A stretch of 64,000 bases of DNA from Mytilus trossulus (Eukaryota), in NCBI RefSeq assembly GCF_036588685.1, contig NW_026963354.1, positions 124,001 to 188,000 of the forward strand. The letters are read 5' to 3'. The position numbers and the translations under genes were made by a program. Below the pieces are notes generated by a model, which made no database searches, had not been told where the DNA came from, and worked only from the letters and a program-made list of their open reading frames with translations. This document shows positions 1-64,000 of this stretch, piece after piece (the stretch's first letter is position 1; each line of letters begins with the position of its first letter).

Positions 1-1967
1 AATGAACCATACCAACTATCCACGATTCTCTAACAATGAAGACAATATATTATCTTTAGCATCAACCAATATAGATTGTGGTGATGTAGTTGTGTCTGCA
101 GGTAAACGTTGCTAGATGTTTCATGTCTTGTCATATCACATTGTATTATTTATCATGATACTTTATTTAATAAGGCTGTGTTCAACCTGCAGGAGTTAAA
201 ATAAAACTATTTAAAATCTCATATGATATTCATTTTTTGTTCCCTTGATATAAGTTAAACAAAATATTATTTCCCATAATGTTTCTTCATTTAATGCCCC
301 TGCTGTAGCAAAGGGTGCATTTAAAAGTTTTACCATTGTCCGTCTGAACATCCATACAGCCCAAAATTGGTTTCTGTTCTTCAATATTTGTTTGCTGCTA
401 CCAAATGTTATTACACTTATACAGAATGCTAAACACAGATCAAGTATGACCCACAAAACACAGTTCAAGTTTGACTCACAAAACACAGATCAAGTTTGAC
501 CCACAAAACACATATCAAGTTTGCCAAAAAAACACAGTTCGAATTTGACCCCCAAAACAACACTGTTCAAGTTTGACCCTCAAAACACAGATCAAGTTTG
601 CCCAAACAACAGTTCAAGTTTGATCGCACAAAACATAGATCAAGTTTGACACACACAACACAGTTCAAGTTTGACCCACAAAACACAGTTCAAGTTTGAC
701 CCACAAAGCACAGATCAAGTTTGACCCACACAACACAGTTCAAGTTTGACCCACAAAACAGTTCAAGTTTGACCCACAAAACACAGATCAAGTTTGACCC
801 ACAAAACACAGTTCAAGTTTGACCCACAAAACACAGTTCAAGTTTGACCCACAAAACACAGTACAAGTTTGACCCACAAAACACAGTACAAGTTTGACCC
901 AAATCAAAGTTCAAGTTTGACCCACAAAACACAGAGCAAGTTTGACCCACACAATACAGTTCAAGTTTGAATTTGGATATCATCCCTTTTATCTCCTAGA
1001 GTTATGCCCCTTAACAAATTGAACAATTGCAAAATTTTTGTTTTCCTTTCTCAAACTTTAATTTGCCTCAACGAAATGTTATGAAACTTGTACACAATGC
1101 TTATTACCACAAAAGATAGATCGTGGTAGTTTACAAAATATCTTTTGCATGAAGGTATGTCACCTCATCCACCTAGAGATAAAGGATACAATAGATACAA
1201 TTAAGTCAGCCTTATATCTGGACTTACATCTAGAAATTGACAATCAGAGTTGGTTGAAAACAAAAGTTTACAAAAAAGATGATTTGAGCTTCTTGTTGTG
1301 AATTTTCCATATCTTTATAGAAACATCCCAGCTGTGCCTACATGTAGAGTATATATATCTCAAAATTGATATAATATGCACAGACTTGTATTTTAAAGGT
1401 GTTTGCAATAACATGAGCAACATGTGATGGGTGTCATAAGTGGAGCAGGATACACTTTTTATATACACTTCCATCAGATAATTTTCTTGTGCTTTCAGGA
1501 GCTTCAAAGACCAAGATGTCCAAGACTTCAAATTCTGTATCACTAGCCTGCCAAAACTGGGGTTGTAAGATAAAACCCTTTTACATGGCAGGTACATTAG
1601 ACTCCATTGTAATTGACTTCTGTAAACCAACTGATTCTTGCTAATACTTAATTTCGCGTTTTACCCTTCCTAAACCACTTCACAGCTATTTAATTTCACA
1701 ATTTTCTGAAGTTCAACAAAGAATTATCCAAGTACATGTATTATATATTCGCGACAATTACTATTCGAAAAGTCTCGTAAATAAGTTGGTTCACAGTATA
1801 TCTAACCATTTTCTGGTCATAGATCTCTCAGCTTTCTCCCCAATAAAAACTGACCACCATGAAATAGCTATAAGTGCTGCAAGGGGATTCCAAAAATCAA
1901 TCAATCTTGTGCTTTAGTTTTTTGCTTGATGGTGATATTGAATGTTATATCATTTAATCTCCATTAA
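1..1967 (+). CDS. 3' end of an unidentified gene; putative exons <1-101, 1499-1591, 1918-1967; hydrophobic C-terminus (possible GPI signal or TM tail)
   Basis: Open frame ending GCA G|GTAAAC at 101. TTTCAG|exon 1499-1591|GTACAT is phase 1-1 and open. TTTAG|1918-1967 ends in TAA. Spliced: ...NIDCGDVVVSAGASKTKMSKTSNSVSLACQNWGCKIKPFYMAVFCLMVILNVISFNLH*. No family recognised. Confidence 0.45.
430..975. repeat. ~25-bp minisatellite (CAAGTTTGACCCACAAAACACAGTT)
   Basis: About 20 direct tandem copies visible. Confidence 0.9.
1150..1455 (+). mobile_element. Degenerate Penelope-like element reverse transcriptase fragment
   Basis: Reads across frameshifts as LEIKDT.DT.KSA.YLDLHLEIDN...KTK..K.DD...VNFPY...NIPA.P...VYISQ, which matches the PLE RT C-terminal pattern. 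Confidence 0.65.
1620..1796. mobile_element. MITE with CTGT...ACAG termini
   Basis: CTGTAAACCAACT ... AGTTGGTTCACAG inverted ends. Confidence 0.6.
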
Positions 1968-2774
1968 TATAACCTATTATGAAGATGGCACAATTTAAAG
2001 GGTGCTGGTTATCTGGAGAAATTGTGTGGTGCAAGGGGTCAAGAGTTGTCATTTTTTGGTGTATATATGTTTGTGAAAAGTACTTGAAATAGACTTGAGA
2101 ATCAGATGTTTAGTGTAATTCTTCATTTGTGTCACTGCAATCTAATTTCATCCATGATTTAAATCATTTTAATCTTGTTGGGATAGTTAATATTTGGTAT
2201 TCAAGCTAATGGGGTAAATATAAAACATAATTTGTTCTTTCACTGTACCATCCAATCAAGGTAAGATCATTTATACATTCAAGCAACATAGTTCATATAT
2301 TTGGAGGAGACATTTTGAAATTTCAATTCGTAATGTTAACAATATCATTCCCATCTGAACAAATTTCAAAGTATTTAAAATGCTACATTTATATGATATT
2401 TCTGCAACCACGGTTGTGGTTCTTTTTTTCATTACAACATGTGAGAATCACAACAACAATGAAAACAAAGTAGATGAGTGGATGTATGGTTCATGTAAGC
2501 AAATCAGGATCTGTATTTCTTGTCATCAAGTTCATAAATGTGCTGAGAACAAAACACAAAGTTACTCTTAAAATGATCAGGTCATTTCCAAGATTTATTA
2601 AAAATATTTATTAATTATACATAGATATGACAAAGCCAAGTGAAAGGAATACTTCAAAGTGACCTTCTTTGTCAAATAGCAAATAATTTGGGAAAATGGT
2701 GTAGACTAGATTTGGTTTGGATATCAGTTCTCTTTATTCAATCATTCCTCATCTACGTTCATTCTTAAATAGAT

Positions 2775-3070
2775 TCATTCTTATCATCTGATTCATTCAT
2801 GACTTGTCCGACTCATTCATGACTTGTCCGACTCATTCATGACTTGTCCGACTCATTCATGACTTGTCAGATTCATTCAATACTTGTCCAATTCATTCAT
2901 GACTTGTCCGACTCATTCATGACTTGTCCAATTCATTCATGACTTGTCCGACTCATTCATGACTTGTCAGATTCATTCAATACTTGTCCAATTCATTCAT
3001 GACTTGTCCGACTCATTCATGACTTGTCAGATTCATTCATTACTTGTCCAATTCATTAATTATTTGTCCA
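2775..3070. repeat. 20-bp minisatellite (GACTTGTCCGACTCATTCAT)
   Basis: About 14 tandem copies. Confidence 0.9.
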
Positions 3071-3307
3071 TATCATTTGTCAATTATTTGTGTTCATGGT
3101 ACATGTGACAAAGAATATAACACAAACATTCATAGGAAAACAAACACACTCACCACAGAAACATCAGTACATTAATACCACAAGTAAAAAAACACATGTT
3201 TCATCATAAAAACATTTTGTCTTTATTTGGACAAATAAAATAAATAGACAGACAATATTTACAAGATAAAAATTAAAACCACACATAAAATTTGGCACTA
3301 TATATTG

Positions 3308-6300
3308 TTATTCTGAGTAGGACTGTTGGCTGTCACTTCCATCGGAACTACTGGAAGATGGTGGTCGGACTGAAAATAAAGGTCAGAAGTTTTTTAAAAC
3401 AATAAAATAAAATTCATAAAAGAGGTTTTGGCTTGCTGATATGTCTGCCTAATGTGAGATTTAATTAATTGTTTGACGATTGCATTTTGTTAAAATAATA
3501 AATTTACATGTTTTATACATTGTCTATAAATTACATATATATCATCATCAGTTTGATGTAAAAAATATACTTTCAAGTCCCTAGCGATATGCTAACTCAT
3601 TTTGAGATCTTGAGATATCATCACCACTAGATTTTTTCGTTTAATCCCATCTTCAGTTTTCATGGTAGTGTTTCATTTGTTTGTACTTTCACTGTCTTTG
3701 TTTTTTGCAATTTTCATTTAAGTTTTGAAAGTCCCCTTGAAATCATTTACATCTTTTATATTATATAAACACCTGTCTATAATTTAAAGACAATAGGTTG
3801 CAATCTAATATCTTGATTATTTGTGTTGCTGGATTGCTGTCTCATTGATCACCAAACATCTTTTAATTTTTCATATGGAGAAAATCTTTAGAGTTTATAC
3901 ATAAATTGTGTTAAGTCATACAACAAAGTTGAACAAAGTAATTTTCTGTCACAAAATGTCATAGCTAAGATGAACAAAGTAATTTTCTGTCACAAAATGT
4001 CTTAGCTAAGATGAACAAAGTAATTTTCTGTGGCAAAATGTCATAGGTTAGTTTTCTGTTTGAATTGTTTTACCTATGTTATTTTGTCTCTTGTGAATAG
4101 TTGTCTCAGTGGCAATCATACCATATTTTCTTTTTTATAAGTAATGTTCTGTCACAAAAGGGCATACCCCAGAAGTGCAGGCTTAATAAGAGCTTACAAA
4201 CCTTATTATTATTATTTTTTGTGATTTTTTTCACAATTACATTTGTATAAAGAATATATAAATAGTTGTCCTTGGTTCATGTCAGTCAAATTTGGGTGTT
4301 TTTTTTTAATTGTTTTGTTAAAAATTAAGAAGTAATTTTGTTTGTTTGAATTGTTTTATATTATTCATGTCAGGCCTTTTATAGCTAATTATACAGAAAG
4401 GTTTTTCTCATTGTTGATGGCCATACATTGGCCTATGATTATTCAAATGTTCAAATGGATAGTTGTCTCATTAATTGTCATACCACATTATTCTCATATA
4501 CTATTTTTTAAATGTGTCAATTCCAAGGGATGGCATTTAAGGTCAAGAAACGTAAATGGGCTATGTCGCAGATTTTTGCTAAAAATTTGCATACAACCTT
4601 GGCTCATTGAACTACAACTGAAAATCTAAAAAATAATACATTTATCTCTTTTATTATCTGAAAAATTGCAGATTGATTTCTTTTAATATGGGTGAATATT
4701 TGTATAGAAAGCACATAAAATCGGCAAAAAAACTTCAAAAATTTGTCTAAAAATCGCCAAATCTCTTATTCTACTCCATAGATTTTTCTTAAAAAACTAT
4801 ATATTGTTGACATATACATTTCTGTTTAAATGATATAAAATAATCATAGGGTCACCGACTTCGTTTTTTGTCTAATAATCAATCTGTTACCTTAAGCTTG
4901 TTGGTAGTAAAAAACGTCAAAAATCAAAGTTTTACAGCCTGCAACGCGATAACGTTACGATTATTTCGACGTTTTGTTGGATTTTTTTACAAAGAACGCA
5001 ACTTTGAATGATGAATATCGTAAAAACGAAGTCGGTGACCCTATCTTTATTTTGCATCATTATAACCGAAATTTATGTATCAACAACAAATAGTATTTAA
5101 AGAAAAATCTATGGAGTAGAAATAGAGATTTGGTGATTTTAAGACAAATTTTACAAGGGTTTTCGCCGATTTTATGTGCTTTCTAAACAAATGTTCACCC
5201 ATTTTTTGTAAGAATTCAATCAGTAATATTTCAAATGATTATTGAGATAAACGCAATATTTTTTAGATTTTCAGTTGAAGTTCATGGAGCCAGAGTTGTA
5301 TGCCAAATTTTACTGAAATCTGTGACATATATATAGGAAGATGTGGTGTGAGCGCCAATGAGACAACTCTCCATCCAAATAACAATTTAAAAATAGCCCA
5401 TTTACTGTAACTTGACCTTAAGTTACAATTGATTGATCTGTTTGTTATAAGAGGAAAAAATTCAACTCACCAAATTTTGTAGCTTTCTTTTTGCCCTTTT
5501 CTTTTTTCTGTCTAGCTCTAGCATTTTGGAACCAAACTTGTGCCACCCGTTTGTGTATTCCTGCTTTATTAGCTATTTTCTCCATGGCTTGTGAGTCTGG
5601 GTTTATTTCAAGTATAAAGTGTGACTGGAGTATTTGTATTTGGTCCTCGGTAAAACAGGTACGTGGTCGTTTGGCTCGGGGTTTTGAGGTTCCATCATCA
5701 TGATCATTGCTACTGGTATCTGTATGTATTGTTTCTGGTATACTGGCTCCTAAAAAACAAGTTCAAATCTTTAATCCTGATTAAATCCTAGGGATGTAAA
5801 ATTAAGGCCCAGTTGTTGAATTCTTAAATCATCTATGGAAACTTCTGTAATCCATTGATTTATTTAAGAAATTAAGTATATGTCAGATTAAGATGTCCAT
5901 CCTGACACTGTCCAATATTGGTCTCATTAATTACTGTAAATTCAGAAATTAATGCGAGGTTTTTATTATTGCGAAAAATGCAACTAAGTTGTAAACGCAA
6001 TAATTTAAACTCGCATTTAAAAATAATTTATATGAATTTAACAGGATTTTTCTCAAAATGTCAAAATCATAAAAATTAAAATCGCATCTAAGTCTTAAAT
6101 GACAAAATCGCAATAATAAATGCACGAAAAAATTTCTGAATCTACAGTAGTAGTATTTGATAGAAATCTGTATGATATATGTCTCTACATATTATATAAT
6201 GTCACCAAAATACAACATACAATTTGTTTAATTGATTTCATTGATGGGTTTTATTACATACATGACATATTGAAGCATCTAACCAATTATTCTTACATTT

Positions 6301-9300
6301 ATACTTATCAGACCTAATTCCAGTCCAAAATGTAATGAACATTGATCATGTTAATGTGCCAATTACATGGCTCAAAATATAAGTATCAATTTAAAAGTAA
6401 ACTTTATGGTGAAAAGATCCCCTTGTGAATATATCAGATGATACCCAAATATCTGTAATTTGTTGTAGAAACATTCATTGAATTTGTGGAATTTTATATC
6501 AAAATTATTACCAGATGGTAAAAGAAATTGTACTAAAGAATTTTCTGGAATATAAATTTGTATGAACTGTATCTGTGATTCCCCTTCAACTTTTCTGACA
6601 TTTTAAAGAAACAAGTTACCATATACAGACAATAATGCAGTCAAACTTCAATGTGTATGTAAAGCAAGTATAACTTACTGTGGATAAATTATTATTTGTT
6701 GGATACCAATTTTCGTGGGTACAGGTGAACCACAAATTCAAATGTTCAACAAATATCATATTTTCAACAGGCTTTATATACAGAGAGTGGCGAAACCACA
6801 AAATCAAATATCCACGAATATGCAAGTTTTCAGTAATCCACGAAAATTGATACCCATGAAAATAAATGAATCCACAGTAGTTACCTCATGTTAAAAGGCC
6901 TCACTATGCCACTTTTGAATGAGGAACAGTACCATCAGATAAACCTTCCCTATCTTTAAGATTTTCAAGCATATGCTGTGTGAGCATTTTCTAGCATATC
7001 TCACAATCTGATAAAAGGACCTTTTCTTAATTAGAATCAGTTAAAAACTATGTAATAAAATTCTAATATAATACATGTAAATAAATAGAGGGTGAAAACT
7101 TCAAAAGTGTTAATTAAACAACCATTAACCCCTGCTTTCAATAAAATGTCAAGTCATTTCTATCCATTCTTTCATCAACTTATTATCAATAAAATTGAGA
7201 ATGGAAATGGGGAATGTGTCAAAGAGACAAAAACCAAACCAAAGAGCAAAAATAAGGCCACCAAAAGGTCTTCAACACAGCAAGAAAAATTTATACCTGG
7301 AGGTGTGCCTCAGCTGGCCACTTAACAAAAATGTGTGTATTATTTAAGGAAAAATGGAAGTTTATAGTTCCAACAATTATTTCACCAAACTTACCATCAG
7401 TGCCATCAGAGCTATTCCCATCCATACTTTCAATAAAATGTCTTTTACACAGAAGTCGTTTGCCGAGAAGTCCAAACTGTTCTCCCGTAGATAATGGTTT
7501 GTCACATGTTTCACAATAAAAACAAGCCACATGATATATCAAATCTCTGGCTTTACGTACCCAGTCTTCTCCACGAATGGTTTTACTACAATTAGCACAA
7601 TCGGTTCTGTTGAATTCTCTGGAAAAAAATATCCAAAATATAATCATTAATGTTTAGTCAACTGTCAAAATTGCTGCAAGGATCCATGTTGGATCATTTT
7701 TTTTTAAGTCTAAATTGGTGAATGGCCTCTGATTTTAGCAACAACAAAAAGTTAGTTATTAGTAACAACCTTCATGTTTGACCATTTATAGCAAATTATA
7801 TGTAAAATCTCAAAATAAGTAATGTCTTGTAAAATTTGGCCAAACAGTCACAAACGTTTAAAAAAATATTTTATACCTTTGAAATTTAACATTTGAAGCA
7901 AAAGAATTTAAAATTTAATCAAGTTATAAAACTATAATATCAAAATAGTTCAGAATCTGGTCTGACCCACTAAACAAGCCCCTGTGTACCACCTAAAATA
8001 TTAACCAAACAACAATCAATCAAGCAATGTATACAACCTGATTATGTTATCATGATAATAGCTGGGTTTATTTTATAAACACAGATTCGAAGAAAATAAT
8101 TGTAACTTTTCAAGCACACCTTTGAAATCACTGCTCTATAACGATATTAACTGTTCAAGTACACCTTCATTGCTACTACTAACGAAGTTACAAAATTTGA
8201 AATGTGCAAACTTCAATGAGATGCCAGTAAACTTACTCATTTTTACAGAAGACACTGCCATCTTTGATGTAACATGATGAATCCCTGTCTAAGGCCGTCT
8301 GACAAAGAGAACATCTAAGACAGTGGATATGCCAGTGGCGGTCATTGACCTTGAGGAGATGTCGGTCAGTTATCAAATCTCCACAACCATAACATATGTC
8401 TTTTTCAGTCTGAAAAAAAATTAAACATCAATTTACAAAATATCTACTTTTTCATAAATCGAGCAGAGGTAACCCTTTTAAAAGCTATTTAAACTGGTTG
8501 GTCTTGCCAGGTCAGTAAAAATTGTGTTTGGCGTATTAATATTTTTGATTTTTTTTTTAAATAAGCAATAGACATGATAGACAATTTGGTTTAAATTTGC
8601 CGTTTATATCGATATTAGGTTTGTCAGTACTGGACGTCACATAAAATATGTTCCTACCATATTATTCATCTCCATAACGTTACATCTCTTTCCGAAATAA
8701 CAGGTCTAACTAATGTCTCAGTGTTTGAGGAGGGACTCTCACTTGATATGACCTTTAATCATCGTATATCATTTTCATTTTCCGGTAATTTTTCTACGAA
8801 ATAACACGTATTTGTATATGTTCTATACAAATCCTTGGAAATAATAACCGTTCACACTAAGATTATAACAGTTATTGTCCTGATCGATATAATTGAAACC
8901 TATACTTTTTTGCAAGAACCCACGAGTGTGTAGTGTGTTACTGTAAAGTACATTTGACAGAAAGAAAAGCCTATAAATCGCAGAAGGATGCACGTGCTGT
9001 TAGGGCCAATGGCATTACGCAGGATGTGTGAACGGCCTAGGTTTATCAATGACCCGTGGTCACGACAGCCCAGTTCTGTATGTTAAAGAACCATTACATC
9101 AACCCTATAAAATCCTACAAGACTTCAGTGCGTCTCTGTGTATGACTATACGTCAAGGTTTCCCTCATTGTTGAAGGCATTATGGTTGCCTATAATTACT
9201 TACATCCACTTTATTTGAACTTAGGTTGATAGTCTCATTCAGAGGCCCCTTTTTGGGAAAAAAATTGGTTGCTTATATAGGGAATCACTGAAGCATGACA

Positions 9301-11261
9301 AGAGCAGGCCCCCTCTTAGGTCAGTTAGTGGGCCACCACTTATGAAAATTAGGGAATCACTGAAGCGTGACTTGAGCAGGCCCCCTCTTAGGTCAGTTAT
9401 TGGGCCCCACTTATGAAAATTTCTAGATCCGCCACTGTCATTGGCAATTATAATTCTCTGTTTTTTTATATCAATCCTTCTATCGTTTTTGCTGTCTTAC
9501 GCCTGACATCAATAAAACATCAGTTAATAAAAATAACCTTTTACAGCAAAGTGTGCAAAAATGAAATAGACGGTCGTATGGTTAAATAAATCTCCCCGTT
9601 CTGTGTGGAAAGAAACAGAATTGGATTGGTGTCTTTATATTCAAATTATTAATTATATCATAGAATCAGAACTTTAGTAAAAATCATACTCGTTCGATTC
9701 ATCAATCCTGATAAAATCACTTCTTTTTAAATTTTAATTTTAATCGCGCGATCTTGTCTGTCTAAATTTACCGTTAACATGGATAATGCATTAATTTGTT
9801 TGAATTATTGACGGAGACTGGACTTTAAACAAAATCAATTATTGATGTTATTGTCTTGACATTCTATTCTCTTAGTGGGTCCATCTTCCATCAATAGGTT
9901 ATTTGGAATGTATACCCAGTTAAGACTAAAAAATAGTTTTAATTTTTACTGATGACAACTTTGTGTCAGCCTTAACTTTTACTATATCAATGTTTTCTTA
10001 GAATACGGTCTGATTCTTTAGAATTCAGTAAAAATGATTTATTTGAATAGTCTGACCATAACTACTCTATTCTAAGGCTGCCATATTGATTTAATGATGG
10101 ATTTGTGTTCTGTATCTAGAGTCTGAGATACACGTGTGGAATCGATTTAATACTCCAAGACCAACTGAAGAGTGTCGGATTCCAACTATAATCAGTAAAC
10201 AAAGAAAATTGTCAACAAAGAACTTTTTACTTTAAATTTAAAACATATTTTTTTCAAAACACAATACTGAAATAGGTTAAAATTATTTTACACAACATAC
10301 ATGCAACATGTAACCTTACCATTATTTTGGCGGTTTTGAATTACAAAAATATCAGAATATGGTTATAATCTAAAGACACAATTCACACATTTCTGTTCTC
10401 TGTTGGAAGTCGCTTATCTGGTTAATTCTGTCTCCGTATCCCTAAAGCATCTATTCAATATTCGTGTAAATATTTACTGATGTAGTATTTGTGACGTAAC
10501 TCCAGAACATTTGCTCTGCATCTGGATACGCTGTTCTCTGCACGCGCCGTGTGTGTATATGATATGTGCGTGTGTTGTGTTTCTAAGGAATTTTATTCAG
10601 AAACGTCTGGCTTTCCTCACAATAAAATCCAAAGTATCAAAGATACAACCACATAAAAAGGGTTTGTCGATAATAAAATTTTCTATAAATTATTTGCCAT
10701 TAGCATTATTTAACATAATAATGAATATAATAATATTTTCCAATTTTAAAATAAAAGAAAGCTTTATAGAAAAAATTCTCAGAAATTTTGATTTACTACC
10801 ATATCAATATTTTTTTGGTAAAAAATAAAAAAATAATAAAGAAATGAAATAATCTAGCTATTTCTAAATCTATATATTTACAGATGAAACCTGTAATATA
10901 ATTTTGGAAAAGATATAAAATAACTTTTTTAATATTGGAAAATGACAAGACATGAATTCAAAAAAAAATCTATTAATATTCAGTTAATAATTGAAAATTT
11001 ACTCTCGCGTAAAATACATCTGTAAATGAAGCCTTTGTGTATTGACATAATTAATAATTAATGAGGACAGGTGATCGAAAGAACTTCCTTTCTATACAAC
11101 AGGTAATAATAGATACCAAGAAAATCAATATTAACCGTTAATGCAAATACCTTTAAAAGTGCAGCGATGGAAAACGGGTAATGGTCCAGTGAATTAGAAT
11201 CTTCATCAGAACCAAATGTAAAATTTCCAGAATCCTCGAAAATTCGGGTATCTAACTTCAT
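3308..11261 (-). CDS. Awh: LIM-homeobox protein, Arrowhead/Lhx6-8-like, copy A (~282 aa); exons 11261-11151, 8409-8237, 7618-7395, 5749-5471, 3369-3308
   Basis: All introns GT-AG, phases 0/2/1/1. LIM1 CYGC..WHIHCLRCSLC..FCKN; LIM2 CANC..DWVRKARDLIYHVACFYCETCDKPLSTGEQF; homeodomain KRPRTCFTEDQIQILQSHF..NPDSQAMEKIA..KRVAQVWFQNARARQKK, close to Awh. AATAAA at 3227-3222. Confidence 0.9.
4541..5417. mobile_element. Foldback non-autonomous DNA transposon with TTAA target site (Kolobok-like), in intron 4 of Awh-like A
   Basis: TTAA|GGTCAAG ... CTTGACC|TTAA. The arms are long imperfect inverted repeats; the right arm is interrupted by a common-repeat fragment at ~5331-5392. Confidence 0.75.
5934..6147. 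mobile_element. MITE with TA flanks (Tc1/mariner-like)
   Basis: TA|CTGTAAATTCAGAAATT ... AATTTCTGAATCTACAG|TA. Confidence 0.75.
6678..6877. mobile_element. MITE with TA flanks
   Basis: TA|CTGTGGAT ... ATCCACAG|TA. Confidence 0.7.
9240..9437 (-). mobile_element. Short GC-rich MITE (CAGTGGCGGATCTAG end) with an internal ~60-bp duplication; related copy at ~49158-49300
   Basis: Ends in TCTAGATCCGCCACTG; interrupts a common repeat and is flanked by TCATT on both sides. Confidence 0.55.
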
Positions 11262-12629
11262 GTCTAACTTCGTGTCTGTGGCTCGTGAGATTGTTTGACA
11301 TGTGTTGTATGTGAGTGAAAGTCGTGAATGAACACTGCGTGCTGAAGTTATTGATAAGTATTGTTCATTGAAACGGTTGATTGAGTCCAGATTGCGGGTA
11401 TTCTATGACTGGCGATTCGACCCGGTGGTCAAACGGCTGGGGTATTTGATGTCATAACATGGCATGTGTTTGTTTGATTGCACAGTTAGCAGAGCTGATG
11501 TGTGAAATATATGATACAGATACATCCGTTTCCTAATTTTTGTATAATTTATATTTTTTTGTTAATTTTTATATTTCGCAAATGTTAAATCAAATATATC
11601 TTGTGATCTTGAAATAAGAAAAAAAAAGGATGAAATTAGAACACGGGTTTATATATATCTTTATTCTCATAAACCAAAGTGCAATGGTACAGAGACATAT
11701 ACAAATAAATTAACAAAGTATAAATTTAGATACAAATGTAAAATAGAGACATAAAGTGATTACCCAGGAGATTCTAGGCATTTAATAACAATTCTAATAA
11801 ACTTGCACAGATTGTTTAGTTCAGACGGTTTGCTACTATAATAATTCATTAGACCTTAAAATTTTAAAATGTTTGGTCTGTTTATAAAATGATATAAATA
11901 GCAGAAGTTGTCTACTATCGTTTATTGTCGAGCATTCTAATATATAATGGAACTCGTCGCCAATGTCACCGGAATTGCACAAAGTACAAATACGGTTTTC
12001 TCTCTGAATGTTTTGCTATCTACCAATTTCGATAGGAATTTTTATGTTCAGCGTTCTAAATCTACAAAAAGAAGCAATATTTTTGTCATCTAAATTATCA
12101 GATTTAGACTATTTTTGAATAATTTATAATTTAAAGCTTTTGGAGAATTTTGTACAGCATCATATCGTGTCTGTCTAAATTGGTCAGTTAATATACATTG
12201 CCGACGGTAAAATGACAATAACGGACTATGATTGAACCGCACGTGCAAGCGCAAGATCTGGATAGCACCAATTATTGTCGAACTAGTCGTAAAACACAAC
12301 CAAAAATGTTTAAAAATTTATTTAAAAACGCAAATATATAAAACTAAAAAGGGACCCAATCTGCTCGAAAACGTATCCCAAATATTTACGTCACCGTTTA
12401 TTCGATCCGGTAGTGAAATGCGTTCCACAGACTTTGTTTTCTTGATAAAAATGTCACTATCCATAATTCATCCGATTTTGATTCTCTATTTACACTCGGA
12501 CACAAAAATATGTTACAAATTCAAATCAAATACCAAAAATAACAGAATAGAAAGGAAACTAATAATAAAAGTGAACTTTCTAAAGATGCCCTGTAAAATT
12601 TATTATTTTTATTATTAGTTGTTTTAAAC

Positions 12630-12805
12630 ACCGCATTTAGGCTTTTTGGTAGCGGTAGCAGCCAGTTTTAATTGGCGAAGGAAGCCGGGGTGCCCTGAGA
12701 AAACCACCGACATTCGATATGAAAACTGATACAAGCGGGATTCTAACTCGCAACCTCAGTGTTGACGGGCTAGTTAATACAGTAGTAACAACTTAGGACA
12801 CTTAA
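12630..12805 (-). mobile_element. tRNA-derived SINE, degenerate
   Basis: On the minus strand, a B-box-like GAGTTAGAATCC is followed by GGTGGTTTTCTCAGGGCACCCCGGCTTCCT..CCAATTAAAACTG, a core seen in mollusc SINEs. Related 3' tails at ~1810-1905 and ~28836-28897. Confidence 0.6.
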
Positions 12806-12865
12806 GATACATGCGAGTGAGCAGAGTAGATAGTTTCTTGATAAAATAGCTAAAATATGAAAGGC

Positions 12866-14042
12866 CGGTGTAATATAGTCATTCTTCCCCATGCCAGGTT
12901 TCCCCCTGGGGAAAGACTGACATGAGCCAAATTTTCCTCCGGGGAAATTTTGGATCATTGTGATTCTTCTCCTGCGGAAAGTTGACAATACGTATACATA
13001 TAGTAACTTTTCCCCCATGCCAATCTTTCCCCCATCATAGATTTCACTATGTATATATAGAGTGGAAATTAAACCGAACAGTGTTAGAATTAGATTTATT
13101 TATAAATATACAAATTTGTTGTTCATTTACATTTACACAAATCTGTCTACAGGTTTATCAGTCTGTCTATGAGTCAACAAGTCTGTCTTTCTGTTCAACA
13201 GTCTTTCTATGTGTCCCCTAGTCTTTTTACATGTTTAAATCACTGTTTATATGTCCGCATGCAAGGAAAAATTTACTGACTGACCAGAAGAGGTTAAAGT
13301 AATTGTATGTATTTGGTCAATGATACTAAGGGTCCACGAAAGAGAATGGATGTGATCAGAATGTGCTTCGTGTGAATAAATATATAACATGAAGAAGATG
13401 TGATATGAGTGACAATGAGACAACTCTCCATCCAAATAAAAATTTATAAAAGTAAATCATAAAAGGCCTTCAACACGGAGCCTTGGCTCACACCGAACAA
13501 CAAGTTATAAAGGGCCCCAAAATTACTAGTGTAAAACCATTCAACTGTCCAAGTTATATAAAAAAAAAACGAGAAACGAGAAACACGTATAAATTACATA
13601 AACAAACGACAACTACTGTACATTAGATTCCTGACTTAGGACAGGTGCCATTATTTGCAGCGGGGTTAAACGTTTTAATGGTACCAAACCTTCTCCCTTT
13701 TTCTGAAACAATATTATAACATTACAACATAGAAAAACACATTATAAATACATATCAAATGTATATTCACACGATGAAGCTTTGGTAACTATAAACTGAG
13801 AAAAAAGTTGCTATCATTTAAAAAATCTTATCGTGACGTCGCCGACGTTATATTACAAGGCGGAAAATTTAGCTTATCATGCTACTCACGGGTGAAAAAA
13901 TGGCCTGATCCTAGTTTTCCCCCTTATAACGCTGAGGGGGAAAAGTGGGATCATGCCAATTTTTCCGGGGGGAAATATTGGATCGATCCAGTATTTCCCC
14001 CCGGAAATTTTGGCATGGGGGAAGAATGGCTTTAGGACACCG
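12866..14042. mobile_element. Non-autonomous TIR element with GC-rich subterminal repeats
   Basis: CGGTGT.AT..AGTCATTCTTCCCCATGCC at the left end is inverted to GGCATGGGGGAAGAATGGCTTTAGGACACCG at the right end; repeated TTTCCCCCGGGGAAA-like motifs; nested common repeat at ~13396-13740. Confidence 0.65.
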
Positions 14043-14635
14043 CCTTCTCCGGAAAAGCGTTTTTTCCGAAACAGATAAATCTCCATATTAGTCAACATAT
14101 GCCACTATTCCGATGCAACCAGAACTAAATTGAAATTTCTCATTAGGATGAAAAAGAACACCTGTCGCTTCAACACGTAACCGTTAGGTTTATTTTATAG
14201 GTTTATGGGGGATTTTTTTCCATTAGGTTCATAGATCAAAGAGAAAGCTATAGCTAGTAATTTTTATACTAGTAATTCGATTAATAGACAAAAAGCATGT
14301 GAAAGATCTATATTATCATAAACCAATACATGTAGTTACATAGAAGACACTATTGTAATGATAACAAATATTGAAAATAACATGTGTGAAACCAGAATTA
14401 CTATTATATAAATTAGAATCTTATACACAATTCTTTGGTTTAGACACATAAATAGTAGTTTTTAACTATGAGGACAGATACCCTTTCTCGAATATAAATT
14501 TAATTTCATGTTTGATAACTATACTGATATGAATGTAATAATATTTATGTTGTTATTACAAAAATATGATAAGAATTGGTTTGTTTTATCTTTGAAAAAA
14601 ATCTCGACATATGCTTTTATAATCCGATATTTTTT

Positions 14636-15002
14636 CAAGCTTTCTTTTCTATATACGATATAAGGGAACTAACTCAAGCTTTCTATTCTATATACGATAT
14701 AAGGTAACTAACTCAAGCTTTCTTTTCTATATACGATATAAGGGTACTAACTCAAGCTTTCTTTTCTTTATACGATATAAGGGAACTAACTCAAGCTTTC
14801 TTTTCTATATTCGATATAAGGGAACTAACTCAAGCTTTCTTTTCTATATACGATATAAGGTAACTAACTCAAGCTTTCTTTTCTTTATACGATATAAGGG
14901 AACTAACTCAAGCTTTCTTTTCTATATACGATATAAGGGAACTAACTCAAGCTTTCTTTTCTATATGCGATGTAAGGGAACTAACTCAAGCTTTCTTTTC
15001 TT
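14636..15002. repeat. 39-bp minisatellite
   Basis: CAAGCTTTCTTTTCTATATACGATATAAGGGAACTAACT, about 9 copies. Confidence 0.9.
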
Positions 15003-15159
15003 TAAAAGAATCACCTGTGTAAATTAAAACAAAATGTGAAAAGCTGTTTTTCTGATGGATAAAATAGTCAGAATAAATTTTTATTAAAACAAATCTGATT
15101 ACTAACAATACTGTTATTAAACTTGGCTATCTTTATGCATCAATTTCATTTGAAGTGTA

Positions 15160-15540
15160 CATGGATCCAACATGGACAGTTGCATTAGACTTTCCGTATT
15201 TGCGTAAACTGGCAAATTACATAGTATCCCTGTGTTGTTTGGTCCTGATAGTATTTTATGTGATAAATGTGGGAAACTTTTCACCGACCCGTATATTCAC
15301 GCAATTTCGTCGTGTGACTATTTATCCGACATTGGGGATGAATACTGGTGCGAGGTACTATGCTTAAACCCAATAACTATCAGTGCCTTTCTTGGTTCCT
15401 TACATGATGAAGACTTTTGTTACATTTTACTCTCATGCGAAACCGAATTTGAACGACTGCGAGCAGAAAAAAAGCGTTTTCAATTTTTATGCGTGAAACA
15501 TGTTTTCAGATTTTGCAAATCATTTTCTCATTCCTAATTG
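15160..15540 (+). mobile_element. Possible LINE ORF2 C-terminal relic
   Basis: LCDKCGKLFTDPYIHAISSC...YW resembles the C-terminal Cys/His motif of LINE ORF2. Confidence 0.35.
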
Positions 15541-15651
15541 ACAATATGATTAAGTTCAAAGTTTTTTCTCAATCCGAATAAACAATGTAAATTAAGTTGA
15601 GAGTACTTTTAATTATTATTTTTTCTTTCGTGTGGTTTTTTTCTATTCAAA

Positions 15652-16241
15652 GGAGTAGGTCCGGTAAGGACCGATTTTGGCCTCAAATTTCATGTTCATC
15701 TAACGAAAGATTTTTGACACTTTTTAAACACTTAAGTGTCTATTTCAATTGATTTGATTAGGTTTTTTGTGAAAGATTTTAACTGATTTAGTCATTAAAA
15801 ACGCTCAGATTCAAGCTGATGTATGAAGAATCTATCAAATATGCCAAAAAACGTAACTTTTCAGATCAGTGGTTTTTGTCAAAAATGAAAGTTGCCGCAT
15901 CCGTGTTCATCCTCAACCTTTATATATTTTATGTATTATTATCAAATACAACTTACATTTCAATATTATGAATGCGGCCACTTTCATTTAAGACGGAAAC
16001 TGTCTAAAATTTAACTAAAATGCAAAAATTGTGAAAATTTCAGTAAATTTCAGTCATTCAACATGCCTTAATGATCGATGCTAGTACCCGATATATGTAC
16101 ATTTTATTGACAAAAACAACCTATATTTACGTAGCAGAAGCATTCTACTTTTCAATAAATAGCTAAAAGATTACAATTTCATAATTTTGTAAAACTGCTA
16201 TATTTTGGGGCCAAAAAAGGGGTCTTACTGAACATACTCCT
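15652..16241. mobile_element. TIR element (AGGAGTAGGTCCGGTAAG...CTTACTGAACATACTCCT); second copy at ~37511-38010
   Basis: Inverted ends; internal sequence is clearly shared with 37511-38010. Confidence 0.7.
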
Positions 16242-16309
16242 TTTTATATATTGTGTTATGCATTAATATTGTATTGGTATCACTATCTCTCCTTAGGGAG
16301 GCTAATAAA

Positions 16310-16410
16310 TCCCAGGTGGTCGTGTGGTCTTAGCGGGACGGCTACACGGCGATTTGGTGTCACGATATCTCAGTAGCATGGGTTCGAATATCGGCGAGGG
16401 AAGAACAAAA
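16310..16410 (+). mobile_element. tRNA-like SINE head
   Basis: A-box-like GGTGGTCGTGTGG and B-box GGTTCGAAT; does not fold as a clean tRNA. Confidence 0.5.
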
Positions 16411-17254
16411 TATATATATATAACTCGTCTAAACATCAACCCAACAATGTTAGATACGTAAAATTGCTTTCCACGTCAGTTTTAATCTAGCGTCGTACTA
16501 CAGTAAATGATATATAAGGCAAGGAGATGTTATGTTTACAGATCAGCTCAATTATCTATAGTAAAGGATCCTACAAATTAATGTTAGATACAGTCACAGA
16601 AAAAAATTATCTTTATAAGTACGTCTGAGTCCGTGACAACTCTACAATAGATAAATAAATAAGTCTAAATTGAAAACTACGTTCAAACCTATGATTGCGT
16701 TGGATAAAAGCCGCAATTTTTATACGTTTGCATGTAAAACAAATTTTGTTGTAGAAGAGTCTAACTACAGCACAAACAACATTTTCAAAAAGACCAAAAA
16801 AGTGAAAAGTATATTTAAACAAACGCATTTGACTAACAGGTTGAACAACTGATGTTCTTTAACCCTGCTGACTGCCATTGGCGATTGCAAAATAAAATTG
16901 ATCACGAGATATAACAAAATGGATCTAAATATCAATTTAATACTAAACAGATTTTTTTTTAACTTGTGGTCACGATGTTATGCCACAAACATACGGTGTC
17001 AACATATTTTAGTACACCATTTAGATCCGGATTTCGATAATAAATGTCTCTTCAGTAATGTTAGGAATCGAAACGGTATTTGGAAGGCCATATTAAAAGT
17101 ACCTTCATTTTTAGAAAAAAAGTACACTTATTTTTAGCATGTTTAGATAGACTCTTGAATTTTAATATATATTTCCGAACCATAAAACCTCGTGTGTTAT
17201 AAAGTGATATGAATCCCTATTTACAATTAAGCTTTCTGAAAAGCTTGTAGAGAT

Positions 17255-18730
17255 TGCGTGTCATATCCAATCAGTTTATGTTTTGTGTCATGTCCTATCC
17301 GGCATGTAATGATTGAGTGTCATATCCTATCCGTCATGTAATGGTTGTGTTTCATATCCTCTCAGTTTAGGAATTTTGCCATATCCTATTCGACATGTAA
17401 TGAGATTGTGTGTCATATCCTCCTAGTAAAGGAATTGTGTGATATCCTATCCGTCATGTAATGATTGTGTCTCATATCCTCTCAGCAGAGGGATTGTGTC
17501 ACATTCTATTCATCATATATTAATTGTGTATCATATCCTCATTATAGCTAGGAGTTTTGCTGTATTATATCCGGCAAGTAATGATTGTGTGTGATAACCT
17601 CTCAGTAAAGGAATTGTGTCATAACTTATTCGTCATAATAATTGTGTGTCATATCCTACCAGTATAGTAATCGTGTCTTATCATATACTTGTATAAAATA
17701 TTACTAAAATTTTACAGTTTAATTACATTTGAAAATATAAAAATCCGTGATAAAATGATCCTTTCAGTATAGGTAGTGTGTCATATCCTCTCAGTATAGG
17801 TAGTGTGTCATATTCTCTCAGTATAGGTAGTGTGCCATATCCTCTCAGTATAGGTAGTGTGTCATATCCTCTCAGTATAGGCATTTTGTCATATCCTCTC
17901 AGTATAGACATTGTGTCATATCCTCTTACCATAGGCATTGTGTCATATCCTCTCAGTAAAGGTAGTGTGTCATATCCTCTCAGTATAGGCATTATGTCAT
18001 ATCCTCTCAGTATAGGTAGTGTGTCATATCCTCTCAGTATAGGCATTGTGTCATATCCTCTCAGTATAGGTAGTGTGTCATATCCTCTCAGTATGGGTAG
18101 TGTGTCATATCCTCTTAGTATAGACATTTTGTCATATCCTCTTAGTATAGACATTTTGTCATATCCTCTCAGTATAGGTAGTGTGTCATATCCTCTCAGT
18201 ATAGGCATTTTGTCATATCCTCTCAGTATAGACATTGTGTCATATCCTCTTACCATAGGCATTGTGTCATATCCTCTCAGTATAGGTAGTGTGTCATATC
18301 CTCTCAGTATAGGTAGTGTGTCATATCCTCTTACTATAGGCATTGTGTCATATCCTCTTACTATAGGCATTGTGTCATATCCTCTCACTATAGGTAGTGT
18401 GTCATATCCTCTCAGTATAGGTAGAGTTTCATATCCTCTCAGTATAGGCATTTTGTCATATCCTCTCAGTATAGACATTGTGTCATATCCTCTTACTATA
18501 GGCATTGTGTCATATCCTCTTACTATAGGCATTGTGTCATATCCTCTTACTATAGGCATTGTGTCATATCGGCTCTCAGTATAGGCATTGTGTCTGTGTC
18601 ATATGCTCTCAGTATAGACATTATGTCATATCCTCTCAGTATAGGTAGTGTGTCATATCCTTTTAGTATAAACATTGTGTCATATCCTTTCAGTAAAGAC
18701 ATTTGTCATATCCTCTACGTATAAACATTG
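17255..18730. repeat. 27-bp satellite (GTGTCATATCCTCTCAGTATAGGTAGT); degenerate part 17255-17690, homogeneous part 17760-18730, resumes ~19676-19795
   Basis: Tandem copies; the 27-bp period explains the stop-free ORFs on both strands. Confidence 0.92.
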
Positions 18731-18732
18731 TG

Positions 18733-19678
18733 TATTATTCCACTGCATAGCAAAATCAACATTTGATTGGTTGAAACTTTGACACGTGACGTCGAACAAA
18801 ACTTCGTATTCACATCTGAGTATCATATTCCCCTCTGACATGTCGGGACTAAATCGTGCGATTTTATGCGCGGTTTATGTACATAACGTCTTGAACTTTT
18901 TATTTTCTAAATAGCAATAGCAAATATCATTATCGTGTTCAAATTTATTTCAGACGTTGAAACAAAAAGACTAACTAAATAATCAATGTTTATCCGTACT
19001 GTTTATCAATATGTATGTCGTGTTCAGTAATGAAAACAAGCCGAATAAGTCTGAAAAAATGCCGGTATGCAAACTAATATTTGAAGTTCAGATAGTATAC
19101 AAAGCTTAGGCAGTGGAATAAAACATTCATTTTCCTTGGCCTCGGGAGATATTAAGATTTGTTCACCCTCGAAAAATCATATTTCCATCGGGCAGAGCCC
19201 TCGTGAAATATGAATATTCTTGGGTGAACAAATCTTCTTATCGGTCGTCCCTCTGTCTATATTACTCTGTTCAGCTCTTAATATTATTCCGTATCATGTC
19301 GTTGTGACGTCAAATACGTTGACCCGGCCTTAATAACTTTGACCCGGACTTATCAGCGACGTCATAATGTTTGAACCGACGTTAATAACTTTGACCCGAA
19401 CTTATCAAGTCATCTTTTGTGTACAGGCGAAACTAAGAAAACACTTCCGAAACACGCAAATATAGCCCGATAAATCGATTATCAGATTATCTGCATATTG
19501 ATATTGTAAAATATCAGCTGCTTGGCATTATATGAAGACTTTTTGATCTCGTTCGCTACGCTCACTCGACAAAAAGCTTCATATCATGTCTCGCAGCTGA
19601 TATTTTACGATATCAACTTGCAGATGACCTGATAATCGGTACATATCTCCCTCAGGCACGGGAAATAAATGTATAATA
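18733..19678. mobile_element. Nested hairpin-rich non-autonomous elements inserted in the 27-bp satellite
   Basis: ATTCCACTGC/GCAGTGGAAT inverted pair; long hairpins at ~19155-19236 and ~19481-19633; the satellite resumes afterwards. Confidence 0.6.
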
Positions 19679-20973
19679 TCCTCTCAGAATTGGCGTTGTG
19701 TCATATCCTCTCAGTTTACGCATTGTGTCATCTCCAATGCATGTAGGTATTGTGTCATATCAAATTCGTGTTGCGAGTATGTGTCATATCCTCTCCATCA
19801 AAACTAGTGCACCATCTCCTGATTTTGAACCTTGTAAAGTAGCTTCTAGCAGATTACAGATTATTAAAACAATGATCAAAGCCTAACCTGCATAGAATCA
19901 TGACCAGTTCCTCTATCAATTAAAATTTAAAAACCGGCAACCAAAAATGTTATTATTTAACAGTCTTTTTTCAGGGTATGTATTTACTTTATACTCAAAA
20001 GAGTTTTCCTGTTGAAGAGATCTTTTCTACTGAATTTTACATTTCGTTCATTTGTTGTATTGTAACACCACTGTCCCAGGGTTAGAGAGAGGGTTGGGCT
20101 AACATTTTAAACCCCGCCATGAGGAGAGGACAGGGGTGAGGGAGACAGACAGAAAGGGAGTGAGAGAAAGGAGAAAGGGGTAAGAGAAAGGAGAGGAAGG
20201 CTGGGAGAAAGGAGAAATAATAAAATATCTCTCCTTTTAAAAAATCATCTAATATTTCAAGAAAAAATATCTCAAAAGGAGATGTTTTATTCTATTGGGA
20301 GAAAGGAGAACGGGGGTAGGAGAAAGGAGAAGAGGGTGGGAGAAGGGAGAAGGGTACCACCCTGTCCTCCCCCTCCGCCATAGTCTGTATGTTTATATAT
20401 ATCTGTCCCAAGTCAGGAGCGTGCAATTTAGTGGTTGTTTTTTGTTGCTGTGTTACATATTTTTTTGGGTACACTAATTAGGCTATTAGCTTTCTCGTTT
20501 GAATTGTTTTAAATTTGTCATTTCGGGGCCTTTTATAGCCGACTATGCGGAATAGGCTTTGTCCATTGTTAAAGGTCGTACGGTGACTTAATTATAGCTG
20601 TTAGTGCAGTCTGTGGGAAGTTGTCTCATTGGTCGCAACCATACCACATTATCTTTTTTATCGACAGATCGATACAGCCCAGTGTTCAATTTAAAGTAAG
20701 ATTATGGTGTTTGTTTGTGTACTGTATTTTGGTTTTTGGTAATACTGTATTATGTTTGTTTCAATAGTAATGCAATATTGTGGGTTTTATTTGTTGTCTC
20801 ATCATATAACGTTGAACATGTTGAATGAAAACGAGAATATTCTTTTTATACATTTAATATCAGTTACATTTTCAATAAGTTAACAATATAAATACAAATA
20901 AATAACAGTTATATTTACAAATAAAATGTGTGTTCACTTTTTAGCACGTTATATTAGTACGTAGATCTTTGTT

Positions 20974-23082
20974 TTAGTCGCTGTAAGTCAGGTCATCTAA
21001 ACTATCAAAGCTGTGTTCTGAGGAACCTACAAAACAAAAAGTAAATACTTATGATTAACAGTATAAACAGTGAATTAGAATAAAAAAAACTTAACACACA
21101 AAATTCGACGAGATGGCACCAATACTTCTTGAAGTTCAGTATTGATAATATAATATAGAGAGGATGTGGTCTAGAGCACTTAAAATGAGACCAAGTGATT
21201 AGTGTCGTACAAAGTGTAGCAAAGATGCGAGTTCGTTTCCCGTCGGGAAAAAAATAGTCAGCATGAAAATCTATCTCTAACACTGTTCCGTTCAAATGAT
21301 CAGACTAACGCAGAAAATAAACATTGTATAAAAAAAATTATTTTTTAAAATGGTTAACTAATATACTTACTGCATTCTTTGGGAACTGGCGAGACCGTGT
21401 TCATCTGCATATTTCTCTTGGATCGTGATCGTGCGTTTTGGAACCAAACTTGTGCAACACGTCTAGTGACTCCAGCTTGGTCGGCAATGGTATCCAAGTC
21501 TTGAGGATCCGGGTTCTGTTCTACATTGAAGTAGGACTGGAAAACATGAATCTGCTCTTCTGTAAAAGCTGTACGCTGTCTCTTGGCTTTACGTTTGCCT
21601 AGACGCTCTGAAAATGTAAATCAATATCGTAGAATGTTTAGGACAAACATTGTTTTGCATTTAATATTTTTTTTCTAAATGTGTTGTAAAACAAATTTTC
21701 AAATAAAAAATTGATTGTAAGTTATACTGAAATGTGTATGATTTTTGTGGAAAGAGGCGCAGACTTTAAAATACAAGTAAATCAAATATATTTGGAAACA
21801 AATCTGCAGGAATATGATGAAAATACAAAAGTTCGCGTTTATAGATATAGGGAGATGTGGTATGAGTGCCAATAAGACTGTGACAACATTACATCCAACT
21901 TATTAATATAAATCATTATAGGTCAAGGTACTGTCTTCAACACGGAGCCTTGACTCACACAGAACAGCAAACTATTTTTTACTTAATAAATAAATGCAAA
22001 AGAATAAGCAGACTTACCGTCACCAAGTTTGTTGCCTTGTAAAACTTGCAGATAGTGGATCTTGCAGTGCAGTCTGTTGTCATGAAGAGCAAACTGTTCC
22101 CCTGTTGAGAGTTGTCTGTTGCAGACACTGCAGCTAAAGCAGTTTAAGTGGTAACAGTTGTCATGTGCTTTCCTGACCCAATCGTCACTGGTGATCGTAA
22201 CATTGCATTTGGAACACTGTGGACCAAATTCCCTGAAAAATAAAAATAATAAAATTAGTATACAAGTTGATTGAAAATCGCGTCGTAATTGTAAACCTTT
22301 TGAATTGATGTGTTTAAGCATTTAAATGTAAATTTATAGGCACAATATGCAAAACTGATGTGTCTTTAAATATATTTCCACTAAATGGGAACTATAAAGA
22401 CGAAAACACGCGTCATCCAAGGTGGTACCGTCTCAATATTTCGAACTTGTTACTCTTTATAGAGATTATTTCTGTATCGATATAAGTGTACTTATATTAT
22501 ACTTACTCTTTTCTGCAGTAGATGTTTCCCCCTCTGACGTAACAGGTGTTGTGGTTGTCCAGTATGGTATGACAATGTGAGCACCGGAGACAGGTCGGAT
22601 GCCAGGACTGGTCATTTAGACGGAGGACGTATTGGTCTTCTACAACTCCATTACAGCCGTAGCAAACATGTACAGTAGCCTGTTAATATAAATAGTAGAA
22701 TAATGAAATACGGAAACATTAGAGTTTTATAAATTAATGATAAAATTTAAATTGAAAACTACTAATTCATTAAGTGGATTGAAATAATATTTATAAAACG
22801 AATTTATTATAAAAAAATATATTACAGCAAATAATATATATTAGTGAAATGAAATAATATGTTACTTTATCTAATTGGTAAAATAAAAAATTCTTGTCGG
22901 TTCTATTTTCAAATTAACACGGAATAGATAATTTGTATATTTACCGTTGGGAATGTGTATTCAAAAACCGAGTCCGGAGATGAACAGTTTTCATCTTCAT
23001 AACTTGTACTGCACTGGAATGTAAAATTACCGGAATCTTCAAACTCAAAGCTGTTGTGTGCAATGTCGGTTAAAGTACCCAT
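20974..23082 (-). CDS. Awh: LIM-homeobox protein, Arrowhead/Lhx6-8-like, copy B (~271 aa); exons 23082-22945, 22679-22507, 22232-22018, 21607-21371, 21026-20974
   Basis: GT-AG introns with the same phases as copy A; two LIM domains; homeodomain KRQRTAFTEEQIHVFQSYFNVEQNPDPQDLDTIADQAGVTRRVAQVWFQNARSRSKR. Confidence 0.9.
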
Positions 23083-23119
23083 GGTAGATGTATGTATATA
23101 CTTGGAGGACTGTTGGATG

Positions 23120-23362
23120 GAAATGTGATACTTTTGCTGGTGGAATATGGGGTTTTATAGGAAGTTAAAATAGTGTTCACTACTCTCATAGGGGTGAGTA
23201 CAGTTAACGGTACTGTCAGCGTGGGGTAGGGACACTTTACCTACAGTCTATAGTACTCTCAGCGTGGGGTAGGGACACTTGACCACTACAAACAAAACAT
23301 CACTGAACATCCCTGATCATTAATCAGTGGTCACCGTTAATTAACTTTTAATTAATACTCAA
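23120..23362 (-). promoter_or_regulatory. Proximal promoter of Awh-like B: TATAAAA at 23159-23153 and a cluster of homeodomain-type sites at 23315-23360
   Basis: Nearly identical to 34315-34513 upstream of copy C, while the flanks diverge. Confidence 0.7.
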
Positions 23363-24399
23363 ATGGGAAAGCAATGTATTTTTACATGAAAAAAACATGA
23401 AAAAGTTTTAAGAAAATATTACAAAAAATGTTTTCTTACATAATCAATTAATATGTATCATTTAAAATAGTATTTTTAACTTGCAACGGAATTACCTTTT
23501 TTTTTAATTACAAATACATGAAATCCCATTAGATTTCGTTTATTATTCTGGAATATTTTATCACAGTGCATATCCAAAATTCAAAAATATATTTTAGTAC
23601 AGAAAATAGAATCGAATGAATGGCACGACATATCTTTGATACTACAATATATTTTTTTATATAATGTATAGAAATATATATATATATTATATGATATATA
23701 GAAATAGCAAAGTTTTCATTATTTATAACGTAATGAAATTGTTTCGAGGCTAATACGGGAATAAACTGTCAAAAGACAACATCAATATTACAAAAGTTAA
23801 AAATGTTATGTTTATTTCGCTGACATGAAGAGGCCACATTCTTGGGGGCCCAAGATATAGTGTTTTGTTACATGTCTTTTAAGATATTACCACACCTTAT
23901 AAGGATTTCGATTTAATCCAATACATGTAATTGCATTGTCCGTAAGCTGCAGCAACAGTTTTCAGTTGGATGAAAATTTTGAATTTTTCCATTTACTCCC
24001 AATATAAAATTAATAGAAAGATGATTGCCCACGAGACAACTATCCATCAGATACCATAGAATGAGGTGATAACATCTACGTGCGGCCTGCAAAGAGGAAC
24101 AAAAATACAAATCATGTTTCGAGTACGGCTTATTCATTTTCATTCTTCAATAAAACTATTTCCTACATTTATATTTTTAAGAAGGCACAATATTTATTTG
24201 TAACATTTGAAGATTTGCAAATGGCAGCCGCAAGTTCGAAAAATATTCAATGAAAATTATATCTATCTCTGTTCTTTCAGCAACATAATGTTTTTTTTCC
24301 GTTGGGCGTATCCATTATACATACATTACATTGTAAGCACTCTCAATTTTTTTCGATTTAAGAGTTTGAATGTCCCTTTCGTATCATTTGTCTCTCTTT

Positions 24400-25447
24400 A
24401 TTCGTGGAGTATCGGTTCACCTCATTTTATTCGTGAAATATCTTTCGCCTCTCTTTATTCGTTTAGTATAGTTTGTCCCTCTTTTAACGTGAAGTATCGT
24501 TCGCCGCTCTTTTATCGTGAAGTATCTTTCGCCTCTCTTTATTCGTTAAGTACAGTTTGCCCCTCTTTTATCGTGAAGTATCGTTCGCCGCCTTTTTATC
24601 GTAAAGTATCTTTCGCCTCTCTTTTATCGCGAAGTATCGTTCGCCTCTCTTTTATCGTGAAGTATCTTTCGCCTCTCTTTTATCGTAAAGTATCTTTCGC
24701 CTCTCTTTTATCGTGAAGTATCTTTCGCCTCTCTTTTATCGTAAAGTATCTTTCGCCTCTCTTTTATCGTGAAGTATCTTTCGCCTCTCTTTATTCGTTA
24801 AGTATAGTTTGCCCCTCTTTTATCGTGAAGTATCGTTCGCCGCTCTTTTATCGTAAAGTATCTTTCGCCTCTCTTTATTCGTGAAGTATCTTTCGCCTCT
24901 CTTTATTCGTTAAGTATAGTTTGCCCCTCTTTTGTCGTGAATTATCGTTCGCCGCTCTTTTATCGTAAAGTATCTTTCGCCTCTTTTTAATTCGTAAAGT
25001 ATCTTTCGTCTCTCTTTATTTGTAAAGTATAGTTTGCCCCTCTTTTATCGTGAATTATCGTTCGCCACTCTTTTATCGTTAAGTATCTTTGGCCTCTTTT
25101 TATTCGTTAAGTATAGTTTGCCCCTCTTTTATCGCGAAGTATTTTTCGCCTCTCCTCTAACGTAAAGTTTATCGTTTGCTCTTCTTTTATCGTGAAGTAT
25201 CTTTCGCCTCTCTTTATTCGTGATCTTTCGCCTTTCTTTACTCGTGAAGTATCGTTCGCCGCTCTTTATTCGTTAAGTATATTTCGCCCCTCTTTTATCG
25301 CGAAGTATCTCTCACCTCTCTTTATTAGTGAAATATCTTTCGCCTCTCCTCTATCGTAAAGTATCGTTCGCCGCTCTTTTATCGTAAAGTATCGTTTGCC
25401 TCTCTTTATTCGTAAATTATCTTTCGTCTCTCTTTTATCGTGAAGTA
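24400..25447. repeat. ~29-30-bp minisatellite (TCGCCTCTCTTTTATCGTGAAGTATCTT)
   Basis: About 35 tandem variant copies. Confidence 0.9.
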
Positions 25448-27308
25448 ACAACACCTTATGACTCGGACGACTTTAAAAAACAGTGTCGGATCAACTACTT
25501 TTTTATTGTTATTTATCCTACTACATATACACGGGTGTCATTCGGTTTATCGAGAGAAATGGGCGTGAAAGAATATCTAACGGCGGTCAAGTATTGAGAG
25601 ACGATCGTGAAAGTTCTGGTAACGGATCGTGAAAGGCATTTAATGTACATTCTAGTTCAGAATCTTTGAAAAAATCGCTTAATTTTCAAAACGCGAAACA
25701 AATCCGAACAAAAAAATATGTCTGTCAAAATGGTTTAACTTCCTCAACATAACTGTGAAAGAAGATAAAGAAAATATGAAGTACTTTTTGAAAAAACACC
25801 AAAGGCGCAATGCGTGTCTATGAAATTAATTAAAAATAACACGCTTTGTGTACCTATAGCGGTCATATTTCAGAATATCATGATATATTTGAAATTTAAT
25901 CTTTGTTGTATCTGATAGTACAGTAAAATTGGAGTATGTTCTTCCATTAAAAGCGTTAGTTTGTGTATGAAAACCTTGAATTTGTTGAATTTCCATCAAA
26001 CTTGATCGTGAAAGAATAGGCAACGTATTTTTTCGATCGTGAAAGAGAATACGTGACCAGACTTAATACTAGTAATCAGAAATAAGTTTTTCTATTACAA
26101 TTTGATAAATCTGCAAGTGGTTGAAGCCTGTAACTATTTTGATAAGGATGAACATTAAAGCTATTATCTTTTTTTTTCTATTCAACACTTTACCTCAAAA
26201 GTTAAATAAACCCAACTAATAACGTGTCTAAATAAGTGTGAAAGATTTAGCTCTGTGAATCAGTCTAGTGCACTTCAGGCACACCGTCACTTGTTAGCCA
26301 ATAATATGGATAGTATGCAACGTTTAAACCAAAATATTATCCATCAAACAAAAATCATAGCAAAAACAGCACATTTCATGTGTAGTTTTGGATTGAACGA
26401 TAACCAACATTGTGTGGAACAGAACTTTTTAAGTTTTTTATAAACAACGCAGATAAGGATTGATTTAACTATATAGTACATATTATAGAATACCAAAGCA
26501 CAAATGCTGTAATGTCTTGTTTGCTTTACTTATGATAGTATTTGTGTTGAACGTCTATAATATCAAGGGTTTTATTAGAAGTGTCAAATGCGCTTAAGAT
26601 TATCAATGTTTCATAAAAAAAAAAGAGGCTATGGTCATATGAACCATGCCATACTGATCTTTACAAATATCCCGCACACCAAATAAATGTGTTCCGATCC
26701 TTACAGTGCCTTAGAAACTGACAAATGTAAAAGTTGTGCTTGGCTAATTAATTCGAAACATAAGGCAAAAGTATATGAACCCTAACCGACAGCCAGACAT
26801 AGACATCTTTCTATCATTTAATAAATCAAACACAATTGAAGTCATCATGGTCATATAAGAAACATGCAGCTAGACATGTACACCATACACGAAACACCTT
26901 GTCGCTATTGCATACATGTATATGTTCAAAAGGCCAAACAACATAAAACAAACATTGCCGAATGATGCATGATAATGAGTTCAATGTTAGTTGAAACCTT
27001 GCACAAGTCGAAAATATACACCTTACAATCATAACAACAGACAGTTATCATAAAGCTTAACGAATCCTCGATACGGACTTGACCACTAAAATGAATCTTC
27101 ATCCATGAAATGAGGCAAATTCAGAGTCAGGTGAAACCTGTTTGACGGACATTTAGTTTATAGGATCCAATATATAAAATATGGGTATCCTATAACTCAT
27201 GATAAGTGAGTACTTCACATGACGATAAAAAAACTTAATCCTACAATCATCCAACTATTTTACAAACAACATGTTCACGAATGCCCAAATAATAATTTTA
27301 ATGTATTT

Positions 27309-27690
27309 GCGCGTCTTGCGTACTAAATTATAATTCTAGTACCTTTAATAACTATGTACGCCACTGGGTCGATGCCAATGCTGGTGGACGTTTCGTCCCC
27401 GAGGGTATCACCAGCCCCGTATTCAACACTTCGGTGATGACATGAATATCAATAATGTGGTCATTTGATACAAATTTCTTGATTACAAAACTTTGAATTT
27501 TTCGAAAAACTAAGGATTACCATAGTCGTATTTGGTACAACTTTTAGGAATTTTGGATCCTCCATGCTCTTCAACTTTTTACTTGCTTGTCTTAATAAAT
27601 ATTTTGATATGAGCGTCACTGATGAGTCTTGTGTAGATGAAACGTACGTCTGGCGTACTGAATTATTATCCTGGTACCTTTGATAACTAT
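27309..27690 (+). mobile_element. Retrozyme-like monomer (335-nt period) with ~47-nt terminal direct repeat
   Basis: 27309-27355 is repeated at 27644-27690; the repeat starts at the hammerhead stem III/cleavage site. Confidence 0.7.
27613..27656 (+). ncRNA. Type I hammerhead ribozyme (minimal, PLE/retrozyme type)
   Basis: Stem I GCGUCA/UGGCGU; core CUGAUGA (27619-27625); stem II GUCU-UGUGU-AGAU; GAAAC; palindromic stem III ACGUACGU; GUC cleavage triplet ending at 27650. Confidence 0.8.
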
Positions 27691-30669
27691 TTGTACTTGT
27701 ACAAATAAAAATTTCCTGTTACCCCGCTTATATCCCGAGAAAGCGATGATATGGGTAGTTTTTATGCGCAGCAGTTCATTTTAGCTCCTCTTTGAGATCC
27801 AAACAAAAGTTTCAAGTGCCGGGTGTCACAACTTGCAGTATACACTAACATACATTGGTGGATAATATAAATTTTCTTTTTTGGCGACTGCACTATGGTC
27901 TACAGTGACATCGGAAGTTGCGTGGCACCAAATCAACATTACAGGTAAGCAGGGGCGGATTTAGGCGGGGGCGTGGCGGGCGTGCGCCCCCCCCTAAAAT
28001 TTGCAAAGCATAGGTTGACTTCAACATATTTAAGTATCAGAAGAGACCATTCAATCTAAGATTTATTTGATAACTATATCATTTCAAAATATAAAATTGA
28101 TCCAATTTTTATGGTCTTTAGATAAGAAAATAAACTATTGTATGGAATAATGCTAATCATAAAAAAATATTAAACGTTTGATTTATATTTCGCGCTTCAT
28201 TCTGAAACACGCACTGTCAGCAACATGAACGTCTTCGTAGCATCAGATCTTTCACGATCCTTTTCACGATCTTCAAAAATGCGGTACGTGATCTTTCACG
28301 ATCCAAAAAATCAATTTTGTGTGAATAGTTCTTTATTTACCAAGTTTCAGATTATATTTATACAAAATAACTATGAGAACCGTTTAATTAATTCAAATAC
28401 AATGCCCTTATTTTGATAAACGTAGTTTATTTAGTCGAATTTGTGAAAAAATCGTGTTTGTTTACATTTTTTATGTCATTGAAATGTCGAGAAGCAATCT
28501 GCCTTTTGTCGTTTTGTAATAACTGTGTACTTTTGAAACTTGATATTCTGACATACTGATCATACTGTTGAACCATTTTGACAGACAGTTTTATTTTGTC
28601 GTAAATGTGTCTGTGTAATTAATTAAATTAGAATATTTACTGATCTTTAATATGTCTTCTCGATTAAATATCTTTCACGATCCGTTACCAGAACTTTCAC
28701 GATCGTCTCTCAATACTTGACCGCCGCTAGATATTCTTTCACGCCCATTTCTCTCGATAAACCGAATGACACCCGTGATATACATCTATTATATGTAATA
28801 CTATACAATCGTTATACATATCATAATATGCAATATCGCCGCGATATAGCTATTTTGTGCTCATGCGGCGTAAAGCAACCAACAATCAATCAATCAATAT
28901 ATATGCAATATTCAAAAGTAATAAAGTCCAAACAACACTACACATATGCAACCTCTTACACATTAAGGTATAATCGCCTATAGATTTTTTTTATCTTTTC
29001 TTATTTTAAAGTCCATTTTAAGTTATATATTTTATTTTCGGCGTGGCTTGGTATTTATACATCCCGCTATTGTGTTATTGAACTATGGACTTTTCTGTTA
29101 TTCTTGTCTCTTATCTTGCTTATATACTTTGTCTATATGTAAGGCGTCAAAGTATAGGAAATTTGAGGACATCTGAGCAAAAATGAAAGCAAAGGCCATT
29201 TGAGCGGGACAGATAATGATAGAAATGACGAAGGAGTATTTCCTTCGTTCACAGATATAAAATGTTGCCCCTGCGCACCACAAGGAGGCGGAAGTTTGTT
29301 ATAGAAATAATAAATGAGAGGCGGAGTTTATAATGCACACAGTGTACATCATAATTGAAGGGAAAAACAGCCCTTTCATAAAAGTAACCAGACAATGGCA
29401 TTATTAACAAGTCAGTTCGTGATTGAAATTTTAATCACAGGCTTACCATTACACTACCATTAACTAGCCAGAACTCGTGTAAAATTAATCGGAAGTAAAA
29501 TAAAAATAACATAGTAATAATTATTTTAAAATTTGGTCTCTCTCTTCTTACTTTCTTATACAAATATTTTCTTTATTCATATAAAAGTATCACAGGAAAT
29601 TTTGCTCAAATGTCCTATTATATCATCCTGGCAAATTTAATATTCCGGTGCTCAAATGTCCTATTATAAAATCCAGGCTATCATTCCGGTGCTCAAATAA
29701 CAAATTTTGTGCATTTTATATTTTCGCTCAAATGTCCCTTGACAGTGTCTACATCATGTATAAGCCGTTTTAGATTTTTTGTTGGAATAGTTTGCGTTTA
29801 CAGTGATTAAGATTAAAATAAAATGTTGACTGCTGCATCCCAAATCTTGACATTTTACCTATTGTTATTGTATGTTTTGCTCACTCATTGTTGTTAATGT
29901 AGATATCTATGCGACTGTCATACAAGTAACTATAAACCAGGTTTAATCAATCGTTTTCTACGAAAGGAAATGCCTGTCAATCATAGCATTATCAATTATC
30001 CATGAAAATTTCAGAGACACTCGAATAGACAGACATGTAAACCTAAATATTCATTCCAATAACCAAAAATAATTGACATATTGGATGATCTCATGTGTTC
30101 CTGAAGGGTAAGACTCTTCTCCTCTGAAATTACTGGGCCAATAACTGAATGTTCCATAGGGTATCTAGTTTGTAAACCTTAATGATTCCATAAACCAAAA
30201 ATAGTCGACCTTTTGCTTATAGTATACAAGACACAGACCAATCCCTTAAAACTTCATATAGACCCAATATAATGAATCACGAAAAGGAAGCAAGGTCAGA
30301 CGTACCCTGCCAGACAAACATGTTCACCTTACATTTATAAAATGCATCTAATATAGATGACCTTACAGCAGACATAATAAAAAATATAGTAGCATAATAA
30401 TTAAAAAAAACGACCAATAAGCAACAAAACGACATTAAACAATGAACTGCACAGATAAAGGTCACGGTCAGACGAAATCTACAACACAAACATGTACACC
30501 TTACAATTATTCCATGTATTAAACAAATATATCATATATCTAATTATTCTGCTGCTTACAATATCTGAGAAACGGCCATATTCACGTAACTGTGATCATA
30601 TTAACGATGAACGAAATGATACTCATAATAAGTGGTTCTTAGTTATTTTATTTATATTTACTGTGTTCG

Positions 30670-31790
30670 TTCTTAGACCCAATGTGGTGGCGAGCTATCG
30701 TCGTCGACGTTTACTATTCCAAGAATATTCTCCTCTGAAACGACTGAGCCAAATACCTTCAAGCTTTAACTGAATGTTCCTTAGAATATCTAGTTTTTAA
30801 ACTGTATCTGAAGATTTGATCCAACACAAAACATGGGTGCCATGGCTATTTTTAGAACACAGGGGGTTAAATGCAGTTTAGGTCTATATAAAAACAAAAC
30901 ATTTAGAGGAAATTTGACATGGAGTAAAACTGTTCAATATTTCGAGATCTATATCAGCCATCAGACGAACCGAACAACCCAATTTTTGGTTGCATCCACT
31001 AAATTGGTAATTTTAGGGAAATTTTGCAGTTTTTGGTTGTTAACTTGAATACAGTTAAAGGAAGAGATAAACTGTAAGCTGCAATAATTTTCAGCAAATA
31101 AGATATTAAAAAGGTTAATATGAACAAAATTGTTATTTGACCCCCATAAGGAGGTATCATAATGGCCCTTTAAAGACAATTTTGTTCATATTTACGACCA
31201 TTTGGAAATCTTTTTCTTTGAAACTACTGGGCCTAATACTTCTAAACTTTTACTGAATGCTCCGCAATGTCTCTTGTGAATAAATTGTATCTGAAGGTTT
31301 GATCCTTCATCAAACATGACGGTCATTCCTAAATATAGAGGTCATTCCTAAATATAGAACATAGGGATCAAATGCAGGTATTGTTTTAGATCTCAAAATT
31401 AAAGCATTTAGAGCAACCCAACATGTTTAACAGGCGAAAATCTATCAGCAGTGAACTTTCAACCGAACCGAAAAACCCATTGTTATGTTGCTGCCACTAA
31501 ATTGATAAATATTGTAATGTTTGGCGATTATCTTGAATATTATAGAAGTTAAATATAAACTGTTATAACGTCTTAAAAGGTTCAGCGAAGTAAGATCTAC
31601 AAAATAGTTTATAATTGTAAATTGACCTCTTTTCGCAAAATTTTCGCCCTTTCAAGACGATTTAACATTCTTTGTATATCTTGAATAAACTTTAAAAAAT
31701 TGTTTGCTATGAAACTGCTGCACTGTTTAGCCTAACTAGAGATGAATGAGTTTCTGAGTATCTAGTACAAAGTTTGCATTTTATTCCCTT
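30670..31790 (+). mobile_element. Degenerate Helentron/HINE-like element with internal repeats
   Basis: (GTC)n microsatellite near the 5' end; repeated CTCTGAAACTACTGGGCCAAAT...AACTGAATGTTCC-like blocks (~30730, ~31215; also ~30120). Confidence 0.45.
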
Positions 31791-32138
31791 GCACGTCACG
31801 GCACACTCTAAACTAAATTTTATATTTTGTTCTTATGTTGTACTGTTATGCCACTGTCCCAGGTAAATGGGGGGGGGGGGGGGATCCCGCCACATTATGT
31901 ATTTATTGTCTCATTGGCACTCATACCACATCTTTATTTTTCCATCCATTGTGGTTAGCATCACATTTTCATGAACATTATTCATAGGAAAAATAAAACA
32001 AGTATTTCTATTTCTACATTTTATATAAGATACATCATCGATAACAATATAAATACAAATAAATAACAGTTATTTACAAATAAAATGTGTGTTCACTTTT
32101 TAGCACGTTGTATCATTCGTATGATTTAGATCTTGGTT

Positions 32139-34288
32139 TCAATTGCTGTAGGTCAGCTCATCTAAACTGTCAAAACTGTGTTCTGGGGAACCTGCAAAAC
32201 AAACAAAATATAAGTTTTAGTATAGTATAAAGAATAATTTTATTATTATAAAAAATAAAAATATAAACTGGATAAATTGTGCAAAGGCCACTTTAAAAGA
32301 AAAGTCTATTTGCGGAGTTGACAATGAAATACTATTTAGCCAGTATAATACAAGATCTATGTGTTCTTAACTTGTATTCAAATGATTCAGATTTATTTGG
32401 TAATATGTATTAAAATGAATCCAATTTACTGTTAATTTCGTATTAAAATGAATCCAATTTATTTGGTAAGACTGTATTAAAATGAATCTAATTTATTTAG
32501 TAATACTGAATTAAAATGAATCCAATTTATTGTTAATACTTACTAGATTCTTTCGAGACAATCGATGCTGGAGATCCCATAGAACTTTGAATATTTCTCT
32601 TGGACCTTGCACGTGCATTTTGGAACCAAACTTGTGCCACACGTCTTGCGACTCCAGCTTGTTCTGCGATGGTATCCAAGTCTTGTGGCTCTGGGTTCTG
32701 TTCCACATCGAAGTAGGATTGAAAGATATGGACCTGATCATCTGTGAAAGCTGTACGCTGTCTCTTGGATTTACGTTTTCCAAGGCGCTCTGAAAAAGAT
32801 GATACATATATTTAGCTTGGATATTTGTCTTCGACTGTGCAGAATTTAGATTATATTCCTTTTAAAAGGTACTAAAATGTTACTTTAATTTATATTATTA
32901 TGATTGGTTGTTAATAAACTGAAAATAATGTTTTAATAAATTTTATCATAATTAAACGCAAATTATAAGGACACCTACCATCGCCAATTCTGTTGCCTTG
33001 TAAAACTTGTAGGTAGTGGATCTTACAGAGAAGTCTGTTGTTATGTAGAGCAAATTGTTCCCCTGTAGAGAGCTGTCTGTTGCAGATGTCACAGTTGAAA
33101 CACGCCAAGTGGTAACAGTTGTCGCGTGCTTTCCTGACCCAGTCGTCACTTCGGATCCCTACGTTGCATTTGGTGCATGGTATGCAAAATTCACTGAAAA
33201 ATACAAAAAAAAAATAATAATTATTAAGTATTAATGGTTTATATATATATATATACACATAAAAAGATATGAAAGGAATGATTATCAAGCTACCTACAAA
33301 ACCAGGTTCAGGCCACTATTTTCTACATATTAGGAGTACCAAGTCAGAAATAGGACAATTATTATCCATTCGTTTGATGTTTTTAGAGTTTGATTTGGAG
33401 ATTTGATTTCCGTTTGATTTATTCACGTATTTGGATGATTTTTTTATGATTTTTTTTTACATGTGACTTCCAAGTATAGAAACTGTTATCATAGTAAGGA
33501 TGGTGAGAACAGTCATATTAGTTTGCAGACTTTGGGATTTCAGGTTTCGTTTATTCAAATATCTTCTTCTTGCATACCCTGTTATGTCTGGTTGTGTCGA
33601 CTTTAAAATAAAATTTTAGGATATAGACACAGATGGATTTCGCTTCATCTAACCAAATTCAGCTAAAGTAACAGAAGAGTTCTTATTGTATACTTACTCT
33701 TTACTGCAGTAGATGTTTCCCCCTCTGACGTAACAGGTTTTGTGGTTGTCCAGTATGGTATGACAATGGGAACACCGGAGACAGGTCGGATGCCAGGACT
33801 GGTCATTTAGACGGAGGACGTACTGATCTTCCACAACTCCATTACAGCCATAGCAAACATGTACAGTAGCCTGTCAATGACAATGAGTAATTTATATTAA
33901 AATTACTTTTAAAACAGAATAGAAATATGCATTTATATGTTGATAATTTGGATAGAAATAATATGAATATAAAAGAAATAATTCAAGAAAACAAAAATAC
34001 CAGAGTTCTCAGTTTCTTCAAGTAACTGTTATATTTACAAATGAAAATTATAATTAAAACTTTAAAATAAATTACACGTCGTTTAACCTTTTTTTTGTAA
34101 ATATTTATAGATTGATAATCAATATAAAATATCAGTATGTTTTCACTTACCGTTGGAAATGTGTATTCAAAAACCGAGTCCGGAGATGAACAGTTTTCAT
34201 CTTCATAACTTGTGCTGCACTGGAACGTAAAATTTCCGGAGTCTTCAAACTCAAAGCTGTTGTGTGTAATGTCGGTGGATATGCCCAT
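32139..34288 (-). CDS. Awh: LIM-homeobox protein, Arrowhead/Lhx6-8-like, copy C (~274 aa); exons 34288-34151, 33870-33698, 33193-32979, 32789-32544, 32191-32139
   Basis: GT-AG introns with the same phases; close paralogue of copy B; homeodomain KRQRTAFTDDQVHIFQSYFDVEQNPEPQDLDTIAEQAGVARRVAQVWFQNARARSKR. Confidence 0.9.
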
Positions 34289-34314
34289 GATTGTTGTTGG
34301 AAGTAAGGTTGATA

Positions 34315-34513
34315 GGAAATGTGATACTTTTGCTGGTGGAAGAAGGGGTTTTATAGGAAGTTAGAATAGTGTTCACTACTCTCATAAGGGTGAGTACAGT
34401 TAACGGTACTGTCAGCGTGGGGTAAGAAAACTTGACCACTACAAACAAAACATCACTGAACATCTCTGATCATTAATCAGTGGTCACCGTTAATTAACTT
34501 TTAATTAATACTC
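34315..34513 (-). promoter_or_regulatory. Proximal promoter of Awh-like C: TATAAAA at 34355-34349 plus homeodomain-site cluster
   Basis: Conserved with the promoter of copy B. Confidence 0.7.
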
Positions 34514-34999
34514 AATCAGGAAACAAGATCTTTAAACTTTCTAAACATTATGAATTTAAACGTAAATAAACTGAATTTACCGTAATCGTAATATTTAATC
34601 ATATTTCAAATTGTTTCCCCTAAAATTGAACATTTAAAAAAAAAAAGTACACAAACGATAATGATGGATAAGATCTTATAATGTTAAATAACCGATTCTT
34701 AATTTACATCATATAGTAGGAAAAATTCAGGAATTCACATAATTTCAAGGTTTATTTCTAAATAATTAGTTTGGCTTATTGAGATATATTCAAACTTTAT
34801 AAAGAAATAAAGCTAATTTGTTTTATTTCAGTAAGAAGTGTGCGTTTTAAGCACATGCAAATTTGTTAGTATCAACAGTCCAATTCAAAGAATGACTCAA
34901 ATATTTAACTATAAGAAAAGAGTTAAAATTTTATTAATCCACAATACTTAATTTTCTAAATGACACGTGGACCACAATACTTTTTATGTCAGCATCGAA

Positions 35000-36115
35000 T
35001 TGGTACTATATGAACCATGTATACACTATATGGACCATGTTTACGCTATCTGGAGCATGCATACACTATCTGGACCAAGTATACCTAATCCGGAGCATAC
35101 ATACACTATCTGGACTATGCAAACGATATCTGGACAATGTATACGTTACCAGGAGCTTGTAGACGCTGTCTGGACCGTGTATACCTTAACCGGACAATGA
35201 ATGCACTATCTGGAACATGCATACGCTATCTGGACAATGTACACCTAATCCTGACCATGTAAACGCTATCTGAACCATGCATACCTAACCTGGAGCATGA
35301 ATACACTATCTGGAACATTCATACGCTTTCTGGACCATGTATACCTAATCTGGACGAAGTATACGTTATCAGGAGCATGAATACGCTGAATACGCTATCT
35401 GGACCATGTATACCTAATCTGGACCATGTATACGTTATCTGGACCATGTATACGCTTTCTGGACCATGTATACGTTAGCTGGACCATGCATACGCTTTCT
35501 GGATCATGTATACCTAATCTGGACCATGTATACGTTATCAGGACCATGTATACGCTTTCTTGATCATGTATACCTAATCTGGACTATGTATACGTTATCA
35601 GGACCATGTATACGCTTTCTTGATCATGTATACATAATCTGGACCATGTATACCTAATCTGGACCATGTATACGTTATCTGGACCATGTATACGCTTTCT
35701 GGATCATGTATACCTAATCTGGACCATGTATACGTTATCAGGACCATATATACGCTATCGGTTATCTTGAGTATGTTTACGTTATCAGGACCATGTATAC
35801 GTTATCAGGACCATATATACGCTAAATGGACCATGCATACCTAATCTGGAACATGCACACGTTATCAGGACCGTGTATATACGTTATCTGGAGCATGTAT
35901 ACGCTTTCTGGGACATGTATACGCTATCTGGAGCATGTATACGCTATCTGGACCATGAATACCTAATCTGGAACATGCACACGTTATCAGGACCGTGTAT
36001 ATACGTTATCTGAAGCATGTATACGCTATCTGGACCATGCATACGTAATCTGAACCATGTAAACGTTATCTGGAGCATGTATATGCAATTTGGACCATGC
36101 ATATGTTATATGGAT
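35000..36115. repeat. 20-bp minisatellite (TGGACCATGTATACGTTATC)
   Basis: About 55 tandem variant copies. Confidence 0.92.
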
Positions 36116-38156
36116 CAAGACGTATCTTTAATTTCAAGGTTGTTTTTTTTACTATTTTCGGGTGGTGTTGTATGTTGAACCGGGTCAAAGGTTTTGGCTT
36201 ATTTATTTTATCATTGTCATACATGCAATATGTTTATACAAAAAAAACCTGTTTTTAATTCACACAGCTTTGCAAAAAAAAAAAACACCATAATTTATAT
36301 AAGCAACAAAACGATAAACCGAATTAATATAACCAGCCATCAATAATAAATTAGTACTACAGTTGAATGTCGTAACTTATGTGGTTTTATGCATATAATC
36401 CCATTTTCATATTCAGTGTTAAGTCCACGAAGAAAGTGATGATTTAGAAATGAATACCGAGCACGGGAGTTGAAGTTCAAATTCAAATCCTACCCACATT
36501 ATACATGCAGACCATATTAAAAAAAAACACACAGCTAAGGACGTGAGAGATGACTGTCTTATGTTGAAGTATACAATGAAATCTACAGATGCTTCGGTCA
36601 TTTGTGTCGTTGAACTCTCTAGACAGTTACGTTTGACCAATGTCTCTTTTTTCAGATCCCAACATCCTTAGTACTTAAATGGAGGTCTAAAGTTTCATCA
36701 TGTTCTAGGTAGAACTTTAAATTGACATTTCCCGCTAATATCTCGTACATGCGATATGTATAAGTAAGTTGAGAGTCTGATTGGTTATGGGTAAGAATAT
36801 GGGTCCGTGTATATGCTTGTAACATAATACGGCAAGTTTTTACGTGACAATCTGCTTAATAGTTCGTTTTTTTGAAGAAAAAAACATGGTTTAATATAAA
36901 GATTGATATGTTATTCGATTAAAAAGAATCATGACGTACTTTTCCTTGCACCTTCATGTATAGATAGGCGGAGCTTGGACTGTCGTGGTTAAATCTGATT
37001 TGTTTTAATGTTAAACCATGATTGAAACTCCGCCACTTTGTGAAATGCAGAAACAGCCAGTTAATAACACTAAAGTAGTTTTCTGTATTTTATTGCACGT
37101 TAATATTCTATTAGTTCAAACAATATTTTATTTAAATAAATTTAATTGGGCAACAGGCATAGCCTATGTAAGCCCTCTCGACAATACAAGGTACAATATA
37201 TTACATTCAAACAAAGCAACACATACACAAACATAGTGACAAAACAGAATATTTTTTTTCAAAAATACCTCTTAGCTGACTGGAATGATGTTTCAAATAG
37301 TTAACTCAGATCAAAAGTATGACTATGTATGTTCTATTGTATTGCATTGTAATAAATGGTATTGTATCATTGCATTGTATTGTTTTTTTTTACTGTATTG
37401 TAAAATTGTACTTTATTGTAGTGTATTACAAAACTATACATATTCAATTATAGTTACAAATAGCTGGTTTTTTTCCATTCTGAAATCGGGTGATTTTATT
37501 GTCTAAAGATGAGGAGGTCCGGTGAGGGCCGAATTCGGCCTAATAGTTTATGTTCATCTTATGAAAGATTTTTCGCACTTTTTAAACAATTAAGTGTCTA
37601 CTCCAGTCGATTCAATAAGTTAATGTGAAAAATTTGAACTGATTAAGTCATTGAAGACGCCCAAATTCAAGCTTAAAATAAAAAATTCTACCAAATATGC
37701 CATATTGTGTCTCTTTTTAGATTTTTTAAAATAAAACTTTGTAAATAAATGTTAAGAATGAACACGAATGCGACAACTTTCATTTCAGACGGACACCGTC
37801 TAAAAATTAGCCAAAATGTTATTGTTTTAGCATGGCTTTAAAGATGCTAATACCCGATACATGTGCATTGTATTGCCAAAAAGAGCACAAATTTATGAAA
37901 CCGAAGTTTTTATTTTCAATAAAAATAAATAGCTAAAAGTTTATATTTTAACAATTTTGTAAAACTGCTATATTTTGGGGCCAAAAAGGGGTCCTACTAG
38001 GCCTACTCCTTTGAATCAAACAACAATTTTGTTTCTGAACTCCCCCCCCCCCCCCCCCCCCCCCTAAATAAATCTCTTTCACAAATTTAAATTTCTGTTT
38101 CAGTATTCAATCTAGCATTCTGCACTGTTTGGTAAATTGTAAAGTATAAAAAAAAA

Positions 38157-38412
38157 AGATGTGGTATAATTGCCAATGAGACAACTATCCACAAAAGACC
38201 AAAATGACACACACATTAACAACTATAGGTCACCATACGGCCTTCAACAATGAGCAAAGCCCATACCGCATAGTCAGCTATTAAAGGCCCCGATAAGACA
38301 ATGTAAAACAATCAAAACGAGAAAACTAACGGCCTCATTTATGTAAAAAAATGAACGAAAAACAAATATGTAACACATAAACAAACGACAACCACTGAAT
38401 TACAGGCTCCTG
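38157..38412 (+). repeat. High-copy interspersed repeat (AGATGTGGTATGATTGCCAATGAGACAAC...), class uncertain
   Basis: Near-identical copy at 63150-63410; partial copies at ~5338, 13396, 21853, 42348, 50590; reverse copies at ~4050-4500, 9155, 20400-20660, 31900, 45135-45390. Confidence 0.85.
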
Positions 38413-38558
38413 AGGTATGCATATGGATTTATTCAGATTAATTTTGCAACATAGTTCATAAAATGTTTCGAGCGACAAAGTTAATAAACAATGGACTAAA
38501 GAGCAAAAACAGGTTTTAAAGCCTCAAGTTTATCACATTGTTTGCATGCTATGTAAAA

Positions 38559-41500
38559 CTATTCGAGTAGACTGAAGTAACCGTTACTTAGTTTACCCGT
38601 TGATTTTTCAGTTATCATCGCGACAATTTCCGTTCCACTCACATTTAGTTTGAGCGTCATGTCTTTTCGTTTAGAAATATCGGTCAATTCAAAATAAAGC
38701 ACTCCTATACAACTACAGCCGTCATCGGTAACATACTGCGGATTCTTGCTTTTGGTTGCATAGAACTCAAAATGAACTGCTGTGTACTCTCTGGCAGCTG
38801 GAACATAATCATGTTCTGGTAAAAATTCTCCAATACTAACAACTTGACCAATTTCAACATGTTTATCAAAAACATTGTCGACAAGACCATTTACTAATTC
38901 TTTTTTCTTGGATTCGAGGTCGACGCCTGGGATAAAAGGTCGTTGCATAGCTATACCGTAGGTGTATTGGGAAACTCGACTTGTGATCATTTCTGGATTG
39001 AATCCAAATAAAACAGCACCTTTCATCACTGCAATATCTGGATTTTTCGGAATAACAATACCGTACTGGTTTCCAAAATGTTTGTAGATGGCATTTGTAA
39101 GAACTGTAGACTTGGAATGGCCGCCAACAATTAAAATTGTCTCAACTCCTTCCAGCTGTTTTTTCTTTAGCAGGTCTTCCATTTCTTCAATGATATGTGT
39201 AAGAGAATAATCAAAGAATTTTCTGAAAAGTTCATTTTTTATCCTCAATTTGTCCTTTTTTAGTGTTATCTGCCCTTTAAACGTGGATTGTTTGACAGTG
39301 TCTTCTAACTCGCAATCTGTAATTGTTTTAAAATGTCGCAACCATGAATATGGCACTCGTATGGTTTGCTTGTCATTTGGTGAGTTCGAGTGATCATCTG
39401 TGAAAGAAGTCTTTGTATGCTCAAAATTATAAAGTAATTGGTAATAATCGGAAGGATTGTTCATTTTGACTTCATTAATGACGTCTCCACCAAGAAGTCT
39501 TACCAAAAAGTTGTAAAACTCTCCATTGACTGTGATTCCACCCCAATGTCCCCCGCACGCTTGGTGAATTTCTTTCAATGTATTCTTTCCAGTAACCTCG
39601 TGTACGGCTATATCTGTTGTTCCTCCTGTCGGAAAATACAAAATGATATGCATAAGTAAATAATGGGAGTAGATACCGAAGGCTGCTGTATTAAAACAAC
39701 TACGTATAACACATATGTAACAAAGACTTATAATGTCTGTATAAATTTTGGGGAGGGGGTGGTGATTATCTAATATAACTAATAAAGGTACTTTGTATAA
39801 TATTCCACCATAATCCCTGAATTGAAAGTTGAATGCAAGTCTACGAATTGAAATATTTTGTATTCTAGGATGCAATAAATGTCTGATAGTTAGTCAGTAG
39901 AATACAAATTTAGAGATCGTAGTTAGAAAATCAAACAATTTATCTCTAGACCAATACTTTTTTTTATTTAAAATGTACTGAAAGACATATTTTTAGTTTT
40001 TGTAAGATCTTGGAATAGTGGTGAGCTTGAGTAAAACAAAACGTTGCAAGAATTAGTGTGTATATATTTATATGACACTGTGTCACGTTAACTCTGAACT
40101 TACCGCCTTGATCTAGAACAACATATTTTGACCCAACCTCCATTGCTGCAATAGTTTTCCCGCCATCATCATCCTCTTTAACACCGACCGGTACTTTACG
40201 ACAGTACATTGATGCAGCTTCTGGTTCCAATGCCAAGGTCAAATTATCACGTGATATACCAGCCTACAAGACAATAATTGGAAGATATATTCATTTGAAA
40301 CATGCATACATGTAGAGGCACGCCTTCCCCACACACTCTACTGACAAACTTGTACGGGTCTAGGACATAAGTGTTATATGTAATTTTTGGAGGCTATGTC
40401 TACTTCAACCTCTGGTATAATTGCTCACGTAAAGAATCTCCTAGTTAGGCCAACAGGCCAATATCGAATTTTAAGTTTGTGATACATGTTTATATTATTT
40501 TCAGATTCAAGGAGGTTGAAGCATTAAAGAAAAGTACGTTAACGGCACAACGGTTTATTAATAACACCAATTATTATAGATGAAAAAAAGTACATAAATA
40601 CTATACAGCATCTGGTTAAACTCCCCTTCTTTCAAAAAAATTATAATTTCGAACACAATCTTCAGCTGACAACTCTTGTAAATTTGTCAATTGAAAATAA
40701 CTGTTTCCTTGATAAACTTTAAGAAGCCCAAGTGACACCCCTTCATAAAAAGAGTGACCCATTATTAAAAACAAATTATAGACCAGTCTTGCCCATATTT
40801 TCTAAAATCTTTGAAAAAATATATGAAATTCAATTAACTGAATACTTTGATAAACTATTCAATCCATTTTTATGTGCATTTAGACGTGGACATGGATGTC
40901 AGACCCACTTCTCAGAGTGTTAGAAGTTTGGCGTGAAGCTCTTGATAAAAAAAAACCAGTACATTGCAGCGGTATTAATGGATCTTTCTAAGGCTTTTGA
41001 CTGCCTGCCTCACAATATCATGCTAGATAAATCATCAGCATATGATTTAACCCCAAATGCAGTTGCTCTTTCAAAGTCCTATTTATCTAACCGAAAACAG
41101 CAAATTGAAGTCAACAAAGTTCTGGGTGGTTGGGCTGACATCCATAAAGGCGTACCGCAGGGTTCTATACTAGGGCCAATGTTGTTTAACATATTTATAA
41201 ATGATATTTTCTTTTTGTTAAAAACGGTAGTTTATATAAATATGTAGATGACAATATTTTATCTTTCTGTACTCCAGATTTCAAATTATTAACTTCAACT
41301 TTGAATCTGATTCAAAAATACTTATTGGGTGGTTCCGGGTGAAAAAAATACAAGCAAATAGTTATCAAAAGTACCAGGATTATAATCCTGACAAATTTCA
41401 AGTTTGGCTGTTGGCAAAAAGACTTTTGAAAACCATCTATACATATTCAAAATTCGAACCTTACATGTGAAAAAACAGTAAAAATATTAGGCATTGAAAT

Positions 41501-44500
41501 TTATATCAGCTCAATCTGTAGGAAGGCATCACAGCAATTAAATGTTTTAAAACGTTTAGGCTAATTTTTGGATAGACTTAGTAAACTTTCTATTTTTCAT
41601 ACTTAGTTCTTATTCTTAGTAATTTTAATTTTTGCCCTTTGGCATGGCATTTTTGCACTCAGAAAAAATCCAAAAAAATAGAAAAGGTGCAGGAAAGAGC
41701 ACTCCGTTTTGTATATGAGGACCTCTTACTTAAAGCTAAGGTGCCATCATTGCAGATCAGACGGATAAGAACAATGGCTCTAGAAACTTTAAAAATTATA
41801 AACAATATAGCTCCTACGTGCCTACACAATTTGGTGAGTGTCAAAAATCTAAATATTCTTTCAGGTATGTAAATATTCTGGAAATTCCACAGGTAAAGTC
41901 AACCCTTTATGGTAAAAAAATCGTTCACATTTGCAGCTGCCACTTTAAGGAACAGCCTTTTCAAACCATTTCAGGACTGAAAATAGTTTTTCACATTTTA
42001 AAAGTCTTGTTCAGTCCTCGAACGGTTTTGAATTTCGCTGTTTGCTTGCAGATAATTTTTAAGCTGCTTATATTTTATGTTGCTTTGGATTGCTCAGGTC
42101 TAGCATGTTTTATTTTAATCTAAAATTGTTGCTTGTTTTTATTGAATGCTATGTATGTGAGGTTCAACTTTGTATTACAGGTTGTTTTAAATGTCAAATT
42201 GGATTGTTTTTATGTTATTGATATGTTTTCATATTCGGTCAAAAGCTCCTTAGAGCTTGTGTTGTATATTTGGACTTTAATGCCGAATCAAAATAATTTT
42301 TCTTATCTTATCTTATCTCGATCAACATGTAGCTGTATAGACATAGGAAGATGTGGTGTGAGTGCCAATGAGACAACTCTCCATCCAGTATATTGGTTTT
42401 TTTTCTAAGACCATGTCAACCTATACCATACGCATTTGACCAGGGAATAAACTACCTGTTTTGCTGCATCACGCATAAACTGTTTGGCTTTAAGATCCCA
42501 GATGGCGGGAACTGTAATCACCCAATGGAAGTCGTCGTTTGTGAATACGGTTCCTTGTTGGTTTTTAGACTGCACGAGATCTTCTATGAAATATTTTATG
42601 ACCTCAGCAAAAACATAAACTGCTTTCATTTTCTTCTTCATTTCTATGTTTTTGACATCCAGTGATTCTTCTAGCATTGTTTCCTTCGTCAACATGTCCT
42701 GTAATAGTAAATCGTGAATGTGTTTTACTTTTCTGTGTCTCTATGGATTGCTGTCTCCATTAGTGACGTAGATTTTCTGTGTCTCTTTGGATATACTATT
42801 ATTTGAAAACGCTTGTCTGAATTTCTTCTCAACCCATCTTTTTTGTTTGTTTGATTACATTTATTAATATCACTGATTCTTTTATTAATACAATTACAAT
42901 GTATATAAAATAGGTGAAGATCTTGCAGTGAGCACATGAATGAAAATGTGATAGATCACTGCTTACAAAAATTAGAATAAATGCACATTCACTTGCAATT
43001 GAAACTGGGAGGTATAGCAAACCAAAAATGTTAGCAGGTGAAAGATACTGCAAACTTTGTAAAGATAAAGTGGAAGATGAAGTTCATTTTCTTTTATATT
43101 GTCCTCTATATTAAGACCTTCGAGAAAAGTTTGATATTTTCAATAACCTTAATAATGATGATGATATTAAATCAACGATTTATTTACTTAAGCCAGTAAA
43201 TCTGGTTGACACCAGACAAATATGTAATTATTTAAGTCAAGCTTTTGAAGTTCGTAATAACAATCTAATGTCAGATGGTCTACCATAAGTATAATACTGT
43301 GTAATACTGTGATATTATATATATAATTAGTACTTGAAATGTTTTCTTTATATTGTATTTGCATAAATTGTCATGTTTAATGTGTTTGTATCTTGGAATA
43401 CGCACTGTATCATATATGCTTTATCCAATAAAATATTTGAATTTGAAAAACAGTTGAAAAAAACTATACAGATAAAAATACCTTTTCTTTGAATAACATC
43501 ATTTTGAAATGTTCAAAGTAGTACCATTTCCTGAAATCGAAATTGTTTGGGTTTGTCCGAAATTTATTCATTGCATCATACCCAAAACAATCAAACTCTT
43601 GATCTGGATTAAACAGAACACATGTCGGAGCTTTATCTGTTATGTGGGATCCTTCATTCCATTCTCGAACCTTCATTTTTGGGTTGTTTGGATTTTTCTT
43701 GTATTCATCCCGAGTACAAACGGCATATCCAGAATAGGTTGTCCCAAAGTCTATAGAAGCGACAAACAGCTTGTTATGTTTTATATCCTACAATAGAGAA
43801 AATGATAAACATCCAATTCGGAGCTGCTTGAGTCGACATAGAAAAGTGATGGAAGAGTTTTATGATTAATTAACGGAACGCTACATGTAATTGGCTAATG
43901 TTTTAGGTGCTTTTTGTCGAGCCTTCGACTTTAGTCGAAAAAGCGAGACTAAGCGATCCTACTTTCCGTCGGCGTCGGCGTCGTCGTCGGCGGCGTCCAC
44001 AAATATTCACTCTGTGGTTAAAGTTTTTGAAATTTTAATAACTTTCTTAAACTATACTGGATTTCTACCAAACTTGGTCAGAAGCTTGTTTATGATCATA
44101 AGATAGTATCCAGAAGTAAATTTTGTAAAAATAAAATTCTATTTTTTCTGTATTTTACTTATAAATGGACTTAGTTTTTTTCTGCGGGGAAACATTACAT
44201 TCACTCTGAGGTTAAAGTTTTTAGAATTTTAATAACTTTCTTAAACTATCCTTGGTTTGTTCCAAACTTGGACAGAAACTTGTTTATGATCATAAGATGG
44301 TATCCAGAAGTAAATTTTGTAAACAAATAAATCCATTTTTTCTGTATTTTACTTTTAAATGGACTTAGTTTTTCTGCGGGAAACATAACATTCACTCTGT
44401 GGAAAAAGTTTTTAAAATTTTAATAACTTTCTTAAACTATCCTGGGTTTGTACTAAACTTGGACAAAAGCTTATTTATGATCATTAGATAGTATCCAGAA

Positions 44501-47500
44501 GTAAATTTTGTAAAAAGACAACTCCATTTTTTCTGTATTTTACTTTTAAATGGACTTAGATTTTCTTCCAGTGAACATTACATACAGTCTGCAGTTAAAG
44601 TTTTCAAAACATTTATTAGATTCATTAATTATTCTAGATTTTTACCAAACTTGGACAGAAGCTTCTTACAATCATAAGATAGTATCAAGAGGAATATTTT
44701 TATTGATTTTTTTCCTCATTTTTGTTTCGCCTGTGATTTACAGCAAAAGTAGGCGAGACACTGGGTTCCGCGGAACCCTTACAAATTTTTTTTGGAAGTA
44801 TATGTTCCTACACATTCTTTGCGTTCCTGATGAAAGTAATGTCAGAATAGGGCTTCGGACGCATTTAAACTAAATATTTTAAAAGTATATTTTTTCATTC
44901 ATTATTTCAATATGTGTTAACTCGGTAATGAAAATTAAGTAAAAAGTCTGATTTATATATCCTTGCAACTATTAATTCTGATATAATTATATATGCATAC
45001 ATTTTTTTCCATTTGATATCTTTAATTACAATTATTTTATCTGATATCGATGCATAACACTGTTTTATATAATGTCAATACTTACATCTGTGTCATATGA
45101 GATCTATACATGATATCTATACTACCGATACATACACCTGTCCTAAGTCAGAAACCTACCGTTCATTGGTTGTCATTTGTCGATGTGGTTCATATGTGTT
45201 TATCGTTTTTTTTTATATAGATTAGACTGTTGGTTTTTCCTGTTGGAATGATTTTTCACTAGTCATTTTTGGGGTTTTTATAGCTTGCTGTTCGGTATGA
45301 GCAAAGGTTGATCTATAATGGTTTATTTTTTCAAGTTGTGACTTGGATGGAGAGTTGTCTAATTGGCACTAATACCACATCTTCTTATACCTATATACTA
45401 GTATGACTCTTCATCAGAAATTTACACTTAGAACTGTTTCATCATTTAACAACAATTTCAATTATACGAATAACGACCATGTCATCTAATATCTATTCAT
45501 ATACTTACATCTGTGTCATCTGATATCTATACTTACAACTGTGTCATCTGATATCTATACTTACATCTGTGTCATCTGATATCTATACTTACAACTGTGT
45601 CATCTGATATCTATACTTACATCTGTGTCATCTGATATCTTAACTCAAATCTGTGTCATCTGATATCTTTACTACCATCTTTGTCATCTAATATCTTTCC
45701 TACCATCTTTGTCATCTAATATCTTTACTAACATCTTTGTCATTTAATATCTTTACTTACATCTGTGTCATCTGATATCTATATTAACAACTGTGTCATC
45801 TGTTATCTTTACTTACATCTTTGTCATCTGATATCTATACTTACATCTGTGTCATCTGTTATCTATACTTACAACTGTGTCATCTGATATATATACTTAC
45901 ATCTGTGTCATCTGTTATCTATACCTACATCTTTGTCATCTGATATATATACTTACATCTGTGTCATCTGTTATCTATACCTACATCTTTGTCATCTGAT
46001 ATCTATACTTACATCTGTGTCATCTGTTATCTATACTAACATCTGTGTCATCTGATATATATACTTACATCTGTGTCATCTGTTATCTTTACTAACATCT
46101 GTGTCATCTGATATCTATACTTACATCTGTGTCATCTGTTATCTATACTTACAACTGTGTCATCTGATATCTAAACTTACATCTGTGTCATCTAATATCT
46201 ATACTTACATCTGTGTCATCTGATATATATACTTACATCTGTGTCATCTGTTATCTATACCTACATCTTTGTCATCTGATATCTATACTTACATCTGTGT
46301 CATCTGTTATCTATACTAACATCTGTGTCATCTGATATATATACTTACATCTGTGTCATCTGTTATCTATACTTACATCTTTGTCATCTGATATCTTTAC
46401 TAACATCTGTGTCATCTGATATTTATACGACCATCTGTGTCATCTGATATCTAAACTTAAATCTGTGTCATCTGATATCTATACTTACAACTGTGTCATC
46501 TGATATCTATACTGACATTTGTGTCATCTCATATCTATACTGACATTTGTGTCATCTGATATCTATACTTACATCTGTGTCATCTGATATCTAAACTTAC
46601 ATCTGTGTCATCTGATATCTATACTAACACCTGTGTCATCTGATATCTATACTTACATCTGTGTCATCTGATATCTATACTTACATCTGTGTCATCTGAT
46701 ATCTATACTAACATCTGTGTCATCTGATATCTATACTAACACCTGTGCCATCTGATATCTATACTAACACCTGTGTCATCTGATATCTATACTGACACCT
46801 GTGTCATCTGATATCTTTACTTACAAATGTGTCATCTGATATTTATACGACCATCTGTGTCATCTGATATCTAAACTTAAATCTGTGTCATCTGATATCT
46901 ATACTTACAACTGTGTCATCTGATATCTATACTTCAATCTGTGTTATCTGATATCTATACTAACACCTGTGTCATCTGATATCTATACTCACATCTGTGT
47001 CATCTGATATCTATACTTACATGTGTGTCATCTCATATCTATACTGACATTTGGGTCATCTGATATATATACTTACATCTGTGTCATCTGATATCTATAC
47101 TTACATCTTTGTCATCTGATATCTATACTAACATCTGTGTCATCTGATATCTATACTAACACCTGTGTCATCTGATATCTATACTTACATCTGTGTCATC
47201 TGATATCTATACTAACAACTGTGTCATCTAATATCTATACTGACACCTGTGTCATCTGATATCTATACTAACATCTGTGTCATCTGATATCTATACTAAC
47301 ACCTGTGTCATCTGATATCTATACTTACATCTGTGTCATCTGATATCTATACTAACATCTGTGTCATCTGATATCTATACTTACATCTGTGTCATCTGAT
47401 ATCGATACTGACACCTGTGTCATCTGATATCTATACTGACACCTGTGTCATCTGATATCTTTTCTTACAAATGTGTCATCTGATATCTATACTTACAACT

Positions 47501-48155
47501 GTGTCATCTGATATCTATATTTACATCTGTGTCATCTGATATATTTTCTTAAATCTGTGTCATCTGATATCTATACTGACAATTGAGTCCTCTGATATCT
47601 ATACTTACATCTGTGTCATCTGATATCTATACTTACAACTGTGTCATCTAATATCTATACTTACATCTGTGTCATCTGATATCTTAACTCAAATCTGTGT
47701 CATCTGATATCTTTACTACCATCTTTGTCATCTAATATCCTTACTACCATCTTTGTCATCTAATATCTATACTAACATCTGTGTCGTCAAATATCTATAC
47801 TCACATCTGTGTCATCTGATATCTATACCTACATCTTTGTCATCTGATATCTATATTGACACCTGTGTCATCTGATATCTATACTTACATCTGTGTCATC
47901 TGATATCTATACTTACATCTGTGTCATCTGATATCTATACTTACATCTGTGTCATATGATATATATACTGACACCTGTGTCATCTGATATCTATACTGAC
48001 ACCTGTGTCATCTGATATCTATACTTACATCTGTGTCATCTGATATCTATACTTACATCTGTGTCATCTGATATCTATACTTACATCTGTGTCATATGAT
48101 ATCTATACTTACATCTGTGTCATCTGATATCTATACTTACATCAGTGTCAGCCAT
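38559..48155 (-). CDS. HSPA12: Heat shock 70 kDa protein 12-like (~596 aa); coding exons 48155-48141, 43787-43482, 42698-42456, 40263-40104, 39625-38559
   Basis: IDFGTTYSGYA, KAPTCVLF, WVITVPAIW..AKQFMRDAA, LALEPEAASMYC, LDQGGGTTDI, GGHWGG and AVMKGAVLFG..R.S.YTYG are HSPA12 hallmarks. All introns are GT-AG and in phase. Start exon MADTD has an in-frame TGA upstream. Confidence 0.88.
40640..42317 (+). mobile_element. Frameshifted LINE (CR1/L2-group) reverse transcriptase, antisense in an HSPA12 intron
   Basis: VTPLHKK..NYRPV.LPIFSKIFEK, MDLSKAFD, GVPQGSILGPMLFNIFIND, YVDD; (TCTTA)n 3' tail. Confidence 0.9.
42870..43446 (+). mobile_element. 5'-truncated LINE 3' end
   Basis: AHSLAIETGRY...RYCKLC...EDEVHFLLYCPLY; AATAAA followed by (TTTGAA)2 tail. 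Confidence 0.75.
43911..44790 (+). mobile_element. Helentron-associated (HINE/DINE-1-like) non-autonomous element
   Basis: T-rich flanks, 5' hairpin TCGACTTTAGTCGA, (GTC/GGC)n microsatellite, ~190-bp internal repeats (44004, 44199, 44390, 44581) and 3' palindrome GGGTTCCGCGGAACCC. Confidence 0.8.
44820..44863 (+). ncRNA. Degenerate type I hammerhead ribozyme relic
   Basis: Stem I UGCGUUC/GGACGCA encloses CUGAUGA...GAAUA..GGGC-UUC; stem II and the GAAA box are damaged. Confidence 0.5.
45478..48140. repeat. 28-bp satellite (ATCTGTGTCATCTGATATCTATACTTAC), ~95 copies, matching the HSPA12 start-exon donor junction
   Basis: The array runs directly into the exon at 48141; the unit matches TGACACTGAT|GTAAGTAT on the minus strand. 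Confidence 0.92.
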
Positions 48156-48539
48156 CCTCGGCTGTCAGTCACCTAAAATAAACCAATGAATTGAATTCTA
48201 AAACAATGAAATATAAAATATATTTAATTTCTTCCAGCTATATAATAAAGCAATTAGATATTCCTATCATTACGTGATAGATGTAGATTTTCCATGCATT
48301 TACTTCTATATATTCTCAATTTACATGTAAATCCTTGATTATATACAACGAACAAACGAACAATTTATTTGAGAATCAAAAAGCTTAAATGAGAAGAATA
48401 AGTACAACCCTAATTATCAAACGTGCCACAAACTAATGTCCTTTCTTTTTGGTTCATTTGGGTAACTGTCTAATCGATGTTATTGTATAACCATTCTTGG
48501 CAGTCATACGAATCAAATACCGTTACTTAATGTAATATC

Positions 48540-49150
48540 ACATTTGTAGTTGATCTGTGTTTTGTGGTAATAAGTATTGTGTATAGGTTTCATAACTTTT
48601 GGTTAATGCAAACTTAAGTTAAAGAATGAATACAGAAAAAATAGCATTTTGGCCATTTATAAAGGGACATAACTCTATAACAATAAAAGTTACGCCACCA
48701 AAATTCACACCTGTATGTTGTGGTAATAAGCATTGTGTATAAGTTTCATACTATTTGGTTGAAGAAAACATAAGGTTGAGAACGTAAACGAAAAAAACCC
48801 AAGCAATTTATCCATTTGTAAAGAGCATAACAATGTAAACATTTAATTGACACCACATGATCTATATTATGTGGTAATAAGCATTGTGTATACGTTTCCC
48901 AACATTTGGTTGATTAGAGAACGAAAAATAAAAAAATCTGCATATTTTTTTTAATTTATAAACGTCATAATTCGAGAACGGTAAAAGATACGACACGAAA
49001 ATTTAAATTTGATCTAAGTTTGTTGGTAATAAGCATTGTGTTGAAGTTTCTTAACATTTAGTTCAGGCAAACTTTAGTTAGAGAACGGAAGCCAATTAAT
49101 TATTTTAGGACGTACAGACAAACAAAGTTGAAACGTAATACACCCTTCAC
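48540..49150 (-). mobile_element. HINE-like relic with four ~150-bp internal repeats
   Basis: TGTGGTAATAAGCATTGTGTATAAGTTTCATAACATTTGGTT recurs at ~48563, 48719, 48870, 49023. Confidence 0.55.
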
Positions 49151-50070
49151 TACGACAGATCTAGAAATTTTCATTAGAGGGAGACTGGCTGCCTAAGAGA
49201 GGTCCCACTCCAGTCATGCTTTAGTGATTCCTTATACAATTAAACATTTTTTTCTCACAAAGGGGGATGCCCGGGCCCCCTGGGTCCCCTCTAAATTCGC
49301 ATCTGGGTGCATAGAGAACTATTACAAAGAGGGATAACTCCATTTGTTAACCTTAACTTGTTTCACACATTAAAGATTGTTTACTTTGAATCAGAGTAAA
49401 GACCTTATAAAAAATTAAAGTTCTATTTCTCATGGTCTAGATGAAAAAATGATTGTTCCTCGGGTAGGGAAACCTTTGACATATATTTTCTGAGATCTAT
49501 TACATTTTGTGATTTTAATATCAAGATAAGTTTTCGAGACTGTATAGGCACGGTAAGGGTTTCGTTAATGTCTCCCATTTTCTAAATTAAGTTAAATTTA
49601 TTCTGTTATTAATTGTTCATATTTAAGGGACTTTCATAATTAAAAGTAAATATGAAGGATGTGGTGAGGTTTCAAGGTTTCTTGTAAATACTCTATTTCT
49701 TGTTTCTAGAGATATCTTAAGAAAGTTCTTCTGGAGATATTTCTTCTGGTGCGAATTTAAATGTTGTTTTTGTTTTTGTTTTGTTGGCAATAATGTACTT
49801 AGTTGGTTATTAACAATGGGTATTCAGTTTGCTCCATTATAATTTTCGATTATAAGAACTGTTTTACAAATTCTACAGTATTTGTTTAAATATGAAACCT
49901 ACAATGTATCAGTTATTACCTTAACATTTTTGTTTAAAATAATTAACTTTGGTTTTAACTATTAATTTCTATACAACATTGTTCAAAACAAGGATTTGTA
50001 TAGTAAACCTTACTATACAAATCCTTGATCAAAATATCTAGCCATTGAAAATTTAATAGCATGCCACATA

Positions 50071-52453
50071 CAGCCCGTAACAGAGAAGTGATCGAATTCG
50101 CGTTTCTTTACCGTCAGAATAAGTTACGTTATCGACAAACTTATTTCAGAAGTGACACAATTTATTTTTCTTCATCGACTAAACATTTCATGTCCAATGT
50201 GTAAGTTTTCATTGTTTAGGTCGAAGTTTTTTTCTTTATATCGTCTATAATCTATACTTTCGTTTCCATGAAAAGGCAAATATAGCTTACGTTTACATAC
50301 AACAAAAACGAATTGCTCTGTACATGCTGAAGTTTATACATTGTTTCTTTGAAAGTTGTTACTAGTATAAAGAATTATTTGCATCACTTTATCCAGGTTC
50401 ATTTAATTTTAGAAATCACCACTTACTTACACTGCTTGCACTGTGAATATTTATGGGATTCAACACTGTAATAGTTTTTCTTTCGTCTGATACAGAATAC
50501 CCCATATCTTTTTCTATGTCATACCTATCTGTTTATTGTGTCCCTGGGATTATGTCAATCATACATTGTTGAGATACCGACATATAAAAAAGAAGATTTG
50601 GTATTATTGCCAAGGAGACAACTATCCACAAAAAGACCCAAAATGACACAAAAATTAACAACTATAGGTAACCGTACAATATGCTTGTACTTTGTCACAG
50701 AAAAAACTGAAATAAATTTCTTTCAAATCGAAGCAAAAAATACAAATGTACATTTGAAAATTGCTCTTTATCTTAAGTTATTGACGAATATTTGAAATTT
50801 AAACCTCTATAGGATGTGATGTACAGCATTTCATTTTATCATTGGTAATGATCCATATCTGACAGAGAAGAAATATTCATAATTCTCAGAAAGATTACGT
50901 AAATATTGTTAGATACCACTAATCGTTCCAACAATCAAGACAACAGAGACAAACAGGGAAACAAATATGAAAGTGAAAAGATATGACTTAAGTGTTAGCA
51001 TGTTCAGGGAGACGGCACCCATTTTCAAAAAAATAATTGATGTTTAAAGGAACTGTAGAGAACTCCACAGGTTTTCAACAAGGGTAGAATTCAAAACCTT
51101 GAAAATGAAAGCCTCAAAATCCATGATACTTTTTTCTGTGCGGTAGTTATATCTACAAAATCCAATCATGTACACGACATATAAAACATGTATATTCATA
51201 CATGTATATTTATATATTGGAAATTTATTTTTGTTTCCAAACAGAATTATAAGGTTATGTATAAGTGCCTCCGTTCACTATAAATTGTAAATTGTCTTCA
51301 TAAAGACCAGCAAAAATAAATGGCACAAGTTCACATAGTCATAAAAAAAAGTTGTATAATTTACGTTATCAAACAAAAAATCAGAAATACGGAATATTAT
51401 AAGTGAATGGTTAGGAAATCCGTTTCCACTACACGTTTTAAAAGTCAAAGAAAAATGTTTTCCCTGATACAAACGTTTTAAGAACTGTGTGTAACCTATA
51501 GACAAATTCGACTGTACATAAGGAAGTTAATATGCTTAATCTGATTTGAAACTATCTTATAGAACTTTTTATAGTAACTGAGAACCTATGTTGTTTATGG
51601 GTAATAGGTGAAATGTTGCATGATCCATCAAAATGACAGCAAGCGCAGTTTTGCGGACGATTTTTAATTGTACACTGCTAAAAACTGTCAGGTCCTGGCC
51701 ATGGTATATTTTGGAGAAATTAGTATACCCCCGCTTTAAAAAAAAGGGGGGTATACTGTTTTACCTCTGTCTGTCCGTCCGTCAGTCAGTCCGCCCCATG
51801 CATATTTTTCTCAGTTTTTACTGATTTTTACTAAAATAATATTCTCTGTGTGTGCCATTGCAAGAAATAGTTTTGCTAGTTATTTTGTCATATTAAGAAA
51901 AATTCTCAACAAAATTTTCCCGTTTAAACTGTACTAGAAAAAAGTTTGGCCATTTGAAACGGACGAAGAAATATTCTAACAGAAGTACAAATACCAGTCC
52001 TCCCTTTTGTGTATACATATGAGAAAACATTTCAAAGTTATTGATTGAATTCAAATCCATCACACATAATAAAGGACTTCATTCCTATCAAACACCTTTT
52101 TAATTGTTTACCAGTATATTTCTTTTAATTTTGGGTAAAATTGTAAAGGAAATAATACTATCAAGACGTCCTTCCATAAACCTGTTTTTTTTCTGTTCTG
52201 ACTTTGAAGAATTGACTATTTTTCGTCCAATCGAAATGATGCATGGACATATTTTGTTTCATATTATTAGAATTATTTTCAATATTATCGGTATTAAACT
52301 TGATTATCGACATATGAAAGTTTGTTAGCATCGTCAATCTTTTTAACGTTAAAATACCAATAGTTCGATCACTACTCAATTAAGTTTGTCGATAACGTAG
52401 CTAATTTTGACGGTAAAGAAACACCAATTCGATCACTTCTCTGTTACGGGCTG
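50071..52453. mobile_element. 2.4-kb non-autonomous Tc1/mariner-type element
   Basis: TA|CAGCCCGTAACAGAGAAGTGATCGAATT... ~75-bp TIR, inverted at ~52380-52453|TA; nested repeat fragments; no transposase. Confidence 0.8.
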
Positions 52454-54344
52454 TATATGATCACATATGTTTTTGATTTCATGGATTAACGTTGCAGTCA
52501 ACAAACATTAAAAACAACAAATATAATAAACCCAATCAGTATTTCAAGGTGTATCCCCTTATTTTAAAATGTCGTCTATATCAACTTACCAATTATCTGA
52601 TAAAATATGATTTAGCTGACCATACATAATATAATTGTGTCTCTACAATAAAATAATCTAGTTTCGGTTTATACAGTTCACGGTTCATTGATTAACCTTC
52701 CCTGTTTAAGGTCAAAATATAAACCTTGATAAGGCGGGACGATTCAAATTCAATATACTGGATTAAAAAATTGTATATGGTTAAATATTTATAACCCCTG
52801 GTTCAAATTAAATATCTTATTATGATACGTCAAATATCTGCCCAATCCAGGCTGGATATGGTTCGTTTTTACCATTATTATTTATTTATAAGTTTGCCAT
52901 ATGATTCAAAATTCAATTAAATGTATTTGTCTGGATTTTACTGTTGCAATATGAACTTGCTACAATAATTATACAATATAATATAATTTGCCAATATATA
53001 TACATTATAAAATTAATTGTAACATAAATTAGATTTTTTCCTTTGATGTTTTTATGAAATAATTTGCTTAAAAAGTGTGGTGAGGCAAAATCATGGTATA
53101 TTATATGCAAATTAATGTTGTACCATACTTTGCTAATTAAATATGCACCTCAACAAGTATTCAAAGGGAAAAGGCGGAGCTTCAGCCATGGCCATACCAT
53201 ATTCATGTTCATGTTATTCAATGGCTGAAGCTCCACCTTTTTTTTTTAAATGTATCCGCCTCTTAAATATTTAGGAAACTGTTAAACGTACTAAAAGGTC
53301 AAGATCTTCATTTGTTTTCATTTCATAACAAAAAACAATAAATTATGTGTACCCAAATCTTAAGAAACCTTTTTCAAACTATATAGGATTGTTACGAATT
53401 CCCCTAATTTTGGAAACAATTACTAAATGTTTCTTCTTTAAGTTGTGAAAACAATGAAATTTGAAACTATCATTTCCTTTGCGAAGATCCGATTAAATTT
53501 CGATTTTAAAAGGGGGTACCTATAGAAAAAGGAATAAATATCGGCTACAAATATCTGTTAAAAAACATGATTTTTTTTTTGCGATCAATTAGGGGAACGT
53601 ACACTATCTACGCTCCCTGGATCCGCTACTGTTGAAGTACAGTGTTTTATCATTAAAATTGTGTTTTAATAAATAATCTAATAATCGAATTAATAAAATA
53701 ACGGAAGAAAGCAGTTTGTACGAAAACTAGAAATGTATGACATGTATAAATATGCATTTTTCAATGAGATGAAAATTCTGTAAAATATGATTAATTTGTA
53801 TGATACTTGAAAACAAAAAAAAAACCAATTCTTACCATCATTAGAATAATTATTTAATCCTTGTCCGACGCTGGAATCCGATATTTTTATTTACCTCAGT
53901 CTGATGACATTATGAAGTAGCTTGCGCAAGCAACCATACACGGGGCGCAAAACTAAATAATAATCGGGAAAATCTGACATTTTCTTTCCTTTTTGCAAAT
54001 TCAGGGGTTCTATTACATGAAATACACAGAATATCATACACGAGGCGCAAAGGTGACTTGCGCGAGCTTCCATTTCATTGGATAAAACTGTAACGTGATC
54101 AATTTCCAATATTAGTTGAAGGTCTTGAAGCTGTCAATCATTTTATTTATATTACAAATTTTATATACCATGTGTCTTACTCATTAACATATTTAAACAA
54201 ACTCATCCTTCGGATTCGTTTGTTTAAATATGTTAACTCGTAATAACCATGGTATATATAGTACTTATTACCTAACACATGTCATAGATATTCATATTAA
54301 CTTGAAGCTGCACGAATTTTAAAATTTGCCTGTTTACACACACA

Positions 54345-56958
54345 GGCCGTGTTCACATCGACCTAAATTAGTTGTTGAGTTAGGCAGCAAGTTTTTTTTT
54401 CGCCTTCGGCGAAGAACAATCTATTTTTTTTTAGCGAAAAACCGAAAACAATTTTTTTCTTTCACTTTTATCATTACATATAGTGGCAGCTGTGGGTGAA
54501 ACAAACATTTTTTTTTCTCAGAGTCCAAAACAAATTATTTTTTTCACCTAAAAATGGAAACAAACTTTTTTTTCCAAAAAAAACCCCATAGCCCCCCCCC
54601 CCCCCTCCCAGAAAATCAAATGGTTGCTGCCTTAGTGTTACTACGAATACTTTATTTCTCATAAAACTACAATTACATAGTTATAGAGAACATACATAAA
54701 TATAACTATAAGGTACAATTTTTACAAGCATGTGTGACAATGAAATTAACTTGGAGGACTGACTTTCACATTTATAACCTTGATAAATTTACATAGTTTT
54801 TCTAATATTACAATATTACATGAATTAAACAGTTGATCAAACTTATAGATATTAGGGTTAGACCAGCAGTATGTAGGTAAAATTTTCTTTCTTTCAAACA
54901 TAAAAGATCCACAATTCATAATATAATGGTATTCGTCACCAATGTCGTTTGAGTCACAGAGACGGCAGATTCTGTCTTCTCTCGGTAAACCCTGCCACCT
55001 TCCAGACTCAATCGGCAAGTGGTGACTACCACATCTATATTTGCATAATGTATAAATAAATGTGTAAGGTAAAACAGAAAAATATTTTTCCAATTGAAAA
55101 TTATTTTTAAAAATACGATAGCATAAAGTTTTAGGTGATTCGGCAACAAATGCAAAGCATTCTTGTTGAAACTGATCTTTAAGTTTTTGCTCAATACATT
55201 TTGACACCCATTTATCAGCAAACTGTGCATTCCATATATTGGACATACCACAATTATCAAAAATATTTTTAATATATGATATCCACTTAGTGTTTTTTCC
55301 GTAATCATTATAATATAAAAATACAAGTTTATATAATACAGCACAAATTTTACTTTCTTTTCCATTAAGAAGTCTACTCCAGAAATTAATCATTCGCAGT
55401 TTTACAGACACAGTATTAAAATAGGGTATCTGCCAAGTTCTGCATACACTATGAAATTTGGAGTAGACTGTTTTAAATGTAAAATCATTCTACAAAATTG
55501 TAAATGTACACGTTCAAGAATATCTATATTTTCAAAACCCCATATTTCTGATCCATACTCATAAACTAAACACAATTGCGTTCCCATTGATAAAACTCAA
55601 TGTTTACATGTAGTTTAAATCATGTTTTATCTACACACAGTCGGTAGTCAATGTAGGCCTTGTGTAGGTTAAGTGTACACAAAACTAGGCATTTAGAACA
55701 TTAGTTTTACCGTGTATATATAAGGAGGAACCTTTTTTTGAGTAAAATTGATAATTTTTGATAATTATTAGTACAGTTCTTTACAGAACTTCTTTACAGA
55801 TTTTGTAGTCTAAATAACAGATTTTTTTTTGTTTTAAAAAAATTTAACGTACTTTATTAACCCCTAATCAAGACTCAAAGCAGAATCATTGCCGAACCCA
55901 TAAGGCCGCAACCAATTGATTTTCCGGGGGGAGGGGCTATTGTAGTTAAAAACATGTGAATAAAACATAAAGGCAAGGGGGTGGGATGGTGAGCTATGGA
56001 TTTTGTTTTGGAAACAAAAAATATTTCCAGTTTTTGGCCCTGAAAAAAAAATGTTTGTTTCACCCTCAGATGCCACTATGTAATGCTAAAATTGATTTCG
56101 ACTTGTTACTAAAAATTTTCTGAAAAAAATAAATAGCCCACGCACCCCTCACTTTACACGATTCACGCATAAATGCATGATTAAACAAATTGTGCGGTAA
56201 ATGATATGTTTGTCTAGTATCTCAGATCCGTTAAATAACACATAAAATAAATTATAAAAAAACGTTACCCTATTCCTTTACCAAATACTCCTTGGAGAAG
56301 AAATACCATTTGAAACAAACAGAAAAGATAAAAATGTAGTGATCCCTAATATCTCAATCTTTTTTTTCGGCTGTAAACACGCAGCTAACGTTTTCTAATG
56401 CGGAATCGAGACATCTCTAGTATATTCAAACTACTGCAAATTATGAAAATGGCTTTCATAAAGTAGCAACCACTTAACTTTAAAAAGGGGGAGGGTTTTT
56501 ATTTTTATTTTATCTGAGTCAGATTTTTTTTTCGCGCGTACGTTTTTATTCCTTTTTTTTTTCGATGCTGGTGATCAAATACTTTTTTCAATATTTAACA
56601 CTATAATGTATGGGGAAACTCTTGATTCAGAATATTTTTTTTATCATCTGTATGACCATTTTTTCAGTTTTGTTTTTATCAAATTGGGGATCGGAATATT
56701 TCCATTCTCACCCCTACCCCCTTTTGAAGTCAAATGGTTGTTTCCTTACCGCTAGATAAATTGTCCAAAAATTTTGAATTCAGTTCTACGTAATGAACAT
56801 TCAAATGACATATAGTTTACAAGTGGGAACTAATCTTATGTACAGGTAGCTAAACAAGATGTATAGATGTGAACAAATGTAATGTGAAACCAGTGTACAC
56901 TACACTAAACTAATTGTAAACATGTTTACTCTACACGGCGTTTGGTGTGAACACGGCC
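54345..56958. mobile_element. TIR element (GGCCGTGTTCACA ends, Harbinger-like) containing nested MITEs and a LINE fragment
   Basis: GGCCGTGTTCACA at 54345 is inverted to TGTGAACACGGCC at 56958; TSD not resolved. Confidence 0.5.
54746..55560 (-). mobile_element. LINE ORF2 C-terminal fragment (frameshifted)
   Basis: YGSEIWG..LERVHLQFC..VYAELGRYP / SHHLPIESGRW..RICRLC..GDEYHYIMNC. Confidence 0.85.
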
Positions 56959-56959
56959 T

Positions 56960-57740
56960 GAGACTGTCTTAAAAGAGATTGGTTGGGAAACTTTAGAGGA
57001 ACGAAGAAAAGAAGAAAACTTCAATTATTTTATAAAATTCAGAATAATAATGCCCCTGAATTAACCTTGTGCCTCCTAAAATTCAAAGTAAAACACAATA
57101 TCCCTTGCGAAATGGACAAGATATCATTTTGCCATCTTGCAGGCTGACACTAACTTCCCAATCCTTTATCCCATCAACAATTAAACTTTGGAATAATTTG
57201 AACATATCAGTTCGAAATGTAGACTCGTTATCAAAATTATTATCGTTATCAACATTATATATCTGATCCAACATGTACATGTGGTTTGGATATTGAGGAC
57301 ATGCACCATTTTTTCTTTGATTGTCCTTTCTATCTAAATGAAAGGGCTATACTGTTTAATGGTCTCAGCTGGCTTCCCGAAGGCTGCAATTTGAACTTAA
57401 CACTAGTCTATTGTTTTTGGAAAAGAAACTCTTTCCTATGATCAAAATGTGCAAATTGTTAAACAAGTATTCAATTTTATAAAGAGATCAAAACGATTCC
57501 TCGTAGTATAGTATCAACATACTAGGTAAAACACACATCATCATCATTATCATCATCAACCTAATCTCTGTCGTTCTTTCATCATTCTCTCTACTTTTTT
57601 CAGTATAGATAAGTAATATTTATGTTGTTTATATTATTGTATGATGCATGCTCACGTCTAATTTTTATTGTTATATATATTGTGTCTGATCCTTTTTCGC
57701 TTTGAGCAAATAAAATATGTTTAAACTAAAAAACTAAAAA
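56960..57740 (+). mobile_element. 5'-truncated LINE 3' end (degenerate)
   Basis: EIGWETLEERR..FYKI..N.AP, YPLRN, SFIPSTIKLWNNL, CTCG...EDMHHFFFDCPFY; AATAAA and A-rich tail. Confidence 0.75.
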
Positions 57741-57947
57741 TAGATATTCATTTTACATTCATCTGTACAAATCCTATTATCAATGATAATTCACATCATT
57801 TTCTCTCTACAATACATTACTTCCTTTTGTGTAACTTAAGTTTAATTAAGCCTTGAGCATGTTTCAAATCAGTTGTTGTTTTAACCTCCGCCAAATAGGA
57901 CCGAAATATATCCAATCTCTACTATGTTTCAACAAGTGATCAACAAA

Positions 57948-60900
57948 ATGTTTAAAAACAACAATTTTATTCCAATACTTTTGTTCTTTGCTGTAATAAT
58001 ATTGTTGAAATATCAGAACTACATATCAATGACGGAAATTAGGAATTTAATAAAATGTGTTAAATCCGGTACGTAAAACGGTAATGCATGTTTTATAAGT
58101 GTAATTTTATCTATAACCGAATATAACTCTTTAAAAGTTTTCATTGATTCATTTTTCATAAAAAAGACGAAATGTTGTTACAGTAGACATGACTTATATT
58201 TAGTTGTCTATAAAATAGGAAATGTTGTTACAGTAGACATGACTTATATTTAGTTATCTATAAAATAGGAAATGTTGTTACAGTAGACATGACTTATATT
58301 TAGTTGTCTATAAAATAGGAAATGTTGTTACAGTAGACATGACTTATATTTAGTTGTCTATAAGATAGGAAATGTTGTTACAGTAGACATGACTTATATT
58401 TAGTTGTCTATGAAATAGGAAATGGTGTTACAGTAGACATGACTTATATTTAGTTGTCTATAAAATAGGAAATGTTGTCACAGTAGACATGACTTATATT
58501 TAGTTGTCTATAAAATAGGAAATGTTGTTACAGTAGATATGACTTATATTTAGTTGTCTATAAAATACGAAATGTTGTCACAGTAGACATGTTATATATT
58601 TATAGTTGTCTATAAAAGAGGAAATGTTGTTACAGTAGACATGACTTATATTTAGTTGTCTATATGCCTTAAAATAGGAAATGTTGTTACAGTAGACATG
58701 ACTTATATTTAGTTGTCTATAAAATAGGAAATGTTGTTACAGTAGACATGACTTATATTTAGTTGTCTATGAAATAGGAAATGTTGTTACAGTAGACATG
58801 ACTTATATTTAGTTGTCTATAAAATAGGAAATGTTGTTACAGTAGACATGACTTATATTTAGTTGTCTATAGATAGGAAATGTTGTTACAGTAGACATGA
58901 CTTATATTTAGTTGTCTATAAGATACGAAATGTTGTCACAGTAGACATGTTATATATTTATAGTTGTCTATAAAAGAGGAAATGTTGTTACAGTAGACAT
59001 GACTTATATTTGTTTGTCTATAAAATAGGAAATGTTGTTACAGTAGACATGACTTATATTTAGTTGTCTATAAAATAGGAAATGTTGTTACAGTAGACAT
59101 GACTTATATTTAGTTGTCTATAAAATAGGAAATGTTGTTACAGTAGACATGACTTATATTTAGTTGTCTATGAAATAGGAAATGTTGTTACAGTAGACAT
59201 GACTTATATTTGTTTGTCTATAAAATAGGAAATGTTGTTACAGTAGACATGACTTATATTTAGTTTTCTATAAAATAGGAAATGTTGTTACAGTAGACAT
59301 GACTTATATTTAGTTGTCTATAAAATAGGAAATGTTGTTACAGTAGACATGACTTATATTTAGTTGTCTATAAAATAGGAAATGTTGTTACAGTAGACAT
59401 GACTTATATTTAGTTGTCTATAAAATAGGAAATGTTGTTACAGGAGACTTGACTTATATTTAGTTGTCTATAAAATAGGAAATGTTGTTACAGGAGACAT
59501 GACTTATATTTAGTTGTCTATAAAATAGGAAATGTTGTTACAGTAGACATGACTTATATTTAGTTGTCTATGAAATAGGAAATGTTGTTACAGTAGACAT
59601 GACTTATATTTAGTTGTCTATAAAATAGGAAATGTTGTTACAGTAGACATGACTTATATTTAGTTGTCTATGAAATAGGAAATGTTGTTACAGTAGACAT
59701 GACTTATATTTAGTTGTCTATGAAATAGCAAATGTTGTTACAGTAGACTTGACTTATATTTAGTTGTCTATAAAATAGGAAATGTTGTTACAGTAGACAT
59801 GACTTATATTTAGTTGTCTATGAAATAGGAAATGTTGTTACAGTAGACATGACTTATATTTAGTTGTCTATGAAATAGGAAATGTTGTTACAGTAGACAT
59901 GACTTATATTTAGTTGTCTATGAAATAGGAAATGTTGTTACAGTAGACATGACTTATATTTAGTTGTCTATGAAATAGGAAATGTTGTTACAGTAGACAT
60001 GACTTATGTTTAGTTATCTATTAAATAGGAAATGTTGTTACAGTAGACATGACTAATATTTAGTTGTCTATAGAATAGGAAATGTTGTTACAGTAGACAT
60101 GACTTATTTTTAGTTATCTATAAAATAGGAAATGTTGTTACAGTAGACATGACTTATATTTAGTTGTCTATAAAATAGGAAATGTTGTTACAGGAGACTT
60201 GACTTATATTTAGTTGTCTATAAAATACGAAATGTTGTCACAGTAGATTTGACTTATATTTAGTTGTCTATAAAATAGGAAATGTTGTTACAGTAGACAT
60301 GACTTATATTTAGTTGTCTATGAAATAGGAAATGTTGTTACAGTAGACATGACTTATATTTAGTTGTCTATGAAATAGGAAATGTTGTTACAGTAGACAT
60401 GACTTATGTTTAGTTATCTATTAAATAGGAAATGTTGTTACAGTAGACATGACTTATATTTAGTTGTCTATAGAATAGGAAATGTTGTTACAGTAGACAT
60501 GACTTATATTTAGTTATCTATAAAATAGGAAATGTTGTTACAGTAGACATGACTTATATTTAGTTGTCTATAAAATAGGAAATGTTGTTACAGTAGACAT
60601 GACTTATATTTAGTTGTCTATAAAATAGGAAATGTTGTTACAGTAGATATGACTTATATTTAGTTGTCTATAAAATAGGAAATGTTGTTACAGTAGACAT
60701 GACTTATATTTAGTTGTCTATGAAATAGGAAATGTTGTTACAGTAGACATGACTTATATTTAGTTGTCTATAAGATAGGAAATGTTGTTACAGTAGACAT
60801 GACTTATATTTAGTTGTCTATAAAATAGGAAATGTTGTTACAGTAGACATGACTTATATTTAGTTGTCTATAAAATAGGAAATGTTGTTACAGTAGACAT

Positions 60901-63118
60901 GACTTATATTTAGTTGTCTATAAAATAGGAAATGTTGTTACAGTAGACATGACTTATATTTAGTTGTCTATAAAATAGGAAATGTTGTTACAGTAGACAT
61001 GACTTATACTTAGTTGTCTATGAAATAGGAAATGTTGTCACAGTAGATTTGACTTATATTTAGTTGTCTATAAAATAGGAAATGTTGTTACAGTAGACAT
61101 GACTTATATTTAGTTGTCTATAAAATAGGAAATGTTGTTACAGTAGACATGACTTATATTTAGTTGTCTATAAGATAGGAAATGTTGTTACAGTAGACAT
61201 GACTTATATTTAGTTGTCTATAAAATAGGAAATGTTGTTACAGTAGACATGACTTATATTTAGTTGTCTATAAAATAGGAAATGTTGTTACAGTAGACAT
61301 GACTTATATTTAGTTGTCTATATGCCTTAAAATAGGAAACGTGTTACAGTAGACATGACTTATATTTAGTTGTCTATATGCCTTCAAATAGGAAATGTTG
61401 TCACAGTAGACATGACTTATATTTAGTTGTCTATAAAATAGGAAATGTTGTTACAGTAGACATGACTTATATTTAGTTGTCTATATGTCTTAAAATAGTA
61501 AATGTTGTTACAGTAGACATGACTTATATTTATTTGTCTATAAAATAGGAAATAGTGTTACAGTAGATATGACTTATATTTAGTTGTCTATAAAATAGGA
61601 AATGTTGTTACAGTAGACATGACTTATATTTAGTTGTCTATAAAATAGGAAATGTTGTTACAGTAGACATGACTTATATTTAGTTGTCTATAAAATAGGA
61701 AATGTTGTTACAGTAGACATGACTTATATTTAGTTGTCTATGAAATAGGAAATGTTGTTACAGGAGACTTGACTTATATTTAGTTGTCTATAAAATAGGA
61801 AATGTTGTTACAGTAGATATGACTTATATTTAGTTGTCTATAAAATAGGAAATGTTGTTACAGTAGACATGACTTATATTTAGTTGTCTATAAAATAGGA
61901 AATGTTGTTACAGTAGACATGACTTATATTTAGTTGTCTATAAAATAGGAAATGTTGTTACAGTAGACATGACTTATATTTAGTTGTCTATGAAATAGGA
62001 AATGTTGTTACAGTAGACATGACTTATATTTAGTTGTCTATGAAATAGGAAATGTTGTTACAGTAGACATGACTTATATTTAGTTGTCTATAAAATAGGA
62101 AATGTTGTTACAGTAGACATGACTTATATTTTGTTGTCTATAAAATAGGAAATGTTGTTACAGTAGACATGACTTATATTTAGTTGTCTATAAAATAGGA
62201 AATGTTGTTACAGTAGACATGACTTATATTTAGTTGTCTATAAAATAGGAAATGTTGTTACAGTAGATATGACTTATATTTAGTTGTCTATAAAATAGGA
62301 AATGTTGTTACAGTAGACATGACTTATATTTAGTTGTCTATAAAATAGGAAATGTTGTTACAGTAGACATGACTTATATGTGCTTATATTATCCTCGTCC
62401 TTTGGGTTCTGGTGAATATTTGTCCCAATTACAATCATATAACATTTCAAATACGCTTGAAGTACTCAATCTGTCTTTATACGACTTACACCTTGTTCAC
62501 TTTGATATCAGCTGCAGCATTTCATAAAATATTTCTAAACAACAAATTAATTTAACGCAGACAAAATCACGACCTCTTGCAATGTCTAATGTAGATAAGA
62601 AATGAAAATAAGATAAGTAACTGCAACTTAGCTATATATTTTTTTTGATAACAAAAAATAATTTTAAAATGAACTTTTTGCACAACTGATATAGAGGATG
62701 AGAATAATACAAATAATGTTAAAGAGCTTTGTAATTTAGATTAAATTTTTATATCTTTTAAGCTTACAATCGATATAAGTCAAAATAATGTTTATGTATT
62801 AAGCAGATTTATAATAACGACACCTTCTGTTATATTGTCACTTAGTTTGTGTGTATATATGTAATATTGATGTGAATGTTATTCAAAGGCTATAATATAT
62901 AGTTTGTATAATAATACTTTATTTCCGTAAGCAAATACAGCTTATTGGATTTACACAATATGAATATCCAATAGATAATATATGTATAGACTATGATGAT
63001 AATAAAGATACATTTTATTATTCATATTAACTTTTTCAGGAAAAAGGGTGACAATATCAAAACCAAACTCGTTAGATTCCACCAATCAACAGGATAAAGC
63101 ATTTGAAGAATTGACAAC
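57948..63118 (+). CDS. 5' end of an unidentified signal-anchor/secreted protein gene; exons 57948-58068 and 63040-63118, continuing beyond the window
   Basis: MFKNNNFIPILLFFAVIILLKYQNYISMTEIRNLIKCVKS G|GTACGT (phase 1) joins TTTTTCAG|exon|GTAAGT, whose only open frame is the phase-compatible one: GKRVTISKPNSLDSTNQQDKAFEELT. Confidence 0.5.
58160..62378. repeat. 50-bp satellite (AAATGTTGTTACAGTAGACATGACTTATATTTAGTTGTCTATAAAATAGG), ~84 copies
   Basis: Highly homogeneous tandem array. Confidence 0.95.
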
Positions 63119-63699
63119 GTAAGTTTGAAAAAGGAGATAATATAAAAAAAGATGTGGTATGATTGCCAATGAGACAACTATCCACAAAATACCAAAATGA
63201 CACAAACATTACCAACTATAGGTCACCGTACGGCCTTCAACAATGAGCAAAGCCCATACCGTATAGTCAGCTATAAAAGGCCCCGATAAGACGATGTAAA
63301 ACAATTCAAACGAGAAAAGTAACGGCCTTATTTATGTAAAAAAATGAACGAAAAACAAATATGTAACACATAAACAAACGACAACCACTGAATTACAGGC
63401 TCCTGACTTGGTAGGTATGATTGTCAATGAGTCAACCCCGTCTGGAAATCAAAAACATATCATGTAGGGGGCAAAAAATAACTTCAAAATATTATAACAT
63501 AAGGGATACTTAAATTCTTGATCAGTCCATGAATACTGGCGCATGTGCACAATGTGGAATACTTGACATGCCCGCGTTCATGACATGGCATGTCGTTTGT
63601 TGGTTTTTGTTTTTAGTCATGGAATTGTCAGTTTTTCTTCAACTTATAAGTTTGAATGTCCCTTTGGTGTCTTCCGACTCTTTTGTTCTATACCCAAAT

Positions 63700-64000
63700 T
63701 ATGGCCTTATGTCCTACTTGGAGGGGGGAAGTGAAGAGGATAAGTAAGTTCCCAATGGCCTTATGCCCCAATGGGGATTAGAGGATAAGTAAGATCCCAA
63801 ATGGCCTTATGTCCCACTGGGGATGAAGAGGATAAGTAAGATTCCAATGGCCATGTGTCCCGCTGGGGGGGTGAAGGGGATGTGTAAGATCCGCATGGCG
63901 TTATGTCCCACTGGGGATGAAGGATATAAGTAAGATCCCAATAACCTTATGTCCCGCTGGGGATGAAGGGGATAACTAAGATCCCAATGGCATTATGTCC
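63700..64000. repeat. ~46-bp minisatellite (GATCCCAATGGCCTTATGTCCCACTGGGGATGAAGAGGATAAGTAA)
   Basis: At least 6 tandem copies running off the window end. Confidence 0.85.

Follow-up and report, generated by a model that had tools for sequence, protein, structure and literature searches.

Together, LIM-homeodomain genes make up a combinatorial code of cell identity. The LIM homeobox (Lhx) class is defined by LIM and homeodomain content, and its subfamilies are described as single-copy in fly and worm (PMC2828406, sections available). For the Arrowhead/Lhx6-8 subfamily, two Awh genes were published for the Pacific oyster in 2015 (Paps et al., PMC5322547, Table 1). Awh1 (CGI_10025669) is the divergent one, beside a canonical copy (supplement of the same paper), and is listed as a single gene. 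Abalones (Haliotis) likewise have several divergent 'Awh-like' RefSeq proteins of 220–223 aa besides canonical Awh. In each species these lie on one scaffold with near-consecutive accessions, from which a tandem order is inferred. The mammalian ETCHbox genes (TPRX1/TPRX2, LEUTX) show the same evolutionary mode, in which divergent homeobox duplicates stand in tandem arrays and undergo repeated gene conversion (PMC8208926).

We compared these systems with a 64,000-nucleotide window of the Mytilus trossulus genome, which carries three derived Arrowhead genes (A, B and C). The mussel copies share the LIM-LIM-homeodomain order, zinc ligands and R5/V47/Q50/N51 with Drosophila Awh, vertebrate Lhx6/Lhx8 and the canonical mussel protein, as well as the WVR.A and LSTGE motifs of LIM2. 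They differ in standing three in tandem, in a short LIM1-LIM2 linker, and in F16 (B and C) and S54 (B). Oyster Awh1, by comparison, is less diverged (homeodomain 42/60 identical to canonical) and has an 8-residue linker, whereas the abalones have more copies (at least four to six per species, with 15 of the 27 main-cluster members listed), a normal linker and short tails. The ETCHbox genes are of the PRD class, with conversion centred on the homeobox and demonstrated early-embryo expression (PMC8208926), while the mussel genes are of the LIM class, with likely conversion at the N-terminus and LIM1, and are compared at the sequence level.

The rebuilt gene models agree with the initial annotation, which described three intact same-strand genes with B and C as close paralogues and A as more distant. 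Each gene has five exons with intron phases 0/2/1/1, all 12 introns are GT-AG, the LIM1 exon is 173 nt in every copy, and internal stops and frameshifts are absent from all three. LIM, LIM and Homeodomain matches (PF00412 twice, PF00046) exceed the Pfam curated cut-off in 9/9 domain exons, giving each protein the domain content of the Lhx class. B and C are identical at 230/271 aa, and A is identical to either at 122/256. A tblastn search of the window found no fourth copy or pseudo-exons. The intron cores of B and C align no better than shuffles in 4/4 introns, and thus, as had been argued, B and C are not haplotype duplicates.

Table 1 Features of the three-gene cluster; positions are those of the window.
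Feature	Position	Strand	Details
Gene A, derived Awh/Lhx6-8 paralogue	3308..11261	minus	282 aa; identical to RefSeq XP_063419325.1
Gene A exons	11261-11151, 8409-8237 (LIM1), 7618-7395 (LIM2), 5749-5471 (homeodomain), 3369-3308	minus	built model, Pfam
Gene B	20974..23082	minus	271 aa; identical to RefSeq XP_063419336.1; spliced contigs
Gene B exons	23082-22945, 22679-22507 (LIM1), 22232-22018 (LIM2), 21607-21371 (homeodomain), 21026-20974	minus	built model
Gene C	32139..34288	minus	274 aa; identical to RefSeq XP_063419335.1; C-type spliced contigs
Gene C exons	34288-34151, 33870-33698 (LIM1), 33193-32979 (LIM2), 32789-32544 (homeodomain), 32191-32139	minus	built model
B exons 1-2, likely homogenised with C exons 1-2 (intron 1 excluded)	22507..23082	minus	site counts
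B upstream block, putative promoter	23115..23365	minus	TAATTA at 23354 and 23343; TATA-like CTATAAAA near 23160
C upstream block	34320..34520	minus	TAATTA at 34507 and 34496; TATA-like motif
Pumilio-type element TGTANATA, gene A	3256..3263	minus	45 nt past stop, directly after TTTTAT
Pumilio-type element, gene B	20912..20919	minus	55 nt past stop, in 3' UTR block conserved with C
Pumilio-type element, gene C	32071..32078	minus	61 nt past stop

The three proteins are identical to M. trossulus RefSeq 'Awh-like' entries, and orthologues with neighbouring accessions are present in three further Mytilus species. The conventional Awh suspected to lie elsewhere in the genome is XP_063424693.1, to which the whole A, B and C proteins are 46–47% identical. 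In M. coruscus and M. californianus the canonical gene and the cluster are on different sequences.

All named top matches of A, B and C are Awh/Lhx6-8. In trees of the LIM+LIM+HD region, with Lhx2/9 and Lhx3/4 as outgroups and Islet, Lmx and Lhx1/5 outside the sampling, the three copies nest inside mollusc Awh (94/92 with 48 rows, 94/91 with 29), and a grouping with Lhx2/9 is rejected (AU p 0.028), bearing out the family first proposed. The careful trees used 48, 29, 26 and 25 of 75 rows, excluding the most divergent unnamed, sponge and redundant rows. A FastTree tree of all 75 rows was set aside because it pulled Lhx2/9 among the long branches, an evident long-branch attraction.

The expansion had also been called lineage-specific, a description that the trees weaken. 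A/B/C is sister to oyster Awh1 (96/86 with 48 rows, 90/84 with 29), with long-branch warnings. B/C without A still join Awh1 (94/89), and for A without B/C the tree does not settle the place inside the bivalve Awh group. The abalone array falls next to the mussel and oyster Awh1 group (93/63 and 91/71). AU tests weakly reject a clade of A/B/C with the mussel canonical Awh (p 0.026 and 0.013) and one of the abalone array with gastropod canonical genes (p 0.030); these p values of just 0.01–0.03 share the bias of the model, and every derived copy is a long branch. The canonical-type genes of Pinctada and Octopus also lie near the derived group. Given that the copies group with oyster Awh1 and that a mussel-canonical origin is weakly rejected, it is doubtful from these alignments that the copies are restricted to the Mytilus lineage in origin, and the two published oyster genes and the abalone copies point the same way.

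Shared homeodomain substitutions accompany this grouping. D23E, T38A, T45A and S52A are common to A, B, C and oyster Awh1 and missing from 12 canonical lophotrochozoan Awh proteins, and T38A, T45A and S52A are also found in the main abalone copies. T45A occurs in 0/16 other fast or outgroup rows, while S52A turns up again in copepods, an acoel and Lhx2/9. That recurrence would suit an independent, mussel-only duplication of canonical Awh, in which long-branch attraction and convergent homeodomain changes produced the grouping with oyster Awh1 and the abalones. So would the long-branch warnings, the unplaced A and its whole-protein identity (46.1% to oyster Awh1, 46.4% to canonical Awh). Furthermore, the matches listed for scallops, pearl oyster, clams and octopus include no divergent second Awh, so that an old duplicate requires losses or incomplete sampling. 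The N-terminal 'SSPDS' stretch of B and C is also found in the mussel canonical Awh. Since such an origin runs against both AU rejections and the three substitutions that the mussel and oyster copies have in common with the main abalone ones, we consider it possible but unlikely.

The peculiarities first noted in the homeodomains stand in part. V47, Q50 and N51 are present in all three, while position 13 is I, I and V, position 16 is L, F and F, and position 54 is A, S and A in A, B and C, respectively. F16 and S54 each occur in 0/174 canonical-type Awh proteins and are true departures. The replacement of L13 was dropped as a peculiarity, since 41/174 of these proteins, including the mussel's own canonical Awh, carry I or V. 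The A, B and C homeodomains are identical to the mussel canonical one at 30–36/60 positions, compared with 54/60 for Drosophila Awh. Where canonical Awh has a near-invariant homeodomain with T45, S/C52 and an 8-residue linker, the three copies have A45, A52 and linkers of 5–6 residues. Cys/His zinc ligands are invariant in the alignments, with eight ligands per LIM domain. As the last LIM1 ligand, A and B carry Glu and C carries Asp; Glu is a permitted zinc ligand. With R5, V47, Q50 and N51 retained, the proteins probably bind the ordinary TAAT(TA) class of DNA targets.

A further departure is in the LIM1-LIM2 linker, which comprises 5 residues in B and C and 6 in A. A linker of 8 is found in 196/269 LIM-LIM-HD proteins and in 5/5 aligned solved LIM-HD structures. 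It is 2–3 residues short in 26/26 scored cluster-type proteins, with six other short cases among the 269, and the derived oyster and abalone copies retain 8 residues. A single contig bridging intron 2 joins B exons 2 and 3 directly, and neither this contig nor transcript-sized contigs of A-type proteins contain a linker-restoring micro-exon. In the AlphaFold model of B no helix follows LIM1, where the canonical control forms one at H96-103. The two LIM domains have high model confidence, and their fold matches LIM-HD:LID structures.

The shortened linker may alter the choice of partner proteins. An alternative is that it disables the two-LIM Ldb/Chip grip, leaving the copies as cofactor-independent or rival regulators that sit on Awh sites and oppose the canonical protein. 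The uniform shortening, the missing LIM1 end helix and the Glu ligand of A and B would fit, but LIM-LID binding is described as modular, with a plastic spacer that contributes little to binding (PMC5496915, sections available). The remaining zinc ligands are kept, the modelled fold is that of LID-bound structures, and derived oyster and abalone copies have the full linker, and we regard loss of the grip as improbable. Rather, Ldb/Chip binding is probably retained with altered geometry, and the naturally short linker offers a ready test of inter-LIM geometry in Ldb binding.

We examined selection on the copies, which had been described as fast-evolving. This holds for their long stem branches, but not for A at present, which is 96.8% identical to its M. 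californianus orthologue compared with 97.5% for canonical Awh. B and C are somewhat less conserved, 92–93% identical to their M. coruscus orthologues compared with 97% for canonical Awh. Between B and C, dN (0.079) is well below dS (0.585; dN/dS ~0.13), indicating purifying selection.

Divergence between B and C is uneven along the genes. Fourfold sites differ at 4/36 in exons 1-2 and 15/38 in exons 3-4 (p 0.007), a split picked post hoc on data already inspected. From residue 9 to 103, B and C of M. coruscus agree at 95/95 positions, whereas the cross-species orthologues match at 92 and 90 of 95. Sites shared within a species and sites specific to a paralogue stand at 3:0 over these residues and 2:16 downstream (p 0.0075). 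Constraint could partly explain the low divergence of exons 1-2, but from these site patterns B and C have likely exchanged them by gene conversion.

The upstream blocks of B and C are near-identical except for a B-specific duplication of ~40 bp, and no element common to the A and B upstream regions scored above shuffles. Each of the three 3' UTRs carries a Pumilio-type element, by the consensus of PMC5758885 (sections available).

We propose, with somewhat better than even confidence, that these are intact Awh/Lhx6-8 LIM-homeodomain genes, B and C at least being spliced, that likely derive from an old second Awh shared with oyster Awh1 and likely underwent tandem duplication within the mussel line, with the canonical Awh elsewhere, and that they are likely TAAT-binding factors with their own expression domain. 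Awh would have duplicated before the mussel-oyster split, perhaps before the bivalve-gastropod split, and one duplicate would have diverged in a burst that included T38A, T45A and S52A. The mussel-line copy would then have lost the last three codons of its LIM1 exon, and with them the LIM1-closing helix; a splice donor moved by 9 nt is the simplest route to this loss. A first duplication of this short-linker copy would have given A and the ancestor of B and C, and a later one B and C themselves. These two may still swap short tracts, chiefly within exons 1-2 and possibly within the promoter block, as divergence proceeds in LIM2, the homeodomain and the tail. The TAATTA pairs upstream of B and C would let these proteins, or different homeodomain factors, act in feedback, and the role of the Pumilio element would be to destabilise the mRNA or set its timing.

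Since LIM-homeodomain subfamilies are described as single-copy in fly and worm and encode cell identity, retained and selected duplicates point to a new role in molluscs, tied to a cell type or a stage. Should the copies of mussel, oyster and abalone indeed be one lineage, they constitute an unrecognised mollusc family, overlooked among the novel clades of the oyster homeobox survey. A bolder version, which we regard as speculative and quite unlikely in full, holds that a single-origin second mollusc Arrowhead lineage repeatedly formed tandem arrays in the manner of ETCHbox (of three genes in mussels and some five to seven in abalones). Its mussel members would have lost the LIM-joining helix, altered their cofactor use and taken an oocyte or early-embryo role under Pumilio/CPE-type translational control.

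Spliced B- and C-type contigs were assembled from four runs presumed to be RNA, in which several letters are unlike the window; the check covered B and C, with A outside it. B-type contigs contain exact joints for introns 1, 3 and 4, each in 3/4 runs, and a second spliced class carries C letters. In M. edulis, RefSeq gives C-type, B-type and C-start/B-body proteins as isoforms X1-X3. As C precedes B in the shared direction of transcription, B and C might form one locus in which C exon 1 (or 1-2) is spliced to later B exons, providing alternative LIM2/homeodomain ends. However, B and C are each equipped with a separate upstream block, start codon and complete set of exons, the annotations of other species show them as two genes, and near-identical 5' exons would yield such chimeras through read mis-mapping, making a single locus highly improbable. 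An origin in another LIM-HD subfamily, for which A52 is common to Lhx2/9 and the B and C homeodomains are barely closer to canonical Awh (32 and 30/60) than to Lhx9 (29 and 28/60), or a status as assembly duplicates or pseudogenes, is largely refuted and scarcely tenable in view of the AU result and exclusively Awh named matches on the one hand and the four-species orthologues, low dN/dS, unalignable introns and spliced contigs on the other.

The RefSeq annotation of the genes and the existence of two oyster Awh genes were already known. New here are the 2–3-residue linker shortening, the likely conversion of B/C exons 1-2 and the Pumilio element in all three 3' UTRs, and the abalone Awh-like array was previously unremarked. 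The reach of the finding is limited, as the genes are already in RefSeq and homeobox expansions are common in molluscs. The available text of PMC9716669 and PMC13407887 contains no mollusc Awh, and that of PMC7566022 does not mention Awh. In the available text, an unspecified 'LIM/homeobox protein Awh-like' is among the differentially expressed genes of abalone female gonad (bioRxiv 2025.08.18.670794).

The initial annotation had described a tandem cluster of three intact LIM-homeobox genes of Arrowhead (Awh) type, A, B and C, and the cluster is real. A six-frame scan and exon models place all three on the minus strand with five coding exons apiece, in the order N-terminus, LIM1 (173 nt), LIM2, homeodomain and short tail. 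The common intron pattern was borne out (12/12 introns GT-AG, phases 0/2/1/1), the frames are open as proposed (A 282, B 271 and C 274 aa), and Pfam confirmed LIM, LIM and homeodomain in 9/9 domain exons. B and C are indeed close paralogues (85% identity), with A more distant at 48% to each. The homeodomain residues had also been read correctly. Of those presented as deviations, F16 and S54 stand, as 0/174 canonical Awh proteins have either; I/V13 does not, since 41 of the 174 carry it. No fourth Awh copy was found within the 64,000-nt window. The motif FEDSGNFTF lies N-terminally in A (exon 1, 11240-11215), B and C, while the remainder of exon 1 has diverged; it is possibly a short functional motif.

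Features of the window accompanying the Awh-like genes
Feature	Position	Strand	Remark
Minisatellite array, 27 bp unit	17317-18733		large; A-B spacer
Minisatellite array, 28 bp unit	24381-25447		large; B-C spacer
Minisatellite array, 20 bp unit	35006-36114		large; just upstream of C
HSP70-family (HSPA12A-like) gene	38562-43787	minus	multi-exon; upstream of C
Reverse-transcriptase fragments	near 40924-41900	opposite to HSPA12A-like gene	in intron of that gene
Minisatellite array, 28 bp unit	45500-48150		large
Open stretch, 247 aa	54749-55489	minus	no Pfam match; presumably resembles C-terminal end of a LINE-type element
Minisatellite array, 50 bp unit	58162-62379		large

The three proteins are identical to Mytilus trossulus RefSeq XP_063419325.1 (A), XP_063419336.1 (B) and XP_063419335.1 (C), all labeled 'LIM/homeobox protein Awh-like' and all on one 394,918-bp contig. 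Thus, they are already annotated, but by automatic means only. B and C have orthologues with neighbouring accessions in M. edulis, M. galloprovincialis and M. coruscus; A has orthologues in these species and in M. californianus. No M. californianus protein was found among the 14/14 members read of the B/C protein cluster. One M. edulis RefSeq isoform, X3 (XP_071124511.1), begins as C-type and continues as B-type, and reflects either mis-mapped reads or read-through splicing. A conventional Awh elsewhere in the genome had been anticipated, and a canonical protein (XP_063424693.1, 66% identity to Drosophila Awh) was found in the same species. In both species with its contig listed separately, the canonical gene is on a different sequence from the cluster.

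We placed the genes by phylogeny on 176 LIM+LIM+HD columns (LG+C20+F+G4). In the 48-row tree A/B/C form a clade (94/85) with a divergent Awh of oyster as its sister (96/86). Next to join are those of abalone (93/63), and the whole set lies within the mollusc Awh clade (94/92), which upholds the proposed Awh identity. A second tree of 29 rows gave the same order with weaker values (92/73, 90/84, 91/71). B/C alone joined the oyster copy (94/89). Counting against this placement, A alone took no firm position, the derived copies have long branches and FastTree drew them towards Lhx2/9; an AU test rejected the A/B/C clade with Lhx2/9 (p 0.028). AU tests also rejected grouping A/B/C with the mussel's own canonical Awh (p 0.026 and 0.013) and grouping the abalone copies with the canonical Awh of gastropods (p 0.030). 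D23E, T38A, T45A and S52A are common to A/B/C and the oyster copy, the last three being found in the main abalone copies too. The oyster copy is the Awh1 of Paps et al. 2015 (PMC5322547), whose Awh2 is canonical; an 'awh2' is reported as specific to trochophore apical neurons (PMC10396302). We consider that the duplication probably predates mussels; that it takes in abalones as well is a more tentative reading.

The best character uniting A, B and C is the short linker between the last LIM1 zinc ligand and the first LIM2 Cys, where B and C have 5 residues and A has 6. The linker is 8 residues in 196/269 scored proteins and at most 6 in 32, 26 of which are cluster-type proteins. The three extra residues are present in 5/5 aligned solved LIM-HD structures, and in A, B and C alike the missing ones map to the boundary between exons 2 and 3. 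A 9-nt donor shift may have removed them. For canonical Awh, AlphaFold predicted a helix spanning 96-103, whereas the equivalent stretch of B has none (pLDDT 95-96 vs 74), both models being built from the same 44 sequences. The modeled LIM pair still resembles LIM:LID complexes. Since PMC5496915 describes LIM-LID binding as modular and its spacer as plastic, cofactor binding would more likely be altered than lost.

Comparison of B and C indicates uneven divergence, probably a sign of concerted evolution through gene conversion in exons 1-2. Nucleotide differences are 11/138 in exon 1, 8/173 in exon 2, 45/215 in exon 3 and 25/174 in exon 4 (first 174), and fourfold sites differ at 4/36 in exons 1-2 vs 15/38 in exons 3-4 (p 0.007). 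Across Mytilus, within-species paralogues are closer than between-species orthologues over residues 9-103, where species-type to paralogue-type sites number 3:0 vs 2:16 downstream (p 0.0075, post hoc). No alignment was found between the B and C intron cores, thus conversion tracts would be short. The 200 bp or so upstream of B and C are almost identical, which could stem from conversion or constraint; within this block lie a TATA-like motif and a pair of TAATTA sites, against a background of 0.3 per 400 bp.

For expression, contigs from 4 of 24 listed runs (four studies) were aligned to B; the RNA status of the runs is a guess and some are probably from related species. Contig cover tracks the exons, except at a repeat within intron 3. 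The proposed junctions were recovered, introns 1 (265 nt), 3 (410) and 4 (344) each being skipped exactly in 3/4 runs, and intron 2 was bridged directly by one contig. Another class of contigs shows 23 and 28 differences from B, against 25 and 27 between B and C, and has the C letter at 9/10 listed exon-4 positions; thus C-type spliced sequence exists too. Logan contigs of 905-1042 nt encode A-type proteins of 241-281 aa, indirect support for gene A. A short interspersed repeat in B intron 3 (21840-21975) attracts hundreds of unrelated contigs.

Homeodomains with R5/V47/Q50/N51 bind TAAT-core DNA, and A/B/C would do so via these conserved residues. Each gene also carries TGTAAATA 45-61 nt past the stop, directly after TTTTAT, itself common here (0.5 per 150 nt). 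TGTANATA occurs in only 4% of same-strand 150-nt windows, a post hoc figure with B and C not independent. The consensus is that of a Pumilio element (PMC5758885); this putative element is a lead to post-transcriptional control rather than evidence of maternal expression. We propose that A/B/C are most likely retained duplicates of a derived Awh, predicted to bind TAAT-core DNA, to be regulated separately and to have a reshaped LIM pair. In fly and worm, LIM-homeodomain subfamilies are described as following a single-copy rule (PMC2828406), and the closest evolutionary parallel is the mammalian ETCHbox genes (PMC8208926). No description of a Mytilus or Haliotis Awh cluster was found in the literature searched, most subscription papers lying outside it.

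Among the 15 of 27 members listed for the main cluster, at least 4-6 divergent Awh-like proteins occur in each of four Haliotis species, those of one species sharing 70-98% identity. The copies of a species share a single scaffold and near-consecutive accessions, from which we infer a tandem arrangement. This set (P0035, P0056, P0134, P0198-P0214) is apparently a larger array than the mussel cluster. Three more divergent Awh-like LIM-HD clusters from ENA (P0261, P0266 and P0291, four members each) form their own long-branched clade in a FastTree tree, possibly another independent expansion.

Follow-up and report, generated by a model that had tools for sequence, protein, structure and literature searches.

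Minisatellites whose units reiterate a splice donor have been described in amphioxus and in human genes. In amphioxus, so-called 'mirage' minisatellites occur in Adh3, troponin C, the globins BflGb6 and BflGb9, and PGBD5, and the accessible portions of these reports describe splicing as undisturbed and the inner units as evolving in concert, with the edge units excluded (PMC3087553, PMC3902484). In human F7, intron 7 carries a VNTR of 37 bp in 5-9 copies, the first unit of which spans the exon 7 boundary; according to the available part of that report, the later sites can function once the first has been lost, and otherwise only the most upstream is used (PMC1557585). The same excerpt lists IFI6 and CBS, where two pseudo-sites are used besides the real one, and LMNB2 and PDGF, where the real site alone is used (PMC1557585). 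In intron 18 of human ABCA7, a 25-bp VNTR of about 12-427 copies starts at the donor: in the accessible text, retention of one unit occurs at about 2% irrespective of array size and leads to a premature stop subject to NMD, whereas array size does alter skipping of the following exon (PMC5954066). The architecture is therefore already known, from the amphioxus mirages and from at least six human cases (F7, CBS, IFI6, LMNB2, PDGF, and ABCA7).

Here we describe an array of this kind at the start of an HSPA12-like gene in a 64-kb stretch of Mytilus trossulus DNA (hereafter, the window). In our judgment, with a probability of roughly 0.7, it is a tolerated, junction-born, donor-reiterating ('mirage'-type) minisatellite with splicing mainly from the first donor. 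It is an ordinary new example of the architecture and reveals no new route of satellite birth.

A short first coding exon in an HSPA12-like gene

The gene lies on the minus strand and comprises the following features:

48141..48172, minus strand: first coding exon, MADTD, with the ATG at 48155-48153; 3' edge supported, 5' edge predicted
48133..48143, minus strand: authentic donor read from the sequence, exon end GAT followed by GTAAGTAT, first intron base 48140
43482..43787, minus strand: exon B, DIKH...KEK; acceptor seen in RNA contigs
42456..42698, minus strand: exon C, from the gene model; joints in contigs
40104..40263, minus strand: exon D, from the gene model; joints in contigs
38559..39625, minus strand: exon E, up to the stop codon, from the gene model; joint in contigs

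Joined as 48155-48141, 43787-43482, 42698-42456, 40263-40104, and 39625-38559, the five exons yield 596 intact codons, and their translation is identical to M. trossulus XP_063419328.1 (P0001). The product, which carries a precomputed Pfam PF00012 assignment, is a full-length Hsp70-family frame nearest to HSPA12 proteins and is ordinary apart from its first five residues, which vary between species. The M. galloprovincialis orthologue begins with the same five residues (MADTDDIKH), M. californianus with MSDKVDIKH, and M. coruscus with MMDDTVDIKH; a protein from a Logan contig (P0079) begins with MDDTVDIKH, and a 72%-identical paralogue, XP_071124508.1, with MARKVEIKH. Across the orthologues, for which the records include XP_076117060.1, CAG2195068.1, CAC5407643.1, and XP_052089534.1, five or six residues precede DIKH. 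Based on annotation and this conservation, the short first coding exon is evidently real and predates these Mytilus species. A reading made from the letters of the window without database searches (the sequence-only reading) had proposed a 32-nt exon encoding MADTD. The RefSeq model and orthologues bear out its coding content, its 3' edge, and its phase-0 joint to exon B at 43787, whereas the 5' edge at 48172, and hence the length of 32 nt, is predicted solely from acceptor-like sequence; an alternative acceptor-like sequence 25 nt upstream would place the exon start at 48197.

RNA evidence came from contigs of four public runs aligned to 38300-43990, a range outside which the array lies. Joints across the three downstream introns appeared in three, two, and three, respectively, of these four runs. 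In one run (X9, RNA on record; record 25), the match of a spliced contig begins at 43787, with 134 letters further upstream, and in a second (X4, RNA by guess; record 20) the match likewise begins at 43787, with 72 letters further upstream. The sole contig across this acceptor in X1 is unspliced and of low depth, and contigs from X16 cross the intron edges in a DNA-like manner. The acceptor at 43787 is thus used in RNA, and the unbroken 72 and 134 upstream letters (two of four runs) argue that a single upstream form dominates there, bearing in mind that contig assemblies lose rare splice forms. Use of the first donor is likely, given the RefSeq models and orthologue sequences; a search with N-terminal fragments returned four proteins, none of which covers the joint between the first coding exon and exon B at this locus.

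Structure and origin of the 28-nt array

Directly at this donor begins a long tandem array, which continues into an older, decayed end:

45500..48150, minus strand: homogeneous minisatellite with a 28-nt unit, 94 complete copies plus part of a 95th (Tandem Repeats Finder and register cut)
45394..45465, minus strand: about three heavily decayed units, best 21/28; weak taken alone, 2/300 shuffles scoring as high
45132..45396, minus strand: high-copy interspersed repeat within the old end of the array, with eight other matches in the window
44947..45141, minus strand: old decayed tail of about 6-7 units, local score 148 against a shuffle maximum of 44 (0/300)

Tandem Repeats Finder places the array at 45500-48150 with a period of 28, 94.7 copies, 89% matches, and 0% indels. 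With the register counted on the minus strand from the donor at 48140, each unit consists of the final 10 bases of the exon and the initial 18 bases of the intron, and the array starts at 48150, that is, 10 nt within the MADTD exon. Of the terminal 10 nt of the exon, 9 are shared with the unit; the exception is position -4, where the exon has T and all 93 later full junctions have A. Unit starts are GTAAGT in 45 of the 94 full units, GTTAGT in 17, and GTCAGT in 10, the remaining 22 being distributed over 13 other forms. These results uphold three proposals of the sequence-only reading—about 95 tandem 28-nt copies, a unit made of roughly the last 10 nt of the exon plus a GTAAGT donor (9/10 exon bases match, from 48150), and a mixture of GTAAGT with GTTAGT and GTCAGT. 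Decayed units continue beyond the extent it gave, 45478-48172, to about 44947. GT is retained at 83 of 95 junctions, and 32 of the 95 (the real one and 31 later ones) are identical to the real donor over -3..+8. Units 2-5, the decoys closest to the exon, are undamaged, and inner units mostly show 0-4 differences per 28; array length and units were read from one haplotype.

The far end is different in character: pooled, the old units have 75-77% identity to the consensus, i.e., 23-25% decay, and the interspersed repeat at 45396-45132 splits them without enclosing the array. Another copy of this interspersed repeat, at 42336-42387, reached summed contig depths of up to about 100,000. Upstream of -10, in the rest of the exon and a further 450 nt, no decayed units were detected (score 30, with 25/300 shuffles as high), and we rejected the idea that the exon derives from a decayed unit, as there is no likeness upstream of that position. 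The window holds no second array of the 28-nt unit, and outside the array only the decayed tail scores at least 22/28. Birth from the exon-intron junction, as the earlier reading had proposed, is supported by the start of the array inside a conserved exon together with the absence of both upstream decayed units and a second array in the window. We infer an old array that was born at the junction, with inner units homogenized and the far edge decayed. Local tandem duplication of the 28-nt exon-end/donor junction, by slippage or unequal exchange at that point, likely gave rise to the array, and later homogenization inside it would have left the far edge behind. Many other, unrelated arrays with periods of 20-50 nt were found in the window by Tandem Repeats Finder, which suggests that arrays arise readily here.

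A quite different origin, in which the 28-mer belongs to a dispersed or transposon-borne satellite whose insertion at the exon provided or imitated the donor, appears highly improbable. Transposon-borne dispersed arrays are reported from oysters in the accessible part of one paper (PMC7492417), and one 23/28 match lies terminally in an interspersed repeat of another locus (L019); that match, however, is single and non-tandem, and the repeat is the one through which the locus was retrieved. Among the other arrays of the window, a 27-mer array at 17758-18733 is weakly alike (p 0.02 in 1 of 18 comparisons), a likeness lost after 18 tests, and kinship with these arrays was rejected. The 5' flank of the array is, moreover, a coding exon conserved in orthologues and the paralogue, the interspersed repeat at its old end does not enclose the array, and the 64 kb contain no second one. 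An exact 27-mer from the unit, which occurs 17 times in the window, had no hits in metagenome contigs, whose content of mussel-like DNA amounts to no more than about 1 Mb. This coverage was gauged with a control motif from a common mussel repeat, present at 2 copies per 64 kb in the window, which gave 28 hits in the same contigs; the null result in so thin a sample of mussel DNA thus excludes only a very abundant family. We therefore retain local birth at the junction as the preferred origin.

Decoy donors and the choice of splice site

Splicing from donors 2-5 would produce MADTDVSIDIR and then a stop, an 11-residue open reading frame; the TGA expected within 7 codons past the first donor is indeed the seventh codon after it. 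No open in-frame ATG lies upstream in 85 of the 94 decoys, and in the other 9 such an ATG lies 30-39 nt upstream, in each case with the 11-codon frame and further ATGs ahead of it. RNAs from decoys 2-5 would accordingly be predicted to yield no full HSPA12 protein, whether degraded or not. Downstream junctions would mark such RNA for decay, but stops near the start codon often escape. Micro-exons inside the array were considered and rejected, since the 267 YAG sites have an upstream pyrimidine share of at most 0.47, compared to 0.65-0.76 at five real acceptors. RNA structure was likewise rejected as the cause of first-site choice: the predicted unpaired probability is 0.53 at the real site against an average of 0.41 across 35 identical 9-mers, the fold z is -1.5, and no clear masking of the decoys is predicted.

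The sequence-only reading had suggested that array length or stress sets the extent of decoy use, and with it of premature stops and decay, thereby tuning HSPA12 output, or that the array loads U1. Such a role could draw on the 31 identical decoys, on the 11-residue frame behind donors 2-5, and on the lack of any predicted structure clearly hiding the decoys, as well as on two precedents known from excerpts—the donor-bearing ABCA7 VNTR, which alters splicing by its length, via next-exon skipping (PMC5954066), and the heat- and salinity-responsive HSPA12 genes of M. edulis, an observation at the level of the family and not of this gene (PMC8774603). Nonetheless, we consider this role very unlikely. 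In the available descriptions, downstream sites in F7 do not compete against the first (PMC1557585), second-donor use in ABCA7 stays at about 2% whatever the length (PMC5954066), and the amphioxus mirages leave splicing undisturbed (PMC3087553, PMC3902484); the first two of these observations leave the regulatory proposal unsupported here. In addition, the donor bases within the array are not conserved and are, if anything, more variable than the rest.

This variability might instead indicate that the decoys are mildly harmful and that units whose donors are weaker have spread under selection. Of 172 differences, 117 fall within the 11 U1-pairing positions (-3..+8) of the 28, the highest count among 28 rotations (permutation p 0.013), and the excess persists without two palindrome-completing alleles (p 0.016); compared to the real donor, 51 of the 93 later junctions pair with U1 more weakly, 38 equally, and 4 slightly better. 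However, the units are related and not independent, and the excess fades once relatedness is counted: parsimony assigns 34 of 62 changes to U1 positions (p 0.038, with 3 of 28 rotations as high), the narrower window -3..+6 gives only p 0.13 in the parsimony-aware reanalysis, and distinct alleles number 17/33 at U1 positions versus 17/51 elsewhere (Fisher p 0.076). Two windows, -3..+8 and -3..+6, were tried, and the decoys nearest the exon, expected to matter most, are intact. Much of the excess is also carried by positions -2 and +3, for which a mutational cause is possible: each of the 13 units with -2G carries a pyrimidine at +3, and the combination of -2G and +3C makes up a full 6-bp inverted repeat that possibly gave rise to these linked variants. 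Palindrome completion was not supported as an explanation for common variants at large (mean stem 2.4 for common versus 2.8 for unseen alleles), with only -2G/+3C fitting. The excess at U1 positions is borderline and, if genuine, would mean that the array is not fully neutral; selection against harmful decoys seems to us a rather unlikely source of it.

We thus return to a tolerated array spliced mainly from its first donor. The first site could be chosen, as in human F7, through oriented scanning or through definition of the exon. The use of pseudo-sites in IFI6 and CBS indicates that leakage to decoys can be real, and a small leak to donors 2-5 would be expected here, giving the 11-residue peptide and a minor loss of HSPA12 as opposed to a tuned switch. 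In our analysis, the array is probably a passenger tolerated by the gene.

Possible exchange with the exon and comparison with known arrays

Because the end of the exon is also the first unit, in-register exchange would swap in codons from inner units with donor and frame kept. As an addition to the preferred reading and not as an alternative birth, the array and exon end might therefore co-evolve, perhaps explaining the MADTD/MDDTV/MSDKV differences. Among variants at the exon-derived positions of the unit, only -5A (12), -2G (13), and -2T (13) reach 10 copies, and two of these encode residues found in relatives—Lys4 (M. californianus and the paralogue) and Val5 (both of these and M. coruscus). 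The chance of both appearing among three is 0.007 under uniform and 0.019 under spectrum-weighted expectations, in a test chosen post hoc. Unit codon 2 reads GAT, encoding Asp as in M. coruscus, where the exon here has GCT; -2T is found in 4/8, 5/10, and 5/8 old units under three gap settings, versus a background of 9-12%; and decay of 23-25% points tentatively to an old array. On the contrary, the exon's own T at -4 recurs in 0 of 93 later units, which argues that there was no recent replacement. An A at -7 is common to 5 of 6 well-aligned old units and fits no orthologue's Asp codon; these units thus appear to be a related sub-lineage, bringing the -2T count near to one event. The Ser2 of M. 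californianus is without counterpart in the units, N-termini change fast regardless, and a 10-row protein tree does not resolve how californianus, coruscus, and the edulis group are related and so gives no demonstration of repeated Lys/Thr switching. It is consequently doubtful that the array predates the Mytilus species split and remodels the final codons of the exon in which it starts, so giving rise to the Asp/Thr/Lys/Val differences among HSPA12 N-termini. If it does, such arrays would alter protein sequence, and junction-spanning minisatellites would be an overlooked source of residue changes where exons end. Searches of titles and abstract openings, with most subscription journals outside their coverage, found no published donor-spanning array from a mussel or other bivalve and no published description of exon-array exchange.

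Beyond the known architecture, the locus adds new details, namely its old decayed end split by an interspersed repeat, the borderline excess at U1 positions, and the common array variants matching the Lys and Val of other Mytilus species. It also provides a natural test of splice-site choice, with four perfect decoys behind a very short exon. As any short read across the splice junction reveals by its base at -4 (T in the exon, A in every copy) whether the first donor or a decoy was used, existing mussel RNA-seq can show whether F7-type first-site choice, established for mammals, extends to a molluscan donor that faces about 30 identical competitors.

Compared with the available descriptions of human arrays, the mussel array resembles ABCA7 (PMC5954066) in being long and situated at a donor, where use of the second donor would add one unit and a premature stop. 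In contrast, the ABCA7 unit begins at GT, without exon bases in the accessible description, and its length effect concerns next-exon skipping and not decoy use, while the mussel array is known from one haplotype. Like the F7 repeat (PMC1557585), the mussel array has a first unit formed by the last exon bases and the donor and identical pseudo-sites in later units; unlike it, the mussel array has about 10 times the copies, a full GTAAGTAT donor match, and a very short exon that holds the start codon. With the amphioxus mirages, as far as the accessible portions of those papers describe them (PMC3087553, PMC3902484), it shares copies that span the exon-intron boundary, many of which keep splice signals, a homogenized interior, and residence in an invertebrate gene. 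It differs from the globin and PGBD5 mirages, which have 3-7 units of 60-160 nt, in its 94 units of 28 nt and its molluscan host; Adh3 mirage units measure 10-72 nt, compared to 28 nt in the mussel. The first unit spans the boundary of a real exon, later units carry the donor signal, and inner homogenization excludes the edge. This combination of edge decay and inner homogeneity is the mirage pattern of the accessible part of PMC3087553, and on that basis the mussel array fits the mirage class.

A second donor-adjacent array and the LHX6/8 neighbourhood

Besides the 28-nt array in the HSPA12-like gene, a second array adjoining a splice donor occurs within the same 64 kb, in one of the neighbouring LIM-homeobox genes:

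about 3300-34300, minus strand: three tandem LIM-homeobox (LHX6/8-like) genes, adjoining the HSPA12 gene
32540-32373, minus strand: 34-nt repeat, 5 copies, behind the homeodomain-exon donor of an LHX6/8 gene

With exon edges taken from protein alignment rather than RNA, the 34-nt repeat begins at +4 relative to the homeodomain-exon donor (GT at 32543), and the splice signal is only partly copied in it. The donor of the sister copy, at 21370, carries no array. In M. edulis, LHX6_8 proteins are found on contigs with the same lengths as those of the HSPA12 orthologue and paralogue, which suggests that this gene neighbourhood is kept in that species.

The 28-nt array, unit-like matches and the HSPA12 5' edge

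Within the 28-nt array (45508-48140), block duplications are evident as near-identical five-unit runs at lags of 10 and 73; the start region of the array was therefore copied toward its end, or vice versa. Beyond the array, one locus carrying a common interspersed repeat holds a single match to the unit:

L019:1142-1170: palindromic 23/28 match, situated directly where this interspersed repeat ends

The donor region of exon D of the HSPA12-like gene (40106-40079, minus strand) also matches the unit in register, at 19/28 positions; about 14 matches of that level are expected per window, so that chance suffices.

Upstream of the proposed start of the first coding exon, at a distance of 25 nt, there is a second acceptor-like site (48197, minus strand). 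In M. galloprovincialis, the same HSPA12 protein stands under two RefSeq entries, which possibly differ in their 5' ends.

Other repeats of the window

Three further repeats were recorded:

58162-62379: 50-nt array located upstream of the HSPA12 gene, with 83.8 copies and 94% matches
17285-18733: 27-nt array, including an older 54-60-nt part
44005-44690: 191-nt repeat, 3.6 copies, in the HSPA12 intron that holds the 28-nt array

The 27-nt array region contains a 291-codon open frame on the minus strand, and the array is only weakly similar to the HSPA12 28-mer. The 191-nt repeat is followed by a short GC-rich end, and we take it to resemble non-autonomous Helentron-type elements.
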